64,000 nt of DNA from an uncultured candidatus Porisulfidus sp. (GCA_965215125.1 OZ244052.1:128001-192000), one strand, 5' to 3'; counted from the first letter of the stretch, positions 1 to 64,000 are shown. The notes: generated from the sequence alone by a model not told the origin. Made by a program: numbers and translations.

Positions 1-2031
1 GTCCACATCGATCTGCAGGTCAATCGCCCGTACCGTGAATGTCGGTGCATCGGTGATGCTACGGGCAGAAATGACACCGGGATCTATAGGTTCTCCGGTT
101 CCGATAGTAGTGCCGATTGTGTTGACCGGGGTATTGTTATCGTCATCTACCAAATGTCTAACATTGTCGCCACGCGCCAATGTGAAGCCTTCGGTTTGCC
201 GAACTACATCCAACGATGCAAGCTCAACCTCGTATTGCAATGTAATCGGGTTTCGGCTTATCAGCGTTAGCGTGCTACTAATCTCTACAAACTCGTCGCT
301 TCCTATGGGTTTGCGCAATATTTTATACAACGATGCATCGTCTATCCCATCGATACCTGCCTCATCGGCTGTTACACTGAATTGACCGGTATAACGGCGC
401 GGGTTGTCGATGTCGGGCATTGCATCGCCGATTTTGGTGAGCGTGATTACCGGCGGTATGCTATCGGTGAGTTCTATTTTATTTCTCAGTGCCGTTTGAT
501 AGTCTTCGATTATTTTGAGGTCTGCACCTAGCACCGCATTACGCTTAAACTCCAGAGACAGCGGCGGCGGTGCACGCTTGATACGCCCTTCGTTGATAAC
601 TATGTTCAGGGTCGTGCGGTGCGTCGTATTTAAGGAGACGCTAACGATAGATGCCGATAGGCTCGACGATTCACAATTACCGTTTTCGGCGGTCAAGCAG
701 AAGTTCTCTTTGATTACGGTCGCCGGGTTTAGCGGTTTGTTGAAACTTAGCTCCCAAGTGGACATCCCTATCTCGGTATCGCTATCGTAGGTATAGTCGG
801 TGCGCTCAATGCCGGTTGCATACGGCGCATCGGCATCGTGCACCAATGCCGCAGCGAAGTTGCCGTTTGCCAATTCAACATCGTCGGTATCTCTAACGAT
901 ACCGGTACCGGTGGAGGTATCGCTAAGCAACCTTAATACGCCTCTGTTCACCGCCGATGAAAAACTTAGGTTCACATAATCGTCACCGACGGTATGTTCC
1001 ACTACGATATTTATTTGTCTATTCTCCTCCCCGTCGATGTCTAGTCTGGTCACCCCGTCGCTGTCGAGTATCATGAAGTTAGACTCGGTCAGCTGTCTCG
1101 GTGTTGTCGAATCGCCGTCATCATATACGGCAACCCCTTTGGAAAACTTAAGCCGCACACCGCGACCGCGGTCGTGTCGTGCATAATCCTCCACCCAAGT
1201 CTTGCCGTCCAATCTAAAACCGCGCAAATCGTTGTCGGCAACACCGAATACCGTGCGGTTAAGCGTACTCGTAACTCCGTCTCCGGCGATCCAAACCTGA
1301 TTCTCGGCCCACAACCTATCGGAAAATGCCAAACCTGCATCGGCATTCATACTGCCGTTGTTGTCCGCATCGATGATCCGGCAACTAAAACCGATTAGGT
1401 CTTGCCACTCGTCGTTTATCGTTGCAAAAGAATCGGCGGTAGCTATTTCCGAAGTAAAACCGTCGGCAATCTCAAACAAACTCAATAGCGAAGGCGATGT
1501 GTCTACGATGACCAATCCGTAGTTCCCGTTGATGAAACCGCTACCTCTGGTATAGGTACATTGCCCTGAACCTGTTGCGGTGCCGTCGCCGTTATTATGA
1601 AAAGCCGGCGTATTAAGATTTTCACCGAATGCTACAGTGTTATATTCTATGCCTAAGCCACCGATACTGTACGGTAGTGCGCCGCCGGTCTTGCGTACCT
1701 GCACAACGAATTCAAAACGATCATCGCTCGTATCATTGGGGGTACCGTTATCGCCAATCCCTACCCGAGTCGGATCGAATCGCATATGAACCACACCATT
1801 GACATCCGGCATGCAGTCGCTGGCACTGCTGCCACCGCCGATACTACACGTTTGTGAAAAAGAACCGGAACCGGTCATGAAGCGACTTTCCGCGATGCGA
1901 TACTGCGCGTAGACATCGGCATGGACTACCAACAGTAGTGACATGCATATAGTAAATTGCATGCTCAAGCATGCAATTTTTTTTATTGTCCCCCTGAAAA
2001 CTTTGTCATATTTTTTAATTTCAGGTACCAT
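1..2031 (-). CDS. Large secreted protein of unknown function, N-terminal 677 codons only (runs off the left edge)
   Basis: Manual translation shows an open frame from ATG at 2031 to base 1 (MVPEIKKYDKVFRGTIKKIACLSMQFTICMSLLLVVHADVYA-QYRIAESRF...). AAAGGAG RBS lies 7 nt upstream. The N-terminus looks like a signal peptide, followed by acidic, Thr/Gly-rich beta-type sequence. Absent from the ORF track because there is no stop codon in the window. Confidence 0.85.
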   Translation of the reverse strand, partial: MVPEIKKYDKVFRGTIKKIACLSMQFTICMSLLLVVHADVYAQYRIAESRFMTGSGSFSQTCSIGGGSSASDCMPDVNGVVHMRFDPTRVGIGDNGTPNDTSDDRFEFVVQVRKTGGALPYSIGGLGIEYNTVAFGENLNTPAFHNNGDGTATGSGQCTYTRGSGFINGNYGLVIVDTSPSLLSLFEIADGFTSEIATADSFATINDEWQDLIGFSCRIIDADNNGSMNADAGLAFSDRLWAENQVWIAGDGVTSTLNRTVFGVADNDLRGFRLDGKTWVEDYARHDRGRGVRLKFSKGVAVYDDGDSTTPRQLTESNFMILDSDGVTRLDIDGEENRQINIVVEHTVGDDYVNLSFSSAVNRGVLRLLSDTSTGTGIVRDTDDVELANGNFAAALVHDADAPYATGIERTDYTYDSDTEIGMSTWELSFNKPLNPATVIKENFCLTAENGNCESSSLSASIVSVSLNTTHRTTLNIVINEGRIKRAPPPLSLEFKRNAVLGADLKIIEDYQTALRNKIELTDSIPPVITLTKIGDAMPDIDNPRRYTGQFSVTADEAGIDGIDDASLYKILRKPIGSDEFVEISSTLTLISRNPITLQYEVELASLDVVRQTEGFTLARGDNVRHLVDDDNNTPVNTIGTTIGTGEPIDPGVISARSITDAPTFTVRAIDLQIDVD

Positions 2032-2070
2032 TCGGTTACTCCTTTGGGAATTACGATTAAATTACTGCCG

Positions 2071-2079
2071 ATTATAGCA
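2071..2079 (-). promoter_or_regulatory. Extended -10 promoter element (TGcTATAAT) for the left-edge secreted protein gene
   Basis: The minus strand reads GTGCTATAAT, a perfect TGnTATAAT, 40 nt upstream of the ATG at 2031. Confidence 0.6.
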
Positions 2080-2127
2080 CTTTTTAAGGAGTATGAAAGC
2101 CTAATTACAACTAAAAAAATATGGACA

Positions 2128-2173
2128 AACCATTACCTCTGTGGAGGGATGGCAGAGGTAGCCGAGGTGGTTT
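2128..2173 (-). repeat. Degenerate inverted copy of the REP-like double-hairpin repeat (family A)
   Basis: The reverse complement ACCACCTCGG...TGCCATCCCTCCACAGAGGTAATGG aligns by eye with ACCACCCCG...TGCCACCCCTCCA(C/G)AGGAGGGGAATGG. It also forms a TACCTCTG/CAGAGGTA stem. Confidence 0.55.
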
Positions 2174-2241
2174 GCGTGTGCCTTGTATTAACGCACAATA
2201 TCGTTCAAGCACCTTGCGTTTTAGGAGTGCAGCTAAGCCTT

Positions 2242-2262
2242 CCCTAAAGTACCGTTCTGCAC
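2242..2262 (+). repeat. 21-bp dispersed repeat (family B), second copy at 57132-57152
   Basis: CCCTAAAGTACCGTTCTGCAC versus CCCTAAAGTGCCGTTCTGCAC, 20/21 identical; both copies are intergenic. Confidence 0.65.
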
Positions 2263-2302
2263 GAATAGAACCGCTAATTGAGCCGATGGCTCAATCGGCA
2301 AT

Positions 2303-3208
2303 TCAATTTTCTTCAATATAGCGTTGAGCCGATTCGCATGCGTGTTCGTAGTGTAGATAGACCGGCTTGTCCAATTCACACATTTGTTTTAGCAAGCGGT
2401 GCTGAGCCTGATATTTGATATTGCCGATTGCCAATGCGCCGATTCCCACCGCACCCGACTCGGAACCTTGCAAAGGATCGCCGTCGTGCATGACATCGAG
2501 ACTATGAATACCCGAGGGCGGTACCGCATTGACATCGGCGGCAACTCTAAGCGCGCTTGCCGATGCTATTTCGTCGGCATCCATCATCTGTATGCCGGCA
2601 GCCGCAGTCGCCAGTATCACCTCGGTCTTATCCAGTAAAGCCGCTTTCTCGTCGTTGCCCGCCGCATGCAGTTGCCCGGCATTTTGCTTGCATAGCTTGC
2701 GGCAATTTTCGACGATGCCCTCGGCTTTGGAACGTTGGCGGCTCATCAGCGTTACTTCGGCACCTAATTCGGTTGCCAATATCGCTGCAACCATGCCGAC
2801 CGGGCCGGTACCACCCAGCACCATCGCACGACACCCTTGCCAATCGCTTCGGTGTATGCGCTTGAGTTTATCTCCGACCGCAACGATCATGCCGGCAGCG
2901 GTAGTAAATGCACCGCTGGGGTCCGCCATCGCCGAGACTTCAAAGGGCGGCACCATCGCTTTGTGCGCCGATTCCAGCATCTGTAATGCAAGCGTCATAT
3001 CACGCCCGCCTATAAAAAGACCGGTACGTTTGACACCCGACGGCCCTCTTGAAAAAATTGCATCTTGCACGAGTGCCTGCACATCCGAAAGTTCTAAATG
3101 AGTGTATGGAATTACTACATCCCACCCCGCATCCATAGCCATATTGACATCAAAAGGGCTTAGATTCGGGGCCGAAGTTAGCATGTGTAATATATAAGGC
3201 TTTTCCAT
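2303..3208 (-). CDS. mtdB: NAD(P)-dependent methylene-tetrahydromethanopterin dehydrogenase
   Basis: N-terminal SPFDVNMAMDAGWD...VQDAIFSRGP..GVKRTGLFIGGRD, DPSGAFTTAA, Rossmann GGTGPVG, DVNAVPP and GIGALAIGNIKY motifs. Adjacent to mptG. AGGA RBS. Confidence 0.93.
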   Translation of the reverse strand: MEKPYILHMLTSAPNLSPFDVNMAMDAGWDVVIPYTHLELSDVQALVQDAIFSRGPSGVKRTGLFIGGRDMTLALQMLESAHKAMVPPFEVSAMADPSGAFTTAAGMIVAVGDKLKRIHRSDWQGCRAMVLGGTGPVGMVAAILATELGAEVTLMSRQRSKAEGIVENCRKLCKQNAGQLHAAGNDEKAALLDKTEVILATAAAGIQMMDADEIASASALRVAADVNAVPPSGIHSLDVMHDGDPLQGSESGAVGIGALAIGNIKYQAQHRLLKQMCELDKPVYLHYEHACESAQRYIEEN

Positions 3209-3229
3209 TGTTATTCCTATAGTTTGTTG

Positions 3230-4222
3230 TTAATCTAAAACGACCACGGCACCTTGATTGTTTCCCTTGACGATAAGAAAATCTATTTCCTCGGCATCTT
3301 TAGGGACTTCGGTTTCGGTGTCGTGGGATCGCACATAATCTTCTAATCCGGCTTTTAAGGCTTCCGCCTGCGCTTGATTTTCCGTTATTGCAAAGACAGT
3401 CGGCCCCCACGAAGTTTGGCCTATCCCTTTTATACCTTGTTTGTCCAAATATTCCAATAGTTTTACAGAATTAAAACGCAATATTTTTTGTTCTTGCACC
3501 GACGAAAAATAATCTTTCATTGTTGATTGTAGTTTGTACACCGCTTGGGCGAAACTCGCAAAGTCCCGCTCCACGACTGCCGGCATCAATTTCATAAGCA
3601 CCGTACGGCTCAAAGCAGCGGCGCACGATTTAGAAAATTGCGGCAATCGCTCAAATGCGCGACGCTCACCCGCACCGTGCAAACCATCCTGCCCCTTGGT
3701 CGTAATCAATAAAATGCGCCACGCACTAGGAAAAGGATGGTGGAAAATCAAAGTCGGCAATTTATCATCCTTAACGCCGGCATCGACCAACACACCCCCG
3801 CGATCAAAAGCATAAATTCCTATACCCGAACGTCGACCGCGCGCCAAACAATATGCGATTTCATTATGAGTCAATGTCAAACCATGTAAGCTCGCCAAAC
3901 CTTGCCCTATCGCCAACGCTGTTTGGGTTCCCGAACCGAGTCCTTGATGCGCAGGAATGGTTTGCTTTATACGGATATTGCAACGGCTCTCAACCTCGTA
4001 ATGCTTATCAAAGACTTCCACCAGTCGGATGATGCGCGCATTGTCGGCACCGTCTACATCGAGTGCTCCGGCAGGCACAATCTCAAGATCTAATCTCGGC
4101 GCATCCAATGCGATGCCGACACTTCCGAACTTACGTCCGACACCGCCATGCAGATCTATAAACCCCAGATGCAATCTCGCCGGCGTGCTGATCTTGATTT
4201 TTGCGATAGAAGAATCAGGCAT
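3230..4222 (-). CDS. mptG: Beta-ribofuranosylaminobenzene 5'-phosphate synthase (beta-RFAP synthase, GHMP-kinase fold; methanopterin biosynthesis)
   Basis: TPARLHLGFIDL..GRKFGSVG, IPAHQGLGSGTQ, GRRSGIG..AF..GG..VDAG and GQTSWGPT motifs; classic mptG-mtdB gene order. Confidence 0.92.
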   Translation of the reverse strand: MPDSSIAKIKISTPARLHLGFIDLHGGVGRKFGSVGIALDAPRLDLEIVPAGALDVDGADNARIIRLVEVFDKHYEVESRCNIRIKQTIPAHQGLGSGTQTALAIGQGLASLHGLTLTHNEIAYCLARGRRSGIGIYAFDRGGVLVDAGVKDDKLPTLIFHHPFPSAWRILLITTKGQDGLHGAGERRAFERLPQFSKSCAAALSRTVLMKLMPAVVERDFASFAQAVYKLQSTMKDYFSSVQEQKILRFNSVKLLEYLDKQGIKGIGQTSWGPTVFAITENQAQAEALKAGLEDYVRSHDTETEVPKDAEEIDFLIVKGNNQGAVVVLD

Positions 4223-4291
4223 GATATAAAACTATAGAACTACTATTATATATGAGATGGTTTGCATGAATGGATTAATTCAGATATTGTA

Positions 4292-4337
4292 ACCACCCCG
4301 TCAAGCTCCGCTTGCCACCCCTCCACAGGAGGGGAAT
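4292..4337 (+). repeat. REP-like double-hairpin repeat (family A), about 20 nt downstream of the giant gene stop
   Basis: ACCACCCCGTCAAGCTCCGCTTGCCACCCCTCCACAGGAGGGGAAT, with stems CAAGC/GCTTG and CCCCTCC/GGAGGGG; homologous to the 48-bp unit at 50881. Confidence 0.85.
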
Positions 4338-4357
4338 TAACCGGCACTATACTCGTG

Positions 4358-7300
4358 CTACTGCAGAGGACCTTCCAAGAATACCTTGACGCGGATGCGT
4401 AATGCGGATCCTTGTATGTGTACAATATAATTTGCTTCGGTATAGCCGTCTTCGGTGTTGTCGGCACGTCTCACTACGATGACAATTCGGGCACTTCCTC
4501 CCGTCAACGGGATGCTATCGGAAATAGCAATACGATCTGCACCGGCGACTAGGGTCACCGGATTATCGTCTTTGACATAGTTATTTGCACGATCATCGCC
4601 TAACCAGACACTTTGAATACCGAGACCGGTAGTGGTTGCCGATGCCGAGATTACGGTTTCGTCAACCGCATCCGAAACTTCGCCGATGTACAGGGTTCCG
4701 GAATCGTCGTCGGGATCTGTCTCAAGGGTAATATTGCTCATTGCGAGAGCAAACCCTAAGGTCGTTCTATCCATTGCCGAGGCACGCGATACGGTCACGG
4801 TATAAGTTGCCATCGGCACTTCGGTATCCTGTGCGGTCACTACGATAGTGAATACTTTATTCATTCCTTCGCCAATCGTAATCGGTAGATCCACCCGATT
4901 ATTAGCGGGACTCGGGGCATTGCTCCCCTCTCTAATTGTCAGCGTTGCATGCACATTATCGGCAACCGCAGTTAGGGTTGTATTCGCTATATCATTAGGC
5001 AGTTCTACAGAATAGCGGGTTGGTTGATTAGCCACCGCAGGATCGAAACTAAATCCCGCCACCGCTTCGGACAACACTTCCAGCATACTCAACCGCGTAT
5101 CTCGGCTCGGTTGCCGCATAATCGTCACCGTATAGGTCTTGCTCGTCTCGTTGTCCTGGGCAAGCACTTTGATTTTGACTTCCTTCGTTTCGCCTTCGTC
5201 TACGGAAATAGTATCGTTTATGCTACGCGTACCCAACGATACGCCGTCTACCGCAAGACCGTCTATGGTATAGCTTATAATCGTCGCACTACTATGCTCC
5301 ACTTGCGCTTCCAAACGAAGCTCGGTTATTTTGTCGCCGACTATCGGATTAGCAATGCGATACACATAACTCGTGCTTGTTGCCAGATTGTCGAAGCTCG
5401 TCGCCATACCGCCGTCCGGTAATACCCTCAAAACATCCAAGTTGGCATTACTACTTATTTCACGGGTCGCACGCACCACATAGGTATTTGTTGCCACATT
5501 CGGTGCCGTCAGTACTATACTAATGACTTTAGTCTGTCTCACATCGAATGGAATTGAAACACCGCCGTCATCGGCTTGTGCTAGTTCTACATCTCCCTCG
5601 AATATCGTATACACAGTCTCTTCGTCTTCCGAAGGTAGCATAGGTATGACGGTGAGCGTCGAACTATCGTTTGCAACCGTCACCGTATAGTTCCGCACAA
5701 AAGGATTAAATTCGTACGGACTGTCGGCTTTAAGCCCGATCAATTCCAAAGCCTCTAAAATTATTACATCACCTATGTCGACGATATAGCTTGCTTCGGT
5801 ATAGCCGTCTTCGGTGTTGTCGGTGCGTCTTAGTACGAGGACGATCCGAATTTGTCCTTCGGGCAATGAAACGGTATCGGAAACAGATGCTAAATTCTCA
5901 TCCAAGGTTTGAGCCGTTCCATCCTTGATACGCTCCTCGCCGTTCACTAGGACGCTTCGGATACTGACGCCGGTAACAGTTGCCGATGCCGAGATTACGG
6001 TTTCGTCAACCGCATCCGAAACTTCGCCGATATAGACAGTTCCGGAATCGTCGTCGGGATCTGTCTCAAGGGTAATATTGCTCATTGCGAGAGCAAACCC
6101 TAAGGTCGTTCTATCCATTGCCGAGGCACGCGATACGGTCACGGTATAAGTTGCCATCGGCACCTCGGTATCCTGTGCGGTCACCACGATAGTGAATACT
6201 TTATTCATTCCTTCGCCAATCGTAATCGGTAGATCCACCCGACGATTAGCGGGACTCGGGGCATTGCTCCCCTCTCTAATTGTCAGCGTTGCATACACAT
6301 TATCGGCAACCGCAGTTAGGGTTGTATTCGCTATATCACTAGGCAGTTCTACAGAATAGCGGGTTGGTTGATTAGCCACCGCAGGATCGAAACTAAATCC
6401 CGCCACCGCTTCGGACAACACTTCCAGCATACTCAACCGCGTATCTCGGCTCGGTTGCCGCATGATCGTCACCGTATAGGTCTTGCTCGTCTCGTTGTCC
6501 TGGGCAAGCACTTTGATTTTGACTTCCTTCGTTTCGCCTTCGTCTACGGAAATAGTATCGTTTATGCTACGCGTACCCAACGATACGCCGTCTACCGCAA
6601 GACCGTCTATGGTATAGCTTATAATCGTCGCACTACTATGCTCCACTTGCGCTTCCAAACGAAGCTCGGTTATTTTGTCGCCGACTATCGGATTAGCAAT
6701 GCGATACACATAACTCGTGCTTGTTGCCAGATTGTCGAAGCTCGTCGCCATACCGCCGTCCGGCAATACCCTCAAAACACCCAAGTTGGCATTGCTACTT
6801 ATTTCACGGGTCGCACGCACCACATAGGTATTTGTTGCCACATTCGGTGCCGTCAATACTATACTAATGACTTTAGTCTGTCTCACATCGAATGGAATTG
6901 AAACACCGCCGTCATCGGCTTGTGCTAGTTCTACATCTCCCTCGAATATCGTATACACAGTCTCTTCGTCTTCCGAAGGTAGCATAGGTATGACGGTGAG
7001 CGTCGAACTATCGTTTGCAACCGTCACCGTATAGTTCCGCACAAAAGGATTAAATTCGTACGGACTGTCGGCTTTAAGCCCGATCAATTCCAAAGCCTCT
7101 AAAATTATTACATCACCTATGTCGACGATATAGCTTGCTTCGGTATAGCCGTCTTCGGTGTTGTCGGTGCGTCTTAGTACGAGGACGATCCGAATTTGTC
7201 CTTCGGGCAATGAAACGGTATCGGAAACAGGTGCTAAATTCTCATCCAAGGTTTGAGCCGTTCCATCCCTGATACGCTCCTCGCCGTTCACTAGGACGCT

Positions 7301-10300
7301 TCGGATACCGAGACCGGTAGTGGTTGCCGATGCCGAGATTACGGTTTCGTCAACCGCATCCGAAACTTCGCCGATGTAGACAGTTCCGGAATCGTCGTCG
7401 GGATCTGTCTCAAGGGTAATATTGCTCATTGCGAGAGCAAACCCTAAGGTCGTTCTATCCATTGCCGAGGCACGCGATACGGTCACGGTATAAGTTGCCA
7501 TCGGCACCTCGGTATCCTGTGCGGTCACCACGATAGTGAATACTTTATTCATTCCTTCGCCAATCGTAATCGGTAGATCCACCCGACGATTAGCGGGACT
7601 CGGGGCATTGCTCCCCTCTCTAATTGTCAGCGTTGCATACACATTATCGGCAACCGCAGTTAGGGTTGTATTCGCTATATCACTAGGCAGTTCTACAGAA
7701 TAGCGGGTTGGTTGATTAGCCACCGCAGGATCGAAACTAAATCCCGCCACCGCTTCGGACAACACTTCCAGCATACTCAACCGCGTATCTCGGCTCGGTT
7801 GCCGCATGATCGTCACCGTATAGGTCTTGCTCGTCTCGTTGTCCTGGGCAAGCACTTTGATTTTGACTTCCTTCGTTTCGCCTTCGTCTACGGAAATAGT
7901 ATCGTTTATACTACGCGTACCCAACGATACGCCGTCTACCGCAAGACCGTCTATGGTATAGCTTATAATCGTCGCACTACTATGCTCCACTTGCGCTTCC
8001 AAACGAAGCTCGGTTATTTTGTCGCCGACTATCGGATTAGCAATGCGATACACATAACTCGTGCTTGTTGCCAGATTGTCGAAGCTCGTCGCCATACCGC
8101 CGTCCGGCAATACCCTCAAAACACCCAAGTTGGCATTGCTACTTATTTCACGGGTCACACGCACCACATAGGTATTTGTCGTTCCGTCCGGTGCCGTCAA
8201 CAAAAATTCTATACGATGTTCTCCCAACGCCAAATTGCTAATCGTCGCTTGTGCAACCACTACACCCGCCCGAGTTGAGGTTGTGATGTTGCCGATCGTA
8301 TTTGCATCCGAACTACGCATATCAAAATCTACCAACTCGTTCACTTCGGCGAACAGCGTTATCGTATCCACACTCATGGGAATCCGTAGCGGCGGCGTCG
8401 GCTGCAGATTGTCACCCGAAAAATCTCTGCGCTGCGCAACACCATTCTCGTCTTGCCAGGCCGCACTCCAGCCGTACAACGAAACATCGTATGCGCGGAA
8501 AATCGTATAGCTTCGAGTACTACTGCTATCGGTTCCTTGCCATACTGCGGTAATCACATTATCGCTATAATCCAAGTCTATGCGTATCGTATTGCGGTCT
8601 TCCGCAAGTAGCATGCCGTTGATAAAGATGCTTCCGCTTCTGGTGCGCGCCGTCACATCAACATGATCGGTTCCGGTAGGCACGCGATAGTTTTGATCAT
8701 TCTCCATGAAAACCGGGCTCAAACCGTCGGCATCTAAAATCAGCACATCAAAGCCACCTCTCTCGGAACTCGGTGATATCACATCCAGTACCAATTCCGG
8801 CGATGCCGGCAGCGGTACGGATACCAGAGTATCACGATAACCTTGCTTGTCCGAGTAGCTTAGCAGTACTCTATAAAAATCGGCAATCGCACCGCCGACG
8901 GTATAGCTTATAGCCGTTGCACCGTCAATATCGAACCAATTGCCGTCCGATTGCCGCTGCCATTGGTAGCGAATGTCGTTCGGATCACCGGCACCGTCGG
9001 GATCCTCCGCCAACTGTGCGCGGCTCAGAGTCGCTGCCGTATAGGTCAAATCTACCCGCGTCGGTGTACTAATGCCACCGATAACCCCGTTATTGTGTTT
9101 GGCAACCTCAAACGATAGCGATTCGGATACGGTTAAATCCTCGGCACTGCGTACCGTCAACATCGCACTCACCGTCTCGGCGGAACGGTCGGCGGAGATA
9201 AAATCGTCACGCAGATAAAACGACATAGACACACGCCTCGCACCACCGACTACGGTGCCGGTGGTCTCGGTGCGGTCTAAAAGCCTCACTTGTCGTTCGT
9301 CCACCGTCCACTCGTAACTCAAATCATCGCCGTCGGCATTAGAGAGCTCGCTGCTTAGCGTAATAAAATGCCCTTCTCTAATCGGTACCGAATCATTCAA
9401 CGGAGCACCGCCCTCACTTTCCGCAACGCTGCGGCTAATAGTAGCTACATCGGGAATCGTGATGAAAGTCAAACGATATTCCACATCCAAATTTTCCTTG
9501 CCGGTTATTTCGTAGGCTTCGGATGTCGTTATGCGTACCGTCGTCGTAGTAGAAAAGTCGGGAATCAAATCGTATTCTGCCGAACCCGCCGACATCGGCA
9601 CACCGTTAATCGCAATCATCGCATCGGGATGGTGTGTCGCTGCGATGATCTGAATTTCGGAAACATCGCCGGCTACCGGCACGGTATAGTGCTCAACCAT
9701 CACGGCATCAAAATTATCCTTAAGCCTCGCCCCGGTAAAACCGGCAATAGAAAGCCGTGGCTGTAGAGGACCACCGAACCTGAATTGTAAGTCTTGCAAA
9801 CCTAAGCGCTGGCGAGGCAATATATTCCCGCAATTCGGAGACGGCGTGGCGGTGCCGCAAGTGCTATCGCGATACTTGAGTGCAGGATATTGCCCGATGG
9901 TGCCGAAATCCCACCGCTCGGCACTCCAGTTGTAATAGGCTCGTGTCGCGGTAGAGCTTGGCTCCGACGATTTCAGGATTTCGGAACTAAAGCCTATAAC
10001 ATCGTCGGACCCGCCGTCGGATTGACCGCTGCGTTCGGTATCCCAATAACTTCGTTGTATGCGCGTTGCGGTGCTAATGCCGTAGACGAATCCTCTGTTC
10101 GATACACCGCCGAGCATACCGATTGAATAGCTGTCGCTTATCACATTGCTACCCGCAGCGATACCGACCAAACCACCGATCGAAGTACCGTCTGCGACTG
10201 CGGTTGCGGCATAGCTGTTAACTATACTCGAAGTTGATGCTTGTGAACTTAAAAAACCGATCAAACCGCCTATTTGCCGACCTCGGCTATTTACGCTACC

Positions 10301-13300
10301 GAGCGCATAACTATTGACAACCGATAACCCTTGACTCATCCTTCCGACTAAACCGCCGTGAGCAGTACCGCTACCACCTTCTACATCACCGGCTGCATGG
10401 CTATTGGTGATATCACTGCTTACAGAATTTACGAAATCACCGACCAAACCACCGACACTGCTATTTCCCGTCACATTACCGATAGCATAGCTATTGTTAA
10501 TTCCTCCGGCACTAGCAAATCCTACCAAACCACCGACCCGACTCAGTCCGCTTACATCGCCGGTGGCATAACTACCTAGGATCCTCCCGCTGGAATTACC
10601 TACCAAACCACCGATTGCTTCATCGGTTCCCGATATTGTGCAATTTGCCGAGCTGTCTCTAACCGTCGAGAATACGGATAACGTACCGACCAAACAACCG
10701 CCATTGAAATCACTTGCAACCGTACCGCTTAGTATATGGCTATCGCTTATGTTACTACCTCTGAATGAACCGACTAATGCACCTGTGTTAAGGGCTCCGG
10801 CTACAGCCACTCCGGCTAAGCGAACTTGCCTGATCTCCGTAGCCCCTTCGGGCACGCGACCGAACAAACCGATATTGGTTGTGGTGCTTGTTATGCTCAA
10901 ATTAGAAATCGTATACCCGTTGCCGTCAAAAACAGCCGTGAAGTCGTCAATCGGATCCCAGTTATCCCATTCGCCGACATCGGCGGCGGCATCGCTATAA
11001 CCGGCAAGATCGTCGAAATCCAAGTCTCTCGTCAACTCATAACCTCGGCATGCGGACGGGCTACCGGGACAGCCGTTGTTATTCGGGGTAGCATCGGCAC
11101 TCGCTCTATAAGCAGTGCCGTCCGGCTGATAGCGGATGGCATTTAATTGCTCTATAAAAAAGATCTCTATCAAGCCGTTTCCGTCCGCATCCACCGTCCG
11201 TATCGCGTCATACGGTGGTGCAGCAGAGACGGCGGTGTTGGAATAGCCTTGTCCGTCGGTATAGCTAACCGACAGCAGGTACTGCTCGCCGAGTGCCTCG
11301 GCAAGCACTTTATAACTTGCCGTCGTCGCACCGGAAATATCAACCACTCTGCCACTGACTTCGCGTTGCCACTGATACCGGATATTGGTAAAGGGACCGC
11401 CGTCTGCATCGCTGATTTGCGAGGCAAAAAGAACATTATCCATCCAGTAGGGCGCGGCGATTTCACCGTCGCTATCGGTCTTGACCAGATTTATCGTTAT
11501 ATCCCTATGCACAGAAACATTGCGATTATTTCTCTTTGCGACCTCCAGTCTGAACACCGCTTGCCCGTTATCGGTAGCTCCAGGAAGCAAATCGTCTCGC
11601 ACCCTCAAGCTAAACCTCCGCCGCTCGCCCGCTGCCGACAGAAGTTCGGGACCGCTCGTTTGGCTCCATGTATAAACCAGCGATGCATTGTCTGCCGAAA
11701 AACTGTTTGCTGCATCCAAGCGTAGCGTATCTCCCTCGCTCAGCGTAATGATGTCTTGTGCATTGAGCACCGACAAAGCATCCTCGTTGCGCGCATATCT
11801 GATTACCGCCTGTGGCAAAACATCGTCGGTCGCCGTAGGTAGCGGTGCCGAACGTTCAAATGTCGGTTGCGTACGAGGCTGCCCGGGCAACATCGCCCCA
11901 CACCTCGGCAGCGATGTCGCAGTGTCAAAATCGCAAGCCGGGTCGTCTCGATCCACACCTTCGGTATATTTGAGTAATGCGTAGTGTGTGTTGTTGCCGA
12001 AATCCCAAATATCGGCATCCCAATCTTCATAGGTCGTGCAGCTTCCGGTATTAGGTGCCGAAGCCGTGTTGATCGCAACAGAACAGGTTTGAGATGCATT
12101 CGGTGCCGTAGGATTTGTTAGTCTACCCATCAATCTCCGGTTATCTACCAAGTCCGGCCGCGTCACCGCATATTCAAAGAAGTTTTGATTGCGGGCACAG
12201 ATATAAGGGTTTCCACGCCAATAGCTATTCGTCGGTACACCGACTGTGCTGTCGGGGTCGTAGTTCAACAAACCGGCTACATTGACCTGAATCGCGCCGT
12301 TGTTTGTCGTGACAATGCCTCTGGGGCTATAATTCGGCCGATTGCACTGAGGCACCGATATGCTCCCGATGCCTGCTACTGCCATTAGTGTCGTGTTCGG
12401 TGAGAACGCACCTTGTATATACGCTCTACCGTTGACATAACTATTCTCGATGATTGACCTGCCGTTAAGATGTACACCGACCAAGCCGGCGATATACGGC
12501 GTGGTGCATGAGATACCGCCGAGCTGCACAATGCTACCATCTCGCACATAACTATTTTTAATCTCGCTGACCGCATCGGAGGTGTCGGTTTCTTGCGACC
12601 CGACCAGACCCCCGACTACGCAATGCCCGACTATCGTACGTCCTCCTTCTCCATAATAGCTATTGTGGATCCTCCCGCCGTTGCGATTCCTACCGACCAA
12701 GCCACCGACATTGATATTGCCGTTATTCGATATATTACCGTCGGAGTCCTGTACACTCACATCGATATTTACATAACTGTTGAGTATATAACCCTCGTTG
12801 ACACCGACCAAACCGCCCAACATTCCCCTATCGGCACGGATCAGCGGGTTATCTACGGGAGCGGTGCCTCTGTCCACATAGCTATTTCGGACCACACCGC
12901 CGCGGCGCACCAAACCGGCGATACCGCCCACATTTTTAATCCCTGCCAAGCCTTTAATGCCGGGATTGCTAAGACCCAAATTTTCAATTTTCCCGCCCTC
13001 ACCGATCTCGGAAAACAAACCGATATTGACTTGCGTGCCGGCACTACTGCGGCTTATGTTCAGGCGGCTGATAGTATGACCGTTACCGTTGAATGTTGCG
13101 TTGAATACGCCGCCTATCGACTGCCAGCCTTGACTACTCGGATCGGTGAATGTACCGTCGGCTACCGTCCAGCTGTTATTCGTCACACCCGAGCGATAAC
13201 TCGTAGCGTCGTGGAAATTCAAGTTTCTAGTTAATTCGTAGCCGAAGCATCCGAGGCTCGGACAACCGCGAGTATCCAGATTGCCGTCCTCGGTTCTCCT

Positions 13301-16300
13301 ATAGCCGCTGCCATCCGGTTGATAGCGAATGGCATCCAAATCTTCCAAATACCGAACCTCTATCAAACCGTCGCCATCAAAGTCTATGTCCTCGGCGTTG
13401 ACGATGGAATCACCGTCTATATCGTCGGAGGCAGGCGTTGCGTCGACGGTAACGATACCGGATACGACCGCGTCGCCGAGATAACCTTGACCGTCGGTGT
13501 AGAAAGCAACAAGACGGTATTGATACACTATCGCCTCGTTGGGTACCGTATACTCCATGCCGCTACTCGTCAAATCTACATTAACCCAATCGCCGCCCGG
13601 AGGACGTCGCTGGAACTGTCTCTCGGTATTGCTAAGCGCGCTACCGTCGATGTCGCGCAGCATCTCGCTCACGGTAATTTTGTCGTTATTCAGTGCCAGT
13701 GTAATATCTCCCGTTATCGGTCCGTTATTCACTTTGTTGATACGCGCCGATATTTCTGTGCCGAGATAAACTTGAGGGTTGCCGTTATCGTCGTCAACCG
13801 AGACTGCCAACCTAAACCGCACATCGCTGTGTTCGTCATCCGCAGCGACTAGATCGGCTTGCGGTGTCAATTTAAGGTTCAAGCTGTCGGCATCGGCAAT
13901 GTCCATGGTCGGGCCGGCGATTTGCGACCAGACGATATCCGAGCTGCCGGAATAGTTTCCGCTGATCGTAAAGGTATCGCCTTCGTTCAGGTTTATTGAG
14001 GCAACATTATCCAGACTTAGATCTTCACGAACCACATCAAAATAATATTCCATAAACCGATTGCCGTCGCGGATCTCCAGTGTGATTACTTGTGGACTGT
14101 TATCACCCAAAGTAATCGTATTGAAACCGGCAAAAGGACATCGCACACCGTCGCAATAGAGTGCGGCAAAAGTCGGTGTGGTGGCAAACCTAAGCGAAAG
14201 CGGCAGCCGGCTACTATCTGCATAGAGTCTGTATCTATTGCCATCTCTATAACGAAAGTCCTCGGTTATTGCGTTTGTTCGAGCTATCGCGACATTTTCT
14301 ACGCGTATACTTTCCAGTAGCGAGTCGTCCCATATCCGTGCTACGATGCGGCTGTCTGTCGTCTTCAGCGTCGGGTATTGTTTATCGGAACCGAAATCCC
14401 AATCGTCGGGATTCCAATTCGCATAAATATCGGTTGGTGATGTCGTCCCTTGCAACACTGCGGTGGTCCGACCAAGACCGAGGGGAGACAATCCGACATT
14501 GAGGTCCTGATCCCAATAGCTGTCCGTAACCGAAACGAGACCGGATGTCCAACCGACCAGGCCTAAAACGCTCACAACATCACCCGACCGGCGACCCGCC
14601 GCATAGCTGTCGGCGATATTCGACAAATCTAGGAAGCCGACCAAACCGCCGAATCCCTCAAATCGTATGTCGCTGTCGCCTAGCACGCAGTTTTGATTTA
14701 ACTTTGTCACATTGACCCTCGCATAGCTGTTTTCTATAGTACTAATAGCTTCCGGGGTGTTACGGTTCAACGAGTTATGCGCTCCGACCAAGCCGCCGAC
14801 CTGACAGTGCCCGGTCACCGAACCGACCGCATAGCTGTTTTCAATCTTTGCGCCACGCACATTGCTACCGACCAAGCCGCCGATGATGTTCTGTAGCCTT
14901 TGCGGTCGGTCGGAGACCAGCGAATGAATATAGGCATGTGCGAAGCTATGGCTAATCTCGCCGCCGTTATTCAAACCAACCAAGCCGCCGATTTTAGCCG
15001 CCGCAGCGGCAGTGTTGGGGGTGAGTGATGCCAATATCGTGCTACCGCTCACGCCGACATCGGATATGCGCCCTCGATTCTCGCCTGCCAAGCTACCTTG
15101 ATTTACGGCAACCACATCGGTATTGCCGGAACCCAGCGTATCGTAAATCGTGACATTTCTCAATCGTAGATTCTCAACTTCGGCATCTGAACCTAAGGTG
15201 TGGAACAAACCGATCGCATCGATGCCGTGCACACCACGCAGACTCAGATGGCGAATGTTATGGTTGTTGCCTCTGAACACCGCTTCAAACGGGTTGTCCG
15301 CGTCCGCTATCGGATGCCAATTCTCCATCCACTCGGCATTTACTATCCCCGAGCGATAGCTTGCAGCGTCGCGGAAGTTCAAGTTTCGTGTCAGTTCGTA
15401 GCCGCTGCATCCGGACACGGTCGCGGTGTTCGGACACCCGGCGTCAATCGCCAATAGCGTGCCGTCGGGTAGCGTCAGGGTGTATGCACTGCCGTCCAAA
15501 CTATAGCGCATCGCATACAAGTCTTCCAAAGTCTCAATTTCTATCAAGCCGTCGCCGTCGGCGTCGGCTAAAATTCTATCGGTATCAAAGCTGAAATAAT
15601 CTATCTCCAGCGTATATCTAAAAGTGTCTCCGGCACTACTAACCAACACGACGATCGCATCGTCAACCGTCGGGTCCAGCACAACCGGATCGCTCGTTGC
15701 ACCGTCGGCAACACTTATTTGGTTTCCGTTATAGGAAATAGTAATCAACGCATCGGGATCCATCGCTTGTGGTATTAGACGCAGTGCTCCTGTCACGCCG
15801 ATATACGCATTGAGACGATAGTACAGTCTTAAATTTTCAAATTGCGGTGACAGCTGTACACCGCCTAAAATCTGTAGATCGCTCAAGCCTTGAACCGCCA
15901 CATTGCCACATGTCGGCTGTCCGACACCACCGCATGCCGGATTGGCGCGATCATCGCCCACCGCATACTTAAGCCGTGGATATTCGTTGTCGGTGCCGAA
16001 ATCCCACACCGCCGTATCCCAATTCGCATAGATACCGGTTGCAGTGATCGGTGTTTGCAGCTGTTTTGTAGTTTGACCGATACCGCCGGCACTTCGCATC
16101 AATCCGCCGGTCTCTATGTCCCAATAGCTATCGACGACCTCGCCCCCGGTAGTATCGCCGATCAAACCGCCGCTTCCGGGCACATCGCTCACCGAGCCGA
16201 TGGCATAGCTATTGCGGATGTCACCGACACGATTACCACCGACCAAACCACCGATGGCGCGTCCCGCTAAAACGGCACCGAGCGAGTATGTGTTTGTCAA

Positions 16301-19300
16301 TGTACCGAAATTCAAGCCCACCAAACCACCGACACCGTTGACACCCGTCACCCTACCCAGTGCGTAGCTTGCTAAAACCTCTGCGCCGACTGCGTTGCGA
16401 CCGAGTAGCGCACCGACACCGTCGACACCCGATACGTTCCCGACCGCATAGCTGTTGACTATACGCGCATCAATGTTGCTTCCGACCAAGCCACCGACAT
16501 CGTTGCCACCCGACACCGAACCGCTTGCATGGCTGTTATAAATCTTATCGGTGTTATAGCCGGCCAAGCCGCCGATATGTTGGCTTTCGCCGGTGTTCGT
16601 GGCGGAACCGATCACTACGACCTGGGCAGAACCCCCGTCGATCAAACCGTCGTTCTCACCTACCAAACCGCCGAGATATTCGTTGCCCGTCGCTTCGCCG
16701 GTAGCCCTGCTATTCACGATAGAACCACCTAAATTACGGCCGACCAAGCCACCTACACCGCTTTTGCCGGTGACCGATATCTCGGACAGCACAAGGTTGT
16801 GGATCTCGGCAGCGGCGTCCAAATACGAGAATAGTCCGACATTGTTGCGGTTCGGTGCGGTGATGTTCAAACCGGTAATCTCGTAGCCCGATGCTCGATT
16901 GCCGTCAAAAATTGCCGAGAAGCATCGGCTGTTTGCATCGCTACAATCGGATATTGACGATGCCGTACTTCCGATCGGCTGCCAATCGCGACCGGACAGG
17001 TCTATATCCGCAGCCAACTCGTAGCCGATACACCCCCCCGCAAACCGACAACCTGCGGTGATTTTTTCGGTTGCAGTAGAAGTTCTATAGCCTCTACCGT
17101 CGAGCTGATAGCGCATTGCGTTTAGGTCGGTACGGGTGCGTATTTCTATCAAGCCGTCGTTGTCCATATCCACATCGTTTATGTTTAGATTCGGGTGGCG
17201 GGAGGCAATAAAGGTATATGTGGTGCCTTCGCCGGTGTTCCTGAGGGAGACTTTAATCTCCACTGAGGTAGGGACACCGATACGCGGCGTGACGGTGCCG
17301 CTGTCAAAGCGGCCCAAATTGTTATCATCTACCGATAAGCGATAGGGAGTGCCGCTATAGTAGGTCGGCGTGGTGTGGAATTGCGTTGCCTCGGCTTTGA
17401 GTATTAGCTTATAGTTATAGATTTGCGAGTTCAGTGCCGGTATCAGCTGCAAAACATCGTCCGAGAAAGCCAAATCTTCTAAGCCGAGGTATTGTTCGGG
17501 CAATAATTCGCCGCAAATCGGCAATCGTGACGACGAATCGGAAGCCGAACGGCATGCCGCAAGGCTAACAATCGCACTGGTGGCAGTAGTGTATTTGAGC
17601 CGCGGATACTGTAGCGAAGTGCCGAAATCCCATGCCTCGGGATTCCAATTTGAATATATCCCGATTGCAGTGGTCTCCGATTGCAGTTGCATAGTGGTTC
17701 TAATCGTTCCGATGCCACCGCCGTTGCGGACCCCGCTGGTATTCTCATCCCAATAGCTCTGCGTATTAAATACAACCGGGTCGGGTAAATTGATACGACG
17801 TGCCAAGCCTAATCCGCCCATCGAGTTATTCGCACCGATTGCATAACTATTTAGAATGTTTGCGATCCTTCCGGCGGTGTCGGGCGTATCGACGAATCCG
17901 ACTAAACCGCTGCCTAAGTTGCCGTTAATCGTTCCCACCGCATAACTATCGGTGATGAGCGGCGTGGTGGTACGACCCAGTAAGTCACCCGGGGTATCTA
18001 GCGTCCGTCCGACCAAACCGCCGGCGTATCGGGCAACCGCATAAACCGCACCGGCTGCATAGCTACCATCGATAATTCCTCGGTGGGTGTCGGTGCTCGC
18101 TAAAAAACCGACCAAGCCACCGGCATAGCGATTTGCGCGCACCGAGACATTGGCATAGCTACCGACGATTACACCACGATGAACCCCGACCAAGCCACCA
18201 CCGTGATCGCCGGAAGCACGCACCGTGCCGGTCGCATGGCTGTTGACGATTTCGCCTACACCTTGCGCCTCACCGACCAAGACCCCGACATTGCCGGCTC
18301 CGATAAGTTCTGCATTCAACACACCGATACCTCTAATCGTCGTTGCGGAGGTTACCCCGAACAAGCCGAGGTCGTCGGCATCGGGACGATTGATTCTCAG
18401 GTGAGATATCGTATACCCGTCGGCGACGAACTCGGCAGTGAACGGATTCTCGGCATCGCCGATCGGTTGCCATCCTTCGCCTCTGACCCACAACGGCATC
18501 GCCTGCCGTGCATCTACATAACTCGCAGCATCGAGGAAATCCAAATCTCGGATCAATTCGTAGCCACGGCAACCCTCGGCGGGACACCCACTGTTTATCT
18601 TGATCGGGGGTGTGTTTGTCTCTATCGCATAGCTATATCCGCTACCGTCCAAGCCGTGTCGTATCGCGTCCAGCCATTCCAAAGAATCTATTTCTATCAA
18701 ACCGTCGCCGTCTTCGTCGGCGAGGTTGACACCGTCCAGACGACCCACCAAGGGCAGACGCTCGACGACGACACGATATTCAAAGCGATAATTCGGCCCG
18801 CGACTGACGACCATAACAATCTCGGTATCGGCATCGACGTTCAACACCACCTCTGCAAGGTTGCCACCTTCCAGTACTAGCGGTGGTAAATCGTTATCGG
18901 CTGTAATCTCAATATCCGAGGCAAAACCCGAAGCATCGGTTGCAGTCGTAGCCAAACGCAGACGGGGTGTGTCGGAATACACCAGCACGCGATAGTCGGA
19001 TATATTTCGATCGAAGTTCGGAGACAGTGCAAAATCATCCAATACCGAAAATTCTATATCTATATGTTGCAGATAGTCCTCTATTTTCCAACTGATCGTA
19101 TAGGTACGGCTGGTGCTACCGGAGTCTACCGTGAGGCTTGCCGAGTCAACGCTTTCGCCACCGTACGGGTATATCTCCGGGGTACGGGTGTTATCGGCAA
19201 TGATCTGTTCGGTGTTGCCGGCCCGATAGGTGACGGTGTCGGTGTGGTAATAAGCGGTCGGCGTGGTATGGAACACGGTGATCGTATTGCCTGTCACCAA

Positions 19301-22300
19301 ACGATACGATGTCACATCGGAGCTGAATTCCGGCACCAGACTTACGCCGGTGGGTAATTCCAGCCCGATCAAGCCGCGACGGTTCTGATACGGCACCAAT
19401 GCGCCACAGTAGGGCGGGTCCGACCGATCCCTAAGCAAACGGTCGCGGCAAACGACCGCACGGTCGGCTTCCGGCAACCCTGCCGAAACCAGCGTATCGC
19501 AGCTTTGCAGTTGGGTATCGGTCGGCTCGGTGCACAAACCGACACCGTGATACAGCACCATCGGATATTGGTCGGCACTGCCGAAATGCCATCGCTCGGT
19601 ATCCCATCGAAAATAAACGACATTGGCACTACTATTTTGCGCCGTACCGGATTGCAATTCCACAGTCGTTTTGGCCGAACCACCGGCACTCACGGTTCCG
19701 GGTGAGACGGTATCCCGATCCCAATAGCTATTTAGAACCCGGGAATTATTATGCGCAGTGTTTATTAAAACTCCGCTCGTATAGCTGTTATTGATTAGAC
19801 CGGAGTTGGTGTAGACGAGACTGTCATCGGCGGTGTCGGCATCAGGAGGAATATGCGCATAACTATTGTCTACAACGCCCTCGGCATTATTAACCGAAGA
19901 CAAACCAACCGAAGATCCTAATGAGCCTCGATTAACAATCGTTGCAAAACTACCGCGAATAGTACCATTATTGGTGTGTACTAAAGCCGATGACCTTACA
20001 TTAGGTCTAAGATTATTTATATCACCGCCTGCCACACCGCTATTGACGATGCGACCGTGGTTTTGATGAACCAAAGCACCGAGGGTGCCGGCTTGTCCAT
20101 TGCTAAGGAAGGCATTTTCGGTGCGAGCATTGAAGATCGTACCGTAGTTGACGGTTGCCAAAGTAGCAATTCTGGCAATAGTTTGTCTATCCGAGCTAAG
20201 AAAACGAGCAGTTACATTTCTCAGATGAATATCTTCTATCCTTGCATCCGCACCCAGAGTTCCGAAAAACCCTATATCCTCCGAGGAAGGTCGGAGCATA
20301 GTCAGGTTGGATATCACATAGCCGTTGCCTTTGAAACGACCGTTGAAGCGTGCGGTATCGCTGCCTATGGATTGCCAGTCAATACCCGTCAAATCTATAT
20401 CGGCTGTCAACTCATAACCGCGACAGCCGATACGGCAATAAACCCGAGTACTAGTACTGCTTGCCCTATAAAAACGACCGTCCAAGCCATAGCGCATCGC
20501 ATTCAACTGTTCGGGGGTGGCAACATCTATCAGACCGTCGTTGCCGTCTATATCGGCAAAGTTTATCTGTTCACTCAGGCGCGAGACGCCGAAGCGGTAG
20601 CGATACGATCTGCGATCCTCGCCTTCTTCTACGACCACATCCAATAGCGTATCACCGACGGTGTCCAATGCAATCAGTGGTGTCGCAACGCCGCTTTTCA
20701 CTCTGAGCACTTCGGCATCGGTGGTCGTTTTATAGACCACAATATCGGCATTCGGAGCAAAAGCCTCGGCAACAAAGCGTAGACCTTGCCGGTCGGCACC
20801 GACCACAATCTCGTAATCGTTGAATGTCGCAAAATCAAAAGGTCGGCTAAGACCGGCATTCCCGAGTAGCTCGAAACGCTTCATCAAGCTCCCCTGATAC
20901 GGGAGTATCTTGCCGCACAACGGGTTGTCGTGTTGCTCGCTTCGACATTCCTCGGCGTTGTACTTGATCACCGGAGATTGACCGGCACCACCGAAATCCC
21001 AATCGTCGGCATCCCAATCGGCAAAAATATCGGTCATAGCTGTTCCCCGCAACTCGGCACCGCTCCTCGCTCGACTTGCCGGCACATCAACCATCGCAAT
21101 GTCGCGATCAAAATAGCTGTTTGCTATAATCCCGAGGCTATTACTCAAGTTTCCTTGCGCCACGCCCGCTCTGGTCATCAACATAGAGGCATAGCTATTG
21201 CCGATGTTCAAACTTCGTGCAGGGTTCGCTCCTAACATCGCGGTATTTGTCAATTCACTTTCGATCATTGTTTCGATTCTTCCGATCGCACGGCTGTTTT
21301 TGATTGATTCACTACCATCGGAATCGGCACCGGCCTGCACCAATCCATAAATATGAGTGACACGCGTTCGGTCAAGACTTAATGATCTCAAAGTACCGAT
21401 AAAATAGCTATTACTTAGTGAAGACCTGTCAAAATTATGTGCAAAAGGAGCTATGGTAGGTTCATTACCTACGCCGCTTAGCTCCCCGATCACATAACTA
21501 TTACGGATCGTGCTTCTCGTTAAACGGCTTGCCATTGCCACTGCCGTTCTTGCGTTTATATCCACATTGACTAAACCCAAACCGTCTATATCGGAGTTCA
21601 AAACATTATGAAAAAGTCCACGGGCGACATTCTCGTTGGTAAATCTTAAATTGGATATCGCATAGCCGTTGCCTTTGAATACGGCATTCGCTATGCTATT
21701 CAGACCCCAGCTCTGAACAGACCAAAACGGCCTATTCGTGGCCGGATCTCGGTAGCTGGCAGGGTCGTTGAAATCTAGGTCTCGCATCAATTCGTAGCCA
21801 CGGCATACACCACCCGGACAACCTAAGGTATTGAGTTCACCTCCTACTCTATAACCTACCTCGCCGCTGTCAAAATTGAAACGCACCATTGCCACATCTT
21901 CCAGATAATGAAGGTCCACCAAGCCATCGTTGTCGGCATCTATCGGTGTCTCAAGCCGGTAATCCAAATAGACCGTATAGCGCACCGTGCGAGTGCCGTG
22001 AACCTCTATGTCGACTTCGGTGGTGCCGTCGGCGTTCAGAGGAATTACACCGCTCGGTGCATCGCTGTTAATATTCTCGGATATTGGCGTATCGCCGATA
22101 TAAACACTATAGGTGGCAGTCGCTTCGCGTGTCGTGGCAACCAGCTGCACGCGCGGCGTATCGTTTAGCACCGTGGTGCGATAAGCACCGCCGATATCCA
22201 GTAGTGCGTCGTCGAAGGGTTCGGTGAGCTGTGCGTAGCGGGCGGTGAGTGCGCTCAAGCCGTAGCGTGTTTTGGGGGCAATCAGGGTGCCGCACACCGG

Positions 22301-25300
22301 CAGCCGAGGCGATCTAGTGTCTCCGGCACTACGACACGCCGAGCGACCCAGCACATCGGTTGCCGCAGTGTATTTGAGCGTCGGGTATTGTTCGGCAGTG
22401 CCGAAATCCCAGTTGTCCTCGCGCCATCGGTAATAGACATCGGTGGGCGTGGTGCCCGGCTCGGTTGGTGCTCGCAACTGCTGCGAGGTTCCTTCAAATG
22501 CATTTATAAGACGCTCTATACCGGGATTTAAGATATTGGGATTAATATCATCTCTATAATAATTCGGCACGCTACTGGCAGAAGGTATCAGATTTGCAAC
22601 TGAATTAATAAATTCTGAATTTACTAATCCATCATTCAGAATAAGACTCCCATTTGCATAATTGGCATTAACTATCATCTCTTGCAAAAGTCCACCACCT
22701 ACAAATGAACCTGGGTTACTATTAGCAGATAGACCGATTAAATCACCCCGCGCATAGTTATTGCTGATATTATTCGCTTGTGGGCTTGAGCCCCCGAATG
22801 ATGAAAGTTCTTCTCCCACTGAACCGACAAATCCACCAGTACCGAAATAACTAGCGCGAGTTACTTCAGTATTATTGTTCGTAACCGAACCGACCGCAAA
22901 GCTGTTGAGTATCGTACAGCCGTTGCATCTGCCGAGGATGCCGCCGCCGTTGTAATTGAAAACCCGCACTGCGACACTGCTCCTGCTGTTGACGATGATG
23001 CCGGTATTTGCCGGCTCAGGGCTGCGATCGGCAAAGACGGGGGTGAAAAAACCGATATTGCCGACGAGACCGCCGACATTGATGTTTCCCCCTACGCGAC
23101 CGGTCGCATAGCTGTTGGCAATGCGCCCGCCGCCGCGCAGGTTGCCTGCTATCGCACCGACACGCGTGCCACCCGCTATGCGCACATCCGGCAAGCCGAG
23201 ATTGCGTACCGTACCGCGCTTGCCGAGAACACCCTCGCTGCCGATATTGCCGAATAAACCGACATAGTCTCTACCGTCGCGGTTGATCTGCAGATTGGAG
23301 ATTGCGTAGCCGTTGCCGTCGAACTCGGCGGTGAATCGTAGCCTTGGGGTGTTAATGCCGGGGGGCTGAAAACCGCCGCCTATCGGTGTCCAACCGGTGT
23401 CGGTGGTGACGGCAAAGTCGTGGACGACCCAGCTGCGATTTATCTCACCTGAGCGGTAGCTGTCCGCGTCGTTGAAATCCAAATCGCGCATCAATTCGTA
23501 GCCGCGGCAGACTCGGTTCGGACACCCTAAGACTCGCAGAGGGTCGTCGGCCGTCAATCTGTAGCCGACCTCCCCGCCGGCAAGATTGAGGCGTAGCATC
23601 GCAAGCTCTTCCAAATAGTTAATCTCTACGAGACCGTCGCGGTCGGCATCCACCGCCGGCAGCGGCGCAACCGGTTGATACTCCAGATAAAGGGTATAGC
23701 GCACCGTGCCGCTACCGTTGACCTCTACGACGACTTCGGTGATGCCGTCGCTGCGCAGGTCGATCGTGCCGCTGGGATCACCGCTGTCAATGCCGATACT
23801 CCCGAGTAACATGCTGCCGTTCACATAGATGGTGTAGGTGGCAGACGATTCCAAAGTCGTTGCGCGCAATGCAATTTGCGGCGCAATATTGCGCACCGTG
23901 CCGAAATACGCACTGCCGATATGGAGTGCATCGGCGTCAAACGGCGGATCCATCCCGGCATCGCCGAGCGGAACGAGTGATTCCAAGCCCCAGCGTAGTT
24001 TGGGGGCAATCAGGGTGCGGCACACCGGCAGGCGCGATGTGGGGTCTTTGGCACTGAGGCACGCCGGGCGACCCAACACATCGGTTGCCGAAGTGTGTTT
24101 GAGCGTCGGGTATTGCATGTCATTGCCGAAATCCCAGTTTTCCTCGCGCCATAAGTAATAGACACCTGTGGCTGTGGTACTCGGCTTGGTTGCCGCCCGC
24201 AACTGCTGCGCGGTTCTTTCAAATGCATTTATACCACGCTCTGAATTAAAATTATCTATGACATTGGGAGTGATATCATCTCCATAATAATTCGGCACGG
24301 TACTAGCACTGGGTATAGCATTTGGAATTGAAGAAATAAATACTGAAGGTTCTAATTCATCATTCAGAATAGTACGCCCGCTTGCATAATTGGCATTAAC
24401 TATCGCCTTCAACAAAACCCCACCACCTACAAATGTGCCTGGGTTAACTCTAACATCTTCAAAGATCAAATCACCTTGGGCATAGTTATTACCGATATTG
24501 ATCGCTTGGTCTGCATTGAAGCTATCTGCGCGTGTTTCCCCTATTTGACCGACAAATCCACCACTACCGAATAGAGTTAAAGGAGGTGGTGTACTGACAC
24601 GGTTCGTAACCGAACCGACCGCAAAGCTGTTCAGTATCGTACAGCCGTTGCATCTGCCGAGGATGCCGCCACCGTTGTAACCGAAGACTCGTACATCAAC
24701 ACTGCTCCTGCTATTGACGATGATACCTGCGTTCGCACCATCAGGTCTGGTATCGTTGGGTTCGGTGGTGAAAAAACCGATATTGCCGACCAGTCCGCCG
24801 ACATTCAGGGATCCGCCTACGCGACCGGTTGCATAGCTGTTGACAATGCGCCCACCCCCGCGCAGGTCGCCTGCTATCGCACCGACATGTCTCAAAGCAG
24901 TTATATTCACATTTGCCACACCCAGATTGCGCACCGCACCGTCGTTGTCAATAACACCGAATAAGCCGACAAAGTTGGTGGAAATGCGGTGAATCTGTAG
25001 ATCGTAGATTGTATAGCCGTTACCGTCAAACTCGCCGGTGAACGGCATCGTTTCATTGCCTATCGGCACCCAACCTAGCGGATCACTACCGAAGCGATTG
25101 AACTCTGCCACTCTCCAGTCTTGGTTTATCGCCCCCGAGAGATAGCTGTTCGGGTCGTCGAAATTGAGGTCGCGCATCAATTCGTATTTACCCGCCAAGG
25201 TGGTGGTGTCGGCAGCGATGGCATGCAGGTGATCGAGATAATAGATCTCGGTGAACCCGTCGCCGTCGCGGTCCGCCAGCATGCGATTTTCCAAGCGCAG

Positions 25301-28300
25301 ATAGAGCGTATAGCGCACCGTCTCGGCGGCACCTTTAACCTCTACGACGATTTCGTTAACATCGAAGCGGGATAGCGTAATCACGCCGCTGGGCTTACCG
25401 CTGTCAATATCGGTATTCTCGTCTGTTAGCATGCCGTTCACACGGACGCTATAAGTGGCAGACGAATCCTGTGCGGTGCCGATCAATACGAGTTCGGGTG
25501 TGGCACTGCCGAAAGTGCCGAAATAAGCACCGCCGACATTCTGTGCCGTCGCATCGAAGGGGGGAGACAGCTCCGTGGTACCTTGGGCAACGAGTGATTT
25601 TAAGCCGTAGCGCACTTTGGGGGCAATCAGCGTGCCGCATACCGGCAGCCGAGGCGATGTAGTGTCCGATGTACTGTCCTCGGCACTAAGACACGCCGGG
25701 CGACCCAGCACCTCGGTTGCCGAAGTGTATTTGAGGATCGGGTATTGCTCGGCAGTACCGAAATCCCAGTTTTCCTTGCGCCATAAGTAATAGACACCGG
25801 TCGCCGTGCTACTCGGCTCGGTTGCCGCCCGCAACTGCTGCGCGGTTCTTGCAAATGTGTTTAATATCTCATCATTACCCAAGACATTGACATTATTCTG
25901 ATAATAATTCGGCACGGTAATGGCAGGGAGAATAGCGACAGTTACATTTCGATCTGAAAAAGTTCCCATAGCAGTATTTATAGAGCCGATTGCATAATTG
26001 GCATTTATTATCGCATCCCCGGTAGCAAAAAAAGAACTCAGAAACGCACCCGAACGAGTATTGTTTGAAGAACGAGATATGCTACCCCATGCATAGTTAT
26101 TACTGATATTAATAGCTTGTTTTACATTAGATCTGTTCCTGAGCAACTCCCCCGTTTGGCCGACAAATCCACCAACACCTAAAATACCAGCAGAAGGTGG
26201 GGTATTGTTATTGTTCGTAACCGAACCGACCGCAAAGCTGTTCAATATCGTACAGCCGTTGCATCTGCCGAGGATGCCGCCACCGTTGAAATTTCTAACC
26301 AATACTGCGACACTGCTCCTGCTGTTGACAATGATGCCGGTATTTGCCGGATCAGGTCTGGTATCGGCATTGACGGTGGTGAAAAAACCGATATTGCCGA
26401 CAAGTCCGCCAATATTAATGTTTCCTCGTACGCGACCGGTTGCATAGCTGTTGGCAATGCGCCCACCGCCGCGCAGGTCGCCGGCTATCGCACCGACATG
26501 CGTGCCGCCCTCTATGCGCACATTCGACAAGCCGAGATTGCGCACCGCCCCGCCGTTGTTGATAGAACCGAATAAGCCTACGAAGTCGGTGGTAATGCGG
26601 TGAATCTGCAAATTGGAGATTGCGTAGCCGTTGCCTTCAAATTCGGCAGTGAACGGATCGGCATCGGTACCTATCGGCACCCAACCTTGTTCCATATTTA
26701 TCATATTAAAATTTGCCACTCTCCAGTCTTGGTTTATTGCGCCTGAGCGGTAGCTGTTCGGGTCGTCAAAGTCCAAATCGCGCATCAGTTCGTAGCCACG
26801 ACATATCCCACCCGGACAGCCGAAGGCATTCGGTTCGGCATCGGGTGCGGCTTTATAGCCTATCTCGGTGTCTTGCCGGGTGTTGAAATTCAGTGTTGCA
26901 AGGTCTTCCAGATAATTGATATCTACCAAGCCGTCGTGGTCGGTGTCTACCGAGGTTGCCGGCACATAATCCAGATTGAGGGTATAGCGCACCGTCTCGG
27001 TGCCGTGAACCTCTATGACGACTTCGGTGATGCCGTCGGCGTTCAGAGGAATTACACCGCTCGGGGCACCGCTGTCAATGCGGGTACTCCCGGGTAATAC
27101 GCTGCCGTTCACATAGATGCTGTAGGCGGACGATTCCAAAGTCGTGGCAATCAACACCAGTTCGGGTGTGTCGTTGCGCACGGTGCCGGAATAAACACCG
27201 TCTATATGGAGTGCCACAGCATCGAAGGGCGGGCTCAACTGGATGTTACGGGCAGTATTGAGTGCGCTCAAACCGTAGCGTAGTTTGGGAGCAATCAGTC
27301 TGCCGCATACCGGCAGCCGAGGCGATGTAGTGTCCTCGGCACTGCGACACGCCGGGCGACCCAACACCTCGGTAGCCGAAGTGTATTTGAGCGTCGGGTA
27401 TTGCTCGGCAGTGCCGAAATCCCAGTTGTCCTTGCTCCATCGGTAATAGACACCGGTATCCGTGGTGCTCGGTTCGGTTGCCGCTTGCAACTGCTGCGAG
27501 GTTGCTCGAAATAAGTTTGCTATATCAGAAACAAGAGCTGTCCCTAACAACTCATCAATCCGAGTATAATTCCGCACGGCACTGGCAGAGGCATCTGAGG
27601 TAGTACTATCCAAAAATCTTGGGAATGGTAATGGATCGTTCTGAAAAAAGGAGTTCCCAAGTGCATAATTAGCATTTATTATCGCCCTCCTCAAAATTCC
27701 ACTACCCCCAAATATGCCTGGTCGAACTAGACTAGAGCTATAGAATAAATCACCCCATGTATAGTTATTACTGATATTAATCGCTTGGTTAGCACTGTTG
27801 ATTCCAAGTGTTTCTCCAATTTGACCGACAAATCCACCAGTACCGTTCCGAGTTCTAGGGGGGGCTTGAGTGTTATTGTTCGTAACCGAACCGACCACAA
27901 AGCTGTTCAATATCGTACAGCCGTTGCATCTGCCGAGGATGCCGCCGCCGTTGTAGCTTCTAGCCTCTACTTCAACACTGCTCCTGCTATTGACAATGAT
28001 GCCGGTATTTGCCGGCTCGGGCCTGGCATCGGCATTGACGGTGGTGAAAAAACCGATATTGCCGACCAGTCCGCCGACATTGATGCCTCCCAATACGCTA
28101 CCGGTTGCATAGCTGTTGGCAATGCGCCCACCCCCGCGCAGGTCGCCGGCTATCGCACCGACATGGTTATTACCGATTATAGCCACATTTGTCACACCCA
28201 GATTACGCACCGCACCGCCGTTGCCGATAGAACCGAATAAGCCTTGAAAGCTGGAACCCATGCCGGTGGCGCGGTTAATCTGCAAATTGTAGATTGCGTA

Positions 28301-31300
28301 GTTGCTGCCGTCGAACTCGCCGCTGAACGGTGTCGTTTCATTACCTATCGGCACCCAACCTAATTGATTTGCAACAGAGAAATCTGTCACTCTCCAGTCC
28401 GGGTTTATTTCGCCCGAGAGGTAGCTGTTCGGATCGTCAAAATCCAAATCGCGGACTAATTCGTATTTGCCTGCTAGGGTCGTCGCATCGGCATTGATTG
28501 CTTGAAGGTTTTCCAGATAATAGATCTCATTAAACCCGTTGCCGTTGCGGTCTGTCAATAAGCGACCGTTTCGGTAGCGGATATAGAGCGGATAATGCAC
28601 CGTCTCGGTGCCGACGATTTCCAAAACGATACGGTTGATGCCGCCTTCACGCAGGGTTATCGGTGCCGAAGACTTGCCACTGACGATGCTTTGGTCGGGC
28701 GTGCCGGCGGCACCTATATAGATGTTGATGGTCGTATTAGCTTGCATTGCGGTCGGGATCAAGCGGATCGGGTTGGCGGCAACGATGCCGGAATAACTGC
28801 CGGTTAAATCGCTGTGCTTATCCTCGAAAGGTGGGAATAACAGGTTATCGTCGGCGAGGCTGAGGTCTTTCAAACCATTGCGGATTTGTGGTGAGATTGG
28901 ATCGCCGCAGGTGGGCAGACCGTCGCCGTCGCAGATGCGCTGACCGCTGCGGTCGGGATTTTGGATGTATTTGAGGGTCGGGTATTGTGTGTTGGTGCCG
29001 AAATCCCAGTCGGCGGCATCCCAATCCGCATAGATGCCGTCTGCGGCATTTTGATTAGTCGGTGCTTGCAGTTCCGCCGTAGTTTTGCCGGTGCCGGCAG
29101 CACTGGTATCCAGTGTGCTGGTCTCGCTATTCCAATAACTGCTCAGCGCAGTCCCCATCCCTTGTCCGACCAAACCACCGATATCGGATGCGCCGCTACC
29201 GGATATACGACCGATTGAATAACTATAGCGCATCGTGTTGACGCCGAATGCGCTACCGACTAAGCCCCCCGTGGCCTCGGCCTCGTTGCCGCTCAGCGCA
29301 CCTGTTGCATAGCTGTTGCCGATTTCGGCGGCAGCGTTCTTTTGTCCCACAAAACCCCCTACCGACCGATTATTATTACCGATGACAATCACATCGGCAG
29401 TCGCATAGCTATTGGAGATGTCACCACGGGCATGCAACCCGACGAAACCACCGACGACGCGCTGTGCCGAAACGGTACCTTCCGCATAACTGTTGACGAT
29501 GCCGGGGTTGCCGCCATCGATGATGCCGATAGAGCCGGCTAATCCTCCGACATTCTCCGTGCCTTCAAGCAACGTAACCGCAAAGCTGTTGGCAATCAAA
29601 GCCGATCCTAGATGACCGCCGACCAAACCACCGACAAGGTTTCTGGCGGAGATTTTGCCGATCACAGAACCACCGACGACGACACCTCGGTTTATGCCGA
29701 CCAACGCACCCACCCAATCCCGGGCTTCTATTTCTACTTCGGTCAAACCGAGATTGCGGACGATGCCGCGCTCGGCAACGCTACCGAATAGCCCTTGGTA
29801 ATCATTGTTGTCGCGGTTGATTTGCAGACCCGAGATGGTATAGCCGTTGCCGTCAAACTCACCGCTAAACGGTGTCGTTTCATTGCCTATCGACACCCAA
29901 CCTTGTGGAGAGACATTATCGAAACTTGCCACTCTCCAGTCCGTGTTTATTGCACCCGAAAGGTAGCTGTCCGGGTCGTTGAAATCCAGGTTACGCGCCA
30001 ATATGTATTCGCGGGCTAAGGTTGCGGTACTGTTATTGATCGCTTGGAGTGCATCGAGACTGTCGATCTCGATGATGCCGACGACTATCGGCGGAGCAGC
30101 ATATCGTATATACATCGGATAGTGAACCGTCGCGGTGGTGTTGTCGGCCAGCTTTGAGACGATTTCCAATACGATGGGAGTGATGCCCGCAAGGGATAAT
30201 GTTATCGGTGTGCCGGTCGTACCACTGGCGATACGCTGGTCGGGTTCGCTTCGGTCGGCAACGGAACCGAGGTAGACATTGATTGTCGCACTAGACTGCT
30301 GTGCCGTCGGAATCAGACGAATCGGGTTGACATCGGTGTCACCGAAATAGGCGGCATTGCCGTCGCCGAAAGGTGGATCCAATTTGCCCGACGCTAATTT
30401 CAGATCCTTCAAACCATAGCGGATTTGCGGTGCGATTAAATCACCGCAATTCGGCAAAGCGGTAGCGTCGCAAAGCCGCGGTCCGTTGCGGGCGGGGTTT
30501 TGGGTGTATTTGAGGACCGGGTATTGGGTGTTTGTGCCGAAATCCCAATCGGCAGTACTCCAATTCGCATAAATACCGGTTGCGGTCGTCGGCGTTTGCA
30601 GCTGCTCGGTGGTTCGCTTGCTCGCGTTCAGAGCTACGACATTCGCAGGGCTGATGCCGTCGGTGTCGTCGTTCCAATAGTTCGGTGCGGTGCTGAAAAC
30701 ATTGCTAATCACGGTGAGATTGTTGCCGCCAAAACCCGCCGTTGTGGCACCGACCGAGTAGTTGGCACTTAATCGTGCGGAATCCCTAACAAAGGCGGCC
30801 CCTAAAAACCCGCCGTTGCCGCTTGCGGTATTCCCGCCACGCACATCGCCGCGCGCATAGTTGTTGCTCATATTAAACGAAAATGCCAGGAGACCGACAA
30901 ATCCTCCGATGTTATCGGCATTGTCACCGACTCCGGTGACCGAACCGAGCGCAAAGCTGTTAAGAATCTCCCCGAAGTTTTGACCGACCATGCCGCCGGC
31001 ACTGCCACTGGTTGCCGACACCGCAACATTGGTGTAGCTGTTGATAACCTGCCCCAAGCCCAAGTTGTTGCCGACCAAGCCACCGGCTATGCCGGGAGCT
31101 GTGACCGTGCCGACCGCATCGCTGTTAAAAATCGCCCCGGAGTTTTGACCGACCAAACCACCGGCCGAGATGCCTCTCCCGAAAATCTCTCCGACCATAG
31201 AACCGTTGAGTACGGTACCGTCGTTTCTGCCTGCCATTGTGCCGACCAAATTACTACCGATTACCCGCACATCGTATAAACTCAGATTGCGCACCACACC

Positions 31301-34300
31301 GCCGTTGCCGATCGTGCCGAATAGCCCTTGATCATTTTGATCACCGCGGTTGATTTGCAGACCGGAGATGGTATAGCCGTTGCCGTTAAATTCACCGGTG
31401 AACGGCGTTGTCGCATTGCCTATCGGCACCCAACCGACATCGCCGGAGTCGGTAAAATCTTCCACCGTCCAGTCGCGGTTTATCGCATTGCCGAGGTAGC
31501 TACTCGGGTCATTGAAATCCAAATCACCGACCAATTCGTATTTGCCGTCTAAGGTCGTAAAGGTGTTATTGATCTCTTGAAGTTCGTCCAGATTATCTAT
31601 CTCGGCAAACCCGTTGCCGTCGCGGTCGGTCTGCACCGGGTCAACTTCATAGCGTATATAGAGCGGATAATAAACCGTCTCGGTACTGACGATTTCCAAA
31701 ACGATGGGAGTGATGTCTTGGTCGGATAATACAATCGGTGCGCCGGTCTCACCGCTGGCGATGCGATCGTGCGGCTCGCTGCCGCCTACGACGGCACCGA
31801 GATAAATATTAATCGTCGCATCGGACTGCTGCGCAGTCGGAATGATGCGAATAGGGTTAATGTCAATCGCACCGAAATAAGCGATACTGCCCTCGCCGAA
31901 GAGTGGTTCCAACCGGCCCGATGCTAGTTCCAGATCTTTCAAACCGTAGCGCACCCGTGGCGCGATTAAATCGCCGCAGTCCGGTAGTCCGTCGACGTCG
32001 CAGATGCGCTGACCGTTGCGGTCGGGGTTTTGGGTGTATTTGAGGGTCGGGTATTGGGTGTTTGTGCCGAAATCCCAATCGGCAATACTCCAATTCGCGT
32101 AGATACCGGTGTTGGATATCGGCGTTTGCAGCTGCTCGGTGGTTCGCTTGCCGGCGTTCAGAGATGCCAAACTCGTATCGCCGGTGCCGTCGGTATCGTC
32201 GTTCCAATAGTTCGGCGCAGTGCCGGAAACGGTGCTGATCACATTGATATTGTTGCCGCCAAAACCCGCTGCCGTGGCACCGACCGAATAGTTGGCGTTT
32301 AATCGTGCAATACTCTCAATGTCGGCGTACGAGAAAAACCCACCGTTGCCGTTGCCGTTTGCGGTATTCCCGCCGCGCACATCGCCGCGCGCATAGTTGT
32401 TGTCCACATTAAATATGCCTTCCAAACGACCGGCGAATCCGCCGATGGTATCGGCGGCGGTGCCGACCCCGGTGACCGAACCGAGCGCAAAGCTGTTTGA
32501 TATCGTACAGCCGCTACATCTGCCGACCATGCCACCGGCGGTGTCTGCGGCTACCGACACCGCAACATCGGTGTGGCTGTTGATGATCTGCCCCGAGTTG
32601 TCGCCGACCAAGCCACCGACCCGATTGGCGGCGAATGTTGTGCCGGCCGCATCGCTGTTGAAAACCGCACCCGAGTTGTTGCCGACCAAACCACCGACCT
32701 CGTCACCCCCGGAAATCGCCCCGACCATAGAACCACCGACGACGGTACCGGCGTTGTTGCCGGCCATCGCACCGACACGATTATTGCCTTCTATCCGTAC
32801 ATTCGGCAGGCTTAGGTTGCGTACCGTAGCACCGCTGCCGATGCTACCGAACAGGCCTTGATTATCTTCACCGTCGCGGTTGATGCGCAGACCGGAGATG
32901 GTATAACCGTTGCCGTTGAATTCTCCGCTGAACGGTGTGCTACTATTGCCTATCGGTGTCCAACCGGTATCGGTTGCGTCGTTGAAGTCTGCGACCGCCC
33001 AGTCGCGGTTTATTTCTTTTAAGGCATAACTCTCCACATCGCCGAAGTCCAAATTGCGTAGCAATTCGTATTTGCCGCCGAGTTCGTTGCGTATCGCATA
33101 AAGTTCGTCCAGATTGTAGATCTCGGTGAACCCGTTGCCGTCGCGGTCGCTCAGTTCGCTTTGGTAGCGAATATAGAGCGGATGCTCCACGGTCGGAGTG
33201 CCGACGACCTCCAGCACGATGCGATTGACACCCTCGGCTATGGCAATCGGTGCGCTGGTGGCACCACTGGTGATGCTTTGGTCGGGATTGCCGCGCTTGT
33301 CTTTGACGGTGCCTACATAGATATTGACGGTCGCACCGGCTTGCATTGCCGTCGGGATTAGCCGCACCGGGCTACCGTAGACCTCGCCGAAATAACTGCC
33401 GTGATATTTGTGATTGCCCTCTCTGAAAGACGGAGTCAGACCGCCTTCCGCCAACCTTACATCGCTTAAGCCGTGACGGAGTTGTGCCTCTATTAGGCTA
33501 CCGCAGTTCGGCAACCCGTCGCCGCCGCAAGCACGCATCACATCGGTGCCGGTAGACTGGGCATATTTGAGGACCGGGTATTGCTCGGCGGTGCCGAAAT
33601 TCCAGTTGTCGGTGCTCCATCCGATATATACATCGGGACTGCTTGCGCCCGGTGCGGTCGGCGATTGCAGGTCAATCGTGTTAAGCCCGACCAGCCCGGA
33701 ACCGCTACCGAAACTTTGGCTTTGACCGCTGCTTTGCCGATCCCAATAGCTTGCGGTGATGCCATTCTCCGTCAATAGCCCGGCAAGCCCGACAAAACCA
33801 CCGACAAAGACACCGGAACCCGACACCCCGGATATGGCATAACTATTGCCGATCGTCGTTCCGGTAATAAAACCGGCAAAACCACCGCCGGGAACGACAA
33901 ACCCGATTTCGGCAACATCTATAGAACCCATCGCATAGCTATTGACGATCGAGGTGTTTGCAGCCGCACCCATTAATCCCCCTGCGTAGCTGTCGGCTCT
34001 GATGGCGACCGCAGCATAACTATTAGCGATCGTTGTCCGAACGGTATCACTGTCCGACCGTCTGCTACCGATAAGTCCCCCTGCATTTGCAATACCACCG
34101 CTAATCTCACCATAAGCTCGGCTGTTGATTATCGCGATAGAACCGGCCGCCGAACCTACCAATCCGCCGTAGCTCGACAAACCGCTGCCGAGTGCCTCTA
34201 TATAAATACCGGCATGACTATTGATGACTTCGCTACGATCCGACCCTTGCGGTGTTACACCGAATAAGCCACCGACATTGCTACCGCCGGCGGTGATCTC

Positions 34301-37300
34301 ACCGACTGCATAGCTACCGATAACGGCACCGGCGTTGCTGCCTGCCAATGCACCCACATTAGCGGCGGCTTTGATGTTGACCGCAAGCAGACCGAGGTTG
34401 CGCACCGTACCGTCGCCACCGATGGTGCCGAATAAGCCTTGATTATCGGCATTGCGGTTGATTTGCAAACCTGATATCGTATAGCCGTCGCCGTTAAACT
34501 CACCGGTGAACGGCGTGGTTGCATCGCCTATCGGTGTCCAACCGCTATCGCTTGTGCGGTCGAAGTTTGCCACCGTCCACTCGGCTTTATTCAATGTCGG
34601 GTTTGCATAGCTCGCATCGTTAGAGAAATCCAAATGCCTGATCAGCAGATAGCTACCGCTCGGGTTGTTGCGTATTGCGTCGAGGTCTTCCAGCGTCGAT
34701 ACCAAAGCATACGGGTTGCCGTCGCTATCCGCAGGGATATTCTTATAGTTCAGCGACAGTTTATATTGATCCACACCGCCGGGACTCCCTTCGCTGCCCG
34801 GCGTTATGACTTCGATGGCAACACCGGTCGCATTATTTTCGCTCAGCCTGATCTCATCGCTCGTTGCGCTACCAATCATACTCCGACTACGACCGGTTTC
34901 GTTTCCTTGTGCGTCAAAGCTGATGAAGCGAATCCGCGCTGCCGAGTTTGTTGCAACCGCAACCAGCCGTATCGTGGATCTGCCGCTTTCTACCACACCG
35001 GCATAATTGCGATAGCGAAAGTCAAACGACGGGTTGAACCGAACTCTATTGTTTGAAGAGCGCAATGCGCTCAGAGCCCGACGCGCAATGGGTGTACCAC
35101 ACACCGGCAAACCTGCACCGCCACAAGCTTGGGTGCCATCGCCGTCAACATCGGGGTTTTGGCTGTATTTCAGAACCGGGTATTGGTTGTCATCTCCGAA
35201 GTCCCAATCGTCGCTATTCCAGTCGTAATAGGGTGCTTCGGGATTACTCGTCTGTGCTTCGCCGGCTTGCAGGTTGGCAGTATTGACGGCAAAGGAATTC
35301 AAAATGTGTGCAGCACTCTGTGTAGTCGCTACGATAGGCAACGACGATCCATCGGAGTTTGAGTAGCTACGCGCAAGGGTACCACTCAAGGTACCTACCA
35401 AGCTCGCTGCTGCACGATCGCCCGTCATGACGCTATAGCTGTCGGCTATAATCGGCGATGTTGTGGTTGTGATGCCGACTAAATTGCCCGAAGATAGACC
35501 ACTGCTACCACCACGATAAACACCTGCCACATAGCTATTCTCTAGTTCTCCGACAATACCGACCAAGCCACCCGACTGCCCCGTCGCATATAGGTTAAGG
35601 GTTGCATAGCTGTTGCGGATTTTACCGCTTGAAAGACCGGCGAGCGCGCCGGTTCCTAGATTTGAACCACCTTCGTGCCTGAGCTCTCCAACGAAATGGC
35701 TATTGAGTATCAGCCCGGTATTGATGGCACTCAACCCGCCGCTATAACCTCGACCGGCAAGCGCATGGCTCACATAGGCAAGCGCATGGTTGTTGATGAT
35801 TTCACCAAAGTTGATGCCTACAAATCCGCTCTTGTTGGTCGCACCGCGCACCGTGCCGTGCGTATGGCTACCGATAATCGTACCGTCGTTCGTGCCTGCC
35901 AATATGCCGACACCTCTACGCAATGAAAAATCGCCGTTGCGGTCTTCTATCCTCGCATCCAAGATGCCGAGGTTGCGAACCACTGCAGACGCGTCGATGA
36001 TACCGAATAAACCCTTGTCGGTTGCGCCGTCATTGTTGATGCGCAGACCCGATATCGTATAGCCGTTGCCGTCAAAGGTGCCGCTGAACGGTGTCGTTGC
36101 GTCGCCTATCGGTATCCAGCCGCTATCGTCGGAATCGGCAAAGTCTGCCACCGTCCAAAAGGCTTTGAGTGCCGGGTTGCGATAGCTCGTATCGGCTGCA
36201 AAATCAAGGTCGCGTACTAATATATAATTTGCATCCAAACGAGTGCGCACCGCATCGAGATCTTCAAGCCATACGATCCGAGCAAAGTTCAGATATCTCA
36301 AATACAACGAATACTCTATCGTGGTCGCGTTGACCGCACTCGGCTTTATTTCAACGATAACATGATTGACAGCTGCCGGATTCAGCGTGATCGGTGCACT
36401 GGTGGCACCGCTACGATACACGCCACCTACCTGCGTCCTGCCTTCGCTACCGACGAGATAAAATCGGATCTCCGCTGCCGGATCGGACACCGTCACTACC
36501 AAGCGAGGGTTGTCGGCAGAAGATACAGTCGCTCTGTAATAACCGAGATCGGCATTAAACGCCGGCGATAATTCAGCGTTTACCGAAGTTATATTTTGCA
36601 ATAAATTTTGGCGCAGTTGCGGTGAGATTAAATCACCGCATCTCGGTAGACCTTCGCCGTCGCATATCCGAACGCTGCCGGTGCCGGCCGGTTGCGCGTA
36701 TTTGAGAGTCGGGTATTGCGCATTGCTACCGAAATCCCAGTTGTCGGCACTCCAGTTTATATAAATACCGGTTGCATCGGTCGGTAATTGTAGTTCTAGT
36801 GTCGTGCGTGCGGAACCGCGTGCACTCATCGCTTGTCCACTCGTGCCGACATCCCAATAGCTATAGAGAACGGTGCCCGAACCTGCTCCGACTAAACCGC
36901 CGACAGCGGATACCCGACGACCGGACACCGCGGCGATGGAATAACTCGCGCGTATCGTGTCGCTACCGAATAGCCTACCAACCAAACCACCCGTTGCATC
37001 GGCACCGTTGCCGTTAACCGAACCCGCCGCATAGCTACTGTCGATTTCGCCGGCAGCTTCCTTTAGACCGACAAAACCACCTATGGCTTGATTATCGTCG
37101 CCGGCAACGGCAATCACATTACCGCTCGCATAGCTGTTATAGATACCACCCTTCGTTTGTACACCGACGAAACCTCCGACGAAACTTTGACCCGAGACGC
37201 TGCCGATTGCATAGCTACCGATGACCGAAGCATCGCTGGCACCGACCAAGCCGCCGACTTTGCTTATGCCCGAAACATCGACAACCGAATGGCTGTTGAT

Positions 37301-40300
37301 GATCCAACCCACTCCCGGATGTGCGCCGACCAAACCACCGACGGTGTCGGCTGCCGAAACTTCGCCGACCGCATAGCTGTTACGGATGCGTCCTCGGTTC
37401 TCGCCGACCAGCGCAGCGACCCGATTCCGGCCTTGTATTTTTACACCGTTCAAGCCTAAGTTGCGTACGAAACTGCCGTGACTAATCCGACCGAACAGGC
37501 CCTGTTCGTCGGCATCGTCTCGGTTTATTTGCAAATTGGATATCACAAAACCATTGCCGTCAAAGATGCCGTCGAACGGGTTGTCGGTATCGCCGATCGG
37601 CAACCAGCCGCTATCGCCGGTATCGTCAAAATCGTCCACCGTCCATGCCGCCTTATTCGCTGGGGTTTCATAGCTCGCGTCGTTCAGAAAATCCAGATTT
37701 CGGCTTAATTTGTAGCTACCGTCGAGGTTGTTGCGTATTGCGTAGAGGTCTTCGAGCGAGTCTATAGTGACGACGATTCTGGGTTCGTATTGTAGATACA
37801 GCGGGTATTCCACGGTGGGTTGTGCGGCGATACTCGGGTTGATCTCAACGACGATGTGATTGATCGCATCCGGCTGTAGCGAGATTGACGCACCGACATC
37901 GCCGCTGCCGATTGCACCGCCTATGGCGGTTCTACCTCTGCCGTCAACTCGATAGATGTTAATCTCGGCATCGGGGTCATAAGCGGTCGGTATCAGGCGG
38001 ATCGTTCCACGCTCGGCGCGTATAACGCCTAAATAACTGCCGAAGTTTTTGCGTGTGCGGTCGGTGAATGGCGGTGATAACACATCGTCGCCGGCCAGCG
38101 TTAAATCTTGCAGACCGTAGCGGATCTGCGGGGCAATCGGATTGCCACACTTCGGCAACCCGTCGCCGTCGCAAGCGCGCATGACATCGGTGCCGGTAGA
38201 TTGGACATATCTGAGGATCGGGTATTGCTCGGCTGTGCCGAAATCCCAGTTGTCGTTATTCCAATTGTAATAAGCAGCATCGGGTGCGGTGTTTTGTGCA
38301 ACACCTGCTTTGAGTTGCATTGATGTTTGGGTGCTGGAATGTATTATCGTGCCGCCGCTACCGATACCGAGACCGGGGTTGTTATCGGCATCGCCGAGTG
38401 CATAGGTGGATATCACTCGATTGGCCGGGGAAGCGGAGCCTTTGATACCGCCTCTGACTCCGGCAATGTTGCCTACTATCTCGCTGATCGTATAACTATT
38501 TTGTACGGTAGACCTAGTGCTTACTGCCACTATACCCCCGACAATATCGGTGCTACCGACGGTTGAAATAAGACCACTGGTATAGGTGTTTTCAATCAAC
38601 GAACCGACAGCCTGAGAGGCTGCCAATCCACCGACGAAATTTCGGCGACTACTTAGCGTTAGATTCAGCTCCGCATAACTATTCAAAATCTCGGAAGCAT
38701 TATCTGCGACTAAACCACCTATGGCATTCCCGGCATCTACCACCTCGGGGTTGACGATGGTGCCGGCGTAGCTATTCAGAATCAAACCGCTATTATTCGA
38801 TGCCAAGGCGGCAAAGGAGCGAGTGTCCTCCGCAGCGATAACCGCGGCATGGCTATTGATTATCTCACCGTAGTTGTCGGCAACCAGACCGGCAGCTCGG
38901 ACATTGCCTGCTATAAAATTGCCGGTGACATAACTGCCGATAATCGTGCCGTAATTAATTTGAACCAAGCCGGCGGCACTTTGCGGAGCATCGAGGTTCT
39001 GCTCGGCTTGTATTTTTGCGTTCAGCAGTCCGAGGTTGCGCACCACCGCACCTTGCGCAATCGCACCGAACAAAGCGATACGGTTATCAAAGTCGGGTGC
39101 GCCTCTAACAGTCAAATCGGCACCGATCTGCATATTGGATATCGTATAACCGTTGCCGTCGAAGGTGCCGGTGAAACATCTGCTCTCTTCGTGGCTACAA
39201 TCCCGAAGTTCGCCGGTGTCGGTGTCGTAATACACCTGCCCGATGCCGTGCCAGCCGAGGTGTGCGCCGATTTCGGCTTCGTCAACCAACCAGTCGCGAT
39301 TGACGATAGCCGACCTATAGCTACTCGAGTCGCTAAAATCCAAATGGCGGGTTAATCTATAATTTCTGCTTAAGCTATCCGAGTCGTCGTTTATCGCCGC
39401 AAGGTCCTCCAGATAGCGAATGTCGATCGGTAGCGGTTGGGCCAGGTTCAGGTCCAGCGTATATCTGAACCCGGCAACCCCGATTACATCGAGGGCAACC
39501 TCCACGACGATGCGGATACTCTCTCCGCTTAAAGTGATCGGGGCAGAAGTCTCGCCGCTTGCTAAATTGTCTCCCAGCCGTACCTCGTCGCTACCGATAT
39601 AGATTTTGGCAATGGTGCCGACACTGGTCATTGTCGTAGTCAATCGTATGACGCCGTCGCCGTCGCCGTCGGTTACCGTGCCGACGTATCGCGGAGAATC
39701 GGGATCAAATGCAGGGCTTAACGTATCCGCACCGACCAACTCAAGATCGGTCAAGCGGTAGCGTCGTTGCAGTGCTATCGGGGTGTCGCAGTCCGGTGTA
39801 ACCAAAGTACCACAGGCATTGCCGTTGCGACCGGTGCTGTGTTTGAGGATCGGGTATTGCGTATTGGTGCCGAAATCCCAATCGGCGGTACTCCAGTTTG
39901 TGTACAACTCGGGGCTCGTCGCATTCGGGCCGATCGGTGAGCGTAGTTGCGCCGATGTCCTACTTATACCTCCTTGACTAGAAGTCCCGGCATCCCAATA
40001 GCTTCTGGTTATATCAAAAGTACCCACGCTGCTACCGATTAGACCGGTACCTGCCGGTGTGCCTCTCGCATAACTATTGATTATGTCCGAAGCATTATTA
40101 AAACCAACCAACTTAGCACGCGCCCCATCAATTCTACAGGTTCCGCTCAATGCTGTTAAAGTGACATCCGCATAGCTGTTTCTAATCGTACTGATCGTAT
40201 CCGCATTACTACGATTACTGGTAAATTGATTGCCGACCAAACCGCCTACATGGCAATAACCTCTTGCGACCACCTCGGCATAGCTGTTGTGAACCTCCCC

Positions 40301-43300
40301 ACCGTTTATATTTCTGCCGACCAAGCCACCCACGTTATGACTGTCGGGGTTGGTGCCGGTTATCACGCCGACTACGGTATCTACCACGAAACTATTATAG
40401 ATGTCTCCGATGTTAACGCCGGCACCGTTATTCCTACCAACCAAACCACCTATGAAATTAGGTTGTCCCGAAGCACTGCCGTCCCCTTCAACCTTGCCAC
40501 CGATGATACCGCTATTCAATATCGTACCGTTGTTATCACCTGCCAGACCGCCGGCCCATAGCACTGCGGTTCTATGCGCTTCAACCCTAATATTTCCGAG
40601 GATCAGATTTCTAACCGTGCCGCCGGTACCTATGGTGTTGAATAAGCCGACGCGACTGATATTATCCCGGTTGATTTGCAGATTGCGGATCGTATAACCG
40701 CCGCCGTCGAAGACGCCGTTGAAAGCACCCCCTATCGGTTGCCAGCCGATATCGCCGGAGTCGCTGAAATCATCCACCGTCCATGTCTCTCTATTTGCCG
40801 GATTACGATAGCTGGCATCGTCTTCAAAATCCAGATTTCGCAATAATCTATAATTTCCGCTAAGGTTGTTGCGTATGTTGTTTAATTCTTCCAGATAGTA
40901 GATTTCTTGAGGCAATCGATAAGTCAGATACAGGTTGTATCCGTATTGTCTAGATAAAGGAACGAAGGGGGTTATTTCTACGACGAGGTGATTCACACCG
41001 CCGGCCAACTCGATTTCCTCACTGGTTTCACCGCCACCGAAGCGGGCTGTCCATGTCCGACCTCCGTCACCGGAGATGCGAAATTGCGTATTCAGATCTT
41101 CCGATTTCCCGATGAATCGGATCTTATGGTCGGGACCTACGCCGCTAAGCACAGCGTTGAAATTCCGTTTGCCGTCAAAAATGAGCGGTGAGTTTACGGC
41201 CACACCGTCGGACAATTCTAATGCTGCCATAGACGATGGTATCACGCTACCGCAGTCCGGCAACCCGGCACCGTCGCAAACCCGTATTACATCGGTGCCG
41301 CTCGTTTGGGCATATCTGAGGCGCGGGTATCGGTCGTTTTCACGGAAATCCCAGTTGTCGGTACTCCATCGGTAATAGGGCGCAGTGGAGTCGGTGGTTT
41401 GTGGAGTGCCTGATTGCAGTTCTGCGGTGGTGGTGGCGGTGCCGCCTCCGGGGCTTGAAGATTGACCGCTACTTTCGCTGTCCCAGTAGCTGTTGACGGT
41501 GGTGCCTAGTTCGAACATACTCTCATCAAATTCATTTGCTATTAAACCGCCCCGCCGTGACGACTCCGTACTTTGCGGCACGGCACCGGTTGAATAACTA
41601 TTGATAATTATTCCTTCTTCGCGGGAGCCGCTTTCTATTACATTTTGACCGGCTAAACCGCCTATACTAGCCACCCCGGCGGTGGTTATAGGTCCCGTTG
41701 CATAGCTATTGCGGATGGTAGTTATATTAAAACCGACTAAACCACCTGCAACTATATTGCTGTCGGCACCGTTGATTTGAACGCTCGCATAACTGTTGCT
41801 AATAGTACCTACATTGCGGTTTATATTATCGGCACCGTTAGATCCGACTAATCCCCCGAGAAAACTAAAAGAACGCTGCGTGGGTTGATGCGAGATAGTG
41901 CCGATTGCATAACTGTTGATGATATCGCCTGTTAGCCTAGCCGCGTTGCGAGCGACTAATCCTCCGATGCTGGCTCTCTGGTTGATTAACGCTCCGCCCT
42001 CTACGGCTGTCATATTAACAACCGCGTAACTGTTGGCAATTAGACCTAGGTTTTCGAGGACTAGACCTCCGGCCGAAGCCAGTCCCGACGAGCTAAACGA
42101 CATTGTGCCGGTTACATAACAACCGAGGATAGTACCTTCGTTTATATTAACCAACACACCGGGTGGGAAGGTCTGGGGTACTCGTATGTCGACATCGGTC
42201 AAGCCGAGGTTGCGCACAATCGCACCTGCCCCGGCTCGAAAGAATAGCCCGTTCTTTCGCGTTTGCAAGTTGGATATTGTAAAACCGTTGCCGTCAAAGG
42301 TGCCGGTAAATATCTCACCCGTAGATATAGGCTCCCAGCCGGTATCGTCGGGGTCGTTAAAGTCCACCGTATATTGCGCTTTGTTCGGCAGATGGCGATA
42401 GCTGGCATCGTCTTCAAAATCCAGATCTCTCGTCAAGCAATAATTACCGGCTAGGTTTAGAGGGTGGTTGCGTATTGCGTCGAGGTCTTCGATATAGTTG
42501 ATTCGAGTGAAAGAACTCGGGCACGATACGATTGCCGAGGGCGGCGGTGCAGGCGGGGTGATGACGGCACGGTTGAGCGTGACGAACTGGCGCGTCACTC
42601 GGCTACCCCTGACTACTATCATCAGACGCAGAGTCGGTGGGAGAAACGCCCCTCTGACTTCGGTAAATGTCAACAATATGCTGGGTTCGCCGTTTGCAAG
42701 ACCCGACTGCAACAGGGTTTTGCCGTCTGCAGCGTAGATATCAATGTCGGCATCGGCTTCATAGGCCGAGGCAATCAGGCGAATCTCGTTGACCCCACCG
42801 GCTACTTCAACCTCGCCTAGATAATCACCGCCGATGAACGGTGTGCGCAAATTGCCACCGACGACGCTCAAAGATCCCAAGCCGTGGCGTAGTGACGGCG
42901 AGATGAGCGTACCACATTCGGGCATGCCCGGCGCATCGCAAATCGGTTCTGCATCGGAGTCGGGGTGCGGCGCATATTTAAGGACCGGATATTGCCGGGC
43001 GGTTCCGAAATCCCAATCGTCGGGGCTCCAGCCGAAATACACCCCGCCGGCGTTCCTGTCCTGTGCCGTGCCTCGCTGCATCTCCTGCGTGTTTTTGCCG
43101 GTGCCACCGGCACTCGTGGTTTGACCGCTGGCTAAAGTGTCCCAATAGCTCGATTCAACGCTAGAACCGTCTGCGCTCGATGCAATTAATCCACCGCGAA
43201 AGCCGGTATTGTCGGCAGATGCTACCCTTGCGGTTGAATAGCTGTTGCGTATGATACTATTAAAGTGTTGCCTACCGACCAGCCCGCCGATTAAGGAGGC

Positions 43301-46300
43301 CGGGTCATTTACAACTAAACTAAAACCCGAACCCGATGCATAGCTATTGACGATCCGACTCGTCTGAGAACCTCCTACCAATGTTCCGGTACGAGATGAT
43401 CTATGGAGAAAATTATCAATATCGGCAACCGCATAACTATTAATAATCCTAGAGTTTACTATCCCACCGACTAAACCGCCGGTCCGATAGAAACTGGCTC
43501 TGATTTTGCCGATCGCATAGCTGTTGATAATCAAACCACCTTCCGACATGCGCCCAACCAGAATGCCGTATCTAGAATCGTTCCGGAAATTGAATAGGAA
43601 GTGTGTTATGTCCATGAATGCACTGCTGTTGATAATCTCCCCACCTCGGTTGTGACCGACAAGACCACCTATACTACTTCCTACGAAAGAATTTATCTCA
43701 CCGATTTGGCCCTGCACATGGCAGTTGATAACCTTTCCGCTATTGACGACCGCCAAACCGCCACTATCCCCAATAAATCCGCTGATCCCTGCAATCTCTA
43801 GTGTTGCTATTCTGAGATTGCGTATCACACCCGAATTATTAAGGAATAAACCTCTATCGCGGCTTGCAAAGTTAAGGTTAAAGATATTTATTTGTAGATT
43901 GTGGAGTGTATAACCGTTGCCTTCAAAGGTGCCGGTGAACGGGCCGCCGGCTATGGCTGACCAGCCGACATCGTTTCCGTCTTGAAAGTCGGATACCGTG
44001 TATGCGGCTTTGTTGATCGCCGGGTTGCGATAGCTATCGTCATCCTCAAAATCCAGATCACGGCTCAGTTCGTAACCGAAACAGCCACCGTCGGGGCAAC
44101 CGCCGGTTATCCTGCTTGCCGTGCGACTTGCACGATAAGCACTGCCGTCGAGCTGATGGCGCACCGCGTTAAGGTCTTCCAAATGATATATCTCTATCAG
44201 ACCGTTGCGGTCTTTATCCGCCACCGGCAGCGGTGTCGATGTCAAGATGTTGTCGTAGCCTTGCCCGTCTATATAAGCCACTTGCAGGCGGTAGCGGGCA
44301 GGCGGGGCGGCGTGCGCGCCGATATCAAACATCGCATCGGTTGCACCGTTTATGTTTGTCCAGCTACCGGTCCGGTCGGATTGCCATTGATACGCCAAAC
44401 CCTTAGCGGCATCGGGTGCCTCGCCGTCGGGATCCAAGGTGGTGATTTCCGACGCCGCAAGCGATTGCAATAGCGAAGTGCCTTCCACATAGGTCGGCGT
44501 TGTCAAGGAACCGGTACCGTTGTCCAGCTTGGCAACGACAAAGTTGTCGGATGCGACTGCGGTGTTGCCGAAACCGTCGCTCACCGTCACCGAGAAACTC
44601 AGCACGATTTGCATCTGCGACGGCGGTACAAAATCGGTCGGTATCTCTAGGGTCGGTTCGCCGCCCACTGCGTTTGCGAATAAATCGTATTGAAGCGGCG
44701 AGTTTTGGCTCCATGTGTGAGATAGGGGAACGAAATCCGGAAAATCGGTGACAGTGATGCTAAAACTCCGACCTTCTTCCACTCGTTTGCCGGGCAGATC
44801 CAAACGCACACTCGCAGTAAGGCTACGAATGATTTGCACGCTATAGCCTCGTGCGATAACCAGATTGGTAGGGGCAGGTGCGGCGTTGAGATTGATGGAT
44901 ACATTATCATTGCTACCGGTTATTGCTATTGCCGAACCGATATCGCCGACTTCGGCGACGACAAATCGGGCATCGCTGTCGCTTGCGGCAACATCCAAGC
45001 TGATCGTGGTCGGGGTGTTACCGACCACGACATAGTAGTTGTAAATATTCGGGTCAAATGCAGGGATTAAGGTGAATCCGTCGACGGCTATGTTTTGCAT
45101 GCGCACGAGCTGCTGCGACGGGATGTTGCCGGCGGAGTCCTTGAGTGCCGGGTATTCGCTGTCGGCACCGAAATCCCAATCCTCGGTGCGCCATTGGTAA
45201 AAAGCCTCGGATTCGCGCACGCCGGGTGCGGTGGGTAGTCTGAGGTCGGCAAAACCGATGCCACCGGCACTGGAGTCGATGCCGGTTGCGGTGATATCCC
45301 AGTAGCTGTTCAGAATTATGCCGGAGTTGCTGCTTCCGATCAAGCCACCGACATCGCTACCGTTTGCCATCACTTGCCCGGCCGCATAAGCGGTGCCGAT
45401 AGCACCGCGGTTCTCGCCGATCAAGCCACCAACCCGGTCGGTGCCTCGCACCGAGTTTTGCGCATAGCAGATATTGGCCGTGCCTCCGTGCTTGACGCCG
45501 ATTAAGCCACCGACCTTGTCGGTACCGGAGACTTGTGTGCCGGCAGCATAGCTTTGGCTTATCGTCGTCCCGGTGGTTTCGCCGATCAGACCACCGACAT
45601 TGTCCACTCCGGAGACTCTAGGGTTGACGGCATAGCTTTGGCTTATCGTCGTGGCAACGGCTGTGCCGATCAAACCACCGACATTGTATACATCGTTGTC
45701 TACCGCAGGGTCGGTGCTGTTGTCCCCGATAACCGAACCCGTTGCATGGTTAACGGCAAGGTCGCTTCGATAAAGACGGCCGGCTAAGCCGCCGACACTG
45801 TGGGCAGTACCCGACACATCGCCACCGGCATTATTGCGCCTCAACACGGTGTCCTCGGCACTGCCGACTAAGCCACCGACATTATAGGCACCTGCCACAT
45901 CACCGACGGCGTCGTTGTCGTTGATGGTGCCGGTGTCGCTAAACCCGACCAAACCGCCGGCGTGGGTAGCCTCGCCGGTCACATTGCCACTCGCCCGACT
46001 GTCGGTGATTTCGGTGTCCTCAATATGCCCGACCAGACCACCTACCCGTGCGGCGTTGCTGCCCGTTGCGATAACCGAAGCGGTTGCCGTGCTACCGATA
46101 ATCCGCGCCGTAGCGGCACGACCGATCAAACCGCCGACATCGGTGTTGCCGACGACACGACCGTCGGTGAAACCATCGACGATGACACGCACACGCACGG
46201 TTGATGTCGTCGGGTTTGCCGCGATGTCGCCTAATATACCGACCAAACCACCTATGTTACTGTCGCCGCTCACCGTGATATCGGTCGCCGCGCTTTCGGC

Positions 46301-49279: not shown

Positions 49280-49340
49280 CGCTCCTAAAGGGATATTGAC
49301 CTTCCCCCATTTTCAGGGCCAAAACTTAAATGAGATCTGT

Positions 49341-49370
49341 ATTATAAGTCACCTCTGTGCCTTATGCTAA
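49341..49370 (-). promoter_or_regulatory. Candidate outward-facing promoter inside the IS end, pointing at the giant gene
   Basis: Minus strand TTAGCA-N18-TATAAT; the -10 at 49341-49346 is about 60 nt upstream of the giant gene start. Confidence 0.4.
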
Positions 49371-49574
49371 TAAAATCTTAAATAAAGCTAGATTTCCAAG
49401 CTCGCATTCCAATATGGGTTGGTTATTCTCGTTCAGTGGCAATTTAGACAAAATCCTATGTTGTTGCCTAAATTGAAGTCTTGCAACTAAAAAACCAGCC
49501 TCATAATGCGCCTTTAAGCGACGATCTCTAGTCGAGATGACCTCTACTAGCTGCTGATTTTTAGCTCGTTTCAT
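49362..49574 (-). CDS. Hypothetical 70-aa passenger ORF inside the IS
   Basis: ATG-initiated ORF between the transposase stop and the IS end; no recognisable motif. Confidence 0.35.
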   Translation of the reverse strand: MKRAKNQQLVEVISTRDRRLKAHYEAGFLVARLQFRQQHRILSKLPLNENNQPILECELGNLALFKILLA

Positions 49575-49595
49575 AACTACTAAACAAGCCTTACG

Positions 49596-50414
49596 CTACG
49601 CAACACGTGTGGCGAATGCTACCGGGGTCATATAATCTAATGAGCTATGCGGGCGTTCATGGTTATAGTGGTATCGCCACTGTTCAATAATATGACGCAC
49701 TTCCTGAAGGCTGCGGAACCAGTGCTGGTTAAGGCAATTGTCTCTAAACTTACCGTTCAGGCTTTCCACCAAAGCATTCTGGGTCGGTTTACCCGGTTGA
49801 ATAAAGTATAGTTCCACGCCGCTATCTTGCGACCAGACCTGCATCTTTTTACTAGTGAACTCCGGCCCGTTGTCGCAGACGATGCTTTGCGGACAACCTC
49901 GCTCGGCGATGAGTTGCTCTAAACATCTCACCACTTGCCCACTGCTAATCGAAAAACCAGCGAATTGACCGATCAGTTCGCGACTGTAATCGTCCATCAC
50001 ATTGAATATCCTAAACGACCTGCCGTCGCTTAACCGATCATGCACAAAGTCCATTGACCAGCGACAATTCACCTGTTCAGGCAATGCCTGCCGTTGCCTC
50101 GTGCGGATGAGCTTCTTGCGCAGTCTTTTGGGTACTTGCAGTCTCGCTTCTTTGTAGATGCGGTGAACCCGTTTTTTATTCACTACAAAGCCTGCCTCTC
50201 GTAGCAAACGGTAGAGTAGCAAATAGCCATAGCGTGGATACTTGCTTGCCAACTCGCACAAGCGACTTCTAATCTCTGCATCACAACGCGGCTGTGCTTG
50301 ATAGTGATAACTACTACGGCTGATCCCGACCAGCTCGCAACTGCGCCTCTCACTCAAACTCCAATGAGTATTCAGCTCTGCAACAACGCTTCTTTTGCTT
50401 GCCGGGGTCACCAC
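49596..50414 (-). CDS. IS3-family transposase OrfB (DDE integrase core), expressed by -1 frameshift from OrfA
   Basis: WSMDFVHD, DDYSRE, CDNGPEF, PGKPTQNALVESLNGKFRDNCLN and YNHERPHSSL motifs; A6G slippery site (TCAAAAAAGTGG) at about 50411-50422. Confidence 0.95.
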   Translation of the reverse strand: MVTPASKRSVVAELNTHWSLSERRSCELVGISRSSYHYQAQPRCDAEIRSRLCELASKYPRYGYLLLYRLLREAGFVVNKKRVHRIYKEARLQVPKRLRKKLIRTRQRQALPEQVNCRWSMDFVHDRLSDGRSFRIFNVMDDYSRELIGQFAGFSISSGQVVRCLEQLIAERGCPQSIVCDNGPEFTSKKMQVWSQDSGVELYFIQPGKPTQNALVESLNGKFRDNCLNQHWFRSLQEVRHIIEQWRYHYNHERPHSSLDYMTPVAFATRVA

Positions 50415-50671
50415 TTTTTTGATAGCACATCCTTGAGGGCGGTGATTTCTAATAGTTGCTCGCCGAGTAGTTTCTTGAGTCGGTTATTCTCCGATACAAG
50501 GTTCTTTAATCGCTTGGCATCATTGACTTCTAACCCGGCATATTTGCTACGCCAGTTGTAAAAGGTGCCATGCGCTATACCGAGTTCTCGGCAAATGTCC
50601 TCTGTGCTGCGACCTGCCTCGTGCGATTTGATCGCACCGATAATTTGCTCTTCTGTATATCGTTTATTCAT
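50408..50671 (-). CDS. IS3-family transposase OrfA (HTH)
   Basis: KRYTEEQII...ICRELGI...TFYNWRSKY.G...ENNRLKKL...LKDVLSKKW; AGGAGG RBS upstream of a TTG/ATG start region. Confidence 0.95.
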   Translation of the reverse strand: MNKRYTEEQIIGAIKSHEAGRSTEDICRELGIAHGTFYNWRSKYAGLEVNDAKRLKNLVSENNRLKKLLGEQLLEITALKDVLSKKW

Positions 50672-50773
50672 TTTGAAACCTCCTGTTGTTTACTAATTTA
50701 ACTGGAAATCTCATCTTTGTCATGGCCCAGTTTTGGGGGGTAAGGTCAATATAACTTATACAATTATCGTGTG

Positions 50774-50782
50774 ATTATAACA
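50774..50782 (-). promoter_or_regulatory. Extended -10 element (TGtTATAAT), probable native promoter of the giant gene, now displaced by the IS
   Basis: Perfect TGnTATAAT on the minus strand. Removing the IS and one ATAT places it about 40 nt upstream of the TTG, the same geometry as the element at 2071-2079. Confidence 0.6.
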
Positions 50783-50868
50783 TTTTTCTATAGTTCCCGA
50801 AAATCACTTAGCTTTAATTCTGCAGTAGAGAAACTTAAATAGCCGAGTCTCGTATCACACATGCATTA

Positions 50869-51037
50869 GGAGGGGAATGGACCACCCCGTCAGGCGAAGC
50901 CTGCCACCCCTCCAGAGGAGGGGAATGGACCACCCCGGCAGGCGAAGCCTGCCACCCCTCCAGAGGAGGGGAATGGACCACCCCGTCAGGCGAAGCCTGC
51001 CACCCCTCCAGAGGAGGGGAATGGACCACCCCGGCAG
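50869..51037 (+). repeat. Tandem array of the 48-bp REP-like double-hairpin unit (family A), about 3.5 copies
   Basis: ACCACCCCG(T/G)CAGGCGAAGCCTGCCACCCCTCCAGAGGAGGGGAATGG begins at 50881, 50929, 50977 and 51025 (partial); no unique spacers. Confidence 0.95.
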
Positions 51038-51152
51038 CTGAAAAAGCCTTATCTTTCCTACACTCTATACACTTCGTCGGTTATTTGGTGCATTTAATCG
51101 TTTTGTGCTTCGGCGCATATATTCGGCGTTTTATGCTGTATGCAGGTGATTT

Positions 51153-52637
51153 ATGAATATCCATAGAAACAATATCGGGGTGGAAATATCTCCGTCGGTG
51201 TTGCGGGTTGCGAGCCTGCTCCGCGGCAAAGGCGTATTGCATTTAACGGCAACCGGTGAGGTGCGATTGCCTTATCGCGATTTCGACGATTTGTACAAAC
51301 ACCCCGAAGAGTGTGGCAGCGCACTGAACGATTTATGTACACGAAGCGGTATACAATCCGGCTACGCTATTACGACATTACCGGCATCGCATGCTAAATC
51401 AAAATGTGTCGCACTACCATTGATGAGCCGGCGGGCATTGTCGCGTAGGTTATCCAGCAGACACTTCTGGCATAAGCACTTGGGAGTCGGCAACGACAGT
51501 TATAGTTATGCTCGGCTGACAACGGTACACGATAAGCAACGGTATCGTTTATCGATCTATCTGATGGCGGCACCCAACATCACACTTGCTTTCTATAAGG
51601 CAGTGTTTGCGCACACGCAGCTATCGCTCGATGTATTGACACTTTCCTCATTGACATATTACGGCGTACAATACGAGCAACCCGTCGCTCGTCTGTTGGT
51701 CCTCAACGAATACGAGGCGTATCTGGCACACTTCGGGACAAATGTCTTCTCGCATCGGACGATATTGTCCGACTACGACCATAAAAATCTATGCGCATCG
51801 TCCGCCACCGAAATAGCTTGCGACGATAAGCGAGTAGCTACCGCTTTGCAACATTTATCCGAGTCTCTGCACGAGCGTTTGCGTAGCGAGCAAGGCGACA
51901 ACCATACCGTACATCTAATCGCTAATTTGAACCGACAAACAATCACACGATTAGAAACCCGGAGCTTGAACGATATCGTATTAAAGCCTTTGGATATCAC
52001 CGAGAACATCGAGCGGTCGGCACGAGTAAAAAATAATGATGCCACGATGTCGGCACCGATTGCGTTGGCGCATTGGCTGGTATCGCACCCTGCGACTTTC
52101 AAAACACAAGCCAACTTCATTCACAATCACCGTAATGTGTATTACAAAAGTGCCGCTTGCTGGATACTTTCAACGATTATCTCGGCGATACTATTCTTTC
52201 ATTATCAGCATATAGTCGCTTTGGATGCCGCACAGCATTCTCAACTGCTATACCAAGCACAATTATCGGCACGACAAAACGAATATAAAAACAACATCAA
52301 TGCGCTAAGGCAACGCATTGAACGACAACGACAAATGCGGACACAGATGCAATTTTTATCCGAGCGGCATCATTCGGCGATGATCTTATGGACACGCATG
52401 GGTGCCGTCATCCCTCAATCCATCAAGATAGAAAGCATAGATTGCCGATGGCAAAACAGCTGTTTGATAACCGCCGCCACAGACGATTACGGACAACTTA
52501 TACACTTTGTAGAGCAGCTGGAGCAACTGGATATGATCCACGAGGTCTCTGTAGACAGTAGTCAAACAATGCAAGAACATCCTAGTGCAATGCAATTCAC
52601 GCTCACCTGCAAGCTCAATAACGGAATAGATGAATGA
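51153..52637 (+). CDS. PilM-PilN fusion (GspL-like architecture) of a type IV pilus/type II secretion-like assembly platform
   Basis: N-terminal IGVEISPSVLRV resembles the PilM actin-fold start. ANFI (PilN INLL-like) precedes one TM segment, a coiled coil and a PilN-type C-terminus (IPQSIKIESI...LIHFVEQLEQ...FTLTCKL). First gene of an M-N-O-P-Q ordered operon. Confidence 0.7.
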   Translation: MNIHRNNIGVEISPSVLRVASLLRGKGVLHLTATGEVRLPYRDFDDLYKHPEECGSALNDLCTRSGIQSGYAITTLPASHAKSKCVALPLMSRRALSRRLSSRHFWHKHLGVGNDSYSYARLTTVHDKQRYRLSIYLMAAPNITLAFYKAVFAHTQLSLDVLTLSSLTYYGVQYEQPVARLLVLNEYEAYLAHFGTNVFSHRTILSDYDHKNLCASSATEIACDDKRVATALQHLSESLHERLRSEQGDNHTVHLIANLNRQTITRLETRSLNDIVLKPLDITENIERSARVKNNDATMSAPIALAHWLVSHPATFKTQANFIHNHRNVYYKSAACWILSTIISAILFFHYQHIVALDAAQHSQLLYQAQLSARQNEYKNNINALRQRIERQRQMRTQMQFLSERHHSAMILWTRMGAVIPQSIKIESIDCRWQNSCLITAATDDYGQLIHFVEQLEQLDMIHEVSVDSSQTMQEHPSAMQFTLTCKLNNGIDE

Positions 52638-53296
52638 CTGCGCAGAACGACAATGCCATGAACAACGACATCGGTGGCAACGATTGGACGAGTATGTTCG
52701 CATACCGTGTTTATAGATATTTTAATCGCTCCGACAATCGCCTATACAACCCGAACGATTTGTATCGCTCCGTCGTCTATATCTCGCTGGCACTCTCGCT
52801 GATCGTTCCCGGTGCTTGTTTTGTGGGCTTTGTATATCCGACAGCGGTGGACTATGCAACGACTAAAGCACAGCTCGCATCCATCCCTATGCTAAAGCGA
52901 CAAATCGCACAACTGGATAAGATGTACCGAAGTACACACATAACTTTGACCGAATTGGAGACCGATTTTCCGCCGGCTTCATTAGATAATGCAACGCTAC
53001 ACCACAATGCCATAGATCTGCATCGCATGGCACACAATCATCGGCTAAGGATCGTGGCGACGAACACTATAAACGACCATCGAGTAATGCCTCGATTCAC
53101 CGAGTATTTCACGACAACGCATTACTCGTGGCATTTGCAAGGACGATTCACCGATTATCTCAGATTCAAAAAAGCACTTTGGAAGGCCAGCCCCTCGACA
53201 CAAATGGAGCGCGAGCATCTCTCGACAAGGGATGACCGGCAACTCGATATCGTCGTTGATCTCAGCGTGTATCAACCCGTAAAGGTTAACTTGTAA
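52634..53296 (+). CDS. PilO/GspM-like inner-membrane protein
   Basis: One TM segment, coiled coil, LQGRFTDYLRF resembling the PilO G.Y....F motif; ATGA overlap with the upstream gene; operon position. Confidence 0.6.
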   Translation: MTAQNDNAMNNDIGGNDWTSMFAYRVYRYFNRSDNRLYNPNDLYRSVVYISLALSLIVPGACFVGFVYPTAVDYATTKAQLASIPMLKRQIAQLDKMYRSTHITLTELETDFPPASLDNATLHHNAIDLHRMAHNHRLRIVATNTINDHRVMPRFTEYFTTTHYSWHLQGRFTDYLRFKKALWKASPSTQMEREHLSTRDDRQLDIVVDLSVYQPVKVNL

Positions 53297-53303
53297 AAGC
53301 ATC

Positions 53304-53702
53304 ATGTTTGTAAGACCGCGATATAAGCCAACCCTACCGATGGTTACATGGTTGCTATGCCTACTTTGTTTGATTGTTCCGTTTTCGAGTGCCGACGGCG
53401 TAGAAGTTATTGCACGCGAGAATCATTTTCAGACTCACGAGAAACTTTCGCAACCGGCAAAACCGAAGCAACGGCAAATTGATCCACTCACAGCTTATCC
53501 GGTGCAACGGTATGTCGTACACGGTGTTATCGTCGCGGCGGACAACGCAATAGCGGTTGTTTATTCGCCGCACAATACTTGGCATAGATTGCAAGTGCAT
53601 ACGCAATTAGGACAAGAGCAAGCGGTCATTCAACAAATTACAACCAGGGGTATACAAATAAAGATGCAAAACACACTGTTATGGCTACCGGTATTGCCAT
53701 GA
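53304..53702 (+). CDS. pilP: PilP-like (GspC HR-type) protein
   Basis: DPLTAYPVQRYVVHGVI...AIAVV...LGQEQAVIQQIT matches the PilP beta-domain pattern; lies directly before the secretin gene. Confidence 0.7.
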   Translation: MFVRPRYKPTLPMVTWLLCLLCLIVPFSSADGVEVIARENHFQTHEKLSQPAKPKQRQIDPLTAYPVQRYVVHGVIVAADNAIAVVYSPHNTWHRLQVHTQLGQEQAVIQQITTRGIQIKMQNTLLWLPVLP

Positions 53703-55129
53703 ATGTCGTAATGAAAATCGCTTGCATATTTTGTTTTGCGGTAGTCGCCGTTGCGTTGTTATCGGCTTGTGCTTATTTTGAAAAACCGGCTATACCTTCG
53801 GACGAGCCTTTGATAGATCAACAGGCTTTTATCAACCAACACCACACTGTGCGTCCGCCCTCGCCGCCGACACGATCGTCGGCGGTATCTTACCGGCAAC
53901 GGCGTATCCCGTTATTATCCGAACCTTTACCGTCGCACGAAGCTGCCACAGCAAAGCCGGCGATGATTAGTTTGAGGTTGGTCGGTGTACCACTACGCGT
54001 CTTTGCGTCTATGTTGTCCGATTTAACCGGTCATAACATTCTCATCGCACCCGATGTGAACGGCACCGTCAACTACGATCTCAATCGCATTGGCTGGCGC
54101 GATGCACTGCATACCATTGCCGAATTGCACGGGCTTAGGGTTGACGAATACACCGATAAAAAACTAATACAACTTTATAAAAATACCGGTAAACAAAAAA
54201 ATACAAACGCACGGATGAACGGGCGATCGGCAAAAGCGCACAATGTCGAACTATTCAAACTGCGTTATGCCGACGCCGAGAAAATCGCAACCCTACTAAA
54301 ATCTCTATTGGCTGCGCAACAAAAGAAACCCGGTAATAACGACGATACTTCGGTGGTCGAAAGCTCGGTGGTCGGCGATAAAAGCAGTCACTCCTTAATC
54401 GTACAGGGTGATCGACAAACCATAGAACTCGCTGCCTCGTTGATCGGCACGATAGATGTGCCGCAACGACAAGTGATGATAGAAGCGTTTATCGTAGAAG
54501 CCGGCGAAGATTTCACACGCGCGTTGGGCGCGCGCCTGGGCAAACACAAAGGCGGGGTTTTCAACACCGACAACATTAACGGCCCTTATCTTAATGTGCC
54601 GGTTGCCGGGGGCAGCGGTGGATTGGGTTTGACTTTCGGTAGTGCACGCATACGCGTAGAGCTGAGTGCCTTGGAAAAAGCCGGCAAGAGCCGACTGATA
54701 TCAAATCCCAAGATCTTCACACTGGATAATCAATCGGCAATGATATTTGAAGGTAGCGAAGTGCCCTATCAAACGGTCTCCGACAGCGGCACACAGACCG
54801 AATTCAAACAAGCGGGACTCAAACTCGCAGTCACCCCGAGTATCGTCAACGAACAACATCTGATGCTGGATTTGGCAATCAACAAAGATACCGTAGACAC
54901 TCGGCTACAAAACCCACCGATCACACGCCGTGAATTGACGAGCCGCCTGTTGGTGCGTAGCGGCGATGTGGTCGTCATCGGCGGCATCTATCTCAAAAAG
55001 CAGGTGCGAGCATTTGAAGGCATGCCTTTTATTACGCATCTACCGTTTATCGGTGATTGGTTCCGATACAAAAGACGCGAAGGCGATGTTAAGGAATTGA
55101 TGGTCTTTATCGCGCCGCAAATCGTATGA
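53699..55129 (+). CDS. pilQ: Secretin (PilQ/GspD family) with lipoprotein signal
   Basis: FKLRYADAE, IDVPQRQVMIEAFIVE, LSALEKAG...ISNPKIFTLDNQSA, GLKLAVTP and VVIGGIY...ELMVFIAPQIV motifs; lipobox LLSAC. ATG at 53699 overlaps the pilP stop (ATGA); the ORF track start is 53681. Confidence 0.9.
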   Translation: MNVVMKIACIFCFAVVAVALLSACAYFEKPAIPSDEPLIDQQAFINQHHTVRPPSPPTRSSAVSYRQRRIPLLSEPLPSHEAATAKPAMISLRLVGVPLRVFASMLSDLTGHNILIAPDVNGTVNYDLNRIGWRDALHTIAELHGLRVDEYTDKKLIQLYKNTGKQKNTNARMNGRSAKAHNVELFKLRYADAEKIATLLKSLLAAQQKKPGNNDDTSVVESSVVGDKSSHSLIVQGDRQTIELAASLIGTIDVPQRQVMIEAFIVEAGEDFTRALGARLGKHKGGVFNTDNINGPYLNVPVAGGSGGLGLTFGSARIRVELSALEKAGKSRLISNPKIFTLDNQSAMIFEGSEVPYQTVSDSGTQTEFKQAGLKLAVTPSIVNEQHLMLDLAINKDTVDTRLQNPPITRRELTSRLLVRSGDVVVIGGIYLKKQVRAFEGMPFITHLPFIGDWFRYKRREGDVKELMVFIAPQIV

Positions 55130-56310
55130 GTAGGCAATTAACACTAGACGGGCATAGCGAAGTCATCTATTTCGTCGAAGCGATGCTCCGTCAAGCTCTA
55201 AGCTACAACGCCAGCGATATACACATAGAGCGATACGATGCCGGTAGCCGATTGCGCTATAGACTCGACGGCGTACTGCAAGAAGTGCAAACCGATGACT
55301 TTATGCAAGTGCAATATGCCGGTATCGTATCCAGAATCAAATTACTCGCCGGATTGGATATTGCCGAGCGCAGATTGCCTCAGGACGGACGCTTTTCCTT
55401 TGACGACGATAGTGCGTGTGTTGATATTCGCGTCTCTATCGTGCCGTCGCTATCCGGCGAGCGTATCGTGTTGAGACTGCTCGACAGCGGCGGCTTCACA
55501 CCGCGCTTGGATGCGCTCGGTATGAACGAACAACACTTAAGTTTGATGCAACAAGCATTAAAGCGTAACCAAGGTATGCTACTGGTCACCGGACCTACCG
55601 GTAGCGGCAAGACGACAACCCTATACGCCGGCATACACGCAATCAACCGTTCCGATATCAACATTCTTACCGCCGAAGACCCGGTTGAATACAAAATCGG
55701 CGGCATCAATCAAGTGGAAGTGAAAGAAACAATCGGTCTGGGGTTTGCCGATATACTGCGGGCTTTTTTGCGGCAAGACCCCGAGGTGATTTTGGTCGGT
55801 GAAATGCGCGACTACGAGACTGCCGATATCGCAATCAAAGCCGCATTAACCGGGCATCTAGTTATGAGCACCTTGCACACCCGAAATATCACCGGCACTA
55901 TCGCACGACTCATTAACATCGGGATACCCGCCTATTTGGTCGGTGCTGCCGTCAATCTTATCGTCTGTCAGCGTCTGCTTAGAAAAATATGCTTGCATTG
56001 CAAAGCACCCTGCCATTCTATACCGTCGGCTTGGCAGTCCAAAGTCAACGGCAAAGGGCCGTCGCAGTTATATCACGGTCGCGGGTGCAAACACTGTCGT
56101 TATACCGGTTTCTCCGGCAGACAGGCCGCTTATGAAATGCTGGTAGTGGACGACGAACTCGGACACCTCATATCAAACTATACCGATTCGCCGGCGACTG
56201 CCGATCTACAATTAAAGAAACGTTGCAGCACAACTTTGCAGCAAGCAGGTATGGAATTGTTGCAGTTAGGCATCATCAGCCCCGAGGAATACTTGCGGGT
56301 ATTGGCTTAA
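55126..56310 (+). CDS. GspE/PilB-family secretion ATPase, short form lacking the N-terminal domain
   Basis: ASDIHIE, LDIAERRLPQDG, Walker A GPTGSGKTT, TAEDPVE, LRQDPEVILVGEMRD, GHLVMSTLHT and the CxxC...CxxC zinc motif. Confidence 0.93.
   Translation: MSRQLTLDGHSEVIYFVEAMLRQALSYNASDIHIERYDAGSRLRYRLDGVLQEVQTDDFMQVQYAGIVSRIKLLAGLDIAERRLPQDGRFSFDDDSACVDIRVSIVPSLSGERIVLRLLDSGGFTPRLDALGMNEQHLSLMQQALKRNQGMLLVTGPTGSGKTTTLYAGIHAINRSDINILTAEDPVEYKIGGINQVEVKETIGLGFADILRAFLRQDPEVILVGEMRDYETADIAIKAALTGHLVMSTLHTRNITGTIARLINIGIPAYLVGAAVNLIVCQRLLRKICLHCKAPCHSIPSAWQSKVNGKGPSQLYHGRGCKHCRYTGFSGRQAAYEMLVVDDELGHLISNYTDSPATADLQLKKRCSTTLQQAGMELLQLGIISPEEYLRVLA
56178..56223 (+). repeat. 46-bp exact direct repeat, copy 1 (inside the ATPase gene)
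   Basis: CTATACCGATTCGCCGGCGACTGCCGATCTACAATTAAAGAAACGT is identical to 56995-57040. Confidence 0.95.
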
Positions 56311-56413
56311 AAGGGGTGTCGTCATAGAACCCGATCAAAAAAGATACCGAGACTACGGATTACCCGGCGTAAAAGAGCTTCCGGACTCCGCGTTTGCAGA
56401 GGTTCCTAAATTA

Positions 56414-56809
56414 TTGCCCAAAGCAAAATCAAGTAACCTTGCTTACGCTCAGATTGTAAAAGCTGTGTTTGATGAAAAAAATAACTTTCGCTACATTCGC
56501 ACACCACTAGAACCAGTTGTCGTTAGCAAGAAAGGATTAAAGTATATATCTGAAAAAATACCGGATGCTCGCGAGAGGTATGCTAACTTCATTCTCCCTA
56601 CATTGTCTGCCCCGAATGAAATTTGGTTGACTAGATATGATGACGGCAGTTTCCGTCGTCGGTTTATTAAATTATATAGAGGCAAAAAGAATATGTTGAT
56701 AATCGCTCGAGAGAATATAAACGGTAGTTTGTTTTGGAACGCCATACCGGCACGGACAAATTATGTAGACGATCAGCGAACCAGAACTTTACTTTATGAG
56801 AATAATTAA
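56414..56809 (+). CDS. PBECR-type (phage Barnase/EndoU/ColicinE5-D/RelE-like) nuclease domain; probable C-terminal remnant of a Mu gpF-like head protein
   Basis: RERYANFILPTLSAPNEIW...RRRFIKLY...FWNAIP...YVDDQR..LLY recalls PBECR2 domains (from memory). The frame stays open upstream (PDQKRYRDYGLP) without a good start codon. AT-rich relative to neighbouring genes. Confidence 0.6.
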   Translation: MPKAKSSNLAYAQIVKAVFDEKNNFRYIRTPLEPVVVSKKGLKYISEKIPDARERYANFILPTLSAPNEIWLTRYDDGSFRRRFIKLYRGKKNMLIIARENINGSLFWNAIPARTNYVDDQRTRTLLYENN

Positions 56810-56810
56810 A

Positions 56811-56910
56811 GTGCGTGGCAAGCGGAGTCTCGCAGACAGTTAGGTGTTTGTAGTAGCCGAATGAACTTAAAGCCTAACCTAATTTCATCCTTCGGGTGCT
56901 TGCCGCGCAC
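56811..56910 (-). ncRNA. Candidate ~100-nt structured RNA convergent with the nuclease gene
   Basis: 13-bp closing stem (56811-56823 with 56898-56910, one non-Watson-Crick position) enclosing GTCT/AGAC and GTTAGG/CCTAAC stems. A minus-strand promoter sits immediately upstream and a U-rich tract follows. Strand is inferred from the promoter. Confidence 0.45.
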
Positions 56911-56914
56911 CGCA

Positions 56915-56942
56915 AGTATACCACAATGAAAATAGATATCAA
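56915..56942 (-). promoter_or_regulatory. Sigma70-type promoter TTGATA-N16-TATACT with TG extension
   Basis: -35 at 56937-56942 and TGgTATACT at 56915-56923 on the minus strand; the predicted start (~56908-56910) coincides with the stem boundary. Confidence 0.55.
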
Positions 56943-56994
56943 AATCAAAGACAAAAAGGCACTACAAGCGTTAAACCTTTTAGCGCGTCGCGGT
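56926..56994 (+). pseudogene. Truncated 5' end of a probable Mu gpG-like virion morphogenesis gene
   Basis: MKIDIKIKDKKALQALNLLARRG is cut off exactly at the 46-bp repeat. Its position after a gpF-like C-terminus fits the Mu F-G gene order. Similarity is judged from memory only. Confidence 0.4.
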
Positions 56995-57040
56995 CTATAC
57001 CGATTCGCCGGCGACTGCCGATCTACAATTAAAGAAACGT
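56995..57040 (+). repeat. 46-bp exact direct repeat, copy 2
   Basis: Identical to 56178-56223. Confidence 0.95.
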
Positions 57041-57108
57041 GGGGCTGTTGAAAAAATACCGTTTGGCACGGATAATGTGTTTATCCACAAAATTTATGTT
57101 TATCTACC

Positions 57109-57152
57109 GTAGAGGCGGACTGTCATGTCCGCCCTAAAGTGCCGTTCTGCAC
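57109..57152 (+). repeat. GTAG-type REP palindrome followed by the 21-bp family B repeat
   Basis: GTAGAGGCGGAC-TGTCAT-GTCCGCCC (GGCGGAC/GTCCGCC stem), then CCCTAAAGTGCCGTTCTGCAC, which is shared with 2242-2262. Confidence 0.65.
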
Positions 57153-57325
57153 AGCCGTAATCGCTTGCGCCGGATGGTTTTGGTTTCCATAAATCGAACG
57201 AATGAGTAAATAGTACAGATACGATGCGACCACCCCATAGAAAGATTTTACATTTTGTATATATGCTAAAGTTCTGCACAACGTTACGCCGATTGACCTA
57301 CTGGTTCAATCGGCGGTTCCATTGC

Positions 57326-57353
57326 GCCTGCCACCCCGCCACAGGAAGGGAAT
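57326..57353 (+). repeat. Partial family A REP-like repeat, about 33 nt downstream of the second giant gene stop
   Basis: GCCTGCCACCCCGCCACAGGAAGGGAAT versus GCCTGCCACCCCTCCAGAGGAGGGGAAT. Confidence 0.7.
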
Positions 57354-57385
57354 ACGTCAATTGGATGGATAAATTTTTAATAGGG

Positions 57386-60300
57386 TTATTGCAGCGGACC
57401 TTCAAGAAATACTTTAGCTCGGATGCGAATTCCCAAAGACTCTCGAATCACCTTGATCGTATAGGTGTTTGAGTTGGTACCGTCTTCGGACTCTACTTCG
57501 ACCTCAATGATATTGCCTGTATCGCCTAGCACATCCAACGGGATGTCGGTATTCGGCGGATAAACGGTGCGACTATTCATGAATACCGAAGTAATAGTCG
57601 TTACACCGTTATTATTCGTCGTGGGTATCACTTTTATGGTCTCGGTCGTATTGGAAACATTGACCGTATAAACGAAGGTTGCGGTAGTATAATCGGGTTC
57701 CAACTTACCGGGTGATACTTCCAAATTATGCAAAGTAGCATCGTCGGCATCAAACAATCTAATCAGCGTCACGGTATAACTTTTAGAGGTTTGATCGTCG
57801 TTTGCTATGACTTTGATTCTGACCACAGTCTCAAAACCTCGCATCGTTTTCCGCCCCGGCCATACAACGACTTCTTTACTTGCAAGGTCTTCCAACGCTC
57901 CGTCATCGACCGAAATTTGGATGCTCGCATGCTCGGTGTCGCTTGCAGTGGCAGTAACTCTAAGCTCTTCGGTATCGTTGCTCACCGAAACGGTATAGGT
58001 TGTGATCTCGCTGCTAAACAGAGGGAGCGGAGAAATAGGAATGCCCGCTTTGGTTATTTGCAGGTTACTCAAATTCGCGTCCACATTCAACGCTCGGAGT
58101 ACCGATACGGTATAAGTCATCGAAGATACACCGTCTTGAGCGAGTACCATAATATCCATCAGTGTCATCTCACCCGGCACCAATTCAATCGGATTGCTCA
58201 ATAATTCTCCTTCGGAAATTTCCGTATCGTTTTCTTCGGCGTCGGGATCCACGGCTAATCCGAGTAAGAAATTAAACGGATCTTCGGTGTCGTCGCGTCT
58301 GCTAATTATAATCGTTGCACTGCTATGCTGTGTTTCAATTCTGGTTCTAAGACTTTCAACCGTATTTTGATAAAAAACGATATTACTCATCATAGTACCG
58401 CTATCCGACACCAACTCTTCTTGATTCTCCGACAACGGGAACAATGTTAACTTCGTCAGAGCTACATCACTACTGTACGGGCGGAACACCGAAACGATAT
58501 AGGTTGCGCTACTTCCGTCGTTCGCTACGACTTTGAAATCAACAAACGTTATTTTATTTTCGCCGAGCTCAACGGTTCTGCGCATGACACCTCCGACAAT
58601 ATCGGGATTGTCGTCGGCTACTATGCTCGCGCGCGGCTGATTTGCTTGTGCGGTTATTACGAGGCGACCGAGCGCGTTGGGAACTCGTAATTCATAGCGT
58701 GTTCGGGTTGTCGCAAAATCGGGAGTCAGAGGTATAGGATCGCCGTTCTCTTCACTGAGTCTAAGATACTTTAGGCTTTTGTCATCGCTGGGAGTACGAA
58801 TTACGAATATCGTATAACTTTGCGAGTTCACCCCATTTTCCGCAATCACCGTGATTTGCACGGGTCGCCGCACATTGATTTCTTCCGCCAATTCTATATC
58901 GATACTGCGATTAACGAGCGAGGCACCGTCTACTTGTAGACTTGCCCCACTGTCGGCAGCCAGAGGAATCATTTGTATGATTTTTACATCGGTTGAAACA
59001 CTTACTTGATAATTTCTATCGCCGTCAAAATCGTCTAAGCCCACGATTTCAAAAGGTGTTTCCGAATTGTGTTCGTATAACGCAACGCTATTCAAATCGT
59101 CGTTATTGCTATCCCGAGCGTCTCGCCTCACTCTGATTCTATATGTTTTGTCTGTTCCGTTTTCTGCGGTCACAACGACAACGATATTATTGGTGCTGGC
59201 TTCCGCACCGGCAGCTTTTAATCCGACGCGGCGCGAGCCGGGTTCTACGGGTTCACCGTTTATTTCTATCTCAATCGTTGCGTCATCGTCTTCGGCTTCG
59301 GCAATCACCTCAAGCTCTGCCGTATTATTTGTAACACCGGTTTCGTATGCGGTAGTCTCGGCATCGAAGGCACGGTCCAACTTTGCTCCGACGATGTTCA
59401 GAACAGCTAGATCGGCATTATCGTTGGGTGCACGACTTAGTAATAGGATATAACTTTGCGAGCTTTGGTCGCTTGACATGACCTTAATGCGCACTTGATT
59501 CCTCGTACCCGATATCACCGCAAAAGCCTCACTTTCAATTTCTTTATTCGCTATGCGGCGATGGCTGATCTCGTTATCGTTGACCGTAATCTCAATCTCG
59601 GCATCCTCATCGATAACCGTAGCCTTCACTCTGACCGTTTTTACACTCTTGCTAATCGTCGTTTCGTATTCATAGACATCGTCTTCAAAAGACGGAGTAT
59701 ATATCCGTACTGCCGCCTCGGGTTTCAATGTCAAGGATGTCAATCTATTGTCATTTCCGATACGCTCCACTAATACACTATGAACTTTAGAGGTCATATC
59801 ATCTCGAGCGATTAATTTAATCTCGTAGGTGTTCATTCCTCTCTTCAGATTATCTATGATGCCAATCGCTTCGCTTCCGATTGCCGAGTCTTCGTTCAAT
59901 AGAACCCGCACACTACTATCTCTGGCAAGTGCTCTTATTACGATTTCTTCCACACGAATAGGAATCGTATAACGATGGCTTGGCTGCTCGATATCATCCG
60001 ACATCAATTCTTCGTGCGTTGACACAAACCGCTGTTCTCCCGCTTCTAGAATCAAACTTTCGAGACTCAAATCAAATTCACGGATCACCGTCACGGTGTA
60101 TGTGTGGGTACGCTTTCCCGGAGCCGATACTTCTATCTCGATCGTATTTGCTCCGACATTCAACGGAATATTTTCCAGAAACGATCGACCGGTTGCCAAC
60201 ACTATGCCGTTTGCGCTGATTTTAACCGTCGCCTCGGGTGTCGGCCTTGTTATTACCGTAATCGTCTTGGTTGAATTAGCAACCGTTGCTTGATATTCGG

Positions 60301-63300
60301 TTTTAGGACTCTCAAACTCGGGGCTGAAAGTTTTCACCGATATCAGCCGTAAATCATACAAATAAGTGCTCAAGTTCAGATGCGACTGCCGCGGCAGTAA
60401 AGTACCACAGATCGGTGATACGGTCGTAGCCTCCATCTCGGTGCGACACGCCGGATCGTTTTCGTCGCCTATCGCATATTTAAGTCTAGGATATTGTAGT
60501 GAATTACCGAAATTCCAATCGGTATCGTCCCAACGATAGTAAATATCGCTCGCTCGAGTTCCTTCACGACCTCTCAACATTTCACCGGTGGTCTTAGCCT
60601 CACCGGGAAAATTCGTCGATGCGCCGGGGTTCACACTGCTATCCCAATAACTATTCAAGACATTCACATTGGCAACCGGAACCAAACCGCCTATCGGTCC
60701 TCCCGATATTTTACCGATAGCGTAGCTGTTAATAATACTCGACAACCCCGGCGGCATACTGCCGACTAAGCCGCCGGCTTTTTCCGTACTACTTACTGCG
60801 GCGGCTGCATAGCTGTTCCTAATCGAGCCGGAACTTAAAACACCGATCAAGCCACCTACCGTATGTTTGATTAGACCTCGGCCCACCACCGTACCGACAC
60901 TATAACTATTATCAACCGAACCCTCATTCTGCCCGATCAAACCACCGACCGATTCTATACCCGTTACATTGCAGTCTACAAAACTATTAATAATGCCACT
61001 ATGCGTTGTCGCATGGGCAACCATTCCTCCTACGATAAAAGTACCTTCTACCCGACCCGATACCGAACTATTGGTAATTTTCCCCTCATTCATTGCGACC
61101 AAAGCACCGACGAATCCCTGTCCGCTCACATTGACATCGGATAAATTAAGGTGATCGATTTGAGCGGCTGCGGTTATCGATTTGAACAAACCGACTTTGT
61201 CTGGTTCCCGGTCAATATGCAAATTGGATATCGTATAATTATTCCCTTTTAATATCGTATTGAAATTTTCTATCGGTGACCAGTTCGAATAAGCACTCAA
61301 GTCTATATCGGTCGTCAACTCATAACCGATACAAGTGTTCTCGGGACACCCCGAAGTAGATCTGCTCACACCGTCATTTTCTCTAAAACCGATACCGTCC
61401 GGCTGGAAACGGATTGCATTCAAAGCATTTGCCGAGCGAATATCTATATAACCATCGTCATCGCGATCTATATCCACATCGGTTAATTCGCCGTACCGAT
61501 TTACCGAAATCCGGTACTCCAAAAATAATCTTCCGTCTATGCGGAGTTCAACCGTGGTTTTTCCACTACCGTCTACCGGAATATCGGAAACCGAACCACC
61601 GCTATTTATCGTTGCGCGATAACTCGCATCGGCACTACTACCGATGACAATATCGGGGGTTGCGTATCCGTGGGATACAACAAGGGTCAATCCGAGCATA
61701 GTCGTTTGCTCGTAAAGCGACAGCAGATAGTCTTGCCGTGTAGAGATAAATTTTTCCGGTAGCAATGAGGGATTATATACTCGCTCGTTTAGCTGCTCTA
61801 CGAGTTCTATGCCGCTCAAAACGGTATGCTGTCCGAATAGCAATTGACCTTGCGCATCGCACGGTATCCATTTCGTGGATGTAGAAGTATTACATAAATC
61901 GTTATGATACTTGATTGCCGGATAGAGTTCGGTATCACCGAAATCCCAGTTATCGCTACGCCATCGGTAATAAACCTCGTTCGAGGTGCTACCGGCTTTA
62001 ATGGGCGATTGAAGTGCCACGGTGGCAAGCCCTACGCCGTTAGTATCTCCTTCACCACTTTCTATTCCGCCAATCGTGCTATCCCAGTAGCTGTTGTTAA
62101 CCACACTGCCGTTGAGATCACTTATCAAACCATGAGCCGCTGCCGATTCATTCGTTAAAACAGCGACGGCATAACTGTCGTCAATCGTAGCTTCGCTACT
62201 CCCTCGTCCGACCAAGAAACCTCTGTCTCCCGTACCTTCTATGGAAGCCATTGCATAGCTGTTAGTAATCGACGCATAATCTTTCATAATACCGACCAAG
62301 CCGCCGGCAGGATTGAACCCAGAATCAATATGAACCAGTGCATAGCTATTTTCAATTTCAGAGATTATGCCGGCCTGTCCTTCGAGTACTCCCACCAATC
62401 CACCGCTATTTCCATGGCCCGCTTTAATCGTGCCGGTTATAAAACTATTGGTGATCTTCGAGGCACTCGTTGCCTGGCCTACAAGCCCCCCTAGGTATTG
62501 CCAGCCGGTAATTCTCAAGTTTAATAAACTCGTGTAATCTATCGTAGAATTCTCTATTTTTGCAAAAAGTCCGGCGTTGGTTATATTGGTGCCGTTGATG
62601 AATAGATTAGAAATCGTGTAACCATTACCGCTGAATGTTCCGGTAAAAGGTTCGGTCTCGCTTCCTATCGGCGGCCAACCTGCCCCCGTAGTCCAACGCA
62701 TCTTAGGTTCGGGACTTTGCCGGTCGCGATAACTGTCGTCATCTTCAAAATCTAGATCCCTGACCAACTCATAACCTATACATCCACCTGCGGCGAGACA
62801 ACCGGTGATATTCCTAGAACCTCCGGAACTCTGCACATAAGCACTGCCGTCGAGTTGGTAGCGTATCTCGTTCAAGGCATCCAAATCGTGCACTTCTATC
62901 AAACCATCGTTGTCGTCGTCTATATCTAAATCATCATTGATGCCGTCACCGTCTATGTCTTTGCTTACATTGATACGGTATGTCGCCGAGGCACTGCTTA
63001 TTGTCGCATCTAAGGTCACGGTGAGCCGAACTAGGGTGTCGATTAACGGACTTAATGCGATGGTGTTGGTTTGCACGCCGTTGCTTACATCAACAACCGA
63101 ATTCGGAATTGCCGAACTGTTAATCTGCATAGTAACCGACTCCGGATCCTTCGCCGTCGGGGTCAGTTGAATGTATCGTGTGTCGACGGGGATTTGCAGT
63201 ATATAATCGAATATATCGCTATTGAAGTCCGGTATTAAACGCCAATCGTCCGAAGAAAATTCTAAATTTGCCAGCCTTAAGTCAATTTCACGAGTCGCTA

Positions 63301-64000
63301 TCACGGTATAAGTATTCGTCGTCTCGCCGGGAACGGCGACTTCGATTGTAATCGTATTTATTCCCAATTTTAGGCTTATATCCCGCGCTATGTGTTCACG
63401 AGCCCGATAGTGTTGCTCGTTTGCAATCATCGTAATCATTGCATTAGACCCGGCATAGGCTGCAACCGTAATCGTCTTTACGGAATTAGCAACCGTGGCA
63501 CTGTATTCTGTTACGAGACTGTCGAATTGCGGTGTGAGACTCTGCAATGGCTCAATATCCAAGTCGCTCAAATATTGACTCGGAGGACGATGCAGTTGAC
63601 CCGGAAGTAAAGTGCCGCATATCGGTAATATAACCGTGGTGTCGGTTGTAACACGACACGCCGGGTCGGCTTCGTCGCCTATTGCATATTTAATGCCCGG
63701 GTACTGCCTTGCGGTGCCGAAATCCCAATCGGTACCTTGCCATTCGAAATAGATATCACCCGCCCTACTCCCTGCGGTTGCGGCTCTGAGTTCGGTGCCG
63801 GTTTTGGCTTCGCCGCCTAGACTCATCGGTATGTCGGGGTTGACATCGCTATTACTATAGCTATTCGTGATCGTGAGGCTGCCGATATTGGTAGCTACTA
63901 TTCCACCTCGATCCTCCCCGACGATCCTTCCGATGGCATAAGTGTTAATAATTTTTGCCACTCCATTAGATGTTACACCGGATATGCCGCCGACTCCCGC
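57386..64000 (-). CDS. Second giant GLUG/cadherin-like repeat protein, C-terminal >2200 aa (5' end lies outside the window)
   Basis: The frame is open to base 64000 (AGVGGISGVTSNG-VAKIINTYAIG), so the GTG at 63961 is not the real start. Three W(D/N)FG..YP module ends, DIDGDGINDDLDIDDDNDGLIEV Ca-type motif, a run of cadherin-like domains, and C-terminal IRIRAKVFLEGPLQ. Confidence 0.92.
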   Translation of the reverse strand, partial: AGVGGISGVTSNGVAKIINTYAIGRIVGEDRGGIVATNIGSLTITNSYSNSDVNPDIPMSLGGEAKTGTELRAATAGSRAGDIYFEWQGTDWDFGTARQYPGIKYAIGDEADPACRVTTDTTVILPICGTLLPGQLHRPPSQYLSDLDIEPLQSLTPQFDSLVTEYSATVANSVKTITVAAYAGSNAMITMIANEQHYRAREHIARDISLKLGINTITIEVAVPGETTNTYTVIATREIDLRLANLEFSSDDWRLIPDFNSDIFDYILQIPVDTRYIQLTPTAKDPESVTMQINSSAIPNSVVDVSNGVQTNTIALSPLIDTLVRLTVTLDATISSASATYRINVSKDIDGDGINDDLDIDDDNDGLIEVHDLDALNEIRYQLDGSAYVQSSGGSRNITGCLAAGGCIGYELVRDLDFEDDDSYRDRQSPEPKMRWTTGAGWPPIGSETEPFTGTFSGNGYTISNLFINGTNITNAGLFAKIENSTIDYTSLLNLRITGWQYLGGLVGQATSASKITNSFITGTIKAGHGNSGGLVGVLEGQAGIISEIENSYALVHIDSGFNPAGGLVGIMKDYASITNSYAMASIEGTGDRGFLVGRGSSEATIDDSYAVAVLTNESAAAHGLISDLNGSVVNNSYWDSTIGGIESGEGDTNGVGLATVALQSPIKAGSTSNEVYYRWRSDNWDFGDTELYPAIKYHNDLCNTSTSTKWIPCDAQGQLLFGQHTVLSGIELVEQLNERVYNPSLLPEKFISTRQDYLLSLYEQTTMLGLTLVVSHGYATPDIVIGSSADASYRATINSGGSVSDIPVDGSGKTTVELRIDGRLFLEYRISVNRYGELTDVDIDRDDDGYIDIRSANALNAIRFQPDGIGFRENDGVSRSTSGCPENTCIGYELTTDIDLSAYSNWSPIENFNTILKGNNYTISNLHIDREPDKVGLFKSITAAAQIDHLNLSDVNVSGQGFVGALVAMNEGKITNSSVSGRVEGTFIVGGMVAHATTHSGIINSFVDCNVTGIESVGGLIGQNEGSVDNSYSVGTVVGRGLIKHTVGGLIGVLSSGSIRNSYAAAAVSSTEKAGGLVGSMPPGLSSIINSYAIGKISGGPIGGLVPVANVNVLNSYWDSSVNPGASTNFPGEAKTTGEMLRGREGTRASDIYYRWDDTDWNFGNSLQYPRLKYAIGDENDPACRTEMEATTVSPICGTLLPRQSHLNLSTYLYDLRLISVKTFSPEFESPKTEYQATVANSTKTITVITRPTPEATVKISANGIVLATGRSFLENIPLNVGANTIEIEVSAPGKRTHTYTVTVIREFDLSLESLILEAGEQRFVSTHEELMSDDIEQPSHRYTIPIRVEEIVIRALARDSSVRVLLNEDSAIGSEAIGIIDNLKRGMNTYEIKLIARDDMTSKVHSVLVERIGNDNRLTSLTLKPEAAVRIYTPSFEDDVYEYETTISKSVKTVRVKATVIDEDAEIEITVNDNEISHRRIANKEIESEAFAVISGTRNQVRIKVMSSDQSSQSYILLLSRAPNDNADLAVLNIVGAKLDRAFDAETTAYETGVTNNTAELEVIAEAEDDDATIEIEINGEPVEPGSRRVGLKAAGAEASTNNIVVVVTAENGTDKTYRIRVRRDARDSNNDDLNSVALYEHNSETPFEIVGLDDFDGDRNYQVSVSTDVKIIQMIPLAADSGASLQVDGASLVNRSIDIELAEEINVRRPVQITVIAENGVNSQSYTIFVIRTPSDDKSLKYLRLSEENGDPIPLTPDFATTRTRYELRVPNALGRLVITAQANQPRASIVADDNPDIVGGVMRRTVELGENKITFVDFKVVANDGSSATYIVSVFRPYSSDVALTKLTLFPLSENQEELVSDSGTMMSNIVFYQNTVESLRTRIETQHSSATIIISRRDDTEDPFNFLLGLAVDPDAEENDTEISEGELLSNPIELVPGEMTLMDIMVLAQDGVSSMTYTVSVLRALNVDANLSNLQITKAGIPISPLPLFSSEITTYTVSVSNDTEELRVTATASDTEHASIQISVDDGALEDLASKEVVVWPGRKTMRGFETVVRIKVIANDDQTSKSYTVTLIRLFDADDATLHNLEVSPGKLEPDYTTATFVYTVNVSNTTETIKVIPTTNNNGVTTITSVFMNSRTVYPPNTDIPLDVLGDTGNIIEVEVESEDGTNSNTYTIKVIRESLGIRIRAKVFLEGPLQ

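Follow-up and report, generated by a model that had tools for sequence, protein, structure and literature searches.

Two giant proteins encoded in a 64,000-nucleotide stretch of DNA from an uncultured candidatus Porisulfidus sp. (GCA_965215125.1 OZ244052.1:128001-192000; hereafter the window) end in the same short peptide, raising the question of what this tail does and with what it might interact. The original observation of a common tail, RIRxKVFLEGPLQ-stop, on both giants was confirmed, since the C-terminus of giant 1 reads ...GSALRIRVKVFLEGPLQ-TAG and that of giant 2 reads ...ESLGIRIRAKVFLEGPLQ-TAA (Table 1). The six synonymous codon differences reported between the two copies were also borne out (CGC/CGA, AAG/AAA, TTC/TTT, TTG/CTT, CCT/CCG and CAG/CAA). 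Giant 1 comprises, in order, an N-terminal Sec-type signal peptide, Calx-beta, GLUG-type repeats and cadherin-like domains, with the tag last. The full ORF of giant 2 (genome 185386-207123, 7,245 codons stop-to-stop) begins, outside the window, with a signal peptide. A third tagged gene ends in ...LLRVKLFLEGPFR-stop, with its tag about 8 kb outside the window.

Table 1. Positions of the tags, the tagged genes and the intervening operon in the window
Feature	Position	Strand	Remarks
Tag of giant 1	4361..4402	(-)	LRIRVKVFLEGPLQ, 14 codons; stop TAG at 4358-4360
Tag of giant 2	57389..57430	(-)	IRIRAKVFLEGPLQ, 14 codons; stop TAA at 57386-57388
Giant 1	4358..49279	(-)	14,973 aa from first start codon
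Giant 2, C-terminal 2,204 codons	57386..64000	(-)	continues beyond window
Third tagged gene, N-terminal part	1..2031	(-)	whole gene = genome 119937-130061, 3,374 codons
Operon: PilM/N-like, unknown, PilP-like, secretin, GspE/PilB-type ATPase	51153..56310	(+)	between the two giants; context

Recurrence of the tail was examined in a six-frame scan of the 2.22-Mb genome, which yielded 39,247 ORFs of at least 30 codons. The tail was found on 12 canonical and 4 variant large ORFs (1,509-15,128 codons), plus 4 fragments, and the tagged ORFs amount to 84,937 codons, or about 11.5% of the DNA of the 2.2-Mb genome. Across 14 copies of the tag, residues F, L, E, G and P were invariant and were encoded by 2, 4, 2, 3 and 4 different codons, respectively; the DNA immediately 3' of the tag stop varied among copies. 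The proposal that selection acts on the tail peptide was thus supported. As a check on C-terminal enrichment, the pattern [KR].[FYLIV]LEG[PA] was located within the genome, where 14 of 16 matches lay exactly two residues before a stop, and a tail profile was searched against 1.84 billion representative proteins, where 134 of 136 matches were very C-terminal. A related genome (G006) contained 214 matches to the tail pattern, and a reversed-pattern control gave none in 41 genomes. The tail therefore recurs far above chance expectation.

In giants 1 and 2 the tail directly follows a cadherin-like domain, as would be expected were it the last strand of that domain. However, the Pfam match to the cadherin-like domain (PF12733) is complete before the tag, covering positions 3-89 of 89 and stopping at residue 482 of 499, with the tag at 486-499. 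Consistent with this boundary, an AlphaFold2 model of a tagged C-terminus placed the last strand at residues 183-192 and left tag residues 197-210 strandless, at low confidence (pLDDT about 59). Alignment of 183 unique tails revealed no conservation upstream of position -14, and the same modular tag, with a sharp boundary at that position, follows unrelated cadherin-like, Ig-like, Cys-rich and Pro-rich segments. The last-strand reading is therefore refuted, its residual probability being close to nil.

The tail also did not resemble known sorting signals, as had been claimed at the outset. NCBIfam searches with 100-residue tails returned no family at E values up to 10, and the sole match to 499-residue pieces was a chance match to SdhE (E 0.19, 11.7 bits against a cut-off of 120), away from the tail. 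Sorting domains anchored by a transmembrane segment (LPXTG, PEP-CTERM, GlyGly-CTERM and MYXO-CTERM) were rejected because the tail stops 2 residues after FLEGP and gave no NCBIfam match. An outer-membrane beta-signal was rejected because the tail has L-Q or L-R, not an aromatic residue, at its end and follows no barrel domain. In the portions of the literature returned by our search, there was no relevant mention of the tail motif, and the motifs of the module described below were absent or occurred in unrelated contexts only.

Sec-type signal peptides were present on all 12 canonical tagged ORFs of the genome. Among tagged cargo proteins in the database, 57 of 101 passed a crude signal-peptide heuristic and the remaining 44 mostly looked like N-terminally truncated gene calls; the signal-peptide claim is accordingly limited to the 12 canonical ORFs of the own genome. 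A Pfam scan assigned no family to 30 of 45 cargo proteins, and otherwise detected He_PIG (7), PPC (3), Big_9 (2), GLUG (1) and an InlB-type repeat (1).

A domain beginning with KVFLEGP(Y) had been suggested for some Bacteroidota proteins, and such a domain was verified in proteins of other lineages, although not specifically in Bacteroidota. This C-terminal module spans roughly 230-280 residues and opens with K[VI]FLEGPY; a beta-rich core of about 190 residues, with the motifs ...LP..(Q/D)PY..., VVDWVLVELR and RHRNHL, is followed by a dockerin-like calcium-binding end. The module matches no Pfam or NCBIfam family and occurs, unsplit and unannotated, on secreted proteases, amylases and adhesins of other phyla. 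An FLEGPY-type strand was found upstream of the DW motif in 6 of the 11 longer homologs from outside the family that were inspected (KVFLEGAY, KIFLEGPY twice, AFLEGAY, AVLEGPY and LLLEGAY), at a distance of 40-48 residues in the three that were measured. A seventh homolog with the DW motif has KAFLGGDF, and in all 7 the module forms the protein C-terminus.

The sister genome G005 also encodes the module in fused form. Of its 25 module matches, 17 lie in ORFs of more than 3,000 codons and the smallest ORF has 687 codons; G005 contained no small stand-alone acceptor ORF and no tag-profile match at E up to 0.05. All four giant ORF ends examined in G005 read ...V.V.AR[AV][YLV]LQGA[YL], about 20 aa, LP..QPY, VVDWVL[VI]ELR, HHRNHLSVMS, dockerin-like repeats and stop. 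In fused forms from G005, G012 and other lineages, the motif h-x-h-[KR]-h-[FLY]-L-[EQ]-G-[PA]-[YL] stands directly before ...M..L...LP..PY, and the tags consist of the same motif followed by a stop. G012 carries both a tag, ...RLRVFLGGAAR-stop, and a fused ...INVLLGGAVRG..., a lineage quirk common to the split and unsplit forms. An AlphaFold2 model of the unsplit G005 module (mean pLDDT 87.9, pTM 0.87) placed the tag-equivalent LRVKVR in a strand at 23-28 (block pLDDT 95), and the tag-equivalent segment is thus predicted to be an integral structural strand of the unsplit module. Variant tails in the family (FLQGALQ-stop, FLEGALE-stop and FLGGAAR-stop) are intermediates to the fused strand. The tag profile scored strand 1 of distant fused modules weakly, the segment being too short: 3 of 19 sequences gave 3-5 bits at the expected position, and none of 7 fused G005 sequences scored. 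Homology of tail and strand is therefore based on position, motif and intermediates.

Homology to the start of the module would also fit a tail without function, the remnant of a C-terminal module cut short by a stop codon. The invariance of F, L, E, G and P under free synonymous change in the 14 own copies, the terminal position in nearly all global profile matches and the presence of the tail on many non-homologous cargo proteins leave this explanation only a very small probability. Smaller still is the probability of a nascent-chain arrest or termination-pausing peptide that links translation termination with export. SecM contains an arrest peptide that acts in the ribosome tunnel and ends ...GP, and the tail resembles it in having about 14 residues beside the stop, basic residues and G-P. 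This is a resemblance only: the distance from tail to stop is not fixed, with 2-14 extra residues in genus g2, and fused modules carry this strand internally.

The strict FLEGP-stop DNA pattern was missing from 12 of 19 family genomes, but profile searches found variant tails in most; by the strict pattern only, the tail was absent from all 400 other Gammaproteobacteria. A scan of genome contigs returned at least 181 stretches; among the 80 matches listed all came from two MAG titles, making the scan uninformative on other taxa. G008 had no tag-profile match at E up to 0.5 despite acceptor matches, and G011 had weak tag-profile matches only, in short ORFs, and no acceptor match at the threshold used.

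Candidate partner proteins without the first strand of the module, which had been proposed, are present in the own genome and adjoin tagged genes. The genome contains exactly 3 module ORFs, all of them small and secreted and none fused. These acceptors (264-335 residues) correspond to the whole module minus its first strand and retain the dockerin-like end; each begins with a signal peptide, and alignment of the mature part starts immediately after strand 1. No strand-1-like motif was found in 30 stand-alone acceptors from the protein database. One acceptor gene (genome 119096-119920, about 8 kb outside the window) begins 17 nt past the stop of the third tagged gene, and a second abuts the start of the tagged gene at 1545662-1558540. 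At 5 of 5 such loci (one in G000 and two each in G001 and G004), no more than about 50 nt separate ...RVKLFLEGPFR-stop from the acceptor ORF, with 17 nt from tag stop to acceptor start codon in G000, and in G014 the acceptor lies between giant genes. Tags or their variants co-occur with acceptors in all six genera. The acceptor module was detected in 17 of 19 family genomes, compared with 0 of 34 genomes of the order's three other families.

The acceptor end matched Pfam Dockerin_1 (PF00404) in 1 of 5 acceptors scanned (E 7.9e-5, 23.2 bits, cut-off 22.9), and the acceptor profile matched PDB dockerins at about positions 213-270, with E values down to 1.2e-6. Searched at E values up to 0.1, the own genome gave no match to cohesin PF00963; divergent cohesin-like folds may nonetheless occur. 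A simple search detected no acceptor columns that co-vary with the choice of Pro or Ala in the tag, and no RNA records were found for the tag-acceptor locus.

Collectively, these data suggest that the tail is probably the detached first beta-strand of a conserved module, the remainder of which is a separate acceptor that the tag would complete in trans. From the homology of tag and strand 1, acceptors without strand 1, gene adjacency and co-distribution, we infer binding, its site and the role of the rebuilt module. In this lineage, cargo would retain only a 14-residue strand of alternating hydrophobic and Arg/Lys residues followed by FLEGPL[QR], and the remainder of the module would be a Sec-exported acceptor missing exactly that strand. 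After export, the tag would fill the vacant strand position of the acceptor by donor-strand complementation, and the dockerin-like end of the rebuilt module would attach or route the cargo. One acceptor type could serve the 16 cargo proteins of the own genome and more than 100 in a relative. Since G006 has one acceptor gene for its 214 pattern matches, very unequal expression or exchangeable binding would be needed. Counted against the split-module view were the absence of co-varying acceptor columns, the G008 acceptor without a tag match, the weak strand-1 scores and the lack of a Pfam cohesin. The earlier interpretation was supported in part: the selected peptide, its position outside the cadherin-like domain, the KVFLEGP(Y) domain elsewhere and the existence of proteins without the first strand all stood, with docking as a putative step.

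Alternatively, an envelope machine might directly recognize the tail on its own as a C-terminal signal for secretion or anchoring, the candidates being type II secretion, the second secretin system, BamA and the LPS surface; the acceptor-like proteins would then be non-binding paralogs minus the first strand. The signal peptides of the canonical tagged ORFs and the presence in the genome of a Gsp type II system, a second secretin operon and a single Omp85 are consistent with this, as is the location of the acceptor gene 8.6-17.6 kb from gspC in 7 genomes of three genera; the alternating Arg and hydrophobic residues might also suit an anionic surface. However, GspC is found in 19 of 19 family genomes and has no PDZ domain by Pfam, and the flanks of tagged genes yielded no tag-specific machine component. 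Such a signal would leave unexplained both why the tail corresponds to the first strand of a module otherwise encoded apart, beside tagged genes, and why the fused-module genome is without tags. We consider it unlikely.

The version advanced originally held that the divergent pilMNOPQ-ATPase system, whose genes lie between the two giants, recognizes its substrates by the tail. In G001, the one genome checked in its genus of four, the secretin ortholog is followed, after about 3.7 kb, by a tag, and that ortholog is family-specific (18 of 19 family genomes versus 0 of 34 from the order's remaining families). The proposed co-occurrence check was run, but the secretin and the acceptor module have the same coarse pattern, so co-occurrence cannot separate them; this coarse co-distribution amounts to one phylogenetic event. 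Further, G011 has the secretin but neither an acceptor match nor a convincing tag match, the operon lies away from tagged genes in G006 and G014, and it contains no pilin or platform gene. Recognition by this system is accordingly very improbable.

Two further candidates were rejected. A CPBP/Rce1-like protease near giant 2, considered as a required tail-clipper, is absent from g2 (0 of 4) and g5 (0 of 3) despite their tags and is split in G001; its matches to NCBIfam Mrt-type proteases were far under cut-off. A dedicated Omp85/TpsB exporter was rejected, the genome having a single Omp85. TolC is present in the genome; the cargo proteins nonetheless have signal peptides. The 27 ORFs scanned in the flanks of tagged genes were mostly housekeeping, and the ORFs of the G014 island yielded no candidate besides the acceptor.

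The split module has likenesses to several known systems. In chaperone-usher pili, the acceptor fold is one beta-strand short and receives a donor strand with alternating hydrophobic residues from another polypeptide. A strand-deficient acceptor and a short alternating-hydrophobic donor strand are shared features, but here the donor would be the extreme C-terminus of many unrelated cargos and the acceptor one small soluble secreted protein, with no pilin polymer and no adjoining chaperone or usher genes. The Type V pili of Bacteroidia are homotypic polymers primed by proteolysis, in which a C-terminal strand of one subunit occupies the groove of the following one. The C-terminal donor is alike, whereas the pairing proposed here would be heterotypic, one-to-many and derived by fission of a C-terminal module. 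The dockerin-like end of the acceptor and its adaptor logic recall the cohesin-dockerin pairs of cellulosomes, but cargo would join via a single strand, not a folded dockerin, and the genome has no Pfam cohesin. Like LPXTG/sortase, PEP-CTERM/exosortase, and MYXO-, Synerg- and JDVT-CTERM/CPBP-type protease systems, the tail marks many secreted or surface proteins of a genome with a brief conserved signature at the C-terminus; unlike these enzyme-cut tags, it includes neither a transmembrane helix nor a basic tail, and g2 and g5 have tags but lack the nearby CPBP protease. SpyTag/SpyCatcher and GFP11/GFP1-10 are engineered pairs in which one domain strand serves as a small tag and rebuilds the fold with the remainder; the present pair would be natural, presumably non-covalent and evolved in a symbiont lineage.

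The module is fused in G005 and split in its congeners G010 and G013. We judge the chances evenly balanced that this family evolved, by gene fission, a natural one-to-many tag and catcher, in which a single small secreted acceptor and a 14-residue donor strand rebuild a surface-docking module with 16 to more than 100 cargos, 14 codons replacing a module of about 230-280 residues per adhesin in a small symbiont genome. If the tag completes the acceptor in trans, it would represent a principle of protein sorting and display undescribed so far, in which a single domain strand labels the cargo, in place of a complete domain or a cleavable anchor, and a common adaptor supplies the remainder. It would also assign a function to an unannotated C-terminal module on proteases, amylases and adhesins elsewhere, provide a natural counterpart of engineered split-tag tools, and explain how so small a symbiont genome copes with tagged ORFs that occupy such a share of its DNA.

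Two very long minus-strand open reading frames (ORFs), giant 1 and giant 2, end in the shared tail RIRxKVFLEGPLQ-stop. Inspection of the DNA bore out the claim that six residues of the two tails are encoded by different synonymous codons. A six-frame scan of the own genome (a single contig of 2,220,706 bases, of which the window is bases 128001-192000) with the pattern [KR].[FYLIV]LEG[PA] returned 16 matches. As the original prediction anticipated for protein C-termini, 14 of these lay exactly two residues before a stop, in 12 ORFs of 1,877-15,128 codons and 2 fragments. Four further large ORFs, with the variant tails FLEGILQ, FLESPLQ, FLEGSLR and FLEGLLQ (1,509-4,734 codons), and another 2 fragments came from a profile scan of this genome. 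Together, the large tagged ORFs number 16 and sum to 84,937 codons, by our arithmetic ~11.5% of the genome. Sec-type signal peptides, mostly with A-x-A followed by Q, were found at the N-terminus of all 12 canonical tagged ORFs, an assignment that is firm for the own genome only. Residues F, L, E, G and P were unchanged in the 14 copies and were encoded by 2-4 codons each, while the DNA 3' of the stop varied from one copy to another. Thus, the tail is under selection at the peptide level, and the alternative that it is a DNA repeat was ruled out by the synonymous codon use and the differing DNA past the stop. Separately, translation of the C-terminal part of giant 1 revealed three near-identical tandem blocks of several hundred residues each, which suggest recent internal duplication.

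The strict DNA pattern FLEGP-x-[QR]-stop was present in all five genomes of the genus, with 11-34 matches each, while G006, from another genus, had 214 matches and G014 had 2. A reversed-pattern control gave 0 matches in 41 genomes. When 185,579 species genomes were scanned, the 80 matches listed all came from metagenome-assembled genomes (MAGs) of Candidatus Oxydemutatoraceae or candidatus Porisulfidus, Gammaproteobacteria that are probably sponge-associated. Part of the G006 count consists of tandem duplicates of gene 3' ends: at loci L052, L059 and L082, 117-168-nt tandem DNA duplications have copied the tag, stop and downstream spacer 3-4 times, which suggests slippage or unequal crossing-over at conserved 3' ends. 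A profile built from 147 aligned tails was run on 1.84 billion representative proteins (E up to 0.001) and gave 136 matches; the tail forms the extreme C-terminus of 134 of these, and the other 2 are unrelated. Among 183 unique tails, conservation began abruptly at -14, with the consensus L/I/V, R, L/I/V, R, x, K/R, V/L/I, F, L, E, G, P, L, Q/R, in which positions -11, -9, FLEGP and -1 were preset by the search pattern.

An alternative stated beforehand was that the tail is simply the last strand of the terminal cadherin-like domain. In the 499-residue C-terminal piece of giant 2, the last cadherin-like Pfam domain spans residues 387-482 with its model complete, and the tag occupies 486-499. 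This boundary is also seen when the C-terminal 210 residues are modeled with AlphaFold2: the final strand falls at 183-192, and the tag, at 197-210, has no strand (pLDDT ~59). Elsewhere, the same kind of tail follows Ig-like, Cys-rich, helical or Pro-rich segments. Collectively, the Pfam boundary, the model and these unrelated upstream segments rule out the last-strand explanation, and the tail lies outside the domain. A Pfam search of 45 smaller tagged (cargo) proteins found no family in 30, with Ig-like, PPC, GLUG or InlB-type repeats in the others, and an NCBIfam search found no model for the tail.

A family of small proteins, termed acceptors, was traced from a small ORF between giant genes in G014. 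The own genome has three acceptor genes, encoding secreted proteins of 264-335 residues with the layout signal peptide - ...LP..DPYC... - VVDWVLVELR - ARKPAFLLSNGRVVDA - LYLVVRHRNHLD - Y.YDF - dockerin-like repeats. Stand-alone acceptors were aligned with fused modules, in which strand 1, core and dockerin-like end all lie at the C-terminus of one protein. The acceptors lacked exactly the first segment of the fused module, and their sequence after the signal peptide began at the segment following it. The tail ...RVKLFLEGPFR-stop was followed by an acceptor gene, a few tens of nt away at most, at all five such loci of G000 (the own genome), G001 and G004. At columns ~60-85 of the alignment, the hydrophobic core of the acceptor signal peptide and its ...G-A-x-A-Q cleavage region align with fused strand 1 (...LLQGAY); this overlap may be an alignment accident or the trace of a fission that created the signal peptide.

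The fused form was abundant in G005, a 2.4 Mb genome of a sister genus, in which at least 17 ORFs of >3,000 codons (maximum 17,496) each end in an unsplit module; at the giant ORF ends inspected, ...V.V.AR[AV][YLV]LQGA[YL] precedes the part shared with the acceptors. AlphaFold2 modeled the unsplit G005 module with pLDDT 87.9 and pTM 0.87, and the tag-equivalent LRVKVR formed a strand at 23-28 (pLDDT ~95). In longer homologs from other lineages, the module is likewise terminal; among them are a protein from a Calditrichia MAG and others that carry subtilisin, amylase or metalloprotease domains. In 6 of 11 such homologs, a FLEGPY-type strand opens the module (KVFLEGAY, KIFLEGPY twice, AFLEGAY, AVLEGPY and LLLEGAY), and a seventh has KAFLGGDF at the module start. 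This matches the domain start KVFLEGP(Y) given in the original prediction. The module core had no sequence relative in Pfam, NCBIfam or PDB, and the dockerin match was confined to the last ~55 module positions.

The strict FLEGP pattern misses variant tails, and the distribution within the family rests on profile searches. The module was found in 17 of 19 family genomes versus 0 of 34 genomes of the order's three other families. Variant tails comprised FLEGALQ-stop and FLEGALN-stop in G007, FLEGALE-stop in G017 and G018 (25 and 19 profile matches), FLQGALQ-stop in G009, FLGGAAR-stop in G012 and FLSGVVR-stop in G015; in G010, G013 and G016, FLEGA[VM] or FLQGAV is followed by 2-14 more residues. 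The unusual L-G-G-A of G012 is common to its tail and fused form. G005 had 25 fused modules and neither tails nor a small stand-alone acceptor, G008 had acceptor matches and no tail match, and G011 had no acceptor match, with weak tail-profile matches in short ORFs only.

The export systems of the own genome comprise Gsp type II, type III, one Omp85, one TolC and the window's secretin operon. The secretin of this operon was found in 18 of 19 family genomes versus 0 of 34 outside the family; because the module is family-specific too, co-occurrence does not bear either way on the tie between tail and operon proposed in the original prediction. The CPBP protease encoded near giant 2 was rejected as a required partner, since it is missing from genera g2 and g5. 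A type III cluster (SctC, SctD, CesT-type and TPR chaperones) adjoins gspC-gspD-gspA-like-gspE, and gspF to gspN map elsewhere, at a distance of 3 kb from a tagged gene. In seven genomes of three genera (G000, G001, G003, G004, G006, G010 and G013), gspC and one acceptor gene are 8.6-17.6 kb apart, which could reflect either conserved synteny or a functional connection with type II secretion.

Other features accompany the tagged genes. Repeats of ~48 nt forming hairpins (core CCCCTCC...GGAGGGG; PPLEGWQASPDGVVHS in one reading frame), with one copy just 3' of each giant, resemble intergenic elements of the REP type or terminators. Another intergenic repeat that forms a hairpin, GCCGATTGA-N9-TCAATCGGC then ACGTTGTGCAGAAC, lies 3' of 7 of 14 tagged gene ends. 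Additional ORFs resembling tetrahydromethanopterin (H4MPT) or formaldehyde-pathway genes occur beside other tagged genes.

Coordinates of tagged genes, acceptors and neighboring features
Feature	Coordinates	Strand	Details
Giant 1	window 4358-49279	minus	14,973 aa; C-terminus ...GSALRIRVKVFLEGPLQ-TAG
Giant 2	window 57386 to beyond 64000	minus	7,245 codons in genome; C-terminus ...ESLGIRIRAKVFLEGPLQ-TAA
Giant 1 tandem blocks	window ~4400-12000
Acceptor	genome 119096-119920		starts 17 nt past stop of tagged gene with N-terminus at window 1-2031
Acceptor	genome 1544917-1545681		abuts start of tagged gene 1545662-1558540
Acceptor	genome 1505129-1505986		~1 kb after gspE
Methylene-H4MPT dehydrogenase N-terminal domain + GHMP-kinase-like protein	window 2303-4222		between two tagged giants; tetrahydromethanopterin-linked
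IS3-family element	window 49596-50671		orfA + orfB, rve integrase core; between giant 1 and secretin operon
PBECR2 domain protein	window 56414-56809		barnase/EndoU/colicin-like nuclease; immediately past ATPase gene
~48-nt hairpin repeat	window 50835-51029		tandem copies
~48-nt hairpin repeat	window 4290-4345; 57320-57345
Second hairpin repeat	window 57290-57320		example
Type III cluster with gspC-gspE, and separate gspF-gspN locus	genome 1484-1504 kb; 1308-1316 kb

On our reading, the tail is strand 1 of the module, retained on the cargo, and the remainder is made as a separate secreted protein. These 14 residues are taken as homologous on the grounds of position, motif, intermediates and context, the score not being significant. 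Complementation in trans would be the most economical mechanism: we infer that the cargo tail binds the acceptor and completes it, much as in the donor-strand complementation of pili, and the dockerin-like end of the completed module would then mediate attachment.
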